Shown here one piece after another: positions 1-64,000 of a stretch of 64,000 bases of DNA. The notes beneath the pieces were generated by a model. The model was given only the letters and a program-made list of their open reading frames with translations. It did no database searches and was not told the DNA's origin. This DNA is from Protoeuglena noctilucae (Eukaryota). Every line of letters begins with the position of its first letter. Within the stretch, counting starts at the first letter, position 1. The DNA lies in NCBI GenBank assembly GCA_958009085.1, contig OY253673.1, forward strand, positions 992,001 through 1,056,000. The letters are read 5' to 3'. A program made the position numbers and the translations under genes.

Positions 1-148
1 GCAACTCGCAGGTGCGCTGCGCTCGCAATCGCCCAGGTGCAGCAAATCGCGACTCTGCGAGCGAAAAGACCAGCGGATCGTCGCCGGTGTGCAACCCAAT
101 TCACGTCATATACATGTCCTTGGATACGTAGCCGTGAACGGGCCCTCC

Positions 149-1624
149 ATGCGCTCCATCGCGCGGGCTAAGCTGGGTCGCCCCAGCGGACGTACGTCCC
201 TGAGGGTGAAGGCGTTCTTCAACACGGGCCCCAAGAAATCGGCCAGTTCGCAGGCCCCTGCTGATACGAAGAAGGTGAGGGGCGTGAATGGTGGCGGTGA
301 GCGCCGCGAAGGGCGCCCACGACCCTGGATGGCACCCGCATCCTGGGACTCCCGCAGGCTGCGCCGCTGTTCGGCGGCCTTCTCAAGTCGCCGAAGGGCG
401 CTGCTACCATTGCAGAGGAACGCGTGAAAGCAGCGGAGAAGGTGACGGGCGGCGGGGGAAGTCGTTCTCTTGCCGTTCTCTCTGCCCAACTTTCCCGGCG
501 ACGCACATGCGATCTTGGCTTTCTTTGCAGACCCGCAAGAGCATCTTCGGCACGTCCGGCACGAAGCAAAGCTCGGGTCAGCCCGGCCGCCAGTCGCCAG
601 CGCAAGACCAGCGCGCTCGGGCGCAGGCTGCAGCTGAGGAGCGCAAGCGCCAGGCGGAGGAGCAGCGCGCTCGGGCGCAGGCCGCGGCCAAAGAGCGCAA
701 GCGCCAGGCAGAGGAGCAGAGGGCTAGGGCGCAGGCTGCGGCGGAGGAGCGCAAGCGCCAGGCGGAGGAGCAGCGGGCTCGGGCGCAGGCTGCTGCTGAG
801 GAGCGCAAGCGCCAAGCGGAGGAGCAGCGCCGTAAGCAGCAGGAGGCGATGTTGGCTGCGCAAAAGGCGGCGGCGGAGCGCAAGGCGGCACTGGCCCGGG
901 CGAGCGGGAGTGCCAAGGTGGCTACTGGGAGTGCCAAGGTGCCCGCTGGAAGCGCCAAGATGCAGACCTTTGCTGGGTCGGCCAAGGTTGCTGCTCGCCC
1001 TGGCACCGCCCGCGGCACCGCCCGTGGGGAGGCCAAGAGTGCGTCAGGCACCGCGACGCGAGCGGCCTTTGGCCTCTTTGGGCAGCCCAAGGCAGTGTCT
1101 ACGGCATCCCAGTCGCCCGTGGACGACAAGAAGAGGCAGATGGAAGAGGTGGGGATGCTCCGCGGTAACGGTGGTAGGCTGGCCCCAGCGCGCTGTCGCT
1201 CTGACCCCCCTACTGGTGGCCCACGACGCCGCAGGAGCTCGCTAACACGCGCAGCGCGGCATCAGAGCAGGCAGAAGAGCTGAGGGAGGCACGGAAGCTT
1301 CTGCAGGAGGCGCAGCGGGAGGTGCAGCAGGCCGCTCGCAGCGTCCAGGGGCCCCAGGCGGCCGTGGACAAGGCTGGGCGCCGCCGGTCCCTTCTGGAGG
1401 AGGAGTCCCAGAAACTGATGGGCGCGCTCGAGGAGGCAACGCAGGTGAGCCGCTCGCTTCTGGCAGTCCCACTGGGGGCCTCCGTGCTCTGGCCGGATCG
1501 AGACGGCCGGGAGCGCCGCAAACAGAACGGGCCCGTGTTCCTGCCGCAGAGGCTGGCGCAGCTGAAGAGGGACCGCCAGGCGCTGCAGCAGGAGCTGAGC
1601 AAGCCCGTCGTGCCGCTGAACTGA
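149..1624 (+). CDS. Unknown coiled-coil protein with 18-aa tandem repeats and a possible plastid transit peptide (4 exons)
   Basis: ATG149 MRSIARAKLGRPSGRTSLRVKAFF...; GT-AG introns at about 275-530, 1150-1234 and 1445-1549 join the ORF pieces in frame, ending ...ELSKPVVPLN-stop. The middle is E/Q/R/A-rich and helical. Confidence 0.7.
609..830 (+). repeat. 54-bp coding tandem repeat, ~4 copies (QRARAQAAAEERKRQAEE)
   Basis: Units start at 609, 663, 717 and 771, with mostly synonymous differences. Confidence 0.95.
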
Positions 1625-1672
1625 CTTCGTCACTGCGCGCTCAAGCGTTGAAAGGATCCCTAGGCCGTGCAT

Positions 1673-2289
1673 CTACCACTGGTCCCCGTACTTTTCCTTC
1701 GCGAGGCGGTTGTACTCGGCGTACCACTCCTGCTCGTTCGACATCCGGTTCCACTCGCCGACCTGCAGGTGTCGATGCGACGAATGCTCTGCCTCTGCGC
1801 GACGCAGCTGCCCCGCCGTGCCAGCGCCGGTCGCCGCATACCTTCCATGGAATGACGAAGGCGACGCCCATCGCGCAGCCCATCAAAATCTCGCGCACGA
1901 CGTTGCCCGCCTTGTGGAACTCGTTGTGGTCGCGAACCAGGCTCGGCACGGGCACCTGCTTGGCCACGCGCACGGCCGAGCCTGCAGTCGGGTCAGAGGC
2001 GAATGATGCGTCAGTTCACGAAGCCCCAGGGGGCCAGCGACAACGACGGGCGTGCGTCCTCCGTTCGCCTCCCATAACGAGGGCTGGATCGTCCCTCGCA
2101 GCATGCTCATGCCGGCCTCCGCATCAGATGCTTGTAATGCGCGTCGCGCCGTCCGGTCTTGACCAGCAGCGAGCCGGGCGAGCCAGGGAGCGGCCTCCCG
2201 CTACCCCCTCGTCCAGCCACCGCGGAACCGTGCGCTCGTGGCCGTCATGCTCCTAACGCACCTGCGGCCTTCGCGAGTCCTGCCGACAT
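1673..2289 (-). CDS. COX5C: Cytochrome c oxidase subunit 5c-like, plant type (3 exons)
   Basis: Exons 2289-2262, 1981-1842 and 1762-1673 give MSAGLAKAAGSAVRVAKQ...GNVVREILMGCAMGVAFVIPWKVGEWNRMSNEQEWYAEY...; this resembles plant COX5C (SVVKEL..G..LG...G.LWK.HHWN). Single TM helix. Confidence 0.7.
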
Positions 2290-2793
2290 GGCCCCGCTAG
2301 CCCTCAAGGACCTGACACGTCGCGGAGCTGATGCCAACGGCCGCTCTCCCAGCCACGGCAACTAGCAAAGACGGGACACAGCGATTTGACGAGGGCGCGC
2401 GCGTCGCCGTTGGGCAAGACGGGTGATCCTGACATCTCACTGGCGTTTTGACGCGGGAGCGCGGCAAGACAGGGGCTTCTGGGTGAGTCGCTTGCATTTT
2501 GTCGGGGACGCCTGCCAGCGGCGCTTGTCCATCCTGCGGGACTGGCGCTGCGCAGGTCCCGTGCGCCGCGCTGCAGCCTACCGTGCCCAGAGACGCGGGC
2601 TTGGCGGGCTATTGCACCACGCCGTCGATGCGTGCCATCCCTGCGTCTCTGCAAGAGCGGACGGTCCTGCTGACGCATTCGCTGGCGGGTTTGCAAACTT
2701 GCGTCCCGCCCCAACTCTTTATGAGCTCCGTGCGAGCTGTAGGCCGTCCCGACCTGCGCCGCCGGTGCCTGCAAAATCCTTGGTTGCTGGAAC

Positions 2794-5455
2794 ATGTCGA
2801 GGAACGGGGATGAGTTGCTCCCGACGACGAGGTTTACGCGGGTAGGTTGGCGGGTGCGCGTGGCGAAAGTCGGGGCGACAGGACCCCTGCCTGGCCAATC
2901 TACCCATCGCCTGCGCTTTTGTGCTCACAGGAGAAGCTTCTGGGACAGGGGCAGTTTGCGGAGGTCTTCTCTGCCAGTGACAAGTGAGAGGGAGGGGGCT
3001 GCACGCTTGCTGCGTGCCTAACGCGCCGCGCTTTCCGGCTCACACGGCCACCATGCCCCCACGATATCCCTGCATCGCAGGGAAGCGGAGACGAGTGGGT
3101 CGACCCGCGTGGCCGTCAAGCTGGCGCGACGGCCAAGCTGCCAGAGCCTGCTGATCGAGAAGCGTGCCCTGCAGGCCCTGTCGTCCACGTGCACGCGCAT
3201 TCCCAAGCTAATTGGGGTCGGAAAGCACGAGTGAGTATACCAGCGCGCACGCTGCGGGGTCGATTATCGGCCTGCAGAGACGCGCCAAGGCTGTACCTTT
3301 TCCCGCCTCTGCAGCGATCGGACCTTTCTCGTGCTGACCCTCCTGGGGGAGAACCTGGCTGACATACGTCGCCAGAACACATGGGGACGCTCTCCCAACG
3401 GCCGCTTCTCCACGCAAGACGCGCTCAAGGTGCACCCACTGCCCCCCGTGCGTGCCACAGGCACTGCCCGGCGTGGAATTTACCCTCAGACCTGGCCTAA
3501 GCCCCTGCTTCGCTCCGCAGCTGGGTCTCAAGATCCTCGATGCGGTGGAGGAGGTGCACGAGGCCGGCTGGATCCACCGAGACGTCAAGCCGGCCAACTT
3601 GGTGGTGCAGGCCGGGTGCCGCGGCCTGGACGACGCCGTCATCCACCTGTGTGACTTCGGCCTGGCGCGCAAGTTCCGGGGCGATGACGGCTCCCACGTG
3701 GGCGAGAGGGAGCGCGCACAGTTCCGAGGCTCCACAGGTGTGGGGCCGAGCGGCCGAGCAAAGCCCCTTGCAGAGCCTGTCCCCCGGAGGGGTTTGCGCG
3801 CCGCTGCAGGCCCGTGACGCTATGTGTCATCTGCAGCACTCCGTCGACATCGCGAGCGCGGCGCCTGCCCCCAGTGTACGCCTCGCATGGCGCGATGAGC
3901 TGCCGCGACCAGGGCCGCCGCGATGACCTCTGGAGCCTGCTCTACATCGTGGTCGAGCTCTTCAACGGGAACCTCCCCTGGCGGCGGCTCACGCGCCCGG
4001 ACGCGTCCCCGGGCCACGACAACTACGATTGGGACCGCATGCGGGACTTGAAGCTGGCCTGCCAGCGGGAGCCCCAGCAGATGTCGCCCGAGCGGCCCCT
4101 CCCACGGGTCCTGGAGTCCCTCACGGAGAAGCTGAGGAGCACCGAGTACGACCAGCGCCCGGCGTACGACGCCATCCGCAGGCTCTTGCAGCAGGGCGTG
4201 GAGGAGTGTGCCGACGCGGGGCAGCAGGTGAGGGGGGGACGCATGCACTCTCCGCCTCAGAGAGGCTTCGTCTCGACGCCACGGGCACCGTCACCTGCCT
4301 GCTCTCCTCCTCTTGCAGGACCTCCTTGGGCCCCCGCCCCCATTCCTGCAGCCACCCGCCCCAGCTGTGCGAGACTCGGTGTCCCGGAAACGCTCGCGCT
4401 TCCAAGATTTGGACCATGCGCGCGAGGGGGACGCCGGTGACGACTCCAGCAGGGGATTCGATGCCATACCGCCCCCCGTGGTTCGCGCGAACAGCTCCCC
4501 CCACGGCCTGGCGACGCCGTCAGGCCTGCCGACCCCCCGCTCCGTGGGTCCCGCGTCCGGCCGGGCGGCGCGCGTCCCCTCGACTTCCCGTCTGGAAGAT
4601 GACATTGCTGAGCGGGTCCTGGACCTGCCCCCGGAGGCTGGCGTCCAGCTGATCGTGGCGATGGTGGAGCGCGCCGTGCGCCGCGCAAGAGGGAACGACG
4701 CGGCGAGTCAGGCCGTGGCGGTGCTGCTGCGGGAGCTGGCGACCCTGGCCAGCGACGGAGCGGACCAGCTCGACGCCTCGCTGCGGGGAGGGGCGGGCGT
4801 GGGCCCCGCGGGGGTCCGGACGCCCCAGGTGCAGGTGGGGGTGGGGCCCGACAGCAGCGTGGGGCAAGGGGCGTGGGGCCGGTCGCAGGGGGGGTTCCAG
4901 GGGCCGCCTTCGTGGGGCCCGCACGGTGGTTGGGCGGGGGACGAGCGTGGCAGAGGGCTGGAGCAGGGGTACGCGGTGCAGGGCGTGATGGGGCAGGGGG
5001 TGATGGTTGGGAATGGCGGGATGGACTATTCCATGGGGAATGGCGGCCAAGGCATGCTGGGGGTGGACCAGGGCGTGGGGATGAGCCAAGGGATGGGGGG
5101 CATGGGTCACGGCCCGGGGCCCATGCCGGGCATGGGGGGGCAGATGCCAACCGGGGGTCCCGTGGTGCAGGGCGGCGCTCACCATGGGGGTCACCGTGGG
5201 GGTCATCACGGGGGTGGCATGGGGAACATGGAGGGCCAGCTGCGGCATGGGCATGCCCAGCACATGATGATGGGCCATGTCGGGATGCAGGGCGGCGGGG
5301 CCATGGGGCGCCCGGTGCGGCCGCCCGTGCCGCCCCCTCCAAAGCACTCACGTCCCATCCAGGGGGGATATGGTGGTGGTGGTGGTGGGCGGTATGGAGG
5401 GTGGGACGCCCAGGGGCAGATGCGGGCGGACTACGGGGGCTACGGAAACGTTTGA
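2794..5455 (+). CDS. Tau-tubulin kinase / casein kinase 1 family Ser/Thr kinase with a Gly/Met-rich C-terminal tail
   Basis: Spliced motifs LGQGQFAEVF, VAVK, LLGENL, IHRDVKPAN, DFGLAR, FRGST..YAS and QGRRDDLWSLLY (CK1/TTBK signature); multiple GT-AG introns. Confidence 0.88.
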
Positions 5456-5791
5456 ACAGAGCGCATGACAGGCGCAATTACATGATTCATATTCACGCTG
5501 CTGTGGCTTGCACGGCTCGCTAGTACACACATTGACTCTCCGGGGCTCTCCGTATGTTTCTCAGGCAGCAAAACGTGCTGTCTGATTCGTTTGGGTTGCC
5601 TCTTCCTATGCCCGTGACATCACATGCCCGCGCGTGTTCGGTGTGGCTTGTCCTCGGCTTCCATCCCAGCTGAGAGTGCATGAGGGGTTGTGGCAAGGCT
5701 TGAATGGCATTCACATGGTGAAGGGATCAGAAGCTCCGTCCATTTAGCTGAGAGGCGGACTCGGGCGCCGGCGCGGGTGCGCCGCGACGGC

Positions 5792-6570
5792 ATGCCCGTG
5801 TACAACCTCTTCTGTATGCTCCGGCCGACCGTGGGCCAGGGGCAGCTGGCCGGTTTCATGAAGAAGCTGGGGACGGCGGTGTTTCGGAACGGTGGCGTGC
5901 TGATGGATATCCGACATCACGGTCTCGCAAAGGTGCGCGCGGGGCGGCCTGGCGCGGAGTCGGCGTCTGCGCGACCCGTCGGCAGTGCCCGACTCGCTCC
6001 GCGCTTTTGCCGCCCCGGACGCAGACTGCGTACATGATCAAACGTCCAGGACTTCGCATGACGCAAGGGCAGATGTTTCAGATGTCGTTCAACGTCCCAT
6101 CGGAGGCTTTGGCAGACGTCAAGGTGGGGCCCCCGCAAGCGCTGCGCTCCCGGCAGGGCCCGTGGCTCTATGTGTTTCGAATGCAAACAGGGGGCTTAAA
6201 CGTCGTGCTGGCATCTGTGTCTGCGCTTGCCGGGGATTCCGCACCTCAAATGGAGGCCCTGCTCTGCCCGCAGTACGAACTCCGGGTCGAGCAGGACCTC
6301 GTGCGCTGGATGGTGACAAAGCACGATACGGTCGCATTCCCTATCCCCGGAAGGATCCAGGTGGGACGCTAGCGCCCCCGCCGCTGCGCCTGCTTCAGTG
6401 CGGCGTGATCCGCCCTTTGGGATCGACAGCGCTGCTGCCTGCTTGGTGCGCAGATGGGCGACATCCTGCGGATGATGAAGGAGGAGGTCGGCACAAGCGA
6501 TGCAGTGGCGGGGGCGACCGATCCGTCGGAGGCCGCGCTGGCGGGGGCGAGGGCCGAGCGGGGCGCATGA
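5792..6570 (+). CDS. RPS6: Organellar (probably mitochondrial) ribosomal protein bS6 (4 exons)
   Basis: MPVYNLFCMLRP...VFRNGGVLMDIRHHGLAK|TAYMIKRPG...QMSF...|YELRVEQDLVRWMVTK matches the bS6m pattern (MP.YE, GG.., AY.I.K, D..R). Confidence 0.85.
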
Positions 6571-6651
6571 TTGTTGAGGCCGTTCGGGCAGCGCGGTGCG
6601 TGGCATCTCCTCCCGTGTTCAGCTTTCAACACAGCACACCTGACAAAGCCT

Positions 6652-9600
6652 CTACGCCGGGCCCCGCCCTCTGGAACGCATGGACGCGTCCATGGCAGGG
6701 ATCCCATCCTTTCCAATATCCGCTCCCAGCACTTGCGGGGGTCCAGTGCCACGCACGCCCCCCGCCGCGGCAGCCGCGCCTCCAAGTCCCGCAGTGCTTG
6801 GCCGCCGCGCCCCCGACACCGCTGCTTGTGCTGCGGCCGCCCCAGCAGCTGCGCCCCCCTGAGATGCAGGCCGGCCCGCGCCGGGTCCCTCAGCAGCCGC
6901 CCCACCCGCGTCGCCCTGGCCCCGGCTGTGGCCCTCCCGCCCCACGCTGCCGGGGGCCCCAACCCCCCTCCCCGTCGTGCTGGGCTCCCGCACCGCCACG
7001 GACGGCAGCACTTCGTTCGCGATTTCGGGGCTGAACGCCACGAGCGCCCCCGGCCCCTTGATCCGGCTGAGGAGGCGGCCCCCCTTGCGCTCGACCTCAG
7101 ACACCTCGGGGAGGTCGGGGAGCAGCGCGGGGACGTCGCGGCCCGACAGTATGTCCGTCGCAAGGGCCTCCCGCAGGCGCGGGAGGGAGTAGACGAGGAA
7201 GCGGTCGGGGTGCTTGGTGAACTGCAGGCCGCGGTGGGCGTCAAGAAAGGCGGCGTAGGCCGGGACCACCTCCACGGACACGGTCCGCACAAGGTGCGCG
7301 CGGAGGGCGGCGTCTGCCACATCCCACGGGGTCTGCCGGCGGTGCAGCGCGTGCATGGCGCGGTTGAAGTCCCGGAAGCGCTGCTTGATTAGGTCCCTGC
7401 ATGACGCGGCAAGGGGAGGGACGTGGGCGGCGGGGAGCCCAGGGCGACGCACGGCGCAGGAGCGCCTGGCCACCCGGCCCTCGCCTTGCGTCGTTGGGGA
7501 GGTGGCCGGCGAAGCTCCGGTACGGCGCCACCTCCCCCGTGCCGTCCTTGAGCACTTGCAGGAGAGGGCCCCAGGCGTTCTCGCGGTAGCGCGCGCACCG
7601 CGCCACCAAGACCTGTCGCATCTTGTCCACCCAGTTGGGCCCTAAGGCGTCCGCTGCCCCGCAGCCCCGCAGGGCCCCAAGCATGAAAGCCTGGTTGGCC
7701 GCCAAGAACAGGTCCCGCGCATCCTCCCCCTCCATCTCCTGCGCCATGCCTTCGAGCTGCTCCGTCACCGAGTTGACCACCTGAGGGGGCGGGCGCGCGA
7801 CCAGGCCGCCAGCTGTCGCGGGGCACTTCGTGGGAGGCGGGCGGTGTGCGCTACAAGCGCATGAGCCGCACCTGCAGCGTCACTGTCGACAACCGCTTCC
7901 TCAGCGCCCCCGCGCCATCGCCGCCCGCCGTGCCCGACGCGCCCTCCGAGCCCGCCTCCGACGCCCGCCCCGAGCGCACGCCCGGCGTCCCCGGCGGCTT
8001 GTCCCCCGCCGCAGCCTTGCCCAGCAGCGACGACAGCGCAAACGCGTGCCCGTGGAGGCGCTTGAGGTACGCCATCGCAGCCGCCGTGAGGGGGTGGACG
8101 GTCGGGTGCGCCACGCGCGCCTCGATGTGCTGCCGCGTGACCATCTCGTCCAGGTCGGCCACCGCGTGCCGGATGGCGTTGACCAGGCGGGGCTGCAAGG
8201 ACTGGAGCTCCCGGAAGGCGGGGAGGTTCTCGGCGGGGACATCGATCGCCAGCACCCCCTGGGCCGCGTCGTTGACGATCTCGGCCATCCGGGACAAAGA
8301 CGCTGCGGGGCACGCACGGGTCTGGGTTGGGCTACGGAGGAAAGCGTTGCGACAAAGCAGGAGCCAGAGGGCCCAGCACTTGCCCGCGAGCCGCGAGTGG
8401 AGGTCGAGGAGCAGGAAGACCTTGTCCGAGCACTTATCCGTGCCGCACACCGCCACGCCCTCCTCGAGCAGCCACTGCCCCGGCCGCTTGAGCAGCATGG
8501 CTGCCACCGCGGGCACCACCGCTGCGTCCAAGACCTGCTCCTCCAGCCCCTCGCACGTGTCGTCCGTGAACACCTGCCCAAGCCCGTCCATCTCCCGTCG
8601 TAGCAACGCCTGGGGAAGGCGGGGCTACGTATGTAGCCCACAGCCACCCACGGTGCACCCGGGGCTCCTCCAGGCCCGCGGCCTCACTACACCCCAATCC
8701 TCACCTCCAGCGCGTGCAGGTACACCAGGAATCCTTGGGCCCGTGCCTGGGCCTCGGCGAACGTCGCCGGCGCTCGCCGCGAGCCGGCCCCCGTCAGCCC
8801 CGCCCCTTCCAACACCGCCGCCAGCGTGGCTGCGACGTCCTTGGCGCGTTCCGACCCTGCGTCGTGACATGCAGGGCCTCTCAAGCGGCGGCAGGTACAC
8901 TCCGCGTGCTCGCAGCAGACACGCCCCTGCACCTCACCGTACGCTTCCACCAGCACCTTCTCGCCGCCAGCGCCCAGCAAGATGCGGACCACGTTCCGCA
9001 AGTCCCCCAGCTCCCCCTCCCTCAAGGGCTTCCCCAGGCGAGACTCGGCCCCCGCCCCTCCCCTGCCGTCCCCAGAACTCCGCGTGGTCGCCGATGCGGA
9101 AGCGCTGCCCTGGCCCCGGGTGGTGCCGCTCGTTGCGGGCCCCCCTCCCGTGGCTGCCCAGCCCGCGAAAGGGGCGAGCTTCGACCGAAGCTCCTCGACC
9201 TCCGGGCACCCCTCCAGCGCCGCCTCGGGCGACGCTGGGATCCCCGCGGCCTGGATCGACGCGTGCAGCCGCGTCAGGCACCCGGCCACCAGCTTGCGGC
9301 GGGCCAGCGCGGCCACCCCCAGCGCCTCGCGCGCGGCGCGGACGCCCCTATGGTCCTCGAGGGACAGCACCCGGTGACGCAGCTCCTCTAACGCGGCCTC
9401 GAGCTCCTTGGGCGGGGCGGACGCCTGAGGACGGGGCAGGGCCCAGCGGTCTCCCGCAGCTTCCTAGCGACAGATATCAGCTTGCGCGCCACCCCGTGCC
9501 GGGACGCGCAGCAGCTCACCCCCATCTCGGCCACGCGCGTCGCCACTGTAGCACAGGCTTTGGCGGACTGCAGGAGGCGCTCCATGCCATCCTTAACGTC

Positions 9601-9871
9601 CCGAATGTTCGCGAACGCGCGGTTCAAGGCCGAGGTCCTCGCCTTGATGGCAAACGTCTCGTTCCCCAGCGTCGTCGCCGAGTCTGCGGCCGTCACGTTG
9701 TGCCAAGGGTTAGCCCTGCAGCGCAGGCGATGGCGGCCCCGGGGATCGCGCGGGGCTGGCCTGGGACATCTCAGGCCCATCTCAATCCGCACCGAACACC
9801 GCCCGAATGTGGGTGTCGAGCTGTTGCGTCCCTCGGCGCAACGAAGACAGCGAGGCGTTGAGCGCGTCCAT
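6652..9871 (-). CDS. EXO70: Exocyst subunit Exo70
   Basis: TVHPLTAAAMAYL, LFLAANQAFM and IKQRFRDFN...QTPWDVADAALR...VVPAYAAF...KHPDRFLVYS are typical Exo70 C-terminal motifs; N-terminal ARTSALNRAFANI; ATG at 9871. Confidence 0.85.
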
Positions 9872-10279
9872 CGTGCTCCTGTGGGACCCAGCAGTCTCGG
9901 TCATCGTCGGCGCTCACAAACACGACATCCCAAGACACCGCATACGCTGCGGCGGGCCGGGACTGGGCGCCGATTGGCTGCTAAGTGGCGCGCGCTGCTT
10001 CCAAGCACGTGCTTGCGCTTGCTGGGGAGTTCTGCGGCCCAGTAAAGGCGCCGTGCTTTACACATGGGATTTCCCGAGCAGCCGAACGCGCTCACGCCTT
10101 CTCGCGGCCACCTGCGCGTCCCTGTGTCTGACGCCAGAGGGGCGTGCAGCCAGCCTGTCCCCATGCCGCGCGCCTGCCACCTCCCCGCGCCAAACCTGGT
10201 CACTACCGGCATCACTCGCGCCGTCGCTTTCTGCATCCACCGTCGGCTGTCGCCATCGACCGAGTAGGAGCAAGCCAAG

Positions 10280-11514
<1,235 letters not shown>

Positions 11515-11736
11515 TCGCGAGGCCCGGCGTTGGGGATCTGTATAGTCGCCAAGATGTCGTGTGTGCCTTTCGTCCCTGGAGTCCCAGCGGGCGTGCCGTC
11601 GCCGCGGACACGTCGCCCATAGCTACGGCCAACAACAGCTGCCATAGAACCGATGTCCCGCGCACGACATGCACAGTGCCGCCTCGCACGGCCATGGCTT
11701 AAACCGTGGGAAGGGCCTTTCACTGGCAGGGTGCCT

Positions 11737-13554
11737 TCACGTCACCGCTCCCCCCGCCTTGGCCAGGAACCGCGGCTTGTTCTGGATGATGAACTCCTTG
11801 ACGCGGTCGTCCCCGTCTGCCCGCACCAGCAGCGGCCACGCCCGGAACGTGTCTCCGCCCCCCTCTGTGGCCTCGGGGAGCCTCGGGGGGTACAGGACGA
11901 CCCCAAGGCCATGGGCAAACTTGAAGGTCTCCACGAAGAACTCGAGCGTCTGCGAGTGGTGCGGCACGGCCCCTGACGCGCAGTGGCCCCGAGGACGGCG
12001 GCCAGAGCTAAGCCGCGTCCCACCACACACACACCTCAAAGTTGTGGAAGGAGACTACCCGACTGTCCTGCACGCGCCGCATGGAGCGCTCCCACAGCTC
12101 GATCTGCTGGCACACCGCCTCGGGCACACGCTGGGACCCGGGCCGCCCCGGGTGTGCGTGCTCGGCCAGGTAGTTGATGATGGACGCGGCGTCCAGTCCC
12201 CGGTTGAAGGCGTCGTCCAGGGACTTGAACGTGATGGTGCCAACGAACAGGTTCGGGAGAATGCAGTCCGGGCGGCAGAACTGCCGCAGCACGTTCTGGT
12301 GGATGCGCGAGGACGTGTAGGCGTACACCTGCGTGCGCACGGGTCGTGGCTGGTCGCATAGAGCGAAGCAATAAGCGAGCAGGTAGTGGAGCAGCCCCGG
12401 GGCAGACCTCCGCTCTCACCCGAAAGTTCGTCTCCATGACAATCCAGCCCGAGACTCCGGCCCCCCCGTACCCATACCCCAGCCCCGTGTCGCTGCCGCC
12501 GAGCACGGCAGCGAGGTGCGTGGCGCAGAATCCCGGCCCTCGCCCAGTCTGGAGCGGCAGGAGGAGCCCCAGCTGGCAGAGATGCGCGATGGCCTGCTGC
12601 TCGGCGGGGCTGAACCCGGACAGGAGCCGGGGCATCCCGGGCTCGAGGAAGGAGATGTGCAGGAGGAGGGTGACGAGGGCGCCGGCGTCAAGCCCGTCGG
12701 GGCCCGCGACCATGCTCACGTAGCCGCGGACCACCTGCCACATCTGCGCCGCGGGGGGCTGCATGAGGAAGGCGAAGCGTCGGTCGTACCCGTCCAACAG
12801 CGTCCCCTCCCGCCGCACCGTCCGCAGGCCGGCAGCCTCGAGCAGGGCGCGCGCGTCGAGAGACGCCATCCCGAGGTCCGCAAACACGTCCGGCATCTCC
12901 GGCACTGCATTCTGCTCGTCGTTGATCAGAAAGAGCATGAGGGACTCCCAACGCTCCTGCGCGTACTGCGCCAGGGCCCCCGAGTCCGGTGCGCTCGACG
13001 ATAGGCCCGTGTCTGCCTGCGCGCCTGGTCCCTCCGCTGCGGTCAGCGGACGAGCGAGGCTCGCAGTGACACTGCGCGGCGTGTGCCACCCGCGTGCTAG
13101 CTGCGCTGCCTGGCCACGCACCCAGTCCGACCAACAAATTCTCGCGCAGCTTCCGGTGCAAGTGCTGCACCGGTGGCTTTCCTGCGCCCCCCGCATGGGT
13201 CGTCAGGATCCCGTGGTCGTGCAGGTTCTGCAGCGCCTCCCCCAGGGCAGACGGCCCCGATGCTGGGGTCACCGCAGCCGCCCACGACCGCAGGCGCTCG
13301 TCCTGAGCGTCCTCCGGAAGCGGGAGGAGCTTGAGCACGACCTGCTTCCCCACGGCGGGAAGCGCCCTACGGGTGCCGGGCAGAAAACGTGGCTGGGCAG
13401 AAGGCGTGGCTCATGTCAGGTCCAGAAGCCCTGTGTGATCGATCCGCGCGTACCTGAATGCGGCGAGCGCGCCCCACTTGGAGTCGTAGAGCTCCTCGAC
13501 CTGCTCCTGCGGAAGATGGCCGAGGAAGCCGAACAGGCCCTTGTGCCGCGCCAT
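11737..13554 (-). CDS. GTF2H4: TFIIH subunit p52/Tfb2
   Basis: LY.SKWGALAAFR|ALPAVGKQVVLKLL, YAQERWESLMLFL, FAFLMQ, IVMETNFR|VYAYTSS, LPNLFVGTIT, IINYLAEHAHP and VPEAVCQQIELWE. Confidence 0.92.
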
Positions 13555-13950
13555 CCCAGCCCCGATCCGCTCCGGATGAGCCCCTCAGCGCTTCATGGTG
13601 CAGCAAGAGCTCCGCGGCGGCTCTCAGGCAGCGACCGCCGAGGCGGCCGCGACGCCTCGCTGAAAGAACCCGAACAGAGCGCGATGCTGCGCCACAGCCT
13701 GCACCCCACGGATGCATCGCGCCGCGCGCTCAGCGCGACTAAGGATCGGTGCGCCCCGGTCACAATCCTGTGCCAGTCGCATGAAACAACGCACCACCCG
13801 CGCCTCTTCCTCGCCGGGTCCCCTTGCAGGCGGACCGGGGGGCCCCGGCCCCCGGCTTCGCCAAAGTGGAGGGTGCCTGAAGGAGGATGTCGGCTCTCAG
13901 TTTCAATTGCGTCTATGGCAGCATAGTTGCCAACTAGCAGCGATACATCG

Positions 13951-14240
13951 CTCTGAGGCCTAAGCCGCGGTCATCAATGAAGCAGTCGTCGTAAGCCAGC
14001 AGAACACCTTGTTGATGGTGGGGCGTGGCGGCGTCGTTGGTCACCATGTCGGTGCAGATGCGGTCCGCATGAGTCTTGGTCGGCGGTGCATCGCCGGCGG
14101 ACCTCTCAGTCGGCGTCGGAGTCGGAGGAAGAGTCCTCGAGGGTCTGGAGGACGGCGTCGAGGGCCTGGGGCGTGGCGGCCTCCTTGGTCATCTCGGTCA
14201 GGATGCGGTCCGCGTCGGCCTTGGTCGCTGGGGTCGCGCC
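13951..14240 (-). repeat. Diverged tandem duplication of the 3' end of the minus-strand gene fragment
   Basis: 14019-14096 (tggggcgtggcggcgtcgttggtcaccatgtcggtgcagatgcggtccgc...) aligns with 14167-14241 (tggggcgtggcggcctccttggtc---atctcggtcaggatgcggtccgc...). Confidence 0.85.
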
Positions 14241-14380
14241 GTCGTAGCCCATCAGCTTGAGCGGCTTGACGGTGCGGTCGTCGGGGAGGTCCTGCTTGCG
14301 TTTGTTGGCGTTGCGGATCAGCTTGGCGATCAGCGCGGAGGCGTCCCTCTTGTTGTTGGGGATCCCGCGATCGCGGAAGA
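14106..14380 (-). pseudogene. 5'-truncated fragment of an unknown intronless gene (C-terminal ~90 aa)
   Basis: Strong C/G third-position bias on the minus strand: FRDRGIPNNKRDASALIAKLIRNANKRKQDLPDDRTVKPLKLMGYDGATPATKADADRILTEM...SDSDAD-stop. The coding bias flips to the + strand at about 14380. Confidence 0.6.
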
Positions 14381-15154
14381 GGTGCTGGACTTTGTGGAGG
14401 AGCGCTGCGTCCCGGCCGGGTTCGAGGTGCCCGTGCAGTGGCTGTTCCTGGCCGCACGGAACCAGGCCGTCGACGAGCACAACCAGAGGTGCGTCGATCG
14501 GATGGGACGGGAGGGCCGCGAGACCCTGACGGCGGTGTTCGCCGCGAGGGAGGGCAGCGTGTGGACGCCCGTGCGCGACCCGCCCGCGTACGTCAGGAAG
14601 GCGGCAGCCGGAGTGAACGCAGGGGCAGGCGCAGAGGCGCTGACCCTGTGCCCCGGGTGCCCCCGTCATGCTGACGAGCAACATCGACGTCGCCGCGAAG
14701 CAGGTGAACGGCACGGTGGGCACGGTGGTGAAGTTCCTTCCCAACCTCACAATGGGCGGGATCGGCGCCGTGGAGGTCAGGCTCCCGGACGGGTCGACGA
14801 CCCCCATCACACCGTCGCGACTTCCACTTCAACGTGTACGACAAGGAGTACCGGGTGGAGGCGTTCCCGCTGCGAGCCGCCTTCGCCATGACGGTGCACA
14901 AGGCCCAGGGCAGCACGTACGCCACCGACGTCCTCGTCGACCTCGCGGGGTGCTTCGCCAGCGGCCAGGCGTACGTGGCCATGTCGCGCGTCCAGTCGGC
15001 CGCGCAGCTGCACTTCGTCAGGCACAGCAGGGAGGAGTTCAAGAAGATCTTCCGGGCGTGCGGGGTCGACCTCAAGATCGTCCAGGTCCTCCACGCGATG
15101 CGCCACATGCGCCCGGCCCACACGTCGCTGGCCGCGCTCGGCGCGGCGCCGTGA
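14380..15154 (+). pseudogene. PIF1-family (SF1B) helicase, C-terminal half, two +1 frameshifts, no Walker A/B
   Basis: LAARNQAVDEHN, LTLCPGCP/VMLTSNID...VNGTVGTV, FPLRAAFAMTVHKAQGST and VDLAGCFASGQAYVAMSRVQS lie in three successive frames (shifts at about 14660 and 14815). Confidence 0.92.
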
Positions 15155-15636
15155 CGCGCCGCCGACCACGTCCTCGTCGCGGCCCGCCCACGCATAGCCG
15201 CTCGCGCGTCGCACGGCGCCGGCAGCCTCCAGAATCGCCCCCGTTGAACGCTGCGGCACGGCATCGCTGCCCGCCCCCGGCACTCGGTCGCCGGGACGTC
15301 CGGGCCCTCGCGTCACGCGCGGTGCGATCGACCCCGTCATAACGGACACGTCGCCGCCGCGACGAAGGTCGTCGCCGTCGTCCGCGGAGCGCGCGCGATC
15401 CCTGCCCACTGCAGCCAGCTCCGGGCTGCGTCTGTCGCGCCGCGGACGTCCCGCGGCCGCCGCCCCTGGCATTTTCTTCTTTCGAAGCTGCCGTCCGCGG
15501 CACGCGCGGTCGCCGCGCCGCCCTGCAGGACCCGTTCGGCGCCGCCGCGTCGTCCGCCGTCGCGCGACGTGTTCCGTCGATCACGCTGAGGACTTGATCG
15601 CCGAACTGGCGCCCGTCCGCCGTCGCATTGCCCCCT

Positions 15637-15666
15637 CGCGCAACGCGCGTGACACACTTTCTCTGG
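15637..15666 (+). other. Helitron-type 3' terminus (GC hairpin + CTRR)
   Basis: CGCGCAACGCGCG-tgacacactttct-CTGG|T. Confidence 0.65.
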
Positions 15667-16154
15667 TAAACGCCCTTTCTTACACTTTCCCGGGTCTATA
15701 GAGCTTGGCGCAAAGGAAGCGTGGTGCAAGCGCGAGCAAACGAACCAGCGTGTATAGAGCATCAGCAAATGAGTCTTACATTGGCAGAGAGTGTAGTCCC
15801 TTAGCTGGTTGGGCAAATCGCCCTTGGTTACTAAATGCCAGGCATGGAGGTGACCCGACGATCTCCCTCGCTGCTCAATTTGACAAATAGTGTACGATGC
15901 GCCCACTCTGCCCCGCGGCAGACCCCGAGGGGATTTGTTCCAGCGTTACAAGCGACACGTTTCACACCGCCGCGCGCCGCGCGCTCAGTGTCGCCATGCG
16001 GCTTCCAACTCGATGGTCGGTTTCGTGATATTTGATGCGATTCCTGTGCGTATCGTTTAGCTCGGGCCGTGGTTGACGCGGCGCGGGCAAGGCGTTTGCA
16101 TGCAAAATCGCTGACCGATCACGGGGCAACACAGGATCCGCATCTCATTTGCTC

Positions 16155-17512
16155 ATGCAGGCCAACCATCAGTACACAGACCAAAACGGGGGCTCCAAGC
16201 CCCGGGGATATCTCCATTGGGCGCACCATCGCGAGCCGCAGGCTCACGTTGCCGACCAGTGAGCCAAGTTGCTGCGTCTGCCTCCCGATCGGTGGCGCGT
16301 TCTGCAGGCACTATCTGAACTGTTACTGCGCCCCGCTGCCCGCAGCCCCACCTCTCGGCAAGCGATGGGTGTGGACGGCCACGCCGCAGCCGATGGGCAC
16401 CTCGAGAACCACCTGGGGAGCATGGAGATGCTGCGCCCGCTGGCCGTCAAAGACAGCCACTTGCACCACACTGACCCCGCCCACGAGATCAACGTTTTCG
16501 CGCCCCTCAGCAAGGGCCCTGGCGGCGCCCCCATCCTCGGCGACCTCTTCTCCCCGCCGGACATTTACGACAACTTCGTCGCGCAAGGTGTGAAGAAGGC
16601 GCACGCCTCGTGGATGCCGGCCATGGTCCTGGGCTTCATGGCGGGCTGCTACATTGGCCTCGGAGCACTTCTGGCCGACACGGTTGGCGGCAACATCCCC
16701 GGCGTCAAGGCCACAAACCTGGGCCTACAAAAGTTCGTCTTTGGGTTCATCGGCCTCCCCTTCGGACTGCTGATGGTCGTCATCACCGGCGCCGACCTGT
16801 ACACCAGCACGGTCGGCTGCTGCTTCGCCGCCTTCGTCGCCCGCAAGATCAGCTTCTTCGTGAGTCGCCTGGGCTTCCCGCCACTTGCGCCTCGCTGCTA
16901 CACCGCACGCTCATCGCCATTTCCCTGCGTTTTCACAGGACTGGCTGCGCGCTTCATTCAGCGCGTGGCTCACCAACCTCGCCGGGTCCCTCGTGCTCGT
17001 CGGCCTCGTCTACGCCGGCCAGACGCACGAACACGACGCCGGCACCATGGCCGTGGCCCGGGTCAAGACATCGCATCCCTTTGGCGTCGTCTTCTGCCGC
17101 GGCATCCTCTGCAACTGGCTCGTGTGCATGGCCGTGGTGCAGGCGACCTCCGCCAACACCTTCGCAGGCAAATTCTTCGCCGTCCTCTTCCCCATCGGCG
17201 CGTTCGTGACCATGGTGCGTGTCGCCCCGCCCTAGGCCTGCCACTCGTGCGTGCGCTAGCGTGGTCCCCGCCGCTCGACTGTCCCTGCCCAGCCGACTGC
17301 AGGGGTTCGACCACTCGGTGGCGAACATGTTCCTGGTGCCCATGGGCATGGCCGCGGGGGCCCACGACGTGACGGTGACGGACTTCATCGTCAAGTCGCT
17401 CATACCAGCCACGCTGGGGAACGCTGTCGGGGGCGCGTTCTTCGTCGCTACCGTCCTTGGCCTGGCCTATGACAAGATCCCCGGTCTCAATCTGGCAGAG
17501 AACGTGTGGTGA
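16155..17512 (+). CDS. NAR1: Formate/nitrite transporter (FNT) family channel, NAR1-like
   Basis: SPPDIY, GFMAGCYIGLG, LPFGLLMVVITGADLYTST, WLTNLAGS, RGILCNWLVCMAV, PIGAFVTM|GFDHSVANMF and ATLGNAVGG. The start is 16155 (via an intron at about 16259-16345) or 16365. Confidence 0.93.
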
Positions 17513-17993
17513 GCCATGCGCAGCTGGTGTGCACGCCGGGGCGCCGCAACCCGCACCACACCACTTGCCGCCACCCTCTCTGCTCCTGCAGCTGGGGTCG
17601 GGACACCACGCTCCCGTCGGCCAGGCGGGAGGCCAGCCGCAGGAAGTGAGGGAGAAGCAGTTGGCGGACTGGCAATCCACACGCATTGACGATCTGCACC
17701 TCGAGATTGAGTGACAGCACCCGCGTTTCTTCACAGCAGGGGCGCAATATTGCCCCCACGCACAGCGCACGCCTCCAACCACCTATTGCGTCTGCTGATG
17801 GCCAATATCACGCCACAGCCCATCCCACTACGGCCTCGTCGCAGCGTCTAAGTTTGAGTTTAACCTCCAGCGTTGCCTCTTTCCGACACGCTGTCCGTCC
17901 AGTGTGCTTTTGGCACGTCAAGTTGCTCTTCAAGTGCTTTTTCGTCCGTGTGCTGCAATCTAGTCGTGGTCACTCATCTGTCTAGGACGACCC

Positions 17994-19780
17994 TCAGCTC
18001 TGGGCCGCCAGGGACTGGATGGCCGCCCCAAGGGGCCACGTCACCTCGACCGGTTCCACCCTGTAGCTGATCTGCCGGATCAGCGTCACGTCCTGGTCCG
18101 GGTCGATCTGGAACCCCTCCACCATCATCTCGTACTGGTACACCAGGTCCATGCAGAAGAACTGCCCCTTGGACGCGTCCACGTGCGAAGAACCCAGGAG
18201 GGCCACGACCTCCTCGCCTGTGTCGCGCTCGCACACCTGGCGCGCCAGGTCGAGGTACGCACGCGGCTGCGGAGACGGGCGCATGGGGCGTGGGTGGCAG
18301 CATGTGGCGCGGCGTTGGTCGGCGGAGTCTCTGCAGGCGCGGGGGCACTGCGCACCTTGGACCGGGCCTGGAGAGACCCCCTTTCGACGATGCCCGCCTC
18401 GATGGCCCTGTCGAAGAAGTAGGACATGAGATGCACGTTGCGCGTGGGGTGGCCCCCCCGTGCCCAGGGTCCTCCCCATGCGCCGGCGAAGAGGCAGTGG
18501 GCGAGAGGAGTCGACACGACCAGGCACTGCCTGTCGGCGGCCAGGCTCTGCCGGGAGACCTCCTGGCATCTGGAGAGGTCCGGCCCCGTGGGCCCCGCCA
18601 CCAGGGGGTATCGCACGCCGCTGAAGGCAGAGCGAAGGAAAGGTTGGCGCGGAGCGCACATGTATAGAGGACGCGATGAAGCGAGCGTGGCTTTGCGGTC
18701 ACACTTGCCTGTACACGTACTCCGTCGCTGGCCCCCGCGCCATGCACGGGTGCTGGCCCCCCTCTCTCGTTCCATCCTCCTGCAGTGCCCGGCTGCGCTC
18801 CGCACCAGCCGGCTGCCCCCCGCCCCCGTCCCCCTGTGCTGCACCCAGGCCCCGAAGTCCCAGCAGCGTGGACAGCACCTGCGCCCGCCCCGCCATGAGG
18901 CCGTACCCCAGCCAGGAGTGGACGTACACATGGTACGACCGCCCCGCGCCCTGCATCACGCGCACGTAGCCCTGCGGGGCCATCGCTGCCTCCCAGTCCT
19001 CCATAGCGTACGCCAGCTGCACCGAGCCGCCCCCCAGGTCGATCGTGGCTGCGTGGCGGGGAGCGGGAGGCGTCTCGCCGACCAGCAGCGCCCGCCCCGT
19101 CCTCCATGCAACCCCGCCCCCCGCCTCCCCTCCTCACCCGACGTCTCGGCCGGCGGCGCCCCGAGCTTCCCCTGCAAGTAGTTGAGAGCCATCCACGCGT
19201 ACACCGCCTCGTCCTGCCCGTCCAGCACCGAGACCATCGAGTCGTCAAAGTCGAAGCCGCTGCGGCGGAGGCGGGCGCGGACCGCCGCCAGGATGTCCTC
19301 TGCCTGCGTGCCCTCCAGCAGCCTCAGCCCCGCGGTGGCCCGCAGCTCCACGGTCGTCTCCCCGTGCAGCTCTGGCGGGACAGCGGCCGCAGCCTTCTGC
19401 AGGAGACCGTCCAGCGAGGCGGCCGCCTGGGCCGGGTCCCCCGCGTAAGCGCTGAGCCCCGGGGTGATGGAGTGGAAGTCGTCCGACTCGAACTCGAGGT
19501 CCCCGTCGCCCATGCGCGAGAAGCGGTAGGTGTGGACGCGCGTGCCGGTGCTGCCGGCGTCGAGGACCACGGCGTATCGGCTCGCCCGCTCGACCACGCC
19601 CAGGCGCGGGTGCGGGAGGGGGCGCGCGCGGGAGGCGAGGTCCGCCGGGGCAGCGAGGAGGGCGACGGCGACGAGGAGCAGCGGGATGGCCACGACCGCA
19701 GTCAGGACCGGGTGCTCGCGGAACAGGGACGCCAGCCGCGCCCAGGGGCTGCCCCTGGCCGCCGAGCTGCCCTTCGCCAT
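17994..19780 (-). CDS. Apyrase / NTPDase (GDA1/CD39 family) with an N-terminal TM anchor
   Basis: ACR motifs VVLDAGSTGTRVH, LRATAGLRLL, DGQDEAVYAW, IDLGGGSVQ, HSWLGYGL, CMDLVY and WPLGAA. An extra 5' exon is possible. Confidence 0.93.
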
Positions 19781-20735
19781 CCCCGGGGCGCGGAACCGCA
19801 ACGTCTGCGGGGGCGCAGCGGGGTGGGGCTGCCAAGAAAGCCCAGGACGGGGCGACACTCCGCTGCCTCGTCGCGGCATGAGCCTCACCCTGGTGCCGCT
19901 CGACTGGCCGCTCGAGATGTCACTCCCGTTTTCGAGCCGGTCTGTCGAGGAGCCGGACTCGGTGTCAATCCCGCTGAGCCGTTGGCGCGAACCTGCGCAG
20001 GCAGTCCCACCTCCCCGCTTGCGGCCGCAGCGACATGTGGCGCGAAGTCGAGTGGATGCAGGTAAGAAATTTCACGCAACGGCAACCGTGAAGGGGCGCG
20101 GCACGCAAGGCGCGCGCGGAGGCAGGCAAGCCAGCTCGCGCAGAGCTGGGCGCACGCGCAGCGAATCGTGGCGAGGCTGGCAGCACCGGTGCGGTCGCTA
20201 GCGAAACAACAACACACCTTTCGATATCCCGAGGCGTTCCATGGACAACGCCGAGGGCTCGGGCCGCGCGCGGGCGGACGCTCACGCCTCTCCAGGAATC
20301 TGTCGAGCGAAACGCAGAAGCAAGCTATTGGCGAGGACGGACGAATTCTTTGCAACGTCTTAATCTGCTGCCCCGCCTCCTAATCGCTCCGGGAGACCCA
20401 CCAGCCCCTCAAAAGAGAGGCATGAGTGGGCGGCACGAGGCCGCCGGATGACGACGAGGAGACGAGAGATGATGGTGGCAATCGCAACTAGCCGCTTGAA
20501 GAGAGAAGCGCAGCTCCTGCACCCGCCAGAACATGTGCGGCACAGGGCGCGTAGCGGCAAACTGGGGTGCTAGTGGACCGATGATATCTAAGGCCCCTAG
20601 GAACTTACGGCGAGACCGGAAAGCTCCCATGTCCTCGCCAGGGTGCTAATATAAAGATTCCTGGTGACGGCGGCGGGGGCTGCGGAGGCGACGGGGCGGT
20701 CTTACGGCGAGACGGGAGAAATGCTAGGATAAACC

Positions 20736-22841
20736 TTAATCCCTGTTGGCAGGGACTTCGACGGGGAACGTGACGCCGCCATCCGACTGCCGCTTGCCCG
20801 GCCAGGCGTCAGGGGGAGAGGTGGGGCTCCGGGGACTGCCCTGGGCCACGCCCGCCGCCCGCACCGCGATGTCGGGCAAGAGACGGGACGAGGCTGGGGC
20901 CTTCCGCTCCACCCCGAGCCTGCGGTAGGGAGAGCACAGAGAGATGAGGCATGCAGACGCAGCCGCCGCGGCAGTGCTCCCGCCAGCCCGTCCTGTCCTC
21001 CCTGTCCTCACCGTTCGACCGAGTCCTTGGACGTGTCGGACGCCGTGCTCCTGAGGGACCCTTTCGCCGAACGCGACGCCGACTGCATCCGGTCCCTCCC
21101 CCCCGACGGCCCCTGATGCAGCCGCTCCCACAGCCTCCGCACGTTGGGGCACGAGGAGGACGTCAGGCCCGCCCGCATCGGGTCCACGCCAAACACGAGC
21201 CCTGCGAGCGTGGGCGTGGCTGGGGAGGCTCGAATCCCAAGGGCTCGACTCCGTAAGGCACCACAGCCAGGCCAGCGAGGACTGCACTGCGCGGACCTTC
21301 GCTGATCAGATGCTCGCAGAGCTTGGCAGCCTCTTCCAGCGCCCGCGCCTTTTCGGCCCCACGCTTGGAGGTGACACGGGCCAAGGTGGCCGTCGCCATC
21401 GTCTCTGCCTGAAACGTTGTCAGGGCCTTGCCGTCGACCGCAGCCTCCGGCCCGTGCAGCGCCTCCTGCGCGTCCTTGAGCCACGCGTGCCGAAGCAGCT
21501 CGGGCATGGTGGGCCGGCGGTAGACGCTGGGCTCGAGGCCACGGGCGAGCCAGTCGCGGGCCGTGGCGCTCAGGGCGGGCCTCGGGGGGAAGTTGCCGAG
21601 GTGGAAGGCGCTGCGACGGATGGCCGCGCAGGTCTTCTCCGGGGTGTCCTGCGGCGCAGGGGAGTGCCGCGGGTCTTGCCACGGGTCCTGCAGCGAGCCA
21701 GGATGCGGCGCAGACCCTGTCCGTGTCGGACGTCGGCGGACCGGGATCCATGCACCTGTAGGAAGGGCTGAGCCCCCGTCAGGCACTCCAGGCACACCAA
21801 GGCCATGGACCACACGTCGGACTCGATGGCGTACTCGGCGGGCTGCTTCAGCACCTCCGGCGCTGCGGGGGCGGGGCTCACAGCTGCGGGGTCACTCCAC
21901 GCAACGCCAGACGCGCCGGGAGCAAGTGAAGCGAGAGCCACCTGTGTACGCTAGCGTCGTGACGTGCCGCGTGGGACGCTCCCACCGGATGCAAACCATG
22001 TGCTCGAGGTCGACGATTTTCACCCGGCCGTCCTCCCTCAGCACGAAGTTGTCCACGGTCAGGTCCCTGCGAAGGTCCCCGCGACTTCTCATGAAGCGTG
22101 GGAGCAGTGCACGTGCAGGAGCTCGCCGGCAGGCCGCGACGCACCTGTGCACTACCCCTGCGGCGTGGAGCCTGGCCAGCGTGTTCATCGGGGCGGTGAG
22201 CAACGCCCGGACCGTGTCCTCGGATAGCGGCCCAGAGGACGCGGCGAACTCGCGGAGTGTCCGGTCGCCAACATATTCCATGCAGACGTATATGTGGTCA
22301 CGGTCCTCCTGCACGCACGCGTCCTATCCCCTCAACCCCAGTCATGCATCTGCATGCATCCCTGGTCCCTCGGCACCCATAAGCCTCACCCACGCTGCGT
22401 AGAAATCCGCGATATTGTCGTCTGAGATTGAAGAGTGGATAAATATCATACGGCGCACGGAATACTGGTCCTCACGGCTCAAAGCCGTCAGAAGGTACGC
22501 TTTCACGACGCATCGCAATCCGCTGCACTCGACCAGCATGACCGATAAGCCATCGGAGTCTCCGAGAGTCCGCACAAGCTCGAAGGAGGGGCTCTCGGTC
22601 ACTTCCGGCGGCGCGAGAGGGCCGCGTAAGGGTGGGGTGAGGGCAAGGCCGTAGCATGCCGCCAGCCCGCCCTCTTCCTCAGGCGCCCGCGTGCCTGTCC
22701 ACTGGACTCGACGATCGAGCTCATCGCGCAGAGAGGCCGGGCTGTGGCCCCTCGCCTGCGCCGGCAAAGGAGTTTACCCCCAGGTGAAGTGCTACAGCGC
22801 TTCGGATGCTTTACGTGCGCTGCGGGGGACATTGCCTGCAT
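20736..22841 (-). CDS. Aurora/CAMK-like protein kinase-fold protein with degenerate catalytic motifs (probable pseudokinase)
   Basis: Spliced in frame: VVKAY, VRRMIFIHSSI..DNIADFYAAW|EDRDHIYVCMEY, VVHR|DLTVDN, KIVDLE, TLAYT|APEVL and SDVWS. Confidence 0.8.
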
Positions 22842-23202
22842 CACCGAGCCTTGTAAACACCACGTCGCGGTCCTCTCGGGCGCAGCGAAGCCGCAGCGGC
22901 GAGAGAAGCCTGCGGGTCGCGGGATCACGGCCTACAGCGCCGATTCCAGACCCGTGACTGAGTAAGTGTCGTCAATGTTGCACTGTCGTCGAGCCTTCAC
23001 GTAGCAGATGGGGCGGAAGTGGATAAAGCCTTCCGCCCAAAACAAAAGCCCCTACAGCTCCTCCACCGCGTTTTTGACTCGTAATGCTTGCCACGAAGCG
23101 TAGAGCAGGCGTCAAGGACGCGAGGGGCAGTCAGACGGGGCAGAATACGGAGCGTCGGGGGCCTTCCCCGGTCGACAACCCAGGTGGGTATCCGTCACAA
23201 CC

Positions 23203-24051
23203 TCAGACCTTCTTGTCGCCAGCCATCACGAGCGTGAGGACGGCCTCGCTCGCGACCTTGTCCCCGACGTAGCACGTCCCCTTCATCTTGGCGATGCCGA
23301 ACTTCTTGTTGAACTTTTCCAACTCGACGTGCAGCACGAGCGTATCGCCCGGCTCCACAACGCGCCTGCAGCAGGATCGGAGAAGATGCTACGTACCGCG
23401 CCCAGCCTGCCCTGCCAGTCTGCCCTCGCGCCCCACCTGAACCGGCACTCGTCGATGCCGCCGAAGAAGAAGTTGTCCTTGTTGGGGTCGGCCGGGTCCA
23501 GCATGCAGATACCCCTGCGGGAAACCACGATGGTAGGACAGTGCCAACCCTCCCCAGGTCTCACGATCCCCTCCCCATCATGCTGCGTGAGCATCCTCCG
23601 GCTCACCCCGCCTGCGCCAGCGCCTCGATCTGCAGCACGCCGGGCATGATGGGCCGCTGGGGGAAGTGGCCCGGGAAGAAGTTGTCGTTCACCGTGACCA
23701 GCTTGATGGCCACGCAGTGCTTCTGGAACTGCGTGCAGCGAGGCGTCCGAGGGCAGCCGATGAACAGCACGAGAGCGCAGGAGCCATAACCAGAGCCGGC
23801 CAGCGTGCCCAGGGGGTGCGTGTTCCCGTGTCCCCCACCCCAGTGCGCCCGGACCCTCGCCTCAAAGTCCAGCACCCGGTCGACGAGGAGGAAGGGGTAC
23901 CGGTGCGGCAGGATCTTCATGATCTCGTTCACGTCCTTCACGGGCTTGAGGTACGCCACCGACTTGGGGTCGAACGCGGGAGCAGCGGGAGTAGCCTCCC
24001 CCTCGGCTCTCACCACGGCACTCTGGGCACGGCCCCGCCTGCGCACAACAC
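23203..24051 (-). CDS. fabZ: 3-hydroxyacyl-ACP dehydratase, plastid FAS II (5' exon(s) upstream of 24051 unresolved)
   Basis: [60 protein letters not shown] transit-peptide-like cleavage context. Confidence 0.95.
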
Positions 24052-24934
24052 TGGCGACAGGGGGGGTGTCCAGAAGGGACCCGTGGCAAAGCGGAACGTG
24101 TGAAGTGAAAGTAGCGCCCACGACCGCGACAAGGTCCACGGAGGAGGAGGAGTACAGACACAGGGAGGCTCGAGCCTGAACTCTCCTCTCCCCCCGCACC
24201 CCACGCTCCGCAGCAAGCGTTTCCCCTTCCATCAACACCATATGCATCAGAGACAGAAGCTCGGCGAGGCCACACGGCGCGCCCTGGTTCCCGGACGGCG
24301 CTCCCGACGTCCCAGGGCCGAAATCTGGGCCCTGCCGGTCGCGAGCTTGCGCTCGCGGGGAGCCGTGGGCGTGACGCAAGCATCCATCGCCGCAGCTATG
24401 CATCATCCAAAGCATCGCACCTGGCGAGAGCTTGCGGCGGGGCGGGGCCCCTGAGCTGCACCGTCGCAGAGACAGAAAGAGCCATTTTCCCGCGCTTCGA
24501 TGTCACGACACGCCCGATGGCCCTACTGAATGCGTGTCACTGCGATTGCGCATGGACCAGCCCGCGTGCCTCTGCCATCAGGAAGCGGGGGGTGCCCCGT
24601 GCGCAAGTTTGCAAGCGTGGCCATGAAGCGTAGCAATCCTGGCCAGCGCACCGCACTCTCGTGGCGACCTCGTGGTTTCCTGTGACCTGCTGTAAGCGGA
24701 GGCTGCTGTCACCGACGCGATGCAGGTTGGGAGACAGGGCGTGGTGCGTGATGGGCCACTGCCGGCACCGCCGGGTCCCGCCCCGCGTCTCGCACAGTTC
24801 CATGGTCTAGGACGGGCGCTCGTCGCATACGGTGGGTTTGCGCAGCGCGGGAACCCACAACCGGACTCTGCGGGGGGCGACCCATGCGCCGAAGGCCGAA
24901 GGCCCTGATCGTCGCGCGTTTCAGACGTCCACGT

Positions 24935-27900
24935 ATGTCGGTAGCATCTTTTGAGAGGAATATTCATGTCGACGTGTGTCGGAGCGCGGTCATCGGTCCG
25001 CAGTCTTCGGAAGGGCGGCGAAGCAAACGCCGATGCGCAGTTGCCCCCTCAGGCGTTCCACGGTGCCACCCGGCCCCCGCGCGTTCCGTGGGATGTCGTA
25101 TACTGTCGTCTCAATGGCGTCTCCGCGCGGCGGCACAGGAGCGAGTGGCTGGTGCGGGGTCCTGCCGCCTCCAGCTCGCGGTCCAGCGGCAGACCAAGTT
25201 TGGGGAGCTGGTGAAGGTCGTCGGCAGCACGGAGGAGCTTGGGAACTGGGTGAGTGTGCGGTGGCACGCGGGCGTTGTCAAGCTTGACAAATCGGAGGCT
25301 GTGGGCCGCCACCACGCGGGACCTAGCCCACGCCTAGGCGGGGTCCTCCTGGCCCCTCGGACCGTCCCCGCTGTTCCGGCCGCGCAGGACGCCCGCGCGG
25401 CCCCGACCATGCGCTGGACCGACGGGCACGTGTGGGTCCTGGACCTGACGGTCCCTGCGGGCACCACGGTCGAGTTCCGCTTCATCGCCATCAACCGCCG
25501 CGGAGAGCCCCGGGAGGAGCGGGCCACGCGGGCCGTCGGGGTCGTGTCCGCGCCCGTGGCTCGGGCCTTCTGCAACTTCGATGACCCCGCGTCCCTTCGC
25601 GTCGACGCCACCAAGGGCGGCGTTGCGGTCCCCCGCGCTCTGGGGGTGGGTGACGTGGCGCAGGACGGGGGTCCCGCCGTGCCCGAGGGCGGGCCGGGGA
25701 CAAAGAACGGCGCGACGCCTCTGCCGCAAGTCATGTCCGGCGCAGAGGTGGCTGAAGTGGCGTCCGCGCCACCGGACGCCGACGTAAGCGGGCAGGGTGC
25801 CAGGCAGGGTGGTGGCGATGCTGGACCCGCTGAGCCGAGGGCGACCGAGGCGAGGCGCGTGGACGATGGGGTGCGGGAGGGGGACGGGGTGTCGCGGGAG
25901 GAGCGGGCGCGGGTGCTGGAGGAGCGGGGCCCTGCCGTCCCGGGGACCGAAGTGCCGTTTGCGTGGGAGGGCAAGGAGACGGTGTTCATGCAGTCCAACG
26001 AGCATCGCCGCGAGCGCGAGGGCGTGTGGGACTCGAGCGGCCTCGAGGGGGCGGCCAAGGCGCTGGTGGAGGGTGACCGAGACGCCGGTGAGCGGATGGC
26101 GGGCGTGTGGGACGCCGGCCGACCCTGCTGTGTCCGCCTGCCTGTCATCACGGCTCCACGTGTGCATGACAGCGCCTCCCTCCTGCCGTGTTGCAGGTAG
26201 CTGGCGCAAGAAGCTCGAGGTGGTCGCGCGTGTCCTGGTGGAGGATGCCCCCGAGGGCCGCCCCGCGACGGACGCGCTGGCGTTTGCGGCCGTGTACCTG
26301 CAGTGGGTCAACTCGGGGGCCATCGCGTGCGTGGAGGACGGCGGCCACCACCGCCCGAACCGCCACGCGGAGCTGGGCCGCGTCATCTTCCGATCGATGG
26401 AGTGGGTGGCCGGCGACCCATCGCGGTGAGTGCCATGCGGTTTGCCACGCCCGGCGCTGCGCCTGGCCACCCAGCGGCACGTGCCCGCTCACGATCTCCC
26501 CGCCGCCCTGCGCCCCAGTTCCCCCGTGGACCTTCACCTCGCCCGCAAAGTGGCGGGCAAGCTCCCCGCCTTCTCCGAGGCGTTCACTTGCTCCGTGCCC
26601 CTGACGCGCATCCGCGACATTGCCCACCGCAACGACATCCCCTCGGACCTCAAGCGCGAGATCAAGCACACGATCCAGAACAAGCTCCACCGCAACGCCG
26701 GGCCCGAGGACCTGGTGGCGACGGAAGCCATGCTGGCGCGCATTCAAGCCAGCCGGGGGGACTTCTCCGGCGCCTTCGTGGCCGAGTTCGAGACTTTTGC
26801 GCGGGAGCTGCGGGAGTTCTTTGGGGCCGGATCCCTGGGCGACATGCTGGACGCCATCCGCCCTTCCCTGGACGACGCGGGCGGGGCGGCCGTGGACCAA
26901 TTCCTGGCGGCCAAGGGGCGGCTGGACGGTGGGAATGCGGGCGACGACAACATGCAGGACGTGATGGACGCGCTGCACCGCCTAACCACCGTGCGCGCCA
27001 CGCTGGTCGCCGGGCTCAGCTCCGGGCTGCGGTGAGGGCGCGGAATACCCTGAGCGAGATGTCTTGGATATGTCAATGTGATCTTGTGCCATGCACTTTC
27101 CCACCCATGCTCCTCCCAGCAACGACGCCCCCGACACGGCCCTGGTCATGCGCCAGCGGTGGCGCCTGGCCGAGTCGCGCCTGGAGCAGTTCGCCTTTGT
27201 GCTCCTGTCCCGCCTGCTCAACTGCCTGGACCGCCTCGGCGGCGCGCCCTTCCTGTCCCGCTCGCACGAGAAGGAGTGGGCGCTCCCCATCGGGGCCGTG
27301 GTTCTCGGGCTGCGGCACGTGGGACTCGGGGCCTTTGAGCCGCGCGAGTGCATGGCCCTGGAGCAGGAACTGGCGACATGGCAGCAGGCGGGGCAGTTCC
27401 AGGACCGGGCGAACGCCCTGCGACTGAGGGCCACGGTCGAGAGGGCCCAGCGCATGGTGGAGCGGTACTGGTGAGGGCGGTGGCTGAGGGACGTGCACGA
27501 TGTGTTGACTCCTGCCTGGCCCCGCGAGTGACACGATCTTCTCTACTTGCATCGCAGCGACATGCTCCTCTCCGCCTACCCCCGGCGCGCCCGCCAGCTG
27601 GGCACGGCCCTGGGCATCCCCCCCGAGCGCGCCTCGGTGTTTGCCGAGTCCGAGATCCGCGCCTCGGTCGTCTTCCAGGTGTCCAAGCTCCTGCAGGCCC
27701 TGCAGAAGGTGTGCCGCCTGTCCAGCAAGAGCGACCCCTGGGAGGCGGTCGTGGCGGGGACCAGCGTGGGGAAGGCGGTGGTCGTGGAGGCCGTCACACC
27801 CGAGGCGAGGGGCGCATGCAGCGGGCGACATGGTTGATGCAGCAAAGCACGGTGCATGCGCTGGTATCGACTGGTCCATCAGCAGGGAGCGTCATGGGTC

Positions 27901-29513
27901 GTCACCCCGCTCTTATCACAGGTCTTATCGGGCTTGACGGAGGACACGGTGCTTATCGCGCACACCGCGGACGGGGACGAGGAGATTGCGGTGGGCGCGG
28001 GGCACGTGAAGGGCATCGTGCTGCTCCAGTCGCTGCCCCACCTGAGCCACCTAGGGGTGCGGGCCAGGCAGGAAGGCGTGCCGTTCGCCACGTGCGATGA
28101 CGCAGAGACGGCCGCGACGGTGCTCGCGTGCAAGGGCAAACGCGTCGGGATCGAGGTGGCCACGAGCGCGGTGCAGTTCGGGGAGGGCGTGGGGGGAGGG
28201 GCCAGCGCCAAGCAGGGGGACGCCACCGCAAAGCGGGGCGCGGAGCGGGGGGCTGCAGGGGCCGGGGCCGGGCCGGCGCCCTCGAAGCGCGGTGGGGAGG
28301 GGTCTGGCGCGTCGTGGGTGGCGCTGGAGGATGCCAAGGAGTCCTCGTGCGGGGCCAAGGCGCACGGGTGCGCGCGGCTGGCACGGCTGGCGGCGTCGTC
28401 CAAGGCCTTCCGGGCCCAGCCCGGCGGGGTGCTGCCCTACGGCGCCCTGGAGTCCGCGCTGGCGTCCGCCGGCGAGGGGGCCCGCAAGGCCTTCGCCGCT
28501 CACATGGCAGCGCTGGAGGCACCGGGCGCGTCCGCGGGGGACATCTCCGTCGCGTGCACGGAGATCCAGAGGCTGATCGGCGCGCTCGCCGTGCCCGCGG
28601 ACGCCGTCGACGCCGTGGCGCGCCTGGCTGCCGAGGGCCCTGGCGGCCCCCCCCGCCTCATCTTCCGCTCGTCGTCCAATGTCGAGGACCTCAAGGGCGT
28701 CTCGGGGGCGGGGCTGTACGAGTCCGTGGGGAACGTGGACCCCGCGGACCGCGGCGCCGTGGAGGCCGCCGTCCGCGCCGTGTGGGCGAGCCTCTTCACG
28801 CCCCGCGCCGTGGGGAGCCGGCGGGCGGCGGGCATCCCGCAGTCGTCGGCACGCATGGCGGTGCTGGTGCAGCCCATGGTGGACCCCGAGGTCTCTTTCG
28901 TGGTCCACACCGTGTCCCCGCTCGACCGCGACCCCCGCACGGTCCTGGTGGAGGCGGCCCCGGGGCTGGGGGAAACTTTGGCCAGCGGGGCCCGCGGCTC
29001 GCCGTGGCGCCTCCAGATCGACAAGGCCACCGGGGACACGACCACGCTCACCTTCGCCAACTTCTCCAACGCCCTCACTGGTGAGACGCGGTTGTCGGGG
29101 CCCCATTACGGCCCTCCCCTGCCACGCCACCCGTCACGCTTCCCTGGCCCGCTCGCCCGCAGTCACGCGCCCCCGCACGGCCCCCTCGGGTGCTGGCGGG
29201 TCTCTGTACGGCAAGTCCGATCCGCTCATGGGGAAGGGGGGCTACCTGCGACTGGTGGACTACAGCCGAGAGCCGCTGTCGGTGGACGCGGACGCGAGGG
29301 CAGCACTGGGGAAGCAGCTGAGGTGAGAGAGGCTAATGGCATGAGTGATATGAGGCGTTCCTGCCACGACTCGTGCCGCGCTCAGCTGCGACCGGAGTGG
29401 CCCGCAGGGACGTGGCGGTGGCGCTGGAGGCGGAGCTGGGGGAGGCGCAGGACGTGGAGGGGTGCGTGCTGCAGGGGCAGGTGTACGTGCTGCAGGCGCG
29501 ACCTCAGCCTTGA
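24935..29513 (+). CDS. PWD: Phosphoglucan, water dikinase (CBM20 + dikinase)
   Basis: N-terminal CBM20 ([26 protein letters not shown]), [48 protein letters not shown] (phospho-His), [19 protein letters not shown] and QDVEG...LQARPQP-stop. Start codon uncertain. Confidence 0.95.
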
Positions 29514-29587
29514 TATCCGAGAACACAGCTTGTGCATGTGCAAGCCATGATCAGTTCAAATGAGAACGCACGGGCGACACGCGGCAG

Positions 29588-30330
29588 CTATGGCTCCCCT
29601 CTTGCGATCCTAAGCAGCTCATCCCTTGCACCTGCGCGCGACCGCCGAAGCCGCGCGTTGCGCCCCTGAGCAAGCTGCCATGGACATCGCCTTGTTGTGC
29701 CTCGCGCCTCACCTGCATACCGCTGGGGCACCCGAGGGGCGGTCACCAGCACCCCGGCTCTGAGTCGCGCCTCTTGTGCCTCGAGGTTGCGTGCGTCCAC
29801 CCTGTAAGCGTCGATGCGCTCCTCTTTCTCCTGCTTCTCACTGCAGCCAAGAGGCTCGACAGAAAGCACGTTGAAGCGGCCAGCTCGCCAATGCGCTGGT
29901 GCAAAGGGTCCGCGAGCCTCACCTTTCGAACAGGGCCTTGTTGTTGTAGTTGGACAGGGCCGCAGTGAGGCAGAGGACGACGAGGGCCACGCGCTGGACC
30001 TTGTAGGACTTTACCCAGCCCCCGCGGAAGAAAGCCACCGTGCGCTCCACGACCCAAATGTACGGCAGCCATATCATACGCGTGAGGCTAACCCCGTCCT
30101 TCGCGCCGCCCCCTGGCGTCCGCCCCGGGACGAACGCAACCAAGTCCTCGACCTGCGCGGGAATCGGCGACCGGGTTGATCCAGCATGCGTCTCGTGCAG
30201 CTTCAGGTGGACGTCATGAAGCGACAACTCGTGGCCCGAAGCGTCTTGCCTTCTCCGGAGGACGCCCCGCCTGCTTGCCGGACCGGATGCGGTCGGCCAC
30301 CATGCGCGCGATATTCGCGCCCCGCACCAT
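29588..30330 (-). CDS. Unknown small protein with one probable TM segment (4 exons)
   Basis: Phase-consistent splice model: MVRGANIARMVADRIRSGKQAGRPPEK|VEDL...VALVVLCLTAAL...LFES|EKQEKEERIDAY...RYAG|ARDELLRIARGEP. The first donor is GC. Confidence 0.6.
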
Positions 30331-30645
30331 CCCACCGCCACCACCCTAGAATCTCACAGCACTGCGCTGATGACGCGAAGCTCTGCGAGATGCTGCCAAG
30401 CACAACCGGCCACGTGTAGAGAAAAACACGTATGGTTCAGGCAATGCACAGGCGCGATGGTCTTTGATTGCCCACCGATGTACACATGATTTCGCTGGTA
30501 AGGACCCAGCACTGCTGCGCGAGGGCGAGGACGGGGCGGGATTGCATACACACTCTTTCCGACGCTCGCGCGCGTCAGGCTGGGCTCCTAATCATCTCCC
30601 TCGCGTGCCTACCCTTCGCGCGAATCATGCGAACCTGATGGATGG

Positions 30646-32553
30646 ATGGAGCCGGCAGCGAAGCGCTCCAAGCGCTCCAAGCTGCCTCCAGACTGGGGCG
30701 ATGCGGTCGCGCGCGCCGCTCTCGCCGCGTGGAGGGGCCTCTCCAAGAACGGCAAGCCCCAGCAGCACGAGCACACGGTCCTGGCCGTAATTCTGGTTTC
30801 TGAAGGCCATGACCCGCTCACCCTGCGCCCGGTGGCACTCGCCACGGGCACCAAGTGCCTCCCCGCCAGCAAGCGCGATCCTCTGGGCTGCTTGATGCGC
30901 GACTCTCACGCGGAGGTCCTGTGTAGGAGGGCGTTTTGCCGCTTCCTGACAAGCGAGCTCGCGCTGGCCAGCGTAGCGGCGCGGGCAAGCCCAGCGGCAG
31001 GTGGTTCAGGGGGGCTGTGGGAGTGGGACGCGGTGGCAAGCAGGTTCGCACTGCGGGACGGGGTGGGCCTGCACCTGTACGTGTCGCAGCTGCCCTGTGG
31101 CGATGCCTGCGTGGACGACGCTGGCGGGGAGGGGGGCGTCGATTGCGAAGGTGGAGTGGCTGGGGCAGGGCGCACGGGGGCCAAGGAGGTTGCACAAGTG
31201 GGGCACGTGCCGACGCAGGGCGAGGTGGACCGAGGGGCGCAGAGGGTCGGGGCGGTGGTGAGAGACGGCGCATCGCGAGAGCGGGCCTGCATTGCTGGTG
31301 TGTGCACTCCACCGCGTCCCTGACTCGGCCTTGCAGCGCAGGAAGCCTGGGAAGGGCGAGGCGACTCTCTCCATGTCGTGTTCGGATAAGGCAAGGGCAG
31401 CAGATGAGCTGCGTAGTGCCTGCGTGACACCAGTACCAGCACCGCATCACAATCAGCACGCTCCTGTCAGCGCAGATCCTGCGGTGGATGCTCGTCGGCC
31501 TCGAGAGCACACTGCTGTCGGGGATGCTCGCGGAGCCTCTGCGTCTGGCCTCAGTGGTCTGCGCACACCGATGCTCTGCGCCAGACACAGCGCAGGCGGC
31601 TTTGCAGCGAGCTCTCTTCCACCGTGCCCCGGCAACAGGCGTCAGACCGCCGCAGGCGAGTGCCGACTGCTAACCCAAGCGCAAGGCCGGTCGCCTTCCG
31701 TGCGACCTCCCTGCTCTCACTTTCTCGGCAGGTGTTTGTGGTCAGCGCCCCACCTGACGAGGACCTCACGCCAGGCCCTGGCAAGGTCGGGTGCGGGTCC
31801 AGCGTGAACTGGAGTGCTGCGTCGATCACGCCCGAAGCGTTGGAAGCTATTCTGGCAGGGCAGGCACCTGTTGCTGCTTCCGTGTGCGGGGACGAGGCAA
31901 GGGCAGCCGTCGCGACGCGGCACCAGCACGAAGCGACGCAGGCGTTGACGGGCCTGCGCCTGGGGCCGAGCAAGTCTGCGCCGCTGTCCAAGAGTGCGAG
32001 CTCTCTGTGTCGGGCGGTCATGGCTGCACGCGTGCTGGTGCTGGCGCGGCTGGCGCCGGAAGTGTGCGCGTGGGCGTTGCGGTTGGATGCGTCGACCACG
32101 TATGGCGAGCTGAAGGACGCGGCTGGGCGAGAGAGGGGCGAGCGATGGTGAGGCACAAACGCTGTTGGGTAGTATAACGAGCAGCGCGTCTGTCACGTCC
32201 CATCTGACGCGTGCCTTCAATTGCAACGCAGGAGGCGTCTGTGTGGGCGGGAGCGGCCAAGGCAAAGCTGCCGGGGAATGCTCCGCGACAACAGCAGAGC
32301 GGGGGAGGGCAATAGCACGGACGCCCTCCGCTGCAATGAAGCGCAGGGCAGCGCACGCGACCCGGGCAATTGGGCCGGCGCGTGCGACCTGTCCTTGTGG
32401 ATCGCCAAGCCAGAGGCCGAGGCCCAGGCGAGGGTGGCAGAGATGCTGGCCGCGCTTGGCATGGAGGACCGCATGCTGGCCCGTGCGCGGCAAGTAGAAA
32501 CGGGGGAGAAAGAGGGAGCCGGGAACAAGACCGGTGTGAATAATGAAACATGA
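30646..32553 (+). CDS. ADAT1: tRNA-specific adenosine deaminase 1 (A37; Tad1/ADAT1)
   Basis: ALATGTKCL, DSHAEVLCRRAF, HLYVSQLPCGDA, RRKPGKGEATLSMSCSDK|ILRW, SVNW, TYGELK and WIAKP; no dsRBD. Confidence 0.88.
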
Positions 32554-32608
32554 TTCAGCATCGACAGCAACACAGACAAATGAGGGGAGCATGCGCTACG
32601 CTCAGAGC

Positions 32609-34506
32609 TCAGAGCTCGTCCGATGCCTTTCCGCCGCCGAAATGGTCCAGGAGGGCAAGGGCCGTCCGGACGTGCAGCGCCGCCCCACGCGTCAGCTGCC
32701 GCTCGTCCATGAAGAACAGCGGGGTGTGGAGCCCGTGCACGGACCCCACGTCTTCGTCCCGGATGCCCAGGAACACAAACAGCCCCGGGACCTTGGCCGC
32801 CATGAACGAGAAGTCCTCCGCCGCCATCGTGGGCTCCTCCAGCCTGCACGCACACACCAACACACACCTCATCGGTCACCTTTAAGTGACACGGATACAC
32901 AAGCTGCACCCAGCATGACCGCCCTGCCGCTCACCACTCGCACGCCACGCCCCCTCGGTCGCACACCTCCTCGCCCCACACCCGCACGAGCCCCGCGTCG
33001 TTCCTCGTCGCCCCGTACGCGAGGCTGCCGAACTCCAGCTCCATCGCCAGGCCGTACATGCTCGTCACGGCCGTGGCCACCGTGCGGATGCGGTCCCGCA
33101 GCTGCGCCTGCTGCTCCGTGGTCAGCGCGCGGATCGTGCCCTGAGAAGGTGGGGCACACAATATCTGAGTGGCGGCGTGTCACTGGGGCAGCCATCGCTG
33201 TCATGCCAGGCCGCGCGACTCGCCTGAAGGGTGACGGAGGGCGGGATGACGTTGGTGGCGCCCTCGCCCGTGTTGAAGCGGCTCACGGTTATGACGGCTG
33301 AGGAAGTGGGGCTGGTCTCGCGAGACACCAGCGGCTGCAGGGCCATGACCACCGCGCTGCCGGCCACCACTGCAGGGGCGAGGGGTGCAGTGCATTGCAT
33401 CAAGATGCTGTATAGGCAATGCACATGCATGCTCAACGCAGTTGCGGGTTTTGCTCACCCGGGTCCGCCGCGAGGTGCGGCATGGCGCCGTGCCCCCCCG
33501 GCCCCGTGATGCGCAGGGTGAAGCGGTCCGACGCCGCCATGATGGTGCCTGCACGGGTTCCCACAGCGCCCGAGCGGAGCCCAGGCCAGACGTGAATCCC
33601 AAACACCGCGTCCACCCCGTCCAGATGCCCCTCATCCACCATACGCTTGCCCCCTCCGAAGCCCTCCTCTGCCGGCTGGAAGATGAGCCGCACCGTGCCT
33701 GGAAGACTGCCCTCGACCCTCTTCAGCAGCGCCGCCGCGGTCAGCAGCATGGTGACGTGGGCGTCGTGGCCGCAGGCATGCATGACGCCGGGAGTGCGGC
33801 TGGAGAAGGGAAGACCCGTGGCCTCCTGGATCGGGAGGGCGTCTGCGGGCGCAGAGACCGTGATGCTTGCGGCGGCGCTCCCAGGGCCAGTGTTTTGCGA
33901 GCAAGATAGGGCAGGGCGTCTGCGGGCGCAGAGACCGTGACCCTTGCGGCGGCGCTCCCAGGGCCAGGGCTTTGATAACAAAACAGGGCAAAGAACCACA
34001 CCCATGTCGGCACGAAGCGCCACGACCGGGCGGCGCCCGTCGCCGATGGTCGCCACGACGCCGGTATCCCCAGCGACGGGGAACTCGTACGGAATGCCGA
34101 GGTCATCGAGGGCCGCGCGGATCTCCGCCGACGCGTGGGTCTCCTGGAAGCTCTGCGGCGGTGAAAGCCGGGTGCGGCTGGTCCCTTTCTGGGGCCGCGA
34201 GCCCGGAGGGAGTCGCCAGCCCAAGCGCAGTTCGCTCCTTACCAGATCCGGGAACAGGTGCAATCGCCTCCGCAGCTCCAGCGCCGTGCGGCTGACCGCC
34301 ATGGCCTCGCTAGTTGACGCCACCCCCGTCTGGCTCGCCAGCGCGTCCCCCAGCGCTTCGCGGAGGCCAGCGGCCATTGTGGCAATGATGTCATCACACG
34401 AGCCGTCGCATTGGTCCCATCCCTGGGGCAGGTCAACGAGCGGGACGGCCGCTGCGATGGAGACAAGAAGGCCTGCGGCCAGAATGCTCCGAAGGAGGCC
34501 CCGCAT
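32609..34506 (-). CDS. M20D amidohydrolase, IAA-amino-acid hydrolase (ILR1/IAR3)-like; signal peptide and C-terminal SDEL
   Basis: [64 protein letters not shown] and LHTPLF. Confidence 0.93.
33835..33990 (-). repeat. 77-bp tandem duplication spanning a 3' splice site
   Basis: agggcgtctgcgggcgcagagaccgtga..cttgcggcggcgctcccagggccag occurs at 33836 and at 33913. Confidence 0.95.
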
Positions 34507-34684
34507 GTCGGGGAGAGTAGACGAGGGCTTAAGAATACTGCCTTTGTTTAACCGCTGGGGACCCCAGAGCTGCTAGTGATATGTCAGGTCGGGTAAACCA
34601 CCCCAAAACAAATGCCGGCAGCTTTTGGGCCAGGAAATTTGAGATGCTGGCAGACGACACTGGCGGCCGCATGCCTTGCATGAT

Positions 34685-36639
34685 TCAGACGTTTTCCCAC
34701 GTGGGCATATGGCACTTGATAGTCCGGGTCGCCTCCTTCCCCAGCGCTGTTTCCAGGTCCCGCAGCATCTCCTCCACCAGCTCCCCCATCGCCCACACCC
34801 GCACGCCCCGCCTCCCATGGTCCCGCACCCGGACGATGGGCTTTGCCGTCGCTGGCCGCCCCTCCACGCCCCGCTCCCGCACCGGAGCTGCCACCCTGTC
34901 CACACCCCTCCCGCACGTGCGGCAGGTCCGGCTGCCCCACTCGGGGGGTTTACCATGCGCCGTCCCGCTTCCCGTGGGCGGCAGGCACCCTCGAGGCGGC
35001 ACATCCACGCGGGCCTGGCTGGGCCGGAAGAGCGCCTGCGGGATGACGAGTCTCCGTTGTACTACACAGGGTGGGCAGGGTGGCAGGCATGGCCGCACCC
35101 AGCCAGCGATTTTCCACCATGCCTCACCAGCACCGGCACGAGCCACTTGACCTTGGAGAGCACCGCACGCCCCACTTCAACTCCCTTGGCGCCCCCTCCT
35201 GCTGTCAGCGTCGCCACTTGGCCCAGGAAGTGCCGCAGGATGTGGCAGGCAAGGGCCACGAACCGCGGCTCGAACGTGTTGAGCATCAGTCGCACTGACG
35301 ACATCAGAGGGTCCACCAAGGAGGCCAGGACACCGCGCCGGGCGGCGGCCTCCACCACCTGCTCCGTGGCACGCACGGCCAGGAACCGGTAGGGCTCGTG
35401 CTGCTCGCGGCACCCGTCCACCAGCGCGGGGAAGAGGTCAAACATCATGGCGGGCGGCATGGAGAGGGGCGTGAGGGGCACCCCCTTCTCCACCTCCCCC
35501 TTCCACCGAATGTCCAGGGGGCGGGGCTCTGGGCCGCGCCGTCGCCGCCGGCTGCACGGGCAGTAAGGTGTTACCAATTACCACACATCTGCTTCCGTCT
35601 CATTGCATGCAAGTGTCGTGCACCGCTCCTCGCCTGGGCATCCTTGTCCCTTCATACGGCGCCGTGCGGGGCCGGCCCTCCACCTCTTCGCCGTCCTCAA
35701 ACACCGCGTCGCTCTCCTTGATCTCCACCGGCAGCAACCCCGCCTCGTACAGCCCCGCGAAGTGCGGGTTCACCAGACCCAAGTTCTCCAGGCGATTGTG
35801 CACCGTGTACGGGCGCCACTTGGGGTTCCCCACCTTACTGGGATCGTGCAGACCCCTGGAGGGGCGAAGCAGAGAGGCCGCGGGTGCAGGAGGCAGGCTG
35901 TGGGGCTGAGCTGCGGCTTATTGTCCCAGCAGCGCTGGCTCACCGGCAGCACGTGCACCAGCGCTCGGCCCGGCGGACCTCATCCGGCACCAGCGCGCCG
36001 TCACGGTTGCCCACGCCGATCGGCGTGGCCCCCAGCACCTGCGCCGCCCCCCGCTGCTCCGCCAATGCCACCATGTGCCGCCCCCGCGCCTCCGCGGGGC
36101 CGAGCATCTCTCGCTGGCCCCCATCCACGATGGCCTGCACCCGATCGTCGAACTCGCGCCGTGCGACCAGGTCGGCCACCAGCGCGTGCCTCCGGTCCGC
36201 CAGCCCACGGAGCAGGGCGCCATGTGCACGGTCCGCCTGGTCCCGGCGCACGTCCCTGGCATGCGTCGGGCCCCGCACGCGGCGGTCCCCTGGACCTTGC
36301 AACGCTTGGCGGGAGCTTGTGGCTGGGCCAGGCCCAGCAAGGGGCGCTCCATCCACGGGGGCCGGGCGCGTGATGGCGGCTCGACGCCGTTGCAGGAGTG
36401 GGTCGTCCGTCACGCGCGCTGGTCCTCCGCTGGACGTCCCTGGGGATGCCCGAGCCGAGGAGCCCGCAAGTCGCGATAGCGTCCCGACAATGATGCCAGC
36501 GCAGAGAAGGTGCTAGCGCATGGCTACGGCTGGGAGGCCAGGCACGCATGCCACCTGCAGGGCCGCTGTTCTTGTCGCGGCCTTGCTCCCGCGCCTTCCC
36601 ATCCCGCCTATCAACTGCTAATCTCTTTGCAATTTCCAT
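34685..36639 (-). CDS. PACRG-domain protein (divergent) with an N-terminal extension
   Basis: FAGLYEAGLLPVEI, LFPALVDGCREQHEPYRFLA, LMLNT, VGRAV and GELVEEML..LE..LGKEA...IKCHMPTWE match the ParcG/PACRG pattern. Confidence 0.8.
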
Positions 36640-37041
36640 GGAAAAACGTCATGTGAAACAACTTGAAAGCTTAGTCCAGAGACGAGGATTTGCAAATGGA
36701 CGGCCAGTAACCCTTCGCATGCGCAGCCTTGGCAGGGCAAGGGTACGCTTTCGCAAGACATGGGGGCGCGCCCGACGCCGGGGCTCTCTTCCGAGCACTG
36801 GCGCCCTTCTCGCGCCTCCGTCTGACGCCAGTGTCTTCGGCGCCCTCAAACAGCGAAATTCAATCACAATCAAGCCACGACTTGCACTCTAAACCAGATA
36901 GCGACAGGCCCAGGGCAGCTGCGGCGAACATGCTCTGCGTGGCCAAGGGCGGGCCGTACACGTGACGGCGGGACCCGGCCGCTTTGGCGTCGGTAGACGC
37001 TGGCCCTGCCGGGCCTTTGCACCGCGAGGTTAAGGACAAGG

Positions 37042-40000
37042 ATGACGAGCGAAAATTACATGGAGGTGTTCCAGGACGCCGCAAATGAGCTCAGCAGCCC
37101 GGACGTGGGTGAGGCCCTTGGCGAACTTTCGCCGCCCCGCCTCCCGCCGCCGGACGCCGGCCACATGTGGCTGCGCCGCGCTCGATCTCCGCCTTGGTCC
37201 ACTGGCTCCCGTTAAAGCCCCGCGAGACGCCCGGCCGTGGCCTGACGGGGACGCCGCTCCCGCCAAGCACTGCCACGCCGGCCCGAGACGCGATGCCCGC
37301 GCAGCGAAGGCCCGATCCTGCGCTTCGTTACATAACGTTTCTGATCCGAGGTTGTGCGCCCGCTCTTACTCCCTCGTGGCCGCGCGCGGACGCGTCGTGC
37401 ATCCCGCGTGCGGCGCAGATTCCGCCTGCGCCGCGTCCCCGCATTCGACTGCCCTCCGCGGCCCCTCAATGAGCCCCACTTGTCTGCTCTGTGCACAGAT
37501 GCCGAGGGCGTGGCCCGCAAGCTGGAGGCGGCGACACTGGTGAAGGAAAAGTTTGAGGCGTTCTTTGCGGGCGAAGTGGCCAACTTCCTCAAGCTCCTGC
37601 TGAGCCCGCTGTGCCAGGTCCTCCTCACGGTCCCCGCCGAGCACGACATGGGCGACCGGCACCGCCTCCGCGGCACCGTGCTGTCCATCCTGCACCGCAT
37701 CCCCACCAATGAGGCGCTCAAGCCCCACGCGGCGCGCATGCAGGAGGTGTGCCTGCAGACGCTGCGCGAGGACAACGAGGAGAACGCCATCGTTGCCATC
37801 CACATGCTCTTCGACCTCCACAAGAACTTCCGCCCAGACCTGAGCGCCCAGGCCCGCGACTTTCTCGAGGTCGTGCGGCTCTTCTATGACGGCTTCCCGC
37901 CCAACGCCGCGGGGTACTTTGGGGCGGAGGGGGTCCCGCCGGAGATGCTCAGGCAAGGAAGGGCACTGAGGTGCTCGACGCGCGCAGTGGAGTTCAGTGC
38001 AAACACGGGCAGAGGGTGGAGAGTGCCTCGCACTGCCTTCCTCTGACGTCGCCCCCTCGCTCTCGCAGGCCCGAGTGCATTCCCGCCACGCGCTCCTTCC
38101 AGCTGGTGGTGGAGACGCCCCTCATCATCATGTTCCTCTGCCAGGTTTACAAGCAGCCCCTGGTGGACCAGCTGCGGGGCCTCGTGCCCCTCATGATACG
38201 CGCCGCCACGTGCAACCACAACCTGCCCAAGGCGAGCTAGCCGGGCGGGCGGGGCGGGTTGGGTGGGTCGACCCAAGCAGTGGCTCTAGCCCTGGACGTG
38301 CAGCCTTCGACTCTCCTCGCCCCCACCCTTCCCCCAGACGGCCCCCCCGGCTTTGCTCAAGATCCTGGGGGACTTCAAGTGGGCCCAGATCAAGACGATC
38401 CAGTTCCTGACGTATCTCGTCAAGGACTTCACGGCGGAGATCGTCCCGCAGCGCAACGCCATCTGCGACGCGACCGCGGGGCTGCTGTGCACGGCGCCCG
38501 ACACGCACGCGGTGCGGAAGGAGCTGCTGGTGACGACGCGGCACATGATCCAGAGCAAGGAGCTGCAGGAGGGGTTCTACCCGCACCTGGCGGTCTTCCT
38601 GGTGGACGGCAACCTGGTGGGCCGGCAGACGCTGACGTCCGAGCAGCTGCGCCCGATGGCGTACTCGCTTCTGGCCGAGCTGGTGCACCACATGCGGGAG
38701 ACGCTGACCGCGGCGCAGCTGGCGGACGTCGTGCACCTCTTCTGCTGCCTCCTCCACGACCCCTCCATCCCCCCCAGCATCGCCACCACCTGTGTCAGGC
38801 GAGTGTCAGGGGGCGACAAGGCGTGGAGACCACGGGAGCGTGCAATGGGAGAGATATCCATGTGGCAGGAAGCTTTCTCATCTCCGCACACAGGCACGGA
38901 CCATCTACCACTCCCTCTGTCCCCCCAGGCTGCTCCTCAACCTGGTGCAGACCATCTTCCACTCCCTCTCCCCCCCAGGCTTCTTCTCAACTTGTTGTAG
39001 ACCATCTACCACTCCCTCTTCCCCCCCAGGCTGCTCCTCAACCTGGTGCAGACCATCTACCACCGCCGGGCCCAGGCGACCCCCGAGGACCGCGCCCTGG
39101 GCCGCCACCTGCTGATGAAGATCCTCAACTGCTACGCCACGGTGCTGCCGGCGATGGCGCGGGGCACGCACGACCTGCTGGAGGAGGTGCGGGTGGAGCG
39201 CAACCACCGCAACGCCGTGCGGGACATGCTGCTGGAGGGCACGGGGCAGCGGGGGGAGGGGGATGACGGGGAGGGGGGCGTGGGTGGCAGGGGGGGAAGG
39301 AAGAGCGAGGTGGAGGGGGAGGGTGGCGAGGGAGGGGACAGCGCGGGGCGGGAGGGGGGCGACGGGGCAGACGGGGACGGCGGGTCGGTCAAGGCGAGGC
39401 ATGGGGGATGACTGGGCACATGACATGGACACGCGTGGTGGATGTCTCTGTTACCAATTACATCCGCCGTGTTCCTCTGTCTCGCAGACGCCCCGCAGGA
39501 GTGCCCGGGGCGAGGACCTGATGGGTGCGGGGTCGGAGGGGGGCGTGGAGCGAGGGAGCGGACCCATGTCTGAGGTGGACAGCGAGCGGGGCGACGGTGG
39601 CAAGAGCACGGGGGATCGCGACAGGGAGAAAGAGAAGGAGAAGGGCGCTCGCGTGGAGGGCCAAGTGCTGCTGCACATGCTTCCCCAGACGGACAAGCTG
39701 CGGGAGCTGAACGACCGCAAGCACATGCTCTACATGCTGCTCACGTGCATGAAGACGCTGCTGTTCGGGGTGACCAACTACGACCGGCAGCCGCACCACC
39801 GGGGGGAGGCCAGGGGAGAGACGGGGGGGGCGCGCACGGGGCAGGGGGAGGGGGAGGTCAACAGCGGCCAAGCGGGGGCGCCTCAGGCCAAGGCGAGCGC
39901 TGACACTTGTCATACACGCCGCTGTGTGCCTGGCTGGGCAAGGGGCGGCTTAGCATGCATGGCTTTGCAAGCAGTATTCACATGCCCACTCCCTCTACCA

Positions 40001-43000
40001 CCCCGCAGCCCGCGCTGTCCGAGGGTATCACCCCCGAGGAGGTGCGGCTGGTGAGCCAGGTGCTTCTGTCGGGGATGGAGGCGTGCGCGCTGTACTGGGA
40101 GACGGAGGTCAAGCCCGAGGCCCAGGGGGTCTACTACCTCATGGCGGAGATGCTGTCGGGTAAGTGGCACTGTGGGGGTGCACTGTGGTGATGGCATGGG
40201 TGCTATGCAGTGCGGGTGCGCTTGGCACGTGTACTAGCATTGCTGGGTGACCACGCTCTCAAAGACCTCAGCTCCACCGCTGCCCTGCACCCGCTCCCTC
40301 GCCACCCATCCCATCTATCTGTGCCCTGGTTGCCCCCACATCAACCCACCCATACCACCCCTCCCCCCCCCCAGTTTTGGAGCGCCGCGAGCTGCACCTG
40401 TGCCTGGTCCCCCACATGGAGGCCTTCGTGTCCCTGCTGTCCCGCTCCGACCACCTCCTCCACATCGTCGTGCACCTCCTCATGAGCGAGAACGCCAACC
40501 AGACGGCCCAGGCGTTCACCGACGTCCTCGCCGGCTACCTCTTCAACGAGAAACTGGCGGCATTGGACGACGTGGCATCGCGGGACGGAGCGCTGGTGCT
40601 GCGGCTCTTCCAGATGCTCTTCGGCGCCCTCACCAAGCACCCCGCGCAGCTGCGGGGGGCCCTGCAGCCCCGCATCTGCGCCCTCGTCGACCGCTGCCTG
40701 CACCACATGGCGTCCAACCCCTCCCCCATGGGCTACGTCCAGGTGTTGAGGGCCGTATTCCGCGCGCTCCAGGGCGGCCGCAACGTCGCGCACCTCAAGC
40801 CCATGTTCGCCACCTTCCTCCCCGCCCTCGAGGGCACCATCCGGCGCCTCTCCGCACTCCTCGCCGGGCCCTGCCGCCGCGTGCCCCGCGCCAGCGTGGT
40901 CGAGCTGCTGCTCATGCTGCCCGCGGAGCTGTCGGACCAGCTGGAGCATTTGCGGCACCTGGTGCGGCCGCTGCTGCTGGCGCTGCGGAGCACGGAGGAC
41001 CACGTGCTGTCGTTGGGGCTCAAGACGCTCGAGTTCTGGATCGACAACCTCAACCCGGAGTTCCTGGAGATGACTATGGGCGACCACCAGCGGGCCATCC
41101 TGGCCGCGCTGTGGGACCAGCTGCGCCCGGGGCAGATCGGGTTCTCGGCCAAGGCCCTGCAGATCCTCGGGAAGCTCGGGGGGCGCAACCGCAGAGTGCC
41201 GAGGGTGAGGGGCGGGGGGAGGGCGTTGGTGTGACTGTTGATGACGAGTGCCTGATAGTTAGGGGCGCCTGCTGCAGGACCATGTGGAGCGGTCGGTGTG
41301 CCTGTTGATGAGTCCCTTTGCCATGCAAACAGCCCCATGACATCCACTCCCCTCCCCGCAGGAGGTGCGCGACTTGGAGTTCCGGGACCTCCCCGAGCAC
41401 GGCATGCGCATCATCCTCACATTCGAGCCCTCCACGCCCTTCCTCATGCCCGTCGACAAGTGCGTGCGGTTCGCGCGGTCCGCCATCCGCAACGAGCCCC
41501 TCCCCGCGCGCGTCCCTGCGCCCGCCTCGTCCGACCGGGGGTCGCAGCAGGCGTCGCAGCGCAAGCCCCCCGAGCGCTCGCTCCACAACCGCACTGAGGC
41601 GGCCAAGTTCATCCGCATGACCCTCGTGCGGTCCACCAACCTCCGCGACCCCGCGGACAGCGCCCTCGCGTGCGCCACGCCCGAGGACAAGGTCAAGGAG
41701 GCGCTGCTGGGGCCGCACGGGAAGCCACGGGTGCCGCCCCTGCCCATGCCGGCCCAGCGCCAGGGCATCCCCAAGACCAAGGTGGGCCATGGGGGCGGCC
41801 AGGGTAGCAGGCGAATGGTGGACGCGGTCTTGGGCCCTGCATGGCTGAGAGTCGTGACGAAGCGGCCGAGCTGAGCCGTGGGCTGCGGGGGGTTAGCTGG
41901 TGGTGTCTGCGCACTCGAGTAAAAACCCCAAGAATCGAGTTCATGCCTGCGCCTGCACCTGTACTTGCAGGTCCAGTACGAGTCGGAGAAGGACGTCTTG
42001 CGGATCGCGCTGACGGCTGCGCTCGAGGCGGCGGCCGACGCGGAGCTCTGCTGGCACGAGATGAAGGCGTCGGGGGCGGAGGGTGCGGGCGCGAATGCGG
42101 AGGCGGGGTCGGACGAGCAGTCTCGGCGCAGCACCGGCCCCGGGGCGCGTGACTTGTCCCAGGCGCCCTCGCGGCAGTTCGCGGGGGGGCTGGTGCGCCA
42201 CGCGGCGCTGCTGATGGCCGCGGGCGCGACGACCGTGGCGCTCCCCACCTCGACGGACCTGGACAACGGCATCGACGCCGAGGTGCACCACCAGAGCTAC
42301 CGCCAGCTGAGCCCGGCGCTGGTGGTGGACGCGCTGGCGGCGCTGCTGACGGACTCGGAGGAGCGGCGCGAGTACGCAACGACAGCACTGCAGCAGCTCC
42401 TGCGCACGGTGCTGGTGGTCGTGGAGGAGCAGCGGCGCCTGGGGAGGCCCATGGCCGCGCACGAGTCGGAGTTCCCGCCGGGCGGCAAGGACGCGGCCGG
42501 TCTGCCCGCGCTGCCGCCCGTCCCCGCGGGCGTCCAGGACGTGGTCGACCGCGTCACGCACCTGTGCTACTCCCAGGACCCCGCCGCTGCCGTGGCGTGC
42601 GTGGAGGCGCTGGCGGCCGTGTGCCGCACGCTGCCCCGGGAGTTCCTGGAGGTGCTGGCCGTGCCGATGCTGCGGGCCATGATGGCGGTGCTCGACCGGT
42701 GCCCGGGGGACGGCACTGTCGAGGAGATTGGCAGGCGAGGCGGGGTCTTGGTATGGGTGCGGGTGGTGCTGTGAGGACGAGTCCTACTGGTGGTTGCGCT
42801 GTGGTTGCAGTTGCGAACGCGACCCGCTGCTCTGTTCTGATCTCGCAGGAAGGCCGTGCGCGTGCTCATGCGGCGGTGCGCGGGCGTGGAGGCGTGGCAG
42901 CGGGAGCCGCTCACCGAGGCCGAGGCCATCCCCGCGTGCATGCGCGGCGACGACGCTGCCGGGAACCACAAGGCCCCGCAGTCCAGGCCCTCGCGCCGCG

Positions 43001-46000
43001 TCAGCATCGCAGGTGCGACACGCGTGCCGCTGCTCTTAGCCACGCCCTTCCCTCCTGCTGCCCACCGCCTGTGCCAGGCCAGTCACGCCCCTCTTTCCGC
43101 ACCCACCCCACCCCCTCCCCTCCCGCAGGCGACCAGCCCGACGTGGCAGACGCGGAGGACGAGCGCGGCATGTCAGAGGCCGCCATGGCGCACCTTGTGT
43201 CCTTTCTGGCCTGCACCGCCGTGCCCACGCCCCTCTCCCAGTGCCTGGTCGCCGACCGGCAGCGCCAGTGCGCCCAGGACCTCCTCGTCAGCCTCGCCCG
43301 GGGGCACGGGTGCTCGGTCGAGACCCTCCTGGACAGCGCAGGTGCCCTCTTTGTCGACAAGGCAGAGGCCCGCGTGGGGGAGCCAAGCTCACACACCCCG
43401 TCCCCGCCGCTCCATCTTCTCGACCGCCTCCTCGGCGCCCGCCTCGCCTCGCGGTACCTCGCGTCCCAGGCGGGCCTGGTGTCCACCGCCGCCTTCGCCC
43501 TCGCATGCGAGCCGCCGCTCCTGGACCCACGCGGCGCTTTGCCCGAGGTCGAGGGCGCGGCGCAGGGCGGCGATGCGGGGGATGGGGAGAGCCGGGGCGG
43601 CGCGGCGGCCGTGTCCGCCCCGGTGTCGCGGCAGGCGGAGTCCCTGGCGGAGCTGTGCCTGGACGCGCTTGCGCTGCTCGAGGGCAAGGCGCCCGAGGTG
43701 ACCGCGAAGATGGACGGGCTGGCGGACCGCGACCGGCACCTCGGCCGCCTGCGGGTGGCCTCCCTGGAGCTCATGGGGGTGCTGGCGGGGCTGCGGGACA
43801 GCGAGCGGCTGGAGCCGGTGCTGCGTCGTCTGGACTCTGCCACGGCCTGGGGCGACTGGCCCGAGGCGGAGGAGGGGTCGCACGCCCCCGTGAAGCGCCG
43901 CATGGTCATGGCGCTGTTCCGGGCCCTGTCCGCGGACCAGCCCCTGGAGGTTGCAGCCGCCCGCCGCGCTTTGCTCCGGCTCAACGTGGCCGCCCTGCCC
44001 AAGACACTGGTGAGGGGGTGGGGGGGGTGACGATGCTGAGCTGCACCACAGCTGTGCTGCTCCACTGTTGTACTGGTCCACTGCTGTGCAGCTCCACACC
44101 TGTGCCGCTTCACTACCCCACGGCTGTGTTGCTGTGCTGGCTGCTTCACTACCCTGCCTATCTTCCCCCCAGGTCCGCCACTCCCTCGACCCCCTGGTGT
44201 CCACCATCTCCTCCATGCACCACCTGTCCCTCCCCGTCCTCCGCGGCACGGCGCACGCCCTGGAGATCCTCGGGTCGTCCGTGGAGGCGCCCGAGCTGAC
44301 GCGCACCATCCTGGCCCACATGGAGATGTGGCTGAAGCTGGACACGCTCGTGAACCTGGACGGGAAGGCGTGGAAGGCGGGGCAGGAGGCCCAGGTCGCG
44401 GCGGCCATCCTGCACCTCTTCCCGCTCCTGCCCCCGTCGGCTGAGGGAGCTGGGGCGTACCTCATCTCCTCCAAAGACCGCGTCGGCCTCATCGTCATCA
44501 CCATCCAGCTCGAGCTCGCCCTGCTCGGCGTCCCCGGCCTCGTCAGCCCCGGCCGGCTGCTCCCCACGCCCTTCCGCCTGCCCCTCATCCACTTCATCAA
44601 CAAGCACACGAGGGAGACCGTCGACTACTTCCTCGCCCCCAACCGCTTCGCCAGCAACAACAACTACTTCATCTTCACCGACATCCTCCGCGCACCCCAC
44701 GGCGCCCCTCTCCTCGACCAGCTGGCCGCCGACCCCTCGCGCCTCCTCGCCGCCACCGGCCTCGCCCCCACCGCGCCACCCGACCCCGCTGAGCCAGCCA
44801 GGGACCTGGCCCTCCGTGGACTGGAGCTCATCGCCATCATCGCGGAGCGCAGGCCCGCGTGGCTCGCGCCCGGCTCCGAGGCCCTGGCCGCCCTGCGCCA
44901 CCGCTGGGCTGCCCTTCCCGACCTGGAGCGCCAGGCCCTGCCGCACCTGCGCCAGCACGGCTCCGAGGTCCGCTGGCTCATCGCCGCCCTCTGCTCGTAC
45001 CTCTCCGCCCACCGCGACCCCCCCGTGCTGCTGGACATGGTGGCGCCCCTGCGGTCGCGACTGGAGGTCGACCTCGGCCCCCTCCGCCACTTCCTCGGCG
45101 TCACCGCCCCCGCCCTCCTCTCCCCCTCGGACGTCGCCGACGTCGTCCGCGCCTTCACCGCGCGCCTGGCCGAGCTCCACGCCGCCCTGGCCGCGAGGGG
45201 CGCACCCACCGCCCCGGGGGACGTCCCCTCGGACCTCCACGAAGCGCAGCTGTCGTTGGCCCTGGCGCTGCGGCACCTGCTGCTGCCCTGCCTGCGCCAC
45301 GCCGTGTCCGCGGGCACCCTCCGCGAGTGCCTGCCCGACCCGGTGCTCGTGCCTCTGCTGGACGTGGCGTTGGAGCGGACCCTCTACGACGGGCGGGGAG
45401 ACGGGGCGGGGGGGTCGAGGGGCGACGCGTACACGGGCGCCCCGGAGGACGGCCGCCGCGCCCTGACGTCGCCATTGGCGGAGCTGGCGGAGCAGCTGAT
45501 GGATCTGATGGCGGTGCTGATGGAGCACATGACCGGGGACCTGCACCCGCCGTGGACGCGCGAGGGGCACCGGGAGGACGGCGACGTGGCGATGTCGGGG
45601 GACGGTGATGGGGAGGAGGGGCCGCTGGGTTCCCGGGGGGACCGGCCTGGGACGAGGGACTACCGCCGGGGGTTGATCCGGCTGCCGTGGCACTTCCTGA
45701 CCACCGACCACTCCCCCGTGCGCTTCACGGCGTTCGTGACCGTGTGTCGGTTCATGAAGCACATGCCCAAGTGCCCGGGCAAGATCTACCTGCAGATCTA
45801 CATGAGCTTGATCAAGCAGTGGCAGCCGGAGGGGCGCGCCAAGATCCGCGAGGCGCTTGACATCCTCACGCCCCTCATGCCCCTGCACCCGGCCCCGGAC
45901 GAGCCGCCGACGCTCAAGTACCCGCAATGGATCCGGTGGACCAAGGTGAGTCGGAGCATATATGGTGGGGTGGATGCAGTGAAAGTGAGAGGATGAGGGA

Positions 46001-49000
46001 CGTGCAGCATATGCGCATCCACGTGCATTGAATCACCCCGTCATCCCGTCTATCCCTACCATCACTTTTGTACCCTCTATAATCCTTCAACCCGCGCCCC
46101 TTTCCCCTTCCGCGTTCTGTGTTTGTCAAACCCCTCACGACCCCTGTCCTTTCCCCTCCCCCAGCGCACGCTCATGGAGGAGGGCCACTCGCTGGGCAAC
46201 CTCGTCCACATCCTGCAGCTCATCTGCCGCCACCACCTCGTCTTCGCGCCCTGGCGCAACCAGCTCACGCCCCTCATCATCCAGGCCCTGCAGCGGCTGG
46301 GCATCCCCCAGCACTCTCCCCTGGAGTATCGCAAGCTGTCCATCGATCTCATCGAGGTGATCCTCGACTGGGAGGCGCAGGCCAAGGCGAGGGCGGCGGA
46401 GGGGGACGGGGCAGAGGCGGCGACACCCGCGGGGGCGGGGGCGGGGCAGAAGCGACCAGCGGAGGCGATGGAAGGGGGGGCGGACCCGGCCGAGCCGCCC
46501 GCGCAGCTCATGCGCGCGTCGAGCGGCGCTGCGGTGCCGGCGCCGCCCCGGGACAACGGCGCAGGGGACTCTGCGGCGGGGGCGTCGGCGGGCGGCGGTG
46601 CGTCGTCTGCGCGGGCGGCTCCCTCTGGGGCCTCGTACCACCCCGCGCTGCTGCCTGCCCAGGCTCAGTACCTGGTCAGCTACTGCCAGCGCATGGCCCT
46701 GATGATCTTCTTCACCCCCGAGGGCAAGCCCCAGCGCATCGACCGGGACCTGCTGGCCACGCACGCCCACACGCTGCGGCAGATCTCGCGCGTGCTCGAC
46801 ATTTGGCCCGAGACGCCCGTCAAGTTCGGCAACTTCCTCGAGAAACACCTCACCAACGACCTCGCGTGAGGATGGATGTGGCTCGTGCTGCGCGATACGA
46901 GCTGTGCAGTGCTGTGCGTGCAATGAGCTGTGTCCACGCCCGGTGCATCTGTGTCGACCATGCTCTGCCTGGTGTGTTTTACAAGTCACCCACCCAACCC
47001 TTCTTCCCTCTTTCTCCTCCCAGCCGCCGCATGGACCCCCCCGTGACGCTCATCACGGGCCTGGCGACGCTGCAGCGGGTGCTGGCGGTGCAGGGGTGGC
47101 GCGCCCTGGAGCCCGTCTTCGCCCCCGCCACGCTCCTCCTCAAGCACGCCCTCAACAGCACCAACGAGCGCGTGCCGGGGCTGCTGACGGCCGTGCTGCG
47201 GGAGCTGCTGAAGGGACTGGAGCCCTACGCACGGGACAACATCCCCCCGGCCGTGAGGGACTTCCTGGAGGTGCTGACCAAGGAGATGGTCAACACCATC
47301 ACGGCCACGCAGGCGAGTGACTGGCTGTTGGTAACAGCACGCATTGGGATAGGTACATCTCCCAGCCCATAGGTATATAGGCATATATATATACATATAG
47401 GCATATATATAGGCAGACCTCTCAGCACCCCACCCTGCACCCCTCCATCACACGTCAACCCCTACCCATTCCCTTGTTTCCAGGAGCACCTCCAGACGTT
47501 CATCGAGCGCCAGGGCCAGCTGGCCACGGCGGTGCGGGAGGGCAATGCGGAGGGCAAGGCCGCGGCGACCCAGGGCGTCGAGTCGGCACTCAAGCTGCTG
47601 GTCACGGGGGTGCAGGCGTCGTGCGGGGTGCTGCGCGTGATCGAGGACCTCTCGCAGCTGTCTCTGGAGCTGGTGGACCCCTTCCTGGTCCCTGCACTCA
47701 AGCTGGCCAACATGCTGGCACGCGAGCATATCCGGCCGTTTGTGGAGAACGTGGGCACGGGGCAGATCCCCTGCAAGCTCCTGCACACGGACCCCAAGGT
47801 CCCCGTGGAAAAACAACTCAAGGCGGAGGTGCGTGGGTGGGGTGGGGAATGGGCAGGGTGACGGTGGAGGTGCGGTGGATGTCATGGCGACCGTAGACTT
47901 ACTCACTCCCTCCCTCACTCTCTCACCCCTCCCTCTCCCCCTCAGTACGGCACGGCCGTGTGGCTCGTGGCCACCATCCTCCGCGTCGCCCGGCGCCGCG
48001 TCCTCCAGCCCGAGTTCTCCAACCGCAAGAAGACCTTCGTGCACACCCTCGTGCTCCTCGTCAGCGACAGCAACCGGTCCGCGCAGCACGTCCACCCCGC
48101 CCTTCTCCTCGAGTTGCTCGACGCCGTGCGATTCTGGGTCGACCAGGACGAACCCGAAGCGGGGCGGCTCAGCACCAAGGAGGTCGTCGGGTCCCTGCAG
48201 CGCCTGGCGTCGCTGGACCGCAACGGATGCATCTCCGAGGGACTCCTGCCTGCCTGGGAGCCCCGCTTCCTGCCCCTCGTGTACCGCATGTGCACCGTCA
48301 CGGAAGCCGTCGCGGGGCCCGAGGCCCCCGCCCTCCGCGCGGACGCCTTCAACAAAGTGGAGCGCATCTTCCTGTGCGGGCTCAAGGCCCGGGACCCCGC
48401 CCTGCGCGCCCGCTTCCTCGCCTTGTACACGGACGCCATCCCCCGCAACATCCACCAGCGCCTCAAGTTTTGCGTGGAGTCCCAGGACTGGGAGGCACTG
48501 GCGGGGACCTTCTGGCTGCAGCACGCGGTGGCCATCCACCTCGACATCGTTCGCACGGAGGGGGCGCTGTACATCGCGCCCAACTCGAGCGTGTTCCCCC
48601 CTCTCCTGGCCGGCACGCGGCCTCTGGTGTTCCCGCATAAGTCACGGGGGGCTGGGGGTGGGGGTGGGGCTGCGGGTGGGAGCGGCGCGAGGGGTGAGGG
48701 CGAGGCAAAGGACCCCGGGGGGACCCAGGGCGGCGCGGACGGCGCAGGGAAGTCGGCGGGGAGTGGGCAGGGAGCGGGGCAGGGTGCGGGGGAGGGTGGG
48801 GGTGCGAGGGGTGGGGAGGCGGGGCCTGTGACGGAGGAAGACCGCAAACCGGAGGCCATGGAAGTGGACGGGGAGGGACAGGTGAGGGCGGGGGGGTGGA
48901 GATGGCTTAACCAAAGCGGGGCGGTGTGTGCGTGCGTGCGTGTGGGGGCTGCGGCTGTGGTATGAGTAGGGGTTTTGTGATCTGTGTGGTGCGTGCCGGA

Positions 49001-52000
49001 CATATTATGCAATACATGATACTAGTACTTGTTATGTGTGCCTTGTGTGAGTGTATCAGCTGTGTCCGCCCCCACAGGCCGCCCCAGGCCAGAAGGCAGA
49101 GGGCGCGGCGGTGGGTCCGGAAGCTGCAGGTACGTCGGCCACGCAGGCGAGCGCGGCAGGGGCGGAGGGCGGGCGGGAGGAGGAGGGGGAGGCGCGGAAC
49201 GGGGAGGAGGAGGGCCCTGAGCCCGAGGCGCCCATCGCCAGCTCTGGTCCCGCGTGGGAGGAGGTGTCTGAGACGGTGCGGCGGCTGTGCCTGGAGGAGG
49301 CGGCCTTCACGCGCAAGTACAGCGACGCGACGGTGGCGGAGCTGGTGCAGCCTCTGAGCGCCATGGCTGCCGAGGACGTGATGGTGGCGCACCACGTGTG
49401 GGTGCTGCTGTTCCCCATCATGTGGAGCGCCGCCGACAAGCAGCAGCAGTACGACCTGGCCAAGCCCATCATCAGTGAGCATGGAGGGGGGTGGGAGGGA
49501 TGAGACTGCGATGTGGCCAGTGCTATGCAGAGCTGGCTTTGCGTGCCATCGCCACTGCACCTTTGTTAGCCCGCACCTCTCCACCTCACCTCGTCTCCCA
49601 TCTCACCCCATCTCATCTCACCTCACCTCACCTCTTCTCATCTCATCTCTCACCTCACCTCATCACCCCCGCAGACCTCTTGTCGAAAGAGTACCACGTG
49701 CGCCAGGCGGCCGCGCGCCCCAACGTGGTCCAGGCGCTGCTGGACGGCATCTCCCTGTCCATGCCGCAGCCCAAGATCCCCGCGGAGCTCTTCCGCTTCC
49801 TCGGCCGCACCTTCAACGCATGGAACCTGGCCCTGACGCTCGTCGAGTCGCACGTGCTGCTCTTCCCGGACGAGTCGCGGTGCCTGGGGGCCGCCGCCGA
49901 CCTCTACCGCGCGCTCAACGAGACCGACTTCCTCGCGGGGCTCTGGAAGACGCGGTGCTCGAGCCAGCTGACGCGCGCCGCGCTGTCCCGGGTGCAGCTG
50001 GGGCTGTGGGAGGAGGCGCAGGCGGCGCTGTACCTGGCGGTGGAGCTGTACAGCCAGGGCCAGATGAAGGGGCGGAACACGAGCAAGGGGGAGCTGTCGC
50101 TGTGGATCGAGCACTGGGTGGAGAGCTGCCGGCAGCTGAACCAGTGGGACACCCTGATGGAGTACGGGAAGAGCCTCGAGCACCAGGGCGTGCTGCTGGA
50201 CGTGGTGTGGAAGGTCGGGCAGTGGGACCAGCTGCAGCACAACGTGCTGCCGCGGCTCAGCCTGGACGACAGCCCCGGGCCACTGCTGGTGGAGGCGCAG
50301 CTGCACCTGATCAGCACGGGCGACTTTGGCAGGGCGGACGTCCGCATGACCCAGGCGCTCCACGCGGCGCTCGCTAACTGGTGGCAGCTGCCGGAGGTGG
50401 GCGCGGACTGCCACGCGCCGCTGCTGCAGGACTTCCAGCGGCTGGTCGAGGTCATCGAGTCGAAGGAGGCGCTGACGCAGCTAAGGAAGATGCAGGCGGC
50501 CGAGGCGGCGCCCACGGTCGTGCAGGCGAGATGGGGAGGTGTGGGGGTGGGGGGTGTGAAAGGGGTGGGTGGGTGGGGTGGGAGGGGGGTGTTAGATGAG
50601 AGGAGGGTGGCAGTGATGTATACCATGTCCGCACATTCGTCGATCAATGAGTTTCATGATACTGACGTTCTCGTTTCTTCTGTCCCTTATCGCAGGAGAT
50701 GACGGACCTGATGGCGACGTGGCGCTTCCGCACGCCCAACGAGTGGGAGGGGGTGCCTCGCTGGGCGGACGTGCTGGTGTGGCGCAACCACATCTTCCAG
50801 CTCATCATCACCTCCAAGTACGCCAGCGACGACAACCGGGACGCCATGACTCAGGGGGGATTCAACGACAAGGCCTGGGGCGTCAACCGCCTGGCCAGCA
50901 TCGCCCGCAAGCACGGCGCATGCGGCACGTGCGTGGACATCATCAACTCCCTCTACGGCTTCCCCACCATGCAAGTCAACGAGGCCTTCGTCAAGATCCA
51001 CGAGCAGGCCAAGGCGCAGATGGCGGACCCCACGCAGATCGCCCTGGCCTTCCAGCTCCTGAACGAGACCAACCTGTCGTACTTCAGCCCCGCCCAGCAG
51101 GCGGAGCTGGTGCGCCTCAAGGGCGTGTGCCTGGAGCGCATCGGCAACGACGTCGACGCCCGGGACGCCCTCTCCACCGCCGTGGGGCTGCATGACAAGC
51201 TGGGCGAGGGGTGGCTGTCCTGGGGCGTGTTCTGCGAGAACGCCACCATGCGCGAGACCCTGGGGATGCCCGCGGAGCGCAACCGGACCGCGCGGGAGGT
51301 GGCGGTGGAGCAGGCGGTGGCGTGCTACCTCACCAGCGCCGCGCAGGGCAGCCCCGGCGGCCGCGCCATGATGGCCCGCGTGCTGCGCTTGCTGACGTTC
51401 GAGGACGCGGGGGGCGCCGTGTCGCGGGCCATGGCCCAGCACGTGGGCGCGGTGCCGTCCTGGGTGTGGCTGCAGTGGGTGCCACAGCTGCTGGCCTCCC
51501 TGCAGCACAACGAGATGCAGATGGCCAAGGCCCTGCTGCGCCGCGTGGTGGGCCAGCACCCCCACGCCCTCTACCTCCACCTCCGCGCCGCCCTCATGGG
51601 GCTCCGCGCCCTCGTCACTACCCACGAGGCGCGCGCCGCCACCCGCGCCGCCGACGGGCGCGGAGCTGTCTCGGAGGCACGCGCGGCTGCCACCGCCTTT
51701 GAGGAGGGGAAGAAGCTCATGCAGATTGCACGGCAGGAGGACCCCGCCCACATGGCCGTCACGGAGGCCGCCGTGTCCCAGGCGAGTGCTGGGGGGTGGA
51801 GAAAGGGGCGTGTTGCATTGTAAGTTTGGGGTTGCACAAGCGCCCTTGAGTCTGCTCTGCCATCGTCCCGCCTGCTTCCTGCCTGCACCTGCACCCACCC
51901 AGCCGCCCCCCCTCGTTCCGCAGATGGTCTTAGTGCTCGGCCCGCGCATGGAGGAGCGCCTGGCTGCGATCCTCTTCTCCCTGTGCCAGAAGTGCTACCG

Positions 52001-54141
52001 CACCCGCGTGCACGACGCGGCAGAGGTCCCCCAGGCCCTGCGCGCCGAGATCGCCAACATCTTCCTCAAGCACATCTTCCAGAAGTCCCCCGACCGCGCG
52101 GACCTCCAGGGCCCCGTGCCGCGGCGGCTGGACGGGGCCATGGAGCGCGACTTCGGCCTCGAGTCCCCCGACGCCCCCCGGACCCTGGGGGAGCTGATAC
52201 GCCGCCTCAAGACCTGGCACGCGCTGCTCATCGCGGCGACCGAGGTGGCGACGGCGGGGTCGTTCCGCCTCGAAGCCGAGGCGCCGCGGCTGGCGGACGG
52301 CACCCCGCGCCTGGCCGACCTGGCGCTGGCCGGCATGCCCCTCCCCGGGCAGCACATGGGCGGCGCGGACCCCGCCGTCACCGGCACGGTCTTCGTCGAG
52401 CGCGTCGGCAGCGACATCTCCGCCGTCCGCCGCAACGGCGCCACCGCCCGGCGGGTGGAGCTGCTGGGCACGGACGGCGCCTCGCGCCACTTCCTCTTCC
52501 AGACCTTCACGACCGCCTCCGTCGCCGCCGAGGAGCGCGCGATCCAGCTCCTGCGCCTCCTCAACCACCAGCTGGAGCACGTGCCCCCCGCCCGCCGCCG
52601 CCGGCTCCTCTTCACCGCGCCCGCCTCGGCGCCCGTGGTGGCCAACATCAGGCTGCTGGAGGACGACCCCGCGAACTCGACGCTCGCGGACGCCTACACC
52701 ACCTCGTGCGAGCGCCGCGGCCAGGACCCCGACATGGCGATCCTGCACTTCAAGCGCATGTGCTTTGCCGAGGCGGGGGAGCTGGCCAACCTGGAGCCCC
52801 AGCAGCGCGCGCACCAGGCCTTCAAGAACATCGCGCACGCCGTCTCGGACAACATCCTCGGCCAGCAGTTCTACAAGATGCACCCGCAGCCGGCCGCGCT
52901 GGTGAGGGCCGGCGCATGCATGGGTCGGGGCGCGTGCATACTAGTTGCCTTGGCAAGGATCCATCGCATGCCGTCAGCCGTCAGCTGCCCCGCGACAATC
53001 TGACAATCACCTCTCCGCTCGCAGTTCGCCTTCAAGAAGTCCCTGTGTGCCCAGATGGGCCTCTTCGCCACCTTCTGCTTCGCCCTGAGCCTGGGAGGGC
53101 GCACCCCCGCACGCATCCTCTACTCCAGGGCCACCGGTGAGGGGCGGGACATGGGTGTCTAGATGTCTACATGACATGTCATGAAATCGGATCGACTCTT
53201 GTTGATTTCTTGGTTGCTGGTACCAGCTGGCTCACGACGACCACCATCGCGCACCCCTCCCCTGCAGGCGCGGTGACGATGGCGGACGTGAGCCTGCAGT
53301 ACCACTCGCAGCAGCTGCTAGCCGTGGCCAACGAGCACGTCCCTTTCCGACTCACGCGCAACATGCAGCTGTGCTTCAGCATCTTTGGCGTGGACGGCGT
53401 CTTCGTCCCCGCCATGGTGCTGCTGGCCGTGGCGTGCTTGCAGCCCAGGAGCAACGTCCTCGACTTCCTGCACCTCTTCTTCCGGTGAGACGCGAATGAA
53501 GCATCGCGATGCCTGCGATGCCAGTGATCACTCAATGGCTGACACGTTGGCCACTGTTGAGTTGTTTGGCGGCAGCGAGCGACTGACCGCCAGACCTCTA
53601 ACTCTGCCGCGCCCGCTGTCCGCGCTCGCAGCGACGACCTCACGGCGTGGCAGGCGGACCTGCTGGCCCGCTCCCTGCGCCAGGGCCAGGACAAGGGCCC
53701 AGGCGAGGCGTCCGTGCTCAGCCTGCCGCAGCTGGCGCAGGCGGTGGAGCGCAACGTCGCCCAGGTGGCGGCACGCGTGGAGCAGATCGCCCCGGCGGAG
53801 ATGGTGCACCTGCTGGAGGGACAGCAGGCGAGTGGTGGGGAGGGGAGATGGCATGGGGTTGTGCCCCACAGCATTTGAGTTGCTCTGTGCCGTCACGCAT
53901 GCCGCGTGTCTGTCCATTCCCTTCACCTCACGTCACCTCACGTCACCTCACCTAACGCGCCACGGCCCCACTTCACCCCCCACAGGCCGCGGCGCCTGGC
54001 CGCCCCCGCTTCGGATACCTGGAGAGCGACCGCCCCGCCAGCGCCGAGGACGTCATGGCCCCCGCCAAGCACCTCGTGGACCAGGCGTCCGACTCCAAGA
54101 ACCTCTGCGCCATGGACCTCCTCTGGCACCCGTGGTTCTGA
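37042..54141 (+). CDS. TRRAP: TRRAP/Tra1 (PIKK pseudokinase; SAGA/NuA4 scaffold), ~25 exons
   Basis: LREDNEENA, AQIKT, LRPMAYSLLAELVHHMR, LLLNLV, GLKTLEFWIDNLNPEFL, ILGKLGGRNR, FAT region (WRFRTPNEW, VNRLASIARKHG, EAFVKIHEQ, WVPQLL), VPFRLTRN and FATC NLCAMDLLWHPWF-stop. Confidence 0.97.
38899..39063 (+). repeat. ~51-bp tandem triplication of an intron acceptor plus exon start
   Basis: Units accatctaccactccctct.ccccccag|gctgctcctcaacctggtgcag at 38900, 38951 and 39001, plus a partial unit at 39052. Confidence 0.95.
47369..47415. repeat. AT-rich intronic microsatellite, (TA)n interrupted by GGC
   Basis: ataggtatataggcatatatatatacatataggcatatatataggca inside a TRRAP intron. Confidence 0.85.
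49581..49666 (+). repeat. (CACCT/CATCT)n pentamer tract upstream of a TRRAP acceptor
   Basis: cacctcacctcgtctcccatctcaccccatctcatctcacctcacctcacctc... ending ccccgcag. Confidence 0.8.
53921..53955 (+). repeat. (CACCT/CACGT)n pentamer tract in the last TRRAP intron
   Basis: cttcacctcacgtcacctcacgtcacctcacctaac. Confidence 0.8.
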
Positions 54142-54491
54142 TTCTGACGCCAGAACTGCGTGCCATGCCATGCCCTGCCTCGCGGAAGCCCGGGGACGCA
54201 ACGCGTGGATGCCTGCCGACTTGCGCCCCTCACACCCTGTCATGACTGCAACCTCATGTGCACCCCTAGTGTGCCCTTGTCCCTCTGTTCCGCCCCTGTT
54301 GCTTAGCCGGGCCGCAGTTGTGGGTCCCAACTCTCCACCGCATCTTCTCTTTAACAACGCCCTAGATGCTACATGAACGCACGCAACGTGCTGCAAAGGA
54401 CCTCTCTGCAACCCAGCGCATGCATATGCACTCTGTGCTGTGTAGGAAAAGTTTGTATATGCTTGTGGGAAAAGGTGTCGCAGTACAGGGT

Positions 54492-56713
54492 TCAGAACCT
54501 CTGCAGCGCCCCGGGATCCTCCGGGAGATCCTCCAGATCCGAATCGTCGTCGCTATAATCAGACAATGCGTCGGAACTACTCGCAGACGAGCCACGGCGC
54601 GCCACGGGCGGGCGCAGCCGTGGGCCGGCCCCACGCTCAGACGCGTCCCCCTCATCGCCCGGTCCCTCGGCCAGGGGCTCGTCATCGCGAAGAGTCCTCT
54701 CTGAATCGTCCACATCCATCCACCGCACCTGCTCAGGCTGCGGCAGCGGGATGCCCTGCAAAGCCCTGCGGCGGTGGCGAGGATGGTGAACGCGTGACGC
54801 ACTGTGGCATGCACGCACAGCAACGCAGCACGCCGACCTCGGCCAACCCACTCAAGCATCCCACCCAGCACATCAGCGCAGCGCTGTTGCCGGCAGCGCC
54901 CACGCACCCATCCACCCCCGCCACTCTCATGTCTGCCGGGGCTCTTGACGCTTGCGCCTTCCTCCCCCGAACCGCATGGCCCCTCTTGCCCGCCGCGGAC
55001 ACTTTTTGGCGGAAGTCCTTCAGCTTCTCTGGCTCCATGCGGGCAAAGGACGCCTCCCGCATGGCACGCCTGGGCGCGTGCAGCGCATTGGCCAGGTGCT
55101 CTCTCAGCTGTTTCTGGACGCAAGAAGTGGCAGAGGGACCGTGATCCACGGCGCCATCACAGCAACGGAACAGCAAAGCAGAGTCACATGCACAGCTAGA
55201 GATGAGAGATGGCAGAGGAGGTGGCTGCCATTGGAGATCAATTGAATGGGCGAATGCAAGGGCTCACTGCGCGGGCTCTCACCTCGTGGGAGGCGACGGT
55301 GTTGGGCAATACCACGCTGGCGCGAGAATTGAATCGGAACGACCGCTCGGCCGGCGTGAGCATGAGGCGGCGGTTGAAAGAGTCCCGCATTTCGTGCACG
55401 GCTTTGAAGTAGGCTGGGGTGGGAGAGCGGTGCAGAGCGGGTTGCAGAGAGACATGCGAGAGTTGCTGACTTGTCGAGATATCGTGGACAGTGACACGGG
55501 CGAAAGCATAGCCAGCCGCTGCGGCGCTGCCCCACACATTGCTGGTAGCTTCGCTGGTAGCTCGTGGGCCCAGCACTCACCCGAGAACCGAATCTTCATG
55601 GCCCTCAGCTGCTCCGCTCCCTCGCCCCCCGCCGTGACCTTCTCGACGTGCTGTGCCAGGGCATGGGCCGCCTCCGTGCCCGCCATGCTGTGACGGATGC
55701 GCCGCAGACGCTCGGTGGGGGCCACGCTGGCCACCTGGGACACATCGACGGCCCCAAAGACGAACGCGTCCTCTGCGCGGAGGGCCGCGGCCACGCGGAC
55801 CGCGTCGTGGAAGTCGCCGTGGCGCTTGGCCCGACTGCAGGGCAAGGGGCGGCGGGGCACTGCTTAGGTGGCGCTGCTGGGGCGGCGCTGCTGGGGCGGC
55901 GTAGCGGCGTAGCAAATGCATCGAAAAGCGCAGACTGCTCGGCAGCGAATGTGCAGCTCCAGCCATGGCAGGCGCACCGGACGATGTCGGTCAGCGCCCG
56001 CGCTTGCGGCGGTGACAGGTAGATGCGCGTCGGCGTCTTCATGTGTTGCGTGTGGTACAGCGCGTAGACAGCAAAGAGCGCTCCGACGCGCCGAAGGTCG
56101 GGGGGAGCGTCCTGCAGGGCAGGGAACAGCGGCAGAGTTGCAGTGCGACGCTTGCGGGCGTGCGCGCGGAACTACACAGCCCCTTGCCCACACCTCTGGT
56201 GCTGCATCAGTCGCAGAAGGCCGGGAAGCGGGTCGGACCGCTTCCAACGCCGACTCGCGCTCCGCAGCTGGCCGTTCTGCAGGTGGACGGACACGGTTGC
56301 GGTCCGTCTGGCGCAAGGACAGCTTCTCGTCCATGGCGCGCGCTTCACCAAACACATCTAGCTGTCTACTCACCAAGGAACCTGAGGGACGTCCGGAATA
56401 GCCGCTGCGTGAACTCCCACGGCCACTCGTCCATCAGCGCTCCCTCGTGGATCATCGAGAAGACGCGCTGCTCCCACACCGAGCGGAACGTCGCGAAGGA
56501 CGGCGGCTTCTTGTGCTTTTCCACTGCGCATGGCGTTCCGATACGCGTCACAGCGGGCACGGAAAGCACAGAAAGCCGCTTCGATTTCCAGAAGCGAATG
56601 CGTGACGCACCGTCGATGATAAAGGCGTCTATCAGGCCCCCGATGTCCTTCTCGACGGGATTGTCCCCCGCCGCCTCCTTCCTCCGCCTCCTCCGCACTG
56701 GTGGTGCCGCCAT
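54492..56713 (-). CDS. SNAPC1: snRNA-activating protein complex subunit 1 (SNAP43/SRD2-like)
   Basis: EKDIGGLIDAF, SFATFRSVWEQRVFSMIHEG, RRVGALFAVYALYHTQ...RIYLS and HDAVRVAAALRAEDAFVFGAV fit the SNAP43 family; acidic C-terminus. Confidence 0.8.
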
Positions 56714-56974
56714 CGCGACGCAACCTTCGCCTACGCCTAGCCCACCCTCTCGCGAGGGGGCGGCGGACACAGCCCCGCCGCAGTGTCGACTGCTCTCGAT
56801 ATGCAGGCAGGACATTCGTCGGTCAGCCCAGTTTGCTTCATCGACGTCAGAAAACACCATGCAAGCTCTTGCAGGTTGGTTTGTTGGGCGCCGCAGCAAC
56901 CACACATCGAGGCTGCTGATTGCAGTGCAGGAGCGGTCGATCGCAGCCGCAGCTCAGCACATCCTCGGCTCTCG

Positions 56975-58376
56975 ATGTCATTTGCCCGGCCGGAGGTCGT
57001 GGTCATAGGCGGGGGAGTTAATGGCCTGTCATGCGCCCTTCGTGCTGCCCGGGAGCTGCCCCAGCGGCCAGTCGTCACGGGTGCGTGCACCCAAGCAGCG
57101 CCCCGATGGCCAGCCGCGATTCACGGCGCGCCTGCATTGCTCACCGCACGCATCCGTCACCCCCCCAGTCGTGGCTGACAAGTTCTTGTCCGAAACGACG
57201 AGCTTCGGCAGCGGGGGCTTCTGGATGCCATACACGCTAGGCGACACGCCCGATGAGCTGGTGGCGCGGTGGGGGGCGCGGTCCCTGGAGAGGCTGGCGC
57301 AGCTGTACCGCTCCGACCGCGCCGCGGAGGCCGGCGTGCAGGCGGTGCAAGTGAACACCCTCTTCTCAGCGCAAGGGGCACCGCGTCCGCCCTGGCGATC
57401 CCTGGTGGCCGGTTTCCGGGACCTGTCGGCCGTCGACCTGGCCGCCCTGGGCTTCGGCGACGTCGCATCTGACGGGTGGACCTACGCCTCCTTCGTTGCC
57501 GACCAGAGCCGCCACCTGGCCTTTCTGACACGCGAGTGCCAGGACGCAGGCGTGCGGTTCGTGCCGCAGCGACTCGGGAGCCTGGAGGACCTGGAGAGGG
57601 CGGCTGAGGGAGCCCAGGCGGTGAGCAACATGCTGAGGATGCGAGCCCTATAGAGACTGCATCGTTTGTGAGTGCATATTGTGCATGCATAGTGCATCGG
57701 CCATGCTGCAGGTCGTCAACTGCTCGGGGCTCGGCGCCAGGGATCTCTTCGACGACCAGGAGGTGTACGCCGTGCGGGGCCAGACGGTGCGGGTGCTGGC
57801 GCCCTGGGTGAAGTGCGTGTGGCACCTCGATGACGACTGCTATGTGATTCCCAACATGGACTTTGTCGTGCTGGGTGAGGGGAGCGGTCGGCGCAGGGGT
57901 GCTCATGGATGGCCTCGCATGTTGCGCACCGCCAGACCAGACAATGCGCTGCGTTGCACAGGTGGCACGAGGCAGGCAAATGACGACGATGCTCGGACTC
58001 GGGAGGCGGATGTGGAGGGCGTGGTGGAGCGATGCGCGCGGGTATTGCCCGCCCTGCGATCCGCCCCAGTGCTGCACAAGTGGGCCGGCCTGCGTCCCGC
58101 GCGCAGCTCGGTGCGGCTCGAGGCAGAAACGGTGGCCATGCCGCAGAGCGGCCGGGTCATCCCAGGTGCGCTGCCTTAAGGCGTCTAGACCACAGCAGAG
58201 CCGAGAGATGCGTGACGGCGTCTGGAGCATGGTGCACCAACTGAGAGATGCCACACGCATTCCTTGCTTTTCCCGACGCAGTGGTGCACAACTACGGCCA
58301 CGGGGGCGCAGGAGTCACCCTGGCGTGGGGGTGCGCCCAAGAGGCGGTGGAGGAGCTGAGGAGAGTCCTGGACTGA
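56975..58376 (+). CDS. DAO: D-amino-acid / D-aspartate oxidase (FAD-dependent)
   Basis: [45 protein letters not shown] and [19 protein letters not shown]. Confidence 0.92.
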
Positions 58377-58481
58377 CAATCAAGCACGACACGATCATAA
58401 CAGAGCGCTGATGCTCGACAAGGGTCCCATTTCAGCCCTTCACACGAGCGCCGTCGCCCTCCACTTCTGCCAAGATAATGC

Positions 58482-60038
58482 TCAGATGGGCGTGCCGTCC
58501 TTGGGCCACCCTGGCCACGTCTTCTTCGCAGTGCCGAGGTTCGCGATCGACGACTCGCCTTCCTTGGGCACCCCAAACGTCCCCAGAGCCTGCGCGCGGG
58601 AGGTGAGGCTATCCATTTAACTCCAATCCTTAAAGTTGGCGGGTTCAGCGACCACGCCCTAACAAAGTGGCTGCGCACATCCCTGCCCTACATAGGTCAT
58701 GCACTATTGCACGAACCCCGCTCACCTTGATGTTCTGAACGGAGAACTTCATCATGGCCACCCGGGACCTGTGCGGCATCGTGTGGTTGCGCATCACCAC
58801 GTGCGCCACGCCCCGCAGGTACCGCTCGGCCTCCCTGTTGCCTGGGAACGCGTCGATAAGCTGCGAAGGCAAAGCACAGGAACTGTCATATCAGAGGCCT
58901 GTTGGCAAAGCACGTGCGTGACACATGCGCCGCCACATTAGCAACCTCCTGGGGAACCCATAGTTCGCAAACCTCCTGCGGACGCGCAGCACAGCCCATT
59001 GCACATTGCGCTATCCCTCACCGCCTCGATTTCCTCGCGCTGTGCCACCATGTCCTTTGCCGAGTCTCCAGATTCTCTGCGTGCCGCCTTCTGCTCCTGC
59101 TGCCACTCCTTGTACGCCCCGATCGCCAGACGCTTGGCCTCCTCCCAGTCAGCCTCCGTCTCGATGTTCAGCTCCCTGCACCCGATGAACGTAGAGGGGT
59201 GGCAGGCGTGGCTAAGCAATTGCGGCCCTTCCCACCCACCCCTGCGTGCGTACTCACCTCATCAGGACCGACTTGCGCTCCTCCAGGCGTGCTGCCGAGC
59301 TCTTGGGCTTCGTCTTATGCTCCATGGGGTGCCCCAATACAGGGTTATAGTCCGGCTGCGCGAAAGAGAGGGCCCACGTGTTGGCTGGCGGAGGCGGCAA
59401 ACGCAAAGGCAAGCGCTGGCACCGCAACGTGCGGATCCCGCTAAGCCAGCCCGCCACTGCTCACGTGCGTCTCCTTCCACGCCGCCACCGCGAGATACAT
59501 CTCCGCCTGCTGCTGCACGGTGGCTGCCGACCGCTGGGCGTAACCGGACAGGCTCAGGTCGTGCAGGTTCCTCAGGAAGTCCATCTCTGGCTGCGATGAA
59601 AACGACACGTGCCAAGCATTCGCAAGGGTGCCCAACACAGCCAGCGCAATCGCGGCGCGCGTGAGCGGCGAGCGGCAGGAGCGCGACTCGCCGAAGCTGG
59701 GTCCCGCCCCGCAGCCTCCGCCCACTCCAGCGCATCTGCCGGGCTGCAGGGGGGACCGCAAGGCACGGTTGCGACATGGACGTGGTTCAGATTACCAGTA
59801 GACGCGCAGAACCGCGCAGAGCTTGCCTGAAGAGTCCTTCAGATCCCACGGGGGCCTCCTCCTCGTCGCCTGGGCGGGCAACCGAGTTCCTGCCCCGATT
59901 CCGCGATGACGAGATCCCCGTTGGCAGCCCGCCCCCAGGCCTTCCCCCGCTGGTCGTGCGAGAGAGTGCCTCGCGCACGGAGGAGGGCTTTTCCCGCGAT
60001 GGCGGCTCCGATGCCTGCGTGGCGGGGGGAGCGGCCAT
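58482..60038 (-). CDS. Unknown protein, multi-exon
   Basis: Successive exon-like ORFs bounded by splice sites: MAAPPATQ..., PEMDFLRNL..., WALSFAQPDYNPVLGHP..., ELNIETEADWEEAKRL..., LIDAFPGNREAERYLRGVAHVVMRN... and ALGTFGVPKE...WPKDGTPI-stop. Confidence 0.6.
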
Positions 60039-60636
60039 GCAGATCCATTAAACAAGCGCATGTCCTGTGTCTGCGATGACCGATGGCAGCTGGGGTGCTC
60101 TCTCTGCGCGCCTGGGCTCGACAGCTCCGCACCAGGAAGCGCCACATGCCCAGCCGAGCCCAGACGGCCTCCCACTCCCCCAGCCCCGCCGCAGCCGCAG
60201 TGCTGGACGCTGGCCGCAGGACCCGATGCATAGCGTGCCCCTGCAAGGCGAGCGGGGCGCACCCAAGCACGCGCTGTGAAATCTGTGCACAGAACGACGA
60301 GATGGGCGCTGCTGCCACAACGACTGCGTCGGGGAGCCGTGGGTTTGCGGCTCACAGTGCGCATCGGGGCGAAACAGCCAACGCGGATGATTCAATCGAG
60401 AAGACTGGCACTAGGGTTTTGTCGGCGGCGCACCGGGTCCTTTCCACGCCCCTTCGGCCACGGTGATTGGTGGAGAATCGCGTTGTTTCCCTGAAGAGTG
60501 CCTACCCGTTCCGATTGCGTGCATGGGCTCTTCACTCGCCACCCTTCCCGACCAAGGCGTTTCAAAACAGCTGCTTCTCCTCGTCGAACATCGGGACCGT
60601 TAGAAGGGGAGGGTCGGGAGCTGGGCGCGAGGCATC

Positions 60637-63600
60637 ATGCCTCCGAAGGCGAAGCAGGGGAAGGAGGATGGGGACGGGGTGTCGCGGATTGCCATCGTCA
60701 ACCCAGACCGGTGAGCCCCCATGATTGCCTGACTCCTCACGGGGGGCTCCGGCATCGTCGCGGCGCCGCCCACCGCCCCCGCCGGCCCCCGCTGGGTCGC
60801 CGCTCCCTGGGACGACCTCACGCGTGCTGTCGCCGCTTGCGATATTGCTGGAGGGTGATTTAGTTGGGCAAAGACCGTTGCGCGAGCGGCACGCGCAGAA
60901 CGCGGCGGGATGCGCGGCACATGGGCACGCGTGCTTCGCTGCGCCGGCCAGGCCTTTTACGGCTGTCGAGGGCCCGCTCTCGCCAGTCTCGTATGCAGCC
61001 GCTGACTGGCCTCCTTCTGCTTGCACCTCGTGGCTACCGGAGGCGCATGCGCCATCCCGCTACCGCGCTGCCCTGCACGAGGCGACCCGTGTTGCTCCCG
61101 CCCCTTGCGGCGCAGGTGCAAGCCGAAGAAGTGCCGGCAGGAGTGTAAGAAGTTCTGTCCTGTCGTCAAGATCGGGAAGCTTTGCGTGGAGGCCAATCCC
61201 AACAGCAAGATAGCCTGGATTTCCGAGGAGCTGTGCATTGGCTGCGGCATTTGCGTCAAGAAGTGCCCCTTCGAGGCCATCATCATCATCAACCTGCCGA
61301 AGAACCTGGAGACGCAGGCGAGCAGTGCGCCGGGGACCGTCCGCAGCCTCTCACGCGGGCAGAGCCCAGTCGCACTAGCGGACTCTTCGTCAATGACCTG
61401 ACCCTGACCCGCGGCGCCCCCGCAGACGACGCACCGCTATGGGGCCAACACCTTCAAGCTGCACCGTCTGCCCATGCCGCGGCCGGGGCAGGTGCTGGGC
61501 CTGGTGGGCACGAACGGCATCGGCAAGTCGACGGCGCTCAAGATCCTGGGCGGAAAGCTGAAGCCCAACCTGGGTCGCTTCGACACGCCGCCGGACTGGG
61601 AGGAGATTACGCGTTACTTCCGCGGATCGGACCTGCAGAACTACTTCGTGCGCCTTCTGGAGGACGACCTCAAGGCGGCGATGAAGCCGCAGTACGTGGA
61701 CCAGATCCCCAAGGCGGTGCGGGGCAACGTGGGCACGGTGCTGAGTTCGAAGAACGACCGGGGAGCGATGGACACGCTGGTGAAGGACCTCGACTTGGAG
61801 CAGGTCATGGACCGGAACATCGAGGTGCTGTCGGGCGGGGAGCTGCAGAGGTTCGCCATCGCCGTCACGGGGTGCCAGAAGGCGGACGTGTACATGATCG
61901 ACGAGCCCAGCTCCTACCTCGACGTCCGGCAGAGGCTCAAGGTGGGCGCATGCGGATGGCGTGTCACGATTGCTTACCATGCACCAGGCATCCTTCTTCT
62001 GGTTTCAATGGCAGATATCCACTCATCGGCCTCTGTATGCTGCTGATAGCGTGCTGGTAAGGTGTCCCCATACCCCTTGCTGCGACACACCCCACAACTT
62101 GACCCACCGTGCGTTGCTCTGCCTCCTCCCCAGGCGGCCCAGGTCATCCGGGGCCTTCTAACCGACGAGTGCTACGTCATCGTCGTCGAGCACGACCTAG
62201 CCGTCCTCGACTACCTTTCGGACTTCATCTGCTGCCTGTATGGCCAGCCCGGCGCGTACGGTGTGGTGACGATGCCCTTCTCGGTGCGCGAGGGCATCAA
62301 CATCTTCCTGGCGGGGTTCGTGCCCACGGAGAACCTCAGGTTCCGGGAAACCGAGATGACCTTCAAGGTGAGAGGGCCTTATGGCCAGGGGCATTCCCTG
62401 GTCTTGACATGAGCTGCGTGGTTGCGAGGGGCGGGGGCGGTGGACGCATCGTGCAGGCCAACGCTGGCAGTGACTGATGAGTGATGATGCGATTGTGCAT
62501 TTGCAATGCAGGTGGTGGACACGGCGTTGTCGGAGGAGGAGATCCGCCGCGACCACCACTACACGTACCCTGCCATGGAGAAGACCCAGGGGTCCTTCCA
62601 CCTCAAGGTCGAGGAGGGCGAGTTCAGGTGAGATGAGTTGCTTGGGGGTGGGTGGTACTTGCTGAGTAGATGGCATGTTCAGGTGAGAGGACTTGCTTGG
62701 AGTGAATGGGAAATTCATGCTGAGGAAGCAAGTTGATTGTGCTGCTGGGGCGCACGGGGTGCCGCTTGACATCTCACGATGGTGTCACTGTGCCAAATTT
62801 ACACATCTCTGCTGTCCTCACATCACACGCCCTACCCCGCCCCCAGCAACTCGGAGATCGTGGTGCTCCTGGGGGAGAACGGGACGGGCAAGACGACGCT
62901 CATCCGCATGCTGGCCAAGATGCTCGAGCCGGACGACTGCACCGTCATGGACGACCTGCCGGGCCTGAGCGTGTCGTACAAGCCGCAGAAGATCGCACCC
63001 AAGTTCCCCGGGACCGTCCGCGAGCTCCTCATGAAGAAGATCCGGGACTCGTTCGTGCACCCGCAATTCCAGGTCAGAATGTCAGCTGCAGGGTGGCTCG
63101 GCGTGGGTGGAGGCAGGCCTGTTGCCGCGAGGGATGGGGTGTGCTTGCGGGTCAAGCGTGGGACTGCTGGGGTCAAGAGAATGGGAGAGAATAAACGCCG
63201 CGTGGTTTCAGACATGGGTGGTTTCGGCTAGTTGATCACCTCATGTTTTGACTCTTTGCTCATTCTGCCCCTCTTCCGCAGACGGACGTGCTGAAGCCCA
63301 TGATGATCGAGCAGCTCCTGGACCAGGAGCTGCAGAACCTGTCGGGAGGGGAGCTGCAGCGCGTGGGCATCACACTGGCGCTGGGCACGCCCGCCGACAT
63401 CTACCTGCTGGACGAGCCGTCGGCGTACCTGGACGCCGAGCAGCGTATCGTGACGGCCAAGGTCATCAAGAGGTGAGCGGGGTTTGAGTACATGTAAATT
63501 TGGGGTTACTTGCCGCACCAAGACAAGCCTCCCATTCCTCAGGGCAGCTGTGTAACCCATGCGACCGTCAGCATCGGTCTGTGCACCACGTGAAGGTGGT

Positions 63601-63808
63601 CCGGCTCGTGCGTCACTGCGCACGTGTCCCGCCTCCTCTCCGCAGGTTCATCATGCACGCCAAGAAGACGGCCTTCATCGTGGAGCACGACTTCATCATG
63701 GCCACCTACATGGCCGACCGCGTCATTGTCTACGAGGGCGAGCCGTCCAAGAACGCGGTGGCGCGCACCCCGCAGCCCCTCGTGCAGGGCATGAACACCT
63801 TCCTCAAG
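60637..63808 (+). CDS. ABCE1: ABCE1/RLI1 ribosome-recycling Fe-S ABC ATPase (3' end lies beyond the window)
   Basis: [54 protein letters not shown] (twice), [17 protein letters not shown] and [10 protein letters not shown]. Confidence 0.98.
62621..62700 (+). repeat. Degenerate duplication of a 5' splice site inside an ABCE1 intron
   Basis: gttcag|gtgagatgagttgcttgg (donor 62628) and gttcag|gtgagaggacttgcttgg (62683). Confidence 0.75.
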
Positions 63809-64000
63809 GTGAGGATGAGCTGACATGGATGGGTATGTTGTGGGGTCCGCGTGGCAGCGGGGGCGAGCTGTGCGGTGGCCGGGATGGGACCAGGCACAGG
63901 ATGGTTTCACGAGAGCTGCCGTCGATGCTGTCGACGGTATCCTTGCTCGGCACGGGAGAGGGAAATGCTGTTGCAGTCGATTCCATGAATTTGCGTCCCC

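Follow-up and report, generated by a model that had tools for sequence, protein, structure and literature searches.

A broken PIF1-type helicase tail between the TFIIH p52 and formate/nitrite transporter genes of Protoeuglena noctilucae: a multicopy relic, probably of a mobile element

Results

The locus and its neighbouring genes

The region discussed here belongs to the window (the whole 64,000-nt stretch of DNA that was analysed) and contains the terminal part of a PIF1-type helicase gene in broken form, which is present in several copies in the genome and is probably what is left of a mobile element. It is located between two ordinary genes, Tfb2 (TFIIH p52) and a formate/nitrite transporter gene (NAR1), which is the setting assigned to it by a sequence-only reading of the same DNA. 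The PIF1 relic and an adjoining minus-strand relic occupy most of the divergent promoter region of these two genes. The features, in window coordinates, are as follows.

13960 to 14100, minus strand: degenerate partial duplicate of the minus-strand relic (self-BLAST, direct repeats D1 and D4)
14106 to 14365, minus strand: C-terminal coding relic with an acidic tail, stop codon at 14106-14108 (GC3 0.96)
14373 to 14645, plus strand: PIF1-like piece 1, frame 0, probable motif IV region (GC3 0.89)
14647 to 14808, plus strand: PIF1-like piece 2, frame +1, 2B domain (GC3 0.93, Pif1_2B_dom, tblastn)
14813 to 15154, plus strand: PIF1-like piece 3, frame +2, motifs V-VI, C-terminal tail and stop codon; the portion of the gene that is repeated (GC3 0.98, UvrD_C_2)
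15155 to 15712, plus strand: GC-rich non-coding tail common to the family copies (GC, contig depth, P0166 identity)
15637 to 15666, plus strand: proposed hairpin, 13-nt spacer and CTGG terminus, internal to the repeat and not its end
15711 to 15713, no strand: end of the likeness between the window and the P0166-type copy (protein alignment, X7 loose end)
15742 to 15847, plus strand: first (5'UTR) exon of the formate/nitrite transporter gene (spliced RNA contig, record 25 of run X9)

The transporter start codon is at 16365, 699 nt after position 15666, and not at the distance of ~490 nt given previously. Record 25 has GT..AG joints from 15847 to 16159 and from 16258 to 16346; the left end of the first exon, 15742, was computed from the coordinates of this record, and contigs cannot fix the transcription start. 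The edge of the repeat is ~30 nt from this exon. The introns of the neighbouring genes are 85-311 nt long, as deduced from contig joints, and the PIF1 relic is intronless. The possibility of introners was considered by comparing three introns of 85-87 nt, and it was dropped, as these show no likeness to each other. The GC3 of the host exons is 0.83-0.91. Rfam gave nothing anywhere in the window, and the tandem repeat search of the region gave nothing relevant.

The coding pieces of the helicase

It had been proposed that the C terminus of a PIF1 helicase is split here by two +1 frameshifts, and this is borne out: the coding sequence runs through three successive plus-strand frames, from ~14373 to 15151, and the high GC3 values fall in exactly these three frames. 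The coding run of piece 3 extends from 14813 to 15151 and is followed by a stop codon at 15152-15154. Piece 2 matches Pif1_2B_dom with 22.9 bits (E 6.9e-5), which is just below the cut-off of 23.9, and has tblastn matches in frame 1. Piece 3 matches UvrD_C_2 with 20.8 bits (cut-off 27.4), has 4457 library matches and is matched by PIF1 structures of the Protein Data Bank with an E-value of 7e-8; over motifs V-VI the matches are to 7otj (35.9 bits) and 6hph (33.8 bits). From these comparisons the C-terminal half of a PIF1-family SF1 helicase, including the 2B/SH3-like domain and motifs V-VI, can be assigned to this region. Piece 1 aligns to PIF1 proteins only within a read-through of the frames, from ~14455 onwards; when searched alone, it has no significant match among 149 references, and the protein libraries searched contain no longer protein that matches it.

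The ATPase core (Walker A/B, motifs I-III, PIF1 signature) was not found: with 151 PIF1-type proteins as tblastn queries, there is no match left of position 14587 except that of the locus's own antisense ORF. The second frameshift is missing from the related copies P0162 and P0164 and is therefore taken to be a lesion of the window copy. In the RNA run X9, no contig covers 14408-14809, and the contigs on 14813-15464 differ from the window at 4-17 positions each, so they derive from other copies; the X9 coverage says nothing firm on the transcription of the window copy. For the helicase piece, the atlas contains just small clusters of unnamed or UvrD_C_2 fragments, which provide a lead at most.

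The minus-strand relic

The coding periodicity changes strand at ~14365, where that of the plus strand begins, and the segment 13948-14365 is made up of a minus-strand coding relic and its degenerate duplicate; it is unrelated to the helicase, being neither PIF1 nor Helitron sequence. The values of GC1, GC2 and GC3 over 14109-14390 are 0.65, 0.43 and 0.96. Self-BLAST aligns 14019-14082 with 14167-14227 (79.7% over 64 nt), and in the duplicate at 13960-14100 the codon periodicity is lost. The relic matches no Pfam family, its single database match is the locus's own antisense ORF, and its best score in the atlas is 0.77. Paralogous stretches of it exist elsewhere in the genome, and extra contigs with mismatches cover 14133-14228 in runs X2, X7 and X9. 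Short joints were also seen from 13858 to 14133/14148 and from 14196/14228 to 14813/14885, with sides of merely 27-30 nt, which makes them unreliable; they hint at another locus having the same order, the minus-strand relic followed by the helicase tail.

Copies of the relic in the genome

The PIF1 relic is multicopy. The P0002 cluster comprises 17 protein variants of 88-118 residues, all of them short ORFs (the longest having 118 residues), and they are carried by many contigs ranging from 663 to 361,847 nt in length. Of these variants, 15 were aligned; their identity to the window is 90-99%, and their substitutions form a mosaic. In X2, a culture run, a contig of single-copy depth (183) stops at 14899, the region 14885-15657 is broken into short contigs, one of them at 2.5 times the single-copy depth (468), and single-copy sequence (depth 226) is back at 15658. 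The summed contig depth over 14885-15657 is 468-1798 per bin, which is up to ~10 times the single-copy value, and the copy number of the 3' part is estimated at roughly 3-10. The summed depth is highest over the tail, 15155-15712, where it exceeds that of the coding part.

The left ends of the copies differ. Loose ends of other copies are found at 14858 in X2 and X7, where the left flank is unrelated to the window, and at 14813 in X9, where the loose letters match back to ~14798. Within the window, there are no further copies besides the 64-nt local duplication. Just one of 1.84 billion representatives is related to the relic with E ≤ 1e-30, and no intact relative is therefore on record. With the C-terminal piece as the query, no copies of the family occur among the matches listed from IMG/VR and metagenome contigs, which are distant PIF1 relatives only (at most 57% identity over at least 44 residues).

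The GC-rich tail, the right-hand edge and the proposed termini

A long GC-rich non-coding stretch had been noticed after the helicase, ending in a sharp fall in GC content, and both observations hold. The stretch is ~560 bp long with a GC content of 0.74-0.79, dropping to 0.51-0.57 beyond ~15650; its codon-position GC is flat, and the five ORFs on it (both strands) contain no Pfam family.

The motifs on which the proposal of a Helitron rested are present as written: the palindrome CGCGC-AAC-GCGCG at 15637-15649, a spacer of 13 nt, CTGG at 15663-15666, T15667 and, at the other side, A13947 followed by TC. These motifs do not delimit the repeat. The homology was to end at CTGG15666, with its continuation beyond this point counting against the proposal, and it does continue: P0166 is identical to the window at 120 of 124 residues through 15711, 45 nt beyond CTGG, and a second, more diverged contig aligns to ~15717, apparently also past 15666. 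In run X7 there is a loose end at 15713, and an exact contig begins again at 15710. The best-supported right-hand edge of the repeat is 15711-15713. P0166 may represent this very locus in a different strain and not a paralogue. The 5' end proposed at 13948 is shared by no copy; others begin at ~14798 or 14858. The joint from 13947 to 15667, which would mark the empty A|T site, is not among the joints listed for four runs, where contigs show presence and not absence.

The hairpin-CTRR+T and ATC motifs at this locus are not above chance. The pattern of a 5-bp stem, a loop of 3-6 nt, a gap of 5-15 nt and CTRR+T occurs 14 times on both strands of the window, and ATC occurs 621 times on the plus strand. 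The segment 15560-15720 folds worse than 197 of 200 shuffled sequences (z-score +1.9), and the palindrome motif is seen again at 15305-15321. The stem of the palindrome is retained in another copy with a different loop (loose end at 15627), and in the diverged copy the mismatches are concentrated at 15664-15671. Canonical Helitron termini are described in PMC11417382 as so common that finders based on them yield many false positives.

Comparison with Helitrons and cellular PIF1 helicases

A Rep/HUH domain was not found in the 64-kb window: the 151 query proteins, five of which have Helitron_like_N, give 177 tblastn matches, all within 14109-15133. Nor did the protein libraries searched yield a full-length relative or an autonomous one with a Rep domain. 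In two trees, containing 63 of the 149 references and three of the five Rep-bearing ones, the window sequence is placed beside the three rows labelled Helitron_like_N and apart from 47 other PIF1 rows, with SH-aLRT values of 81-86 and ultrafast bootstrap values of 24-54. This grouping weakly suggests an affinity of the helicase with Rep-bearing helicases. A likeness of the C-terminal tail to Rep-bearing P0133, seen in the read-through alignment, was discarded, as the tail searched by itself gives an E-value of 1.9 among 149 references.

The relic is similar to Helraiser/Helibat (HLE1) in having the C terminus of a PIF1-type SF1 helicase, in being multicopy, intronless and fragmentary, and in its non-coding 3' tail with a small GC palindrome. 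As in gene-capturing Helitrons, it adjoins pieces of a second gene that run in the opposite direction. In canonical Helitrons a Rep (HUH) domain is fused upstream of the helicase, and the 3' hairpin precedes the CTRR end by about 10-12 nt. Unlike in Helraiser/Helibat, neither a Rep/HUH domain nor a common 5' TC end is found here, and the palindrome and CTRR are not at the edge of the homology. The stem in the window has 5 bp, whereas the Helraiser palindrome is given in PMC4778049 as ~19 bp, at 11 nt from the end. The window sequence is also matched more weakly by Helraiser (24.5 bits) than by solved cellular PIF1 proteins (32-36 bits).

The HLE2 group (Helitron2/Helentron) has the same type of helicase, and its traits, DUF6570 and/or the Exo_endo_phos endonuclease, are present in the library relatives P0013, P0068, P0074, P0093 and P0125. 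No endonuclease domain follows the helicase in the window, where the stop codon is at 15152 and the tail ORFs contain no Pfam family. HLE2 elements have terminal inverted repeats of 12-16 nt and a 3' stem-loop, and they insert between T and T. Here, the right edge at 15700-15715 takes part in no inverted pair, and the window lacks the element's left end. Cellular PIF1 proteins (yeast Pif1/Rrm3, human PIF1) provide the best matches among solved structures and also have the 2B domain, but the window has the C-terminal half only, frameshifted and accompanied by many decayed copies, and among the 1.84 billion representatives no intact orthologue having the tail of the window sequence is on record.

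Discussion

It is proposed that the locus carries a dead, 5'-truncated remnant of a PIF1-family helicase gene together with its tail, belonging to a low-copy repeat whose source is most likely a mobile element, with a Helitron-like element as the leading candidate (probability roughly 0.6). The foremost source would be a Helitron-like element encoding the helicase, and a Helitron origin of the relic is plausible. The remnant would be unable to move or to act, having lost the ATPase half and any Rep nuclease, being interrupted by two frameshifts and having no canonical terminus. The copies start at different points, at or before ~14373 in the window and at ~14798 and ~14858 elsewhere, and have the tail in common to at least 15711; at its left side the remnant adjoins an unrelated minus-strand coding relic. 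The Helitron island of the sequence-only reading is thus retained as a broken, intronless PIF1 fragment of a repeated family, and is given up as an element with boundaries at 13948 and 15666.

Helitrons truncated at the 5' end are known from bat genomes, and Helraiser transposition requires the left end, according to PMC4778049. Rolling-circle transposition itself would therefore not yield a set of copies that vary at the 5' end and agree in the 3' part; by analogy with Helraiser, later deletions or another copying process would be needed.

An unlikely alternative, although the likeliest of those considered, involves no transposon: segmental duplication of a host PIF1-like paralogue would have produced dispersed copies or pseudogenes at the DNA level, which then decayed in a compact genome prone to deletions. 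This would be in agreement with the core motifs being nearest to cellular PIF1 structures, with GC3 values (0.89-0.98) that equal or exceed those of the host exons, with copy boundaries that are ragged at both sides, and with the absence of a Rep domain and of termini. However, the 1.84 billion representatives include no intact parent gene with the same C terminus, there are at least 15 distinct variants on many contigs, and the X2/X7 copy has an unrelated left flank at 14858.

Considerably less probable are retro-copies, either processed pseudogenes or 5'-truncated reverse-transcribed copies of a helicase mRNA. Varying 5' ends, a common 3'UTR-like tail over which the contigs sum to a greater depth than over the coding part, and the lack of introns in a relic whose neighbours have introns of 85-311 nt are as expected for such copies. 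However, the window has neither a poly(A) nor an A-rich run at 15712, and in the other copy the loose end does not begin with such a run; no target-site duplication is seen, as no direct repeat of at least 7 nt is shared by 15700-15735 and 13650-14420, bar a 9-mer inside the repeat, and no source gene is known among the 1.84 billion representatives.

It is similarly improbable that the relic is a piece of a large DNA virus or Polinton-like element that integrated here and carried a PIF1-type helicase. Viral contigs do carry PIF1-like helicases, the core is matched by three IMG/VR loci at 47-51%, and the adjoining minus-strand ORF has no cellular relatives. Nevertheless, the viral matches are confined to the 45-57 residues that are conserved universally, and cellular or Helitron proteins are at least as close; the codon-position GC is host-like, and no other viral hallmark gene was seen among the ORFs listed for 12036-17372 or among the subset of these scanned with Pfam.

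There is also a slight chance that a lineage-specific helicase element of a marine picoeukaryote has spread as 5'-truncated copies with a fixed tail, and that the final 45 nt of this tail, 15667-15711, were co-opted as the core promoter of the transporter gene; a TATAGAG motif is located within this segment, ~40 nt before the first transcribed exon.

The bounded, non-autonomous canonical Helitron (HLE1), running from TC at 13948 to the hairpin and CTGG at 15666 and inserted between A and T, is the least probable reading: the motifs exist, the palindrome stem is kept in a copy with a differing loop, GC falls right after 15650, the mismatches of the diverged copy cluster at 15664-15671, and read-through of the 3' end, which can carry flanking DNA (PMC4778049), could explain one match past 15666, but homology extends 45 nt (and in a second contig apparently to ~15717) beyond this point, no copy starts at 13948, 13948-14365 is the unrelated minus-strand relic, and a motif with a 5-bp stem, occurring by chance 14 times in the window, lies in sequence with a fold z-score of +1.9.

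For annotation, this stretch is to be masked as a repeat or pseudogene and not annotated as a gene, and beyond annotation its importance is little. It is a worked example of TC...hairpin-CTRR motifs alone being insufficient for Helitron calls in GC-rich genomes. If the family is Helitron-derived, it adds one more decayed lineage, in a marine alga. The short distance between the repeat edge and the first exon of the transporter gene makes a modest case for promoter sequence contributed by a repeat. Spurious ORFs on both strands of the stretch (P0001, P0166) have already been produced by prokaryote-style gene callers.

Structure of the locus

The window (67.7% GC, no N) is eukaryotic, as its metatranscriptome RNA contigs are spliced at GT..AG introns of 85 to 311 nt. 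The sequence derives from a marine organism that is represented in marine metagenomes and, as organism A, in culture runs. The helicase relic region is placed between the Tfb2/TFIIH p52 gene and the formate/nitrite transporter gene.

Features of the region, with the supporting evidence in brackets
13552-13554, minus strand: ATG of the Tfb2/TFIIH p52 gene (Pfam Tfb2, E 1.3e-23; spliced RNA contig extends to 13702)
13960-14100, minus strand: degenerate duplicate of part of the following relic (self-alignment and direct repeats)
14106-14365, minus strand: C-terminal part of a protein without known family, with an acidic Ser/Asp tail (codon periodicity)
14373-14645, 14647-14808 and 14813-15151, plus strand: PIF1-type helicase C-terminus in three successive frames (pieces 1, 2 and 3), stop at 15152-15154 (Pfam, tblastn, structures, GC3)
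15155-15712, plus strand: non-coding tail (GC 74-79%, flat codon-position GC)
~15742-15847 and 16159-16258, plus strand: transporter 5'UTR exons (spliced RNA contig)
15848-16158 (311 nt) and 16259-16345 (87 nt), plus strand: two transporter 5'UTR introns (spliced RNA contig)
16365, plus strand: ATG of the transporter gene (Form_Nir_trans, E 1.7e-12)

The preferred reading, with a probability of about 0.6, is that a mobile element bearing a helicase, most likely a Helitron-like one, left behind this decayed and 5'-truncated remnant, which adjoins an unrelated second coding relic in the promoter region between two divergent genes. The helicase relic is presumably inert. The sequence-only reading had proposed a canonical Helitron at 13948-15666, and its account of the three-frame PIF1 C-terminus and of the GC-rich, non-coding tail is correct. 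Pieces 2 and 3 are recognizable by themselves (Pif1_2B_dom, 22.9 bits, and UvrD_C_2, 20.8 bits; also by tblastn), and solved PIF1 structures match them at E 7e-8. For piece 1, the support is a GC3 of 0.89 together with read-through alignments that start at ~14455; as a separate query it matches none of the 149 references, and no longer protein that shares it is found in the libraries searched. The related helicase copies P0162 and P0164 read uninterrupted across the second frameshift, which is therefore a lesion of the window copy. None of the five ORFs on the tail is assigned to a family.

Over its left third (13948-14365), the proposed element consists not of PIF1 or Helitron sequence but of the minus-strand coding relic and its degenerate duplicate. 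This relic shows very strong codon periodicity (GC of 0.65/0.43/0.96 at positions 1/2/3), which switches to the plus strand at ~14365-14373. It has no Pfam family and no atlas relative, and its sole database match is the locus' own antisense ORF; diverged paralogous stretches matching 14133-14228 are found in other organism A contigs, in a metagenome and in an RNA run (depth 20).

Boundaries of the repeat

The proposed right end, CTGG15666, is not an element end, since the homology extends ~45 nt past it, an outcome that the sequence-only reading had itself named as refuting. This is seen from P0166, a 186-aa antisense ORF of another contig, in which 120 of 124 residues are identical to the window translation of 15340-15711, unrelated sequence following, and from contigs of sequencing run X7. 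One of these has a loose end at 15713 with the same foreign flank as P0166, the exact contig for the window's own flank begins at 15710, and a second, more diverged contig (depth 8.09) aligns from ~15548 to ~15717, its mismatches concentrated at 15664-15671 and five extra letters inserted near 15691-15695. Possibly P0166 represents this very locus in a strain whose right flank differs, but the breakpoint would still be at ~15712 and not at 15666.

On the left side, nothing marks 13948. Other copies diverge from the window at 14858 in runs X2 and X7, with the same foreign sequence in both, and at ~14798 in RNA run X9, P0162 and P0164. The proposed terminal signals are frequent: a 5-bp stem with a loop of 3-6 nt, followed after 5-15 nt by CTRR+T, occurs 14 times in total on the two window strands, ATC occurs 621 times in the window, and the palindrome motif is also present at 15305-15321. 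In folding, 197 of 200 shuffled sequences do better than the region 15560-15720. According to the HELIANO paper (PMC11417382), TC/CTRR signals are widespread, with many false positives. The palindrome of the canonical Helitron Helraiser is described as 19 bp long and 11 nt from its end (PMC4778049), whereas the proposed stem has 5 bp. The empty-site joint 13947>15667 is not among the joints listed for four runs, which is not evidence of absence. A bounded canonical Helitron is the least probable of the readings.

Copies of the repeat

A cluster of 17 sequences (88-118 aa, on contigs of 663-361,847 nt) includes the 99-aa ORF over the helicase end; the 15 cluster members aligned are 90-99% identical to the window, with mosaic differences. 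In run X2 (organism A), a single contig (depth 183) is exact over 12800-14899, and a depth-226 contig restarts at 15658. The assembly of 14885-15657 is fragmented into short contigs. Up to four different X2 contigs carry another letter at single positions. Of the short contigs, the one at 14885-15222 has depth 468, and the summed depths per bin are 468-1798, which are not copy numbers. This indicates that several copies are present, the tail in more of them than the coding part. There are no other copies inside the 64-kb window, and only one of 1.84 billion representatives, a 99-aa fragment, is a close relative.

Run X13, labelled as a different organism (organism B), has a 190-nt contig (depth ~2) identical to the TFIIH p52 5' region (13536-13725) and a helicase-tail copy with 95% identity over 14927-15155; these contigs come either from traces of organism A in the sample or from a very close relative.

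Affinity of the helicase remnant

The helicase family is multicopy, intronless and fragmentary, which is counted for a Helitron origin. Trees were calculated from the read-through fragment and 63 of 149 library relatives, keeping rows with one match of at least 100 query residues and at least 45 bits (86 rows dropped, including two of the five Rep-bearing proteins). The window fragment is placed among the three Helitron_like_N rows, apart from 47 other PIF1 rows, with weak support (SH-aLRT 81-86, ultrafast bootstrap 24-54, not converged). Against a Helitron origin, or neutral to it, are the scores of solved cellular PIF1 proteins (32-36 bits, versus 24.5 bits for Helraiser), the finding of no Rep domain in the 64-kb window, and the C-terminal tail, whose likeness to the Rep-bearing P0133 has no significance when it is searched by itself. 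In IMG/VR and the metagenome contig set, no close copy is among the matches listed. The foremost alternative, although an unlikely one, is that of segmental pseudogenes of a host gene.

Helraiser transposition is reported to require the left end, the right end being dispensable (PMC4778049); a set of copies that share the right part but differ in their left ends is therefore not a direct rolling-circle product, and points to later deletions or another copying route. Retro-copies are improbable, as their marks are missing: 15712 carries no A-tail, and flanking duplications are absent. A viral relic is equally improbable.

The repeat edge and the transporter gene

The sequence-only reading placed the element ~490 nt before the transporter (NAR1) start, which is inaccurate, the ATG at 16365 being 699 nt after 15666. 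Between the right edge of the repeat (~15712) and the point where the transporter's spliced RNA contig and first exon begin (~15742) lie ~30 nt. A TATAGAG motif in the shared last 45 nt of the repeat recurs at 15745-15760. This position is the only mildly interesting aspect of the locus and is a lead only, because a transcription start cannot be fixed from contigs.

A 16-nt direct repeat (81% alike; 15689-15704 and 15745-15760) contains TATAGAGC, possibly a core-promoter motif; its first unit is within the stretch common to another repeat copy and its second is at the start of the first transporter exon.

Spurious antisense ORFs of this region are present in public protein collections (14109-14807 and 15337-15906, minus strand): P0001 (233 aa), from the relic, is seen on 18 contigs, and P0166 derives from another copy. 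Such ORFs are a caution for protein databases that use prokaryotic gene callers on eukaryotic contigs.

Follow-up and report, generated by a model that had tools for sequence, protein, structure and literature searches.

Can introns that begin with GC, which make up 0.37–0.87% of introns in human, mouse, fly, worm and Arabidopsis in the tallies of Sheth 2006 (PMC1557818), become a routine class, and does this require a changed spliceosome? The 64-kb window analyzed here (the whole stretch of DNA, to which all positions refer) raises this question, as the original prediction named 15 GC donors in it. The window has 63–71% G+C in 4-kb bins and contains about 70 introns, of which 69 were modelled.

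Genes were parsed across the window with a symmetric HMM that scored T and C alike at donor position +2. The parse was compared with RNA runs X1, X2 and X3, the DNA run X7, the transcript-derived protein P0003 and L001, a related 4.4-kb contig with 75% G+C. The RNA- or transcript-proven set comprises 15 introns (4 GC-AG and 11 GT-AG), of which the HMM recovered 13 exactly, missed two at gene ends and contradicted none. X1 and X2 were rejected as splicing evidence because their contigs, which represent pre-mRNA or DNA, include introns that are spliced in X3, as in record 16 of X2 (53244–53569). HMM calls of GC donors at 3702 and 13145 and of GC ‘introns’ at 36259 (1240 nt) and 23219 (1357 nt) lack the donor consensus and were not counted as credible.

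At all 15 named sites, the predicted motif AG/GC[GA]AG (slash, splice junction) is present on the coding strand as GCGAG or GCAAG. The donor at 33223 and the apyrase donor are minus-strand sites; the first base of the latter is 18708, one position from the predicted ~18707. On both strands of the window, AGGCRAG occurs 39 times where an order-1 Markov model predicts 26, and this count by itself is weak evidence. Within modelled genes, we found 25 sense and 6 antisense copies (binomial p = 0.0009), and 16 of the 25 sense copies are donors in the HMM model. For four of the 15 sites (50526, 51782, 53828 and 61318), proof of use comes from spliced RNA or from a protein derived from a transcript, and four more are supported by comparison with L001 (37953, 38232 and 38799) or by Pfam profile continuity (31391). 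The other seven (39394, 39893, 42735, 47313, 27805, 18708 and 33223) come mainly from the gene model, with partial support from the PDB at 33223.

The richest gene is TRRAP/Tra1, modelled at 37499–54141 on the plus strand with 24 exons, 23 introns and 4340 aa up to a TGA at 54139–54141; the model leaves out the N-terminal exon(s) upstream of 37499. It contains no internal stops, is collinear with 62 homologues, and its exons match the Pfam families Tra1_central, Tra1_ring, FAT and FATC. Three of its GC-AG introns, which had been listed as likely cases, are spliced out in X3 RNA contigs. Contig 19 joins 50521 to 50692 across the intron at 50526–50695 (CAG/GCGAGA), and of six equivalent placements of this joint GC..AG alone has recognised ends. 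Contig 20 (3763 nt, depth 22) is joined across 51782–51923 and 53828–53985 (both CAG/GCGAGT), where GC..AG is the sole recognised placement among four and six, respectively. The three joints were sought in the DNA run X7 and were absent from it. The original prediction had named the use of nearby GT donors as the result that would count against it; this is not what the RNA uses at any of the three TRRAP sites with spliced joints. Distant homologues are a poorer guide, since scoring GC against GT donors with them is unreliable in variable regions and points the wrong way at the RNA-proven 53828 (27 compared; GC better in 2, GT in 11, ties in 14).

RNA contigs give no cover over TRRAP 37.3–39.3 kb, and here the orthologous, intron-less sequence of L001 supports three further GC-AG introns. 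With the intron at 38799–39029 (CAG/GCGAGT) removed, TTCV/RLLLNLVQTIYH is contiguous as in L001, as the prediction required, while the best GT alternative introduces an indel of +2 residues. This intron holds two decoy copies of the acceptor and exon start (38929 and 38979) in a tandem repeat; 44 of 47 homologue HSPs are gap-free with the GC donor, which 49 of 51 distant homologues prefer. The donor of the intron at 38232–38337 (AAG/GCGAGC) is followed, as predicted, by an in-frame stop two codons into the intron (AAG/GCG AGC TAG). The GC junction is gap-free against L001 and scores better in 44 of 48 distant homologues, while the GT alternative at 38184 removes 16 conserved residues. For the intron at 37953–38068 (CAG/GCAAGG), the comparisons disagree: the GC junction is gap-free against L001 and the GT alternative at 37971 adds six residues, whereas the 47 distant homologues compared favor GC in 15 cases and GT in 24, with 8 ties. 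Protein searches for transcript fragments of the same organism over the TRRAP 5′ region found none. The protein P0122, although 100% identical, was rejected as a spliced product since it is a read-through of a genomic ORF.

The remaining four TRRAP sites carry the motif, and their use as donors is probable according to the HMM. The intron at 39394–39487 (AAG/GCGAGG) survives GC penalties as strong as −10 nats; the coding sequence around it is of low complexity, homology does not separate the two donors there, and distant homologues are near even (GC 5, GT 3). The one at 39893–40008 (AAG/GCGAGC), kept to −6 nats, gives an alignment with L001 that is gap-free over ±18 residues in a variable region, and distant homologues count GC 4 against GT 8. 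The intron at 42735–42848 (CAG/GCGAGG), also kept to −6 nats, would bring in a stop at 42772 if retained, and its homologues score better with GC in 6 of 10 cases and with GT in none. X1 and X2 contigs are unspliced across this site, yet they also carry RNA-proven intron sequence. The intron at 47313–47483 (CAG/GCGAGT) is kept to −8 nats, with distant homologues at GC 1, GT alternative 4 and ties 5.

GC donors are also present outside TRRAP. The plus-strand ABCE1 intron at 61318–61425 (CAG/GCGAGC) joins NLETQ/TTHRYG, and the predicted GC donor was borne out by P0003, which is 100% identical to ABCE1. P0003 comes from a contig of 2142 nt, a length that cannot accommodate the introns, indicating that it derives from a transcript; GC..AG is the sole recognised placement of the joint among six. 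All six other ABCE1 introns that lie complete within the window have GT-AG ends. In ADAT1, whose structure was derived from ORFs and Pfam because its low coding score left it uncalled by the HMM, the predicted intron at 31391–31475 (plus strand; AAG/GCAAGG, MSCSDK/ILRW) agrees with the A_deamin profile. Profile positions 130–149 finish exactly at the final residue of the upstream exon, and 150–197 begin with the first residue of the exon that follows. Another candidate GC-AG intron in ADAT1, which the prediction did not list, lies at 31656–31731 (plus strand; CAG/GCGAGT), with an in-frame stop five codons past the donor, an acceptor of ...tttctcggcag and a downstream exon matching A_deamin 238–304.

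The other cases are probable introns from the HMM. In the M20 amidohydrolase (33141–33223, minus strand; CAG/GCGAGT, VTLQ/GTIR), the 48-residue upstream exon aligns to ILL2 (1xmb) 223–267 up to its residue 47, and PDB and Pfam searches gave no placement for the downstream exon. The HMM alone places an intron at 27805–27921 (plus strand, GAG/GCGAGG) in a glucan-water-dikinase-like gene with CBM20, GWD1_pHisD and PPDK_N domains, and Pfam and PDB gave no placement for the exon upstream of 27805. In the GDA1/CD39 apyrase (18621–18708, minus strand, CAG/GCAAGT), PDB alignments of the exons on either side agree with the intron but leave ~30 residues unplaced. Two probable introns, both on the minus strand, were absent from the original list. 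One is in Exo70 (7397–7484, AAG/GCGAGG), where the Exo70_C profile runs roughly continuously across the flanking exons (282+17 versus 296), and the other in a ParcG-like gene (35552–35633, CAG/GCGAGG; HMM only).

Counted in this way, 8 of the 22 introns with independent support and 20 of the 69 modelled ones in the window are GC-AG, a share of roughly one quarter to one third. The claim of a frequency far above the usual one, 0.4–0.9% in the model organisms covered by PMC1557818, therefore holds. The predicted high share in TRRAP, up to 9 of ~24 introns, stands with a count of 10 of 23 modelled introns (43%). The share, measured on one 64-kb window and one 4.4-kb contig of a relative, is uneven, from 10/23 in TRRAP to 1/7 in ABCE1.

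The GC donors are stricter than the GT donors. In the supported set, the full consensus AG/GYRAG is present at 8 of 8 GC donors and at 4 of 14 GT donors (Fisher p = 0.0017), in line with the predicted compensation. In the HMM set, the 25 full-consensus donors divide into 16 GC and 9 GT, and of the 44 donors without the full consensus 40 are GT and 4, all of them doubtful, are GC (p = 2.5e-6); the full consensus is thus found at 16 of 20 GC donors and 9 of 49 GT donors. Full consensus at GC donors fits the known compensation of the +2 mismatch with U1 by a strong donor consensus (PMC1557818). Among full-consensus donors, the share of C is 64% in the HMM set and 8 of 12 among the supported introns, which in these small numbers is near the C/(C+T) of 0.59 inside introns. 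This similarity is consistent with an ordinary spliceosome under GC pressure.

The canonical 5′ end of U1 snRNA is ACUUACCU and the U6 box is ACAGAGA. A C at +2 would break one base pair with the U1 5′ end and would be tolerated only if −2A, −1G, +3R, +4A and +5G all pair. At donors with such pairing, T and C at +2 may be nearly neutral, and GC pressure would then carry them toward C, while at donors with any other deviation T would be kept. The high GC-AG share would then result from two factors together, the large number of near-perfect donors and substitution biased toward GC. We consider it highly probable that these are ordinary U2-type GC-AG introns, putatively removed by the major spliceosome, whose abundance comes from near-perfect donors and GC bias with no new splicing mechanism. 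They start with GC, end with AG and are absent from mature RNA (the three X3 joints and P0003), and outside +2 their donors are closer to the U1-complementary consensus than the GT donors are. A bolder reading, which we hold to be less likely than not, is that in this lineage T and C at +2 would be selectively neutral once the donor otherwise pairs perfectly, so that the GC-AG share would track composition. A purely compositional model does not explain the unevenness between TRRAP and ABCE1.

Several other explanations were weighed against this one. If the GC donors were artefacts of the gene models, nearby in-frame GT donors would really be used. A GT-only parse does find such an alternative within −114 to +39 nt of all 10 TRRAP GC donors, seven claimed sites come mainly from the gene model, and distant homologues side with GT at 39893 and 47313 and are near even at 39394. 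That parse, however, is 102 nats worse, relies on poor donors (gtgctc, gtgccc, gtcagg, gtcaac) and inserts or deletes residues at all 10 GC sites, including +6, −16 and +2 residues against L001 at 37953, 38232 and 38799. With the X3 contigs at 50526, 51782 and 53828 and P0003 at 61318 fixing the GC donors, and an HMM without contradiction among proven introns, we regard artefact as highly improbable. It is unlikely, too, that TRRAP or this region alone carries the excess while the genome as a whole does not. This reading draws on the unevenness noted above and on the 64 kb sampled, against which stand GC-AG introns in eight window genes, supported or modelled (TRRAP, ABCE1, ADAT1, M20, dikinase, apyrase, Exo70 and ParcG-like), and one more in L001.

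An altered spliceosome, changed at the U1 5′ end, U6, the U5 loop, U1C or Prp8, could accept C at +2 like T. The very high share of 8 in 22 supported introns speaks for it, and for Aureococcus and M. pusilla the abundance was termed ‘an enigma’ in PMC3033335, which proposes base modification or U1 snRNP proteins. The strict compensation argues against such a change, since a spliceosome that did not discriminate against +2C would have no use for it; none of the 44 non-consensus donors in the HMM set is a credible GC donor, and the same source describes a canonical U1 5′ end for the two algae it examined. We therefore judge an altered spliceosome improbable. An Rfam search of the 64-kb window returned no match at all, and so no snRNA. 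Finally, many GC-AG introns might be recent gains born with a GC donor, not drifted GT introns. The region covered by L001 has eight window introns, five of them GC-AG, and none is present in L001, whose own two introns (one GC-AG) are confirmed by the collinear intron-less window sequence; the relative is 56–80% identical and shares no intron positions. Intron loss in this more compact relative (75% GC) explains the pattern equally well, and the 69 modelled introns lack sequence similarity, which argues against an introner-like family. Birth with a GC donor thus appears rather unlikely, and we retain ordinary U2-type introns under GC pressure as the preferred reading.

The branch site of U12-type introns is TCCTTAAC-like. 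U12-type GC-AG introns need GCATCC at +1 to +6 (Sheth 2006, PMC1557818), whereas the supported and modelled GC donors are all GCGAG or GCAAG; judged on the donor, U12-type identity was rejected, and only the GC..AG termini are shared. The window introns resemble the U2-type GC-AG introns that PMC1557818 describes in model organisms in their ends, a donor nearer to the U1 consensus and an ordinary acceptor. They differ in frequency and in a consensus of GCGAG, paralleling the GTGAG of this organism, in place of GCAAG(T).

High GC-AG shares have been described before in algae rich in G+C, namely Emiliania, Aureococcus, Micromonas pusilla and Chlorella. GC-AG shares are given as 55–56% in Emiliania huxleyi (PMC4028052, PMC7779022), 39.6% or 14–17% in Aureococcus, ~14% in Pelagomonas, 22.2% in Micromonas pusilla and 7.7% in Chlorella sp. 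(PMC3033335; preprint 10.1101/2024.10.30.620910). High-GC algae are described there as very rich in GC-AG introns, and the explanation published for them is GC pressure. G+C alone is no predictor, as in the figures of Iwata and Gotoh Micromonas RCC299 has 2.7% GC-AG at 64% G+C (PMC3033335). Like the published cases, which are marine or algal with >65% G+C, tens of percent GC-AG and a canonical acceptor, the DNA studied here, on the scale of the window, is rich in G+C (TRRAP GC3 = 0.95), has GC-AG at tens of percent of its introns and uses canonical acceptors. Literature searches on GC-AG introns in green algae, Chlamydomonas and Prasinoderma gave nothing beyond the papers cited here; a genome paper for the organism may exist.

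Introns are packed far more densely in the window than in Micromonas or pelagophytes, and they are not copies of an introner. Introner elements were reportedly treated by Huff et al. in 2016. In Micromonas and Aureococcus, they account for many lineage-specific introns with GT or GC donors in the description of PMC4540971. An all-vs-all blastn of the 69 introns (word 9, E ≤ 1e-3) returned no shared family, only short low-complexity matches of 31–38 nt and strand-overlap self matches.

Gene finders restricted to GT donors would get roughly one in three introns of the window wrong, and the distortion of TRRAP by the GT-only parse means that annotation of this organism and its relatives must allow GC donors. 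The window extends the short list of high-GC algae with tens of percent GC-AG introns by an intron-dense marine alga of the green lineage; the cause of such abundance was called an enigma in 2011 (PMC3033335). It also yields a testable rule, that GC appears only at otherwise perfect donors and at a rate near base composition. If +2 neutrality is true, the clade would offer a natural test bed for the degree of U1 pairing that donors require and, with its unshared intron positions, would let one ask whether GC-AG introns arise by drift or by birth.

Two FastTree trees of ABCE1 conflict, one placing the host outside the sampled green clade and the other inside Chlorophyta with a weak grouping with Pycnococcus (0.76). 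The best ABCE1 matches are to green algae, and together with the putative starch dikinase with CBM20 they support a green-lineage alga as the probable host, with no finer placement.

The motif AG|GCGAG or AG|GCAAG is present on the gene strand at all 15 sites for which the original prediction had named a GC donor. Throughout the window AG|GCRAG occurs 39 times against 26 expected, a bare count that is not striking; within modelled genes, the motif is strand-specific (25 sense versus 6 antisense, p = 0.0009), and 16 of the 25 sense sites are donors in our gene model. The model is a small purpose-written HMM with a 3-periodic Markov coding model and a single, shared splice-site matrix that scores T and C at +2 equally; of 15 introns proven by RNA or transcript, it recovered 13 exactly and conflicted with none, the two that it failed to call being located at gene ends. 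It contains 69 introns in the window, 49 with GT and 20 with GC donors, and four of the latter lack the consensus and are doubtful. TRRAP is modelled with 24 exons and an open 4340-aa product with FATC at its end, and 10 of its 23 introns are GC-AG, at exactly the ten TRRAP sites proposed earlier. All ten donors were kept under a GC penalty of 6 nats and six under 10 nats, and a GT-only parse of the gene cost 102 nats and used poor donors.

Sequence near-identical to the window was found in three marine metatranscriptome runs, and RNA contigs were placed on 36001-56000 with all equivalent cut placements enumerated for each joint. One run (X3) gave two spliced contigs over this region, in which the joints 50526-50695, 51782-51923 and 53828-53985 can be read solely as GC..AG and the joints 52902-53024, 53137-53267 and 53485-53631 solely as GT..AG; none of the X3 joints is present in the DNA run X7 over the same region. 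Contigs from the other two RNA runs, X1 and X2, cover 42735 unspliced, yet they also include sequence of RNA-proven introns, so their cover of 42735 is uninformative. These intron-bearing contigs, of low depth and with X3-spliced intron sequence at, for example, 53244-53569, represent either pre-mRNA that had not yet been spliced, transcripts with retained introns or genomic DNA within the libraries. Contig 20 of X3 continues from the TRRAP 3' end (54141) into a convergent SNAPC1-like gene on the minus strand, with two GT-AG introns seen as CT..AC joints at 54766-54907 and 55114-55282. The 3' ends of the two genes abut or overlap; a single assembled contig is not proof of a single transcript. 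Microsatellites in TRRAP introns at 49574-49664 and 53923-53951, (CACCT)n-like and TCACCTCACG, draw many unrelated metatranscriptome contigs (summed X1 depth 3621 and 1014, respectively), and the X7 DNA contigs are interrupted at them.

A database ABCE1 protein (P0003) is 100% identical to the window product and derives from spliced RNA, because its 2142-nt source contig is too short for the ABCE1 introns. Its exact back-mapping places seven introns in the gene; six are GT-AG, and the single GC-AG intron (61318-61425) falls exactly at NLETQ|TTHRYG, as had been claimed. The GC donor of ADAT1 at 31391 is supported by profile continuity: the A_deamin profile runs from 130 to 149 up to the last residue before it and resumes at 150 with the first residue after 31475. 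A second ADAT1 GC-AG candidate lies at 31656-31731; reading on past its donor would meet a stop after five codons. Downstream of the ADAT1 stop, in no modelled gene, another AG|GCGAGG at 32428 (+) follows the open frame WIAKPEAEAQ|. For the M20 amidohydrolase donor at 33223, the upstream exon matches ILL2 up to the penultimate residue and the downstream exon was not placed, while at the dikinase (27805) and the apyrase (18708) the motif is present and the junctions are those predicted by the gene model.

One related metagenome contig was found (L001, 4382 nt, 75% G+C), whose TRRAP is 56-80% identical to that of the window and which is intron-less at all of the first eight modelled TRRAP introns. 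The GC model is gap-free against it at 37953, 38232 and 38799, where the best GT alternatives introduce +6, -16 and +2 residues, respectively, and lower the local alignment score from 3324 to 3162; around 39394 and 39893 the sequence is of low complexity, and the comparison favours neither donor. Distant homologues favoured the GC model at 38232 (44/48), 38799 (49/51), 50526 (50/55), 51782 (10 versus 0) and 42735 (6 versus 0). Where the protein is variable, the homologue comparison is not reliable: it misled at the RNA-proven 53828 (GC 2, GT alternative 11), and at 37953, where L001 supports GC, it gave 15 for GC against 24 with 8 ties.

Altogether, 22 introns are supported independently of the HMM, and 8 of them are GC-AG (31391, 37953, 38232, 38799, 50526, 51782, 53828 and 61318); the 14 GT donors are 40160, 41205, 41782, 52902, 53137, 53485, 60711, 61942, 62368, 62628, 63073, 63473, 54907(-) and 55282(-). 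The full consensus is found at all eight GC donors (AG|GCRAG) versus 4 of the 14 GT donors (AG|GTRAG; Fisher p = 0.0017), and among HMM donors at 16 GC and 9 GT, the remainder being the 4 doubtful GC and 40 GT (p = 2.5e-6). C at +2 is thus restricted to donors that otherwise pair fully with U1, which agrees with the compensation proposed in the original prediction and with the published rule for GC-AG donors (PMC1557818). A modified spliceosome, the other putative cause, is disfavoured; Iwata and Gotoh (2011, PMC3033335) tied GC-AG introns to G+C content, described canonical U1 5' ends in the algae that they examined and called the cause an "enigma". Among perfect donors the C share (64%) lies close to the C/(C+T) of 0.59 within introns, as near-neutral drift at +2 under GC pressure would produce, although this inference is based on small numbers. 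The introns do not form a repeat family, and their GC donors differ from the U12 type.

Both the observation and the main reading of the original prediction are therefore borne out, and the GC-AG abundance here is a further case of an already published pattern. Reported GC-AG shares are 39.6% in Aureococcus, 22.2% in Micromonas pusilla and 7.7% in Chlorella sp. (Iwata and Gotoh 2011, PMC3033335), 55-56% in Emiliania huxleyi (Feldmesser 2014, PMC4028052; PhycoCosm, PMC7779022), and, in a 2024 preprint, 14-17% in Aureococcus and ~14% in Pelagomonas (10.1101/2024.10.30.620910). In the literature searched on GC-AG introns, there was no report for a lineage like the present one. The window spans 64 kb at a G+C content of 63-71% and holds ~15 intron-rich eukaryotic genes, with Pfam matches on modelled exons to protein kinase, dynein light chain LC8, Exo70, TFIIH Tfb2, a formate/nitrite transporter, GDA1/CD39 apyrase, a FabA-like protein, a glucan-water-dikinase-like protein with a CBM20 starch-binding domain, M20 amidohydrolase, a ParcG-like protein, TRRAP/Tra1, SNAPC1 and ABCE1; ADAT1 was located through ORFs and Pfam. 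The starch dikinase and the top ABCE1 matches point to a green-lineage alga as the source, and its position differs between two single-gene ABCE1 trees. The modelled plus-strand exon 531-1148, which has no Pfam match, contains at 595-879 a tandem repeat with a unit of 54 bp (18 codons) in 4.4 copies.

L001 has two TRRAP introns of its own, elsewhere, at residues ~81 and ~256, one of which is CAG|GCGAGC..AG and is confirmed by the intron-less collinear sequence of the window. No TRRAP intron position is common to the window (37499-42000, 8 introns) and L001 (1-4382, 2 introns), which implies that introns were heavily lost or gained between relatives whose proteins are 56-80% identical. A database protein matching a TRRAP ORF (P0122, 593 aa, 100% identical) is a start-to-stop ORF call at 44014-45993 that overruns the true exon end at 45945 by 16 codons; it is a prokaryote-style gene call on eukaryotic DNA in a public protein collection. 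At 38899-39063, in the intron 38799-39029, a 51-bp tandem repeat is present in 3.3 copies, each unit holding the acceptor together with ~30 nt from the start of the following exon (LLLNLVQTIYH). Of the two decoy acceptors, the one at 38929 would shift the frame (101 nt extra), that at 38979 is in frame but brings in a TAG, and the protein of the intron-less relative is matched solely by the last repeat copy (39030) as acceptor.
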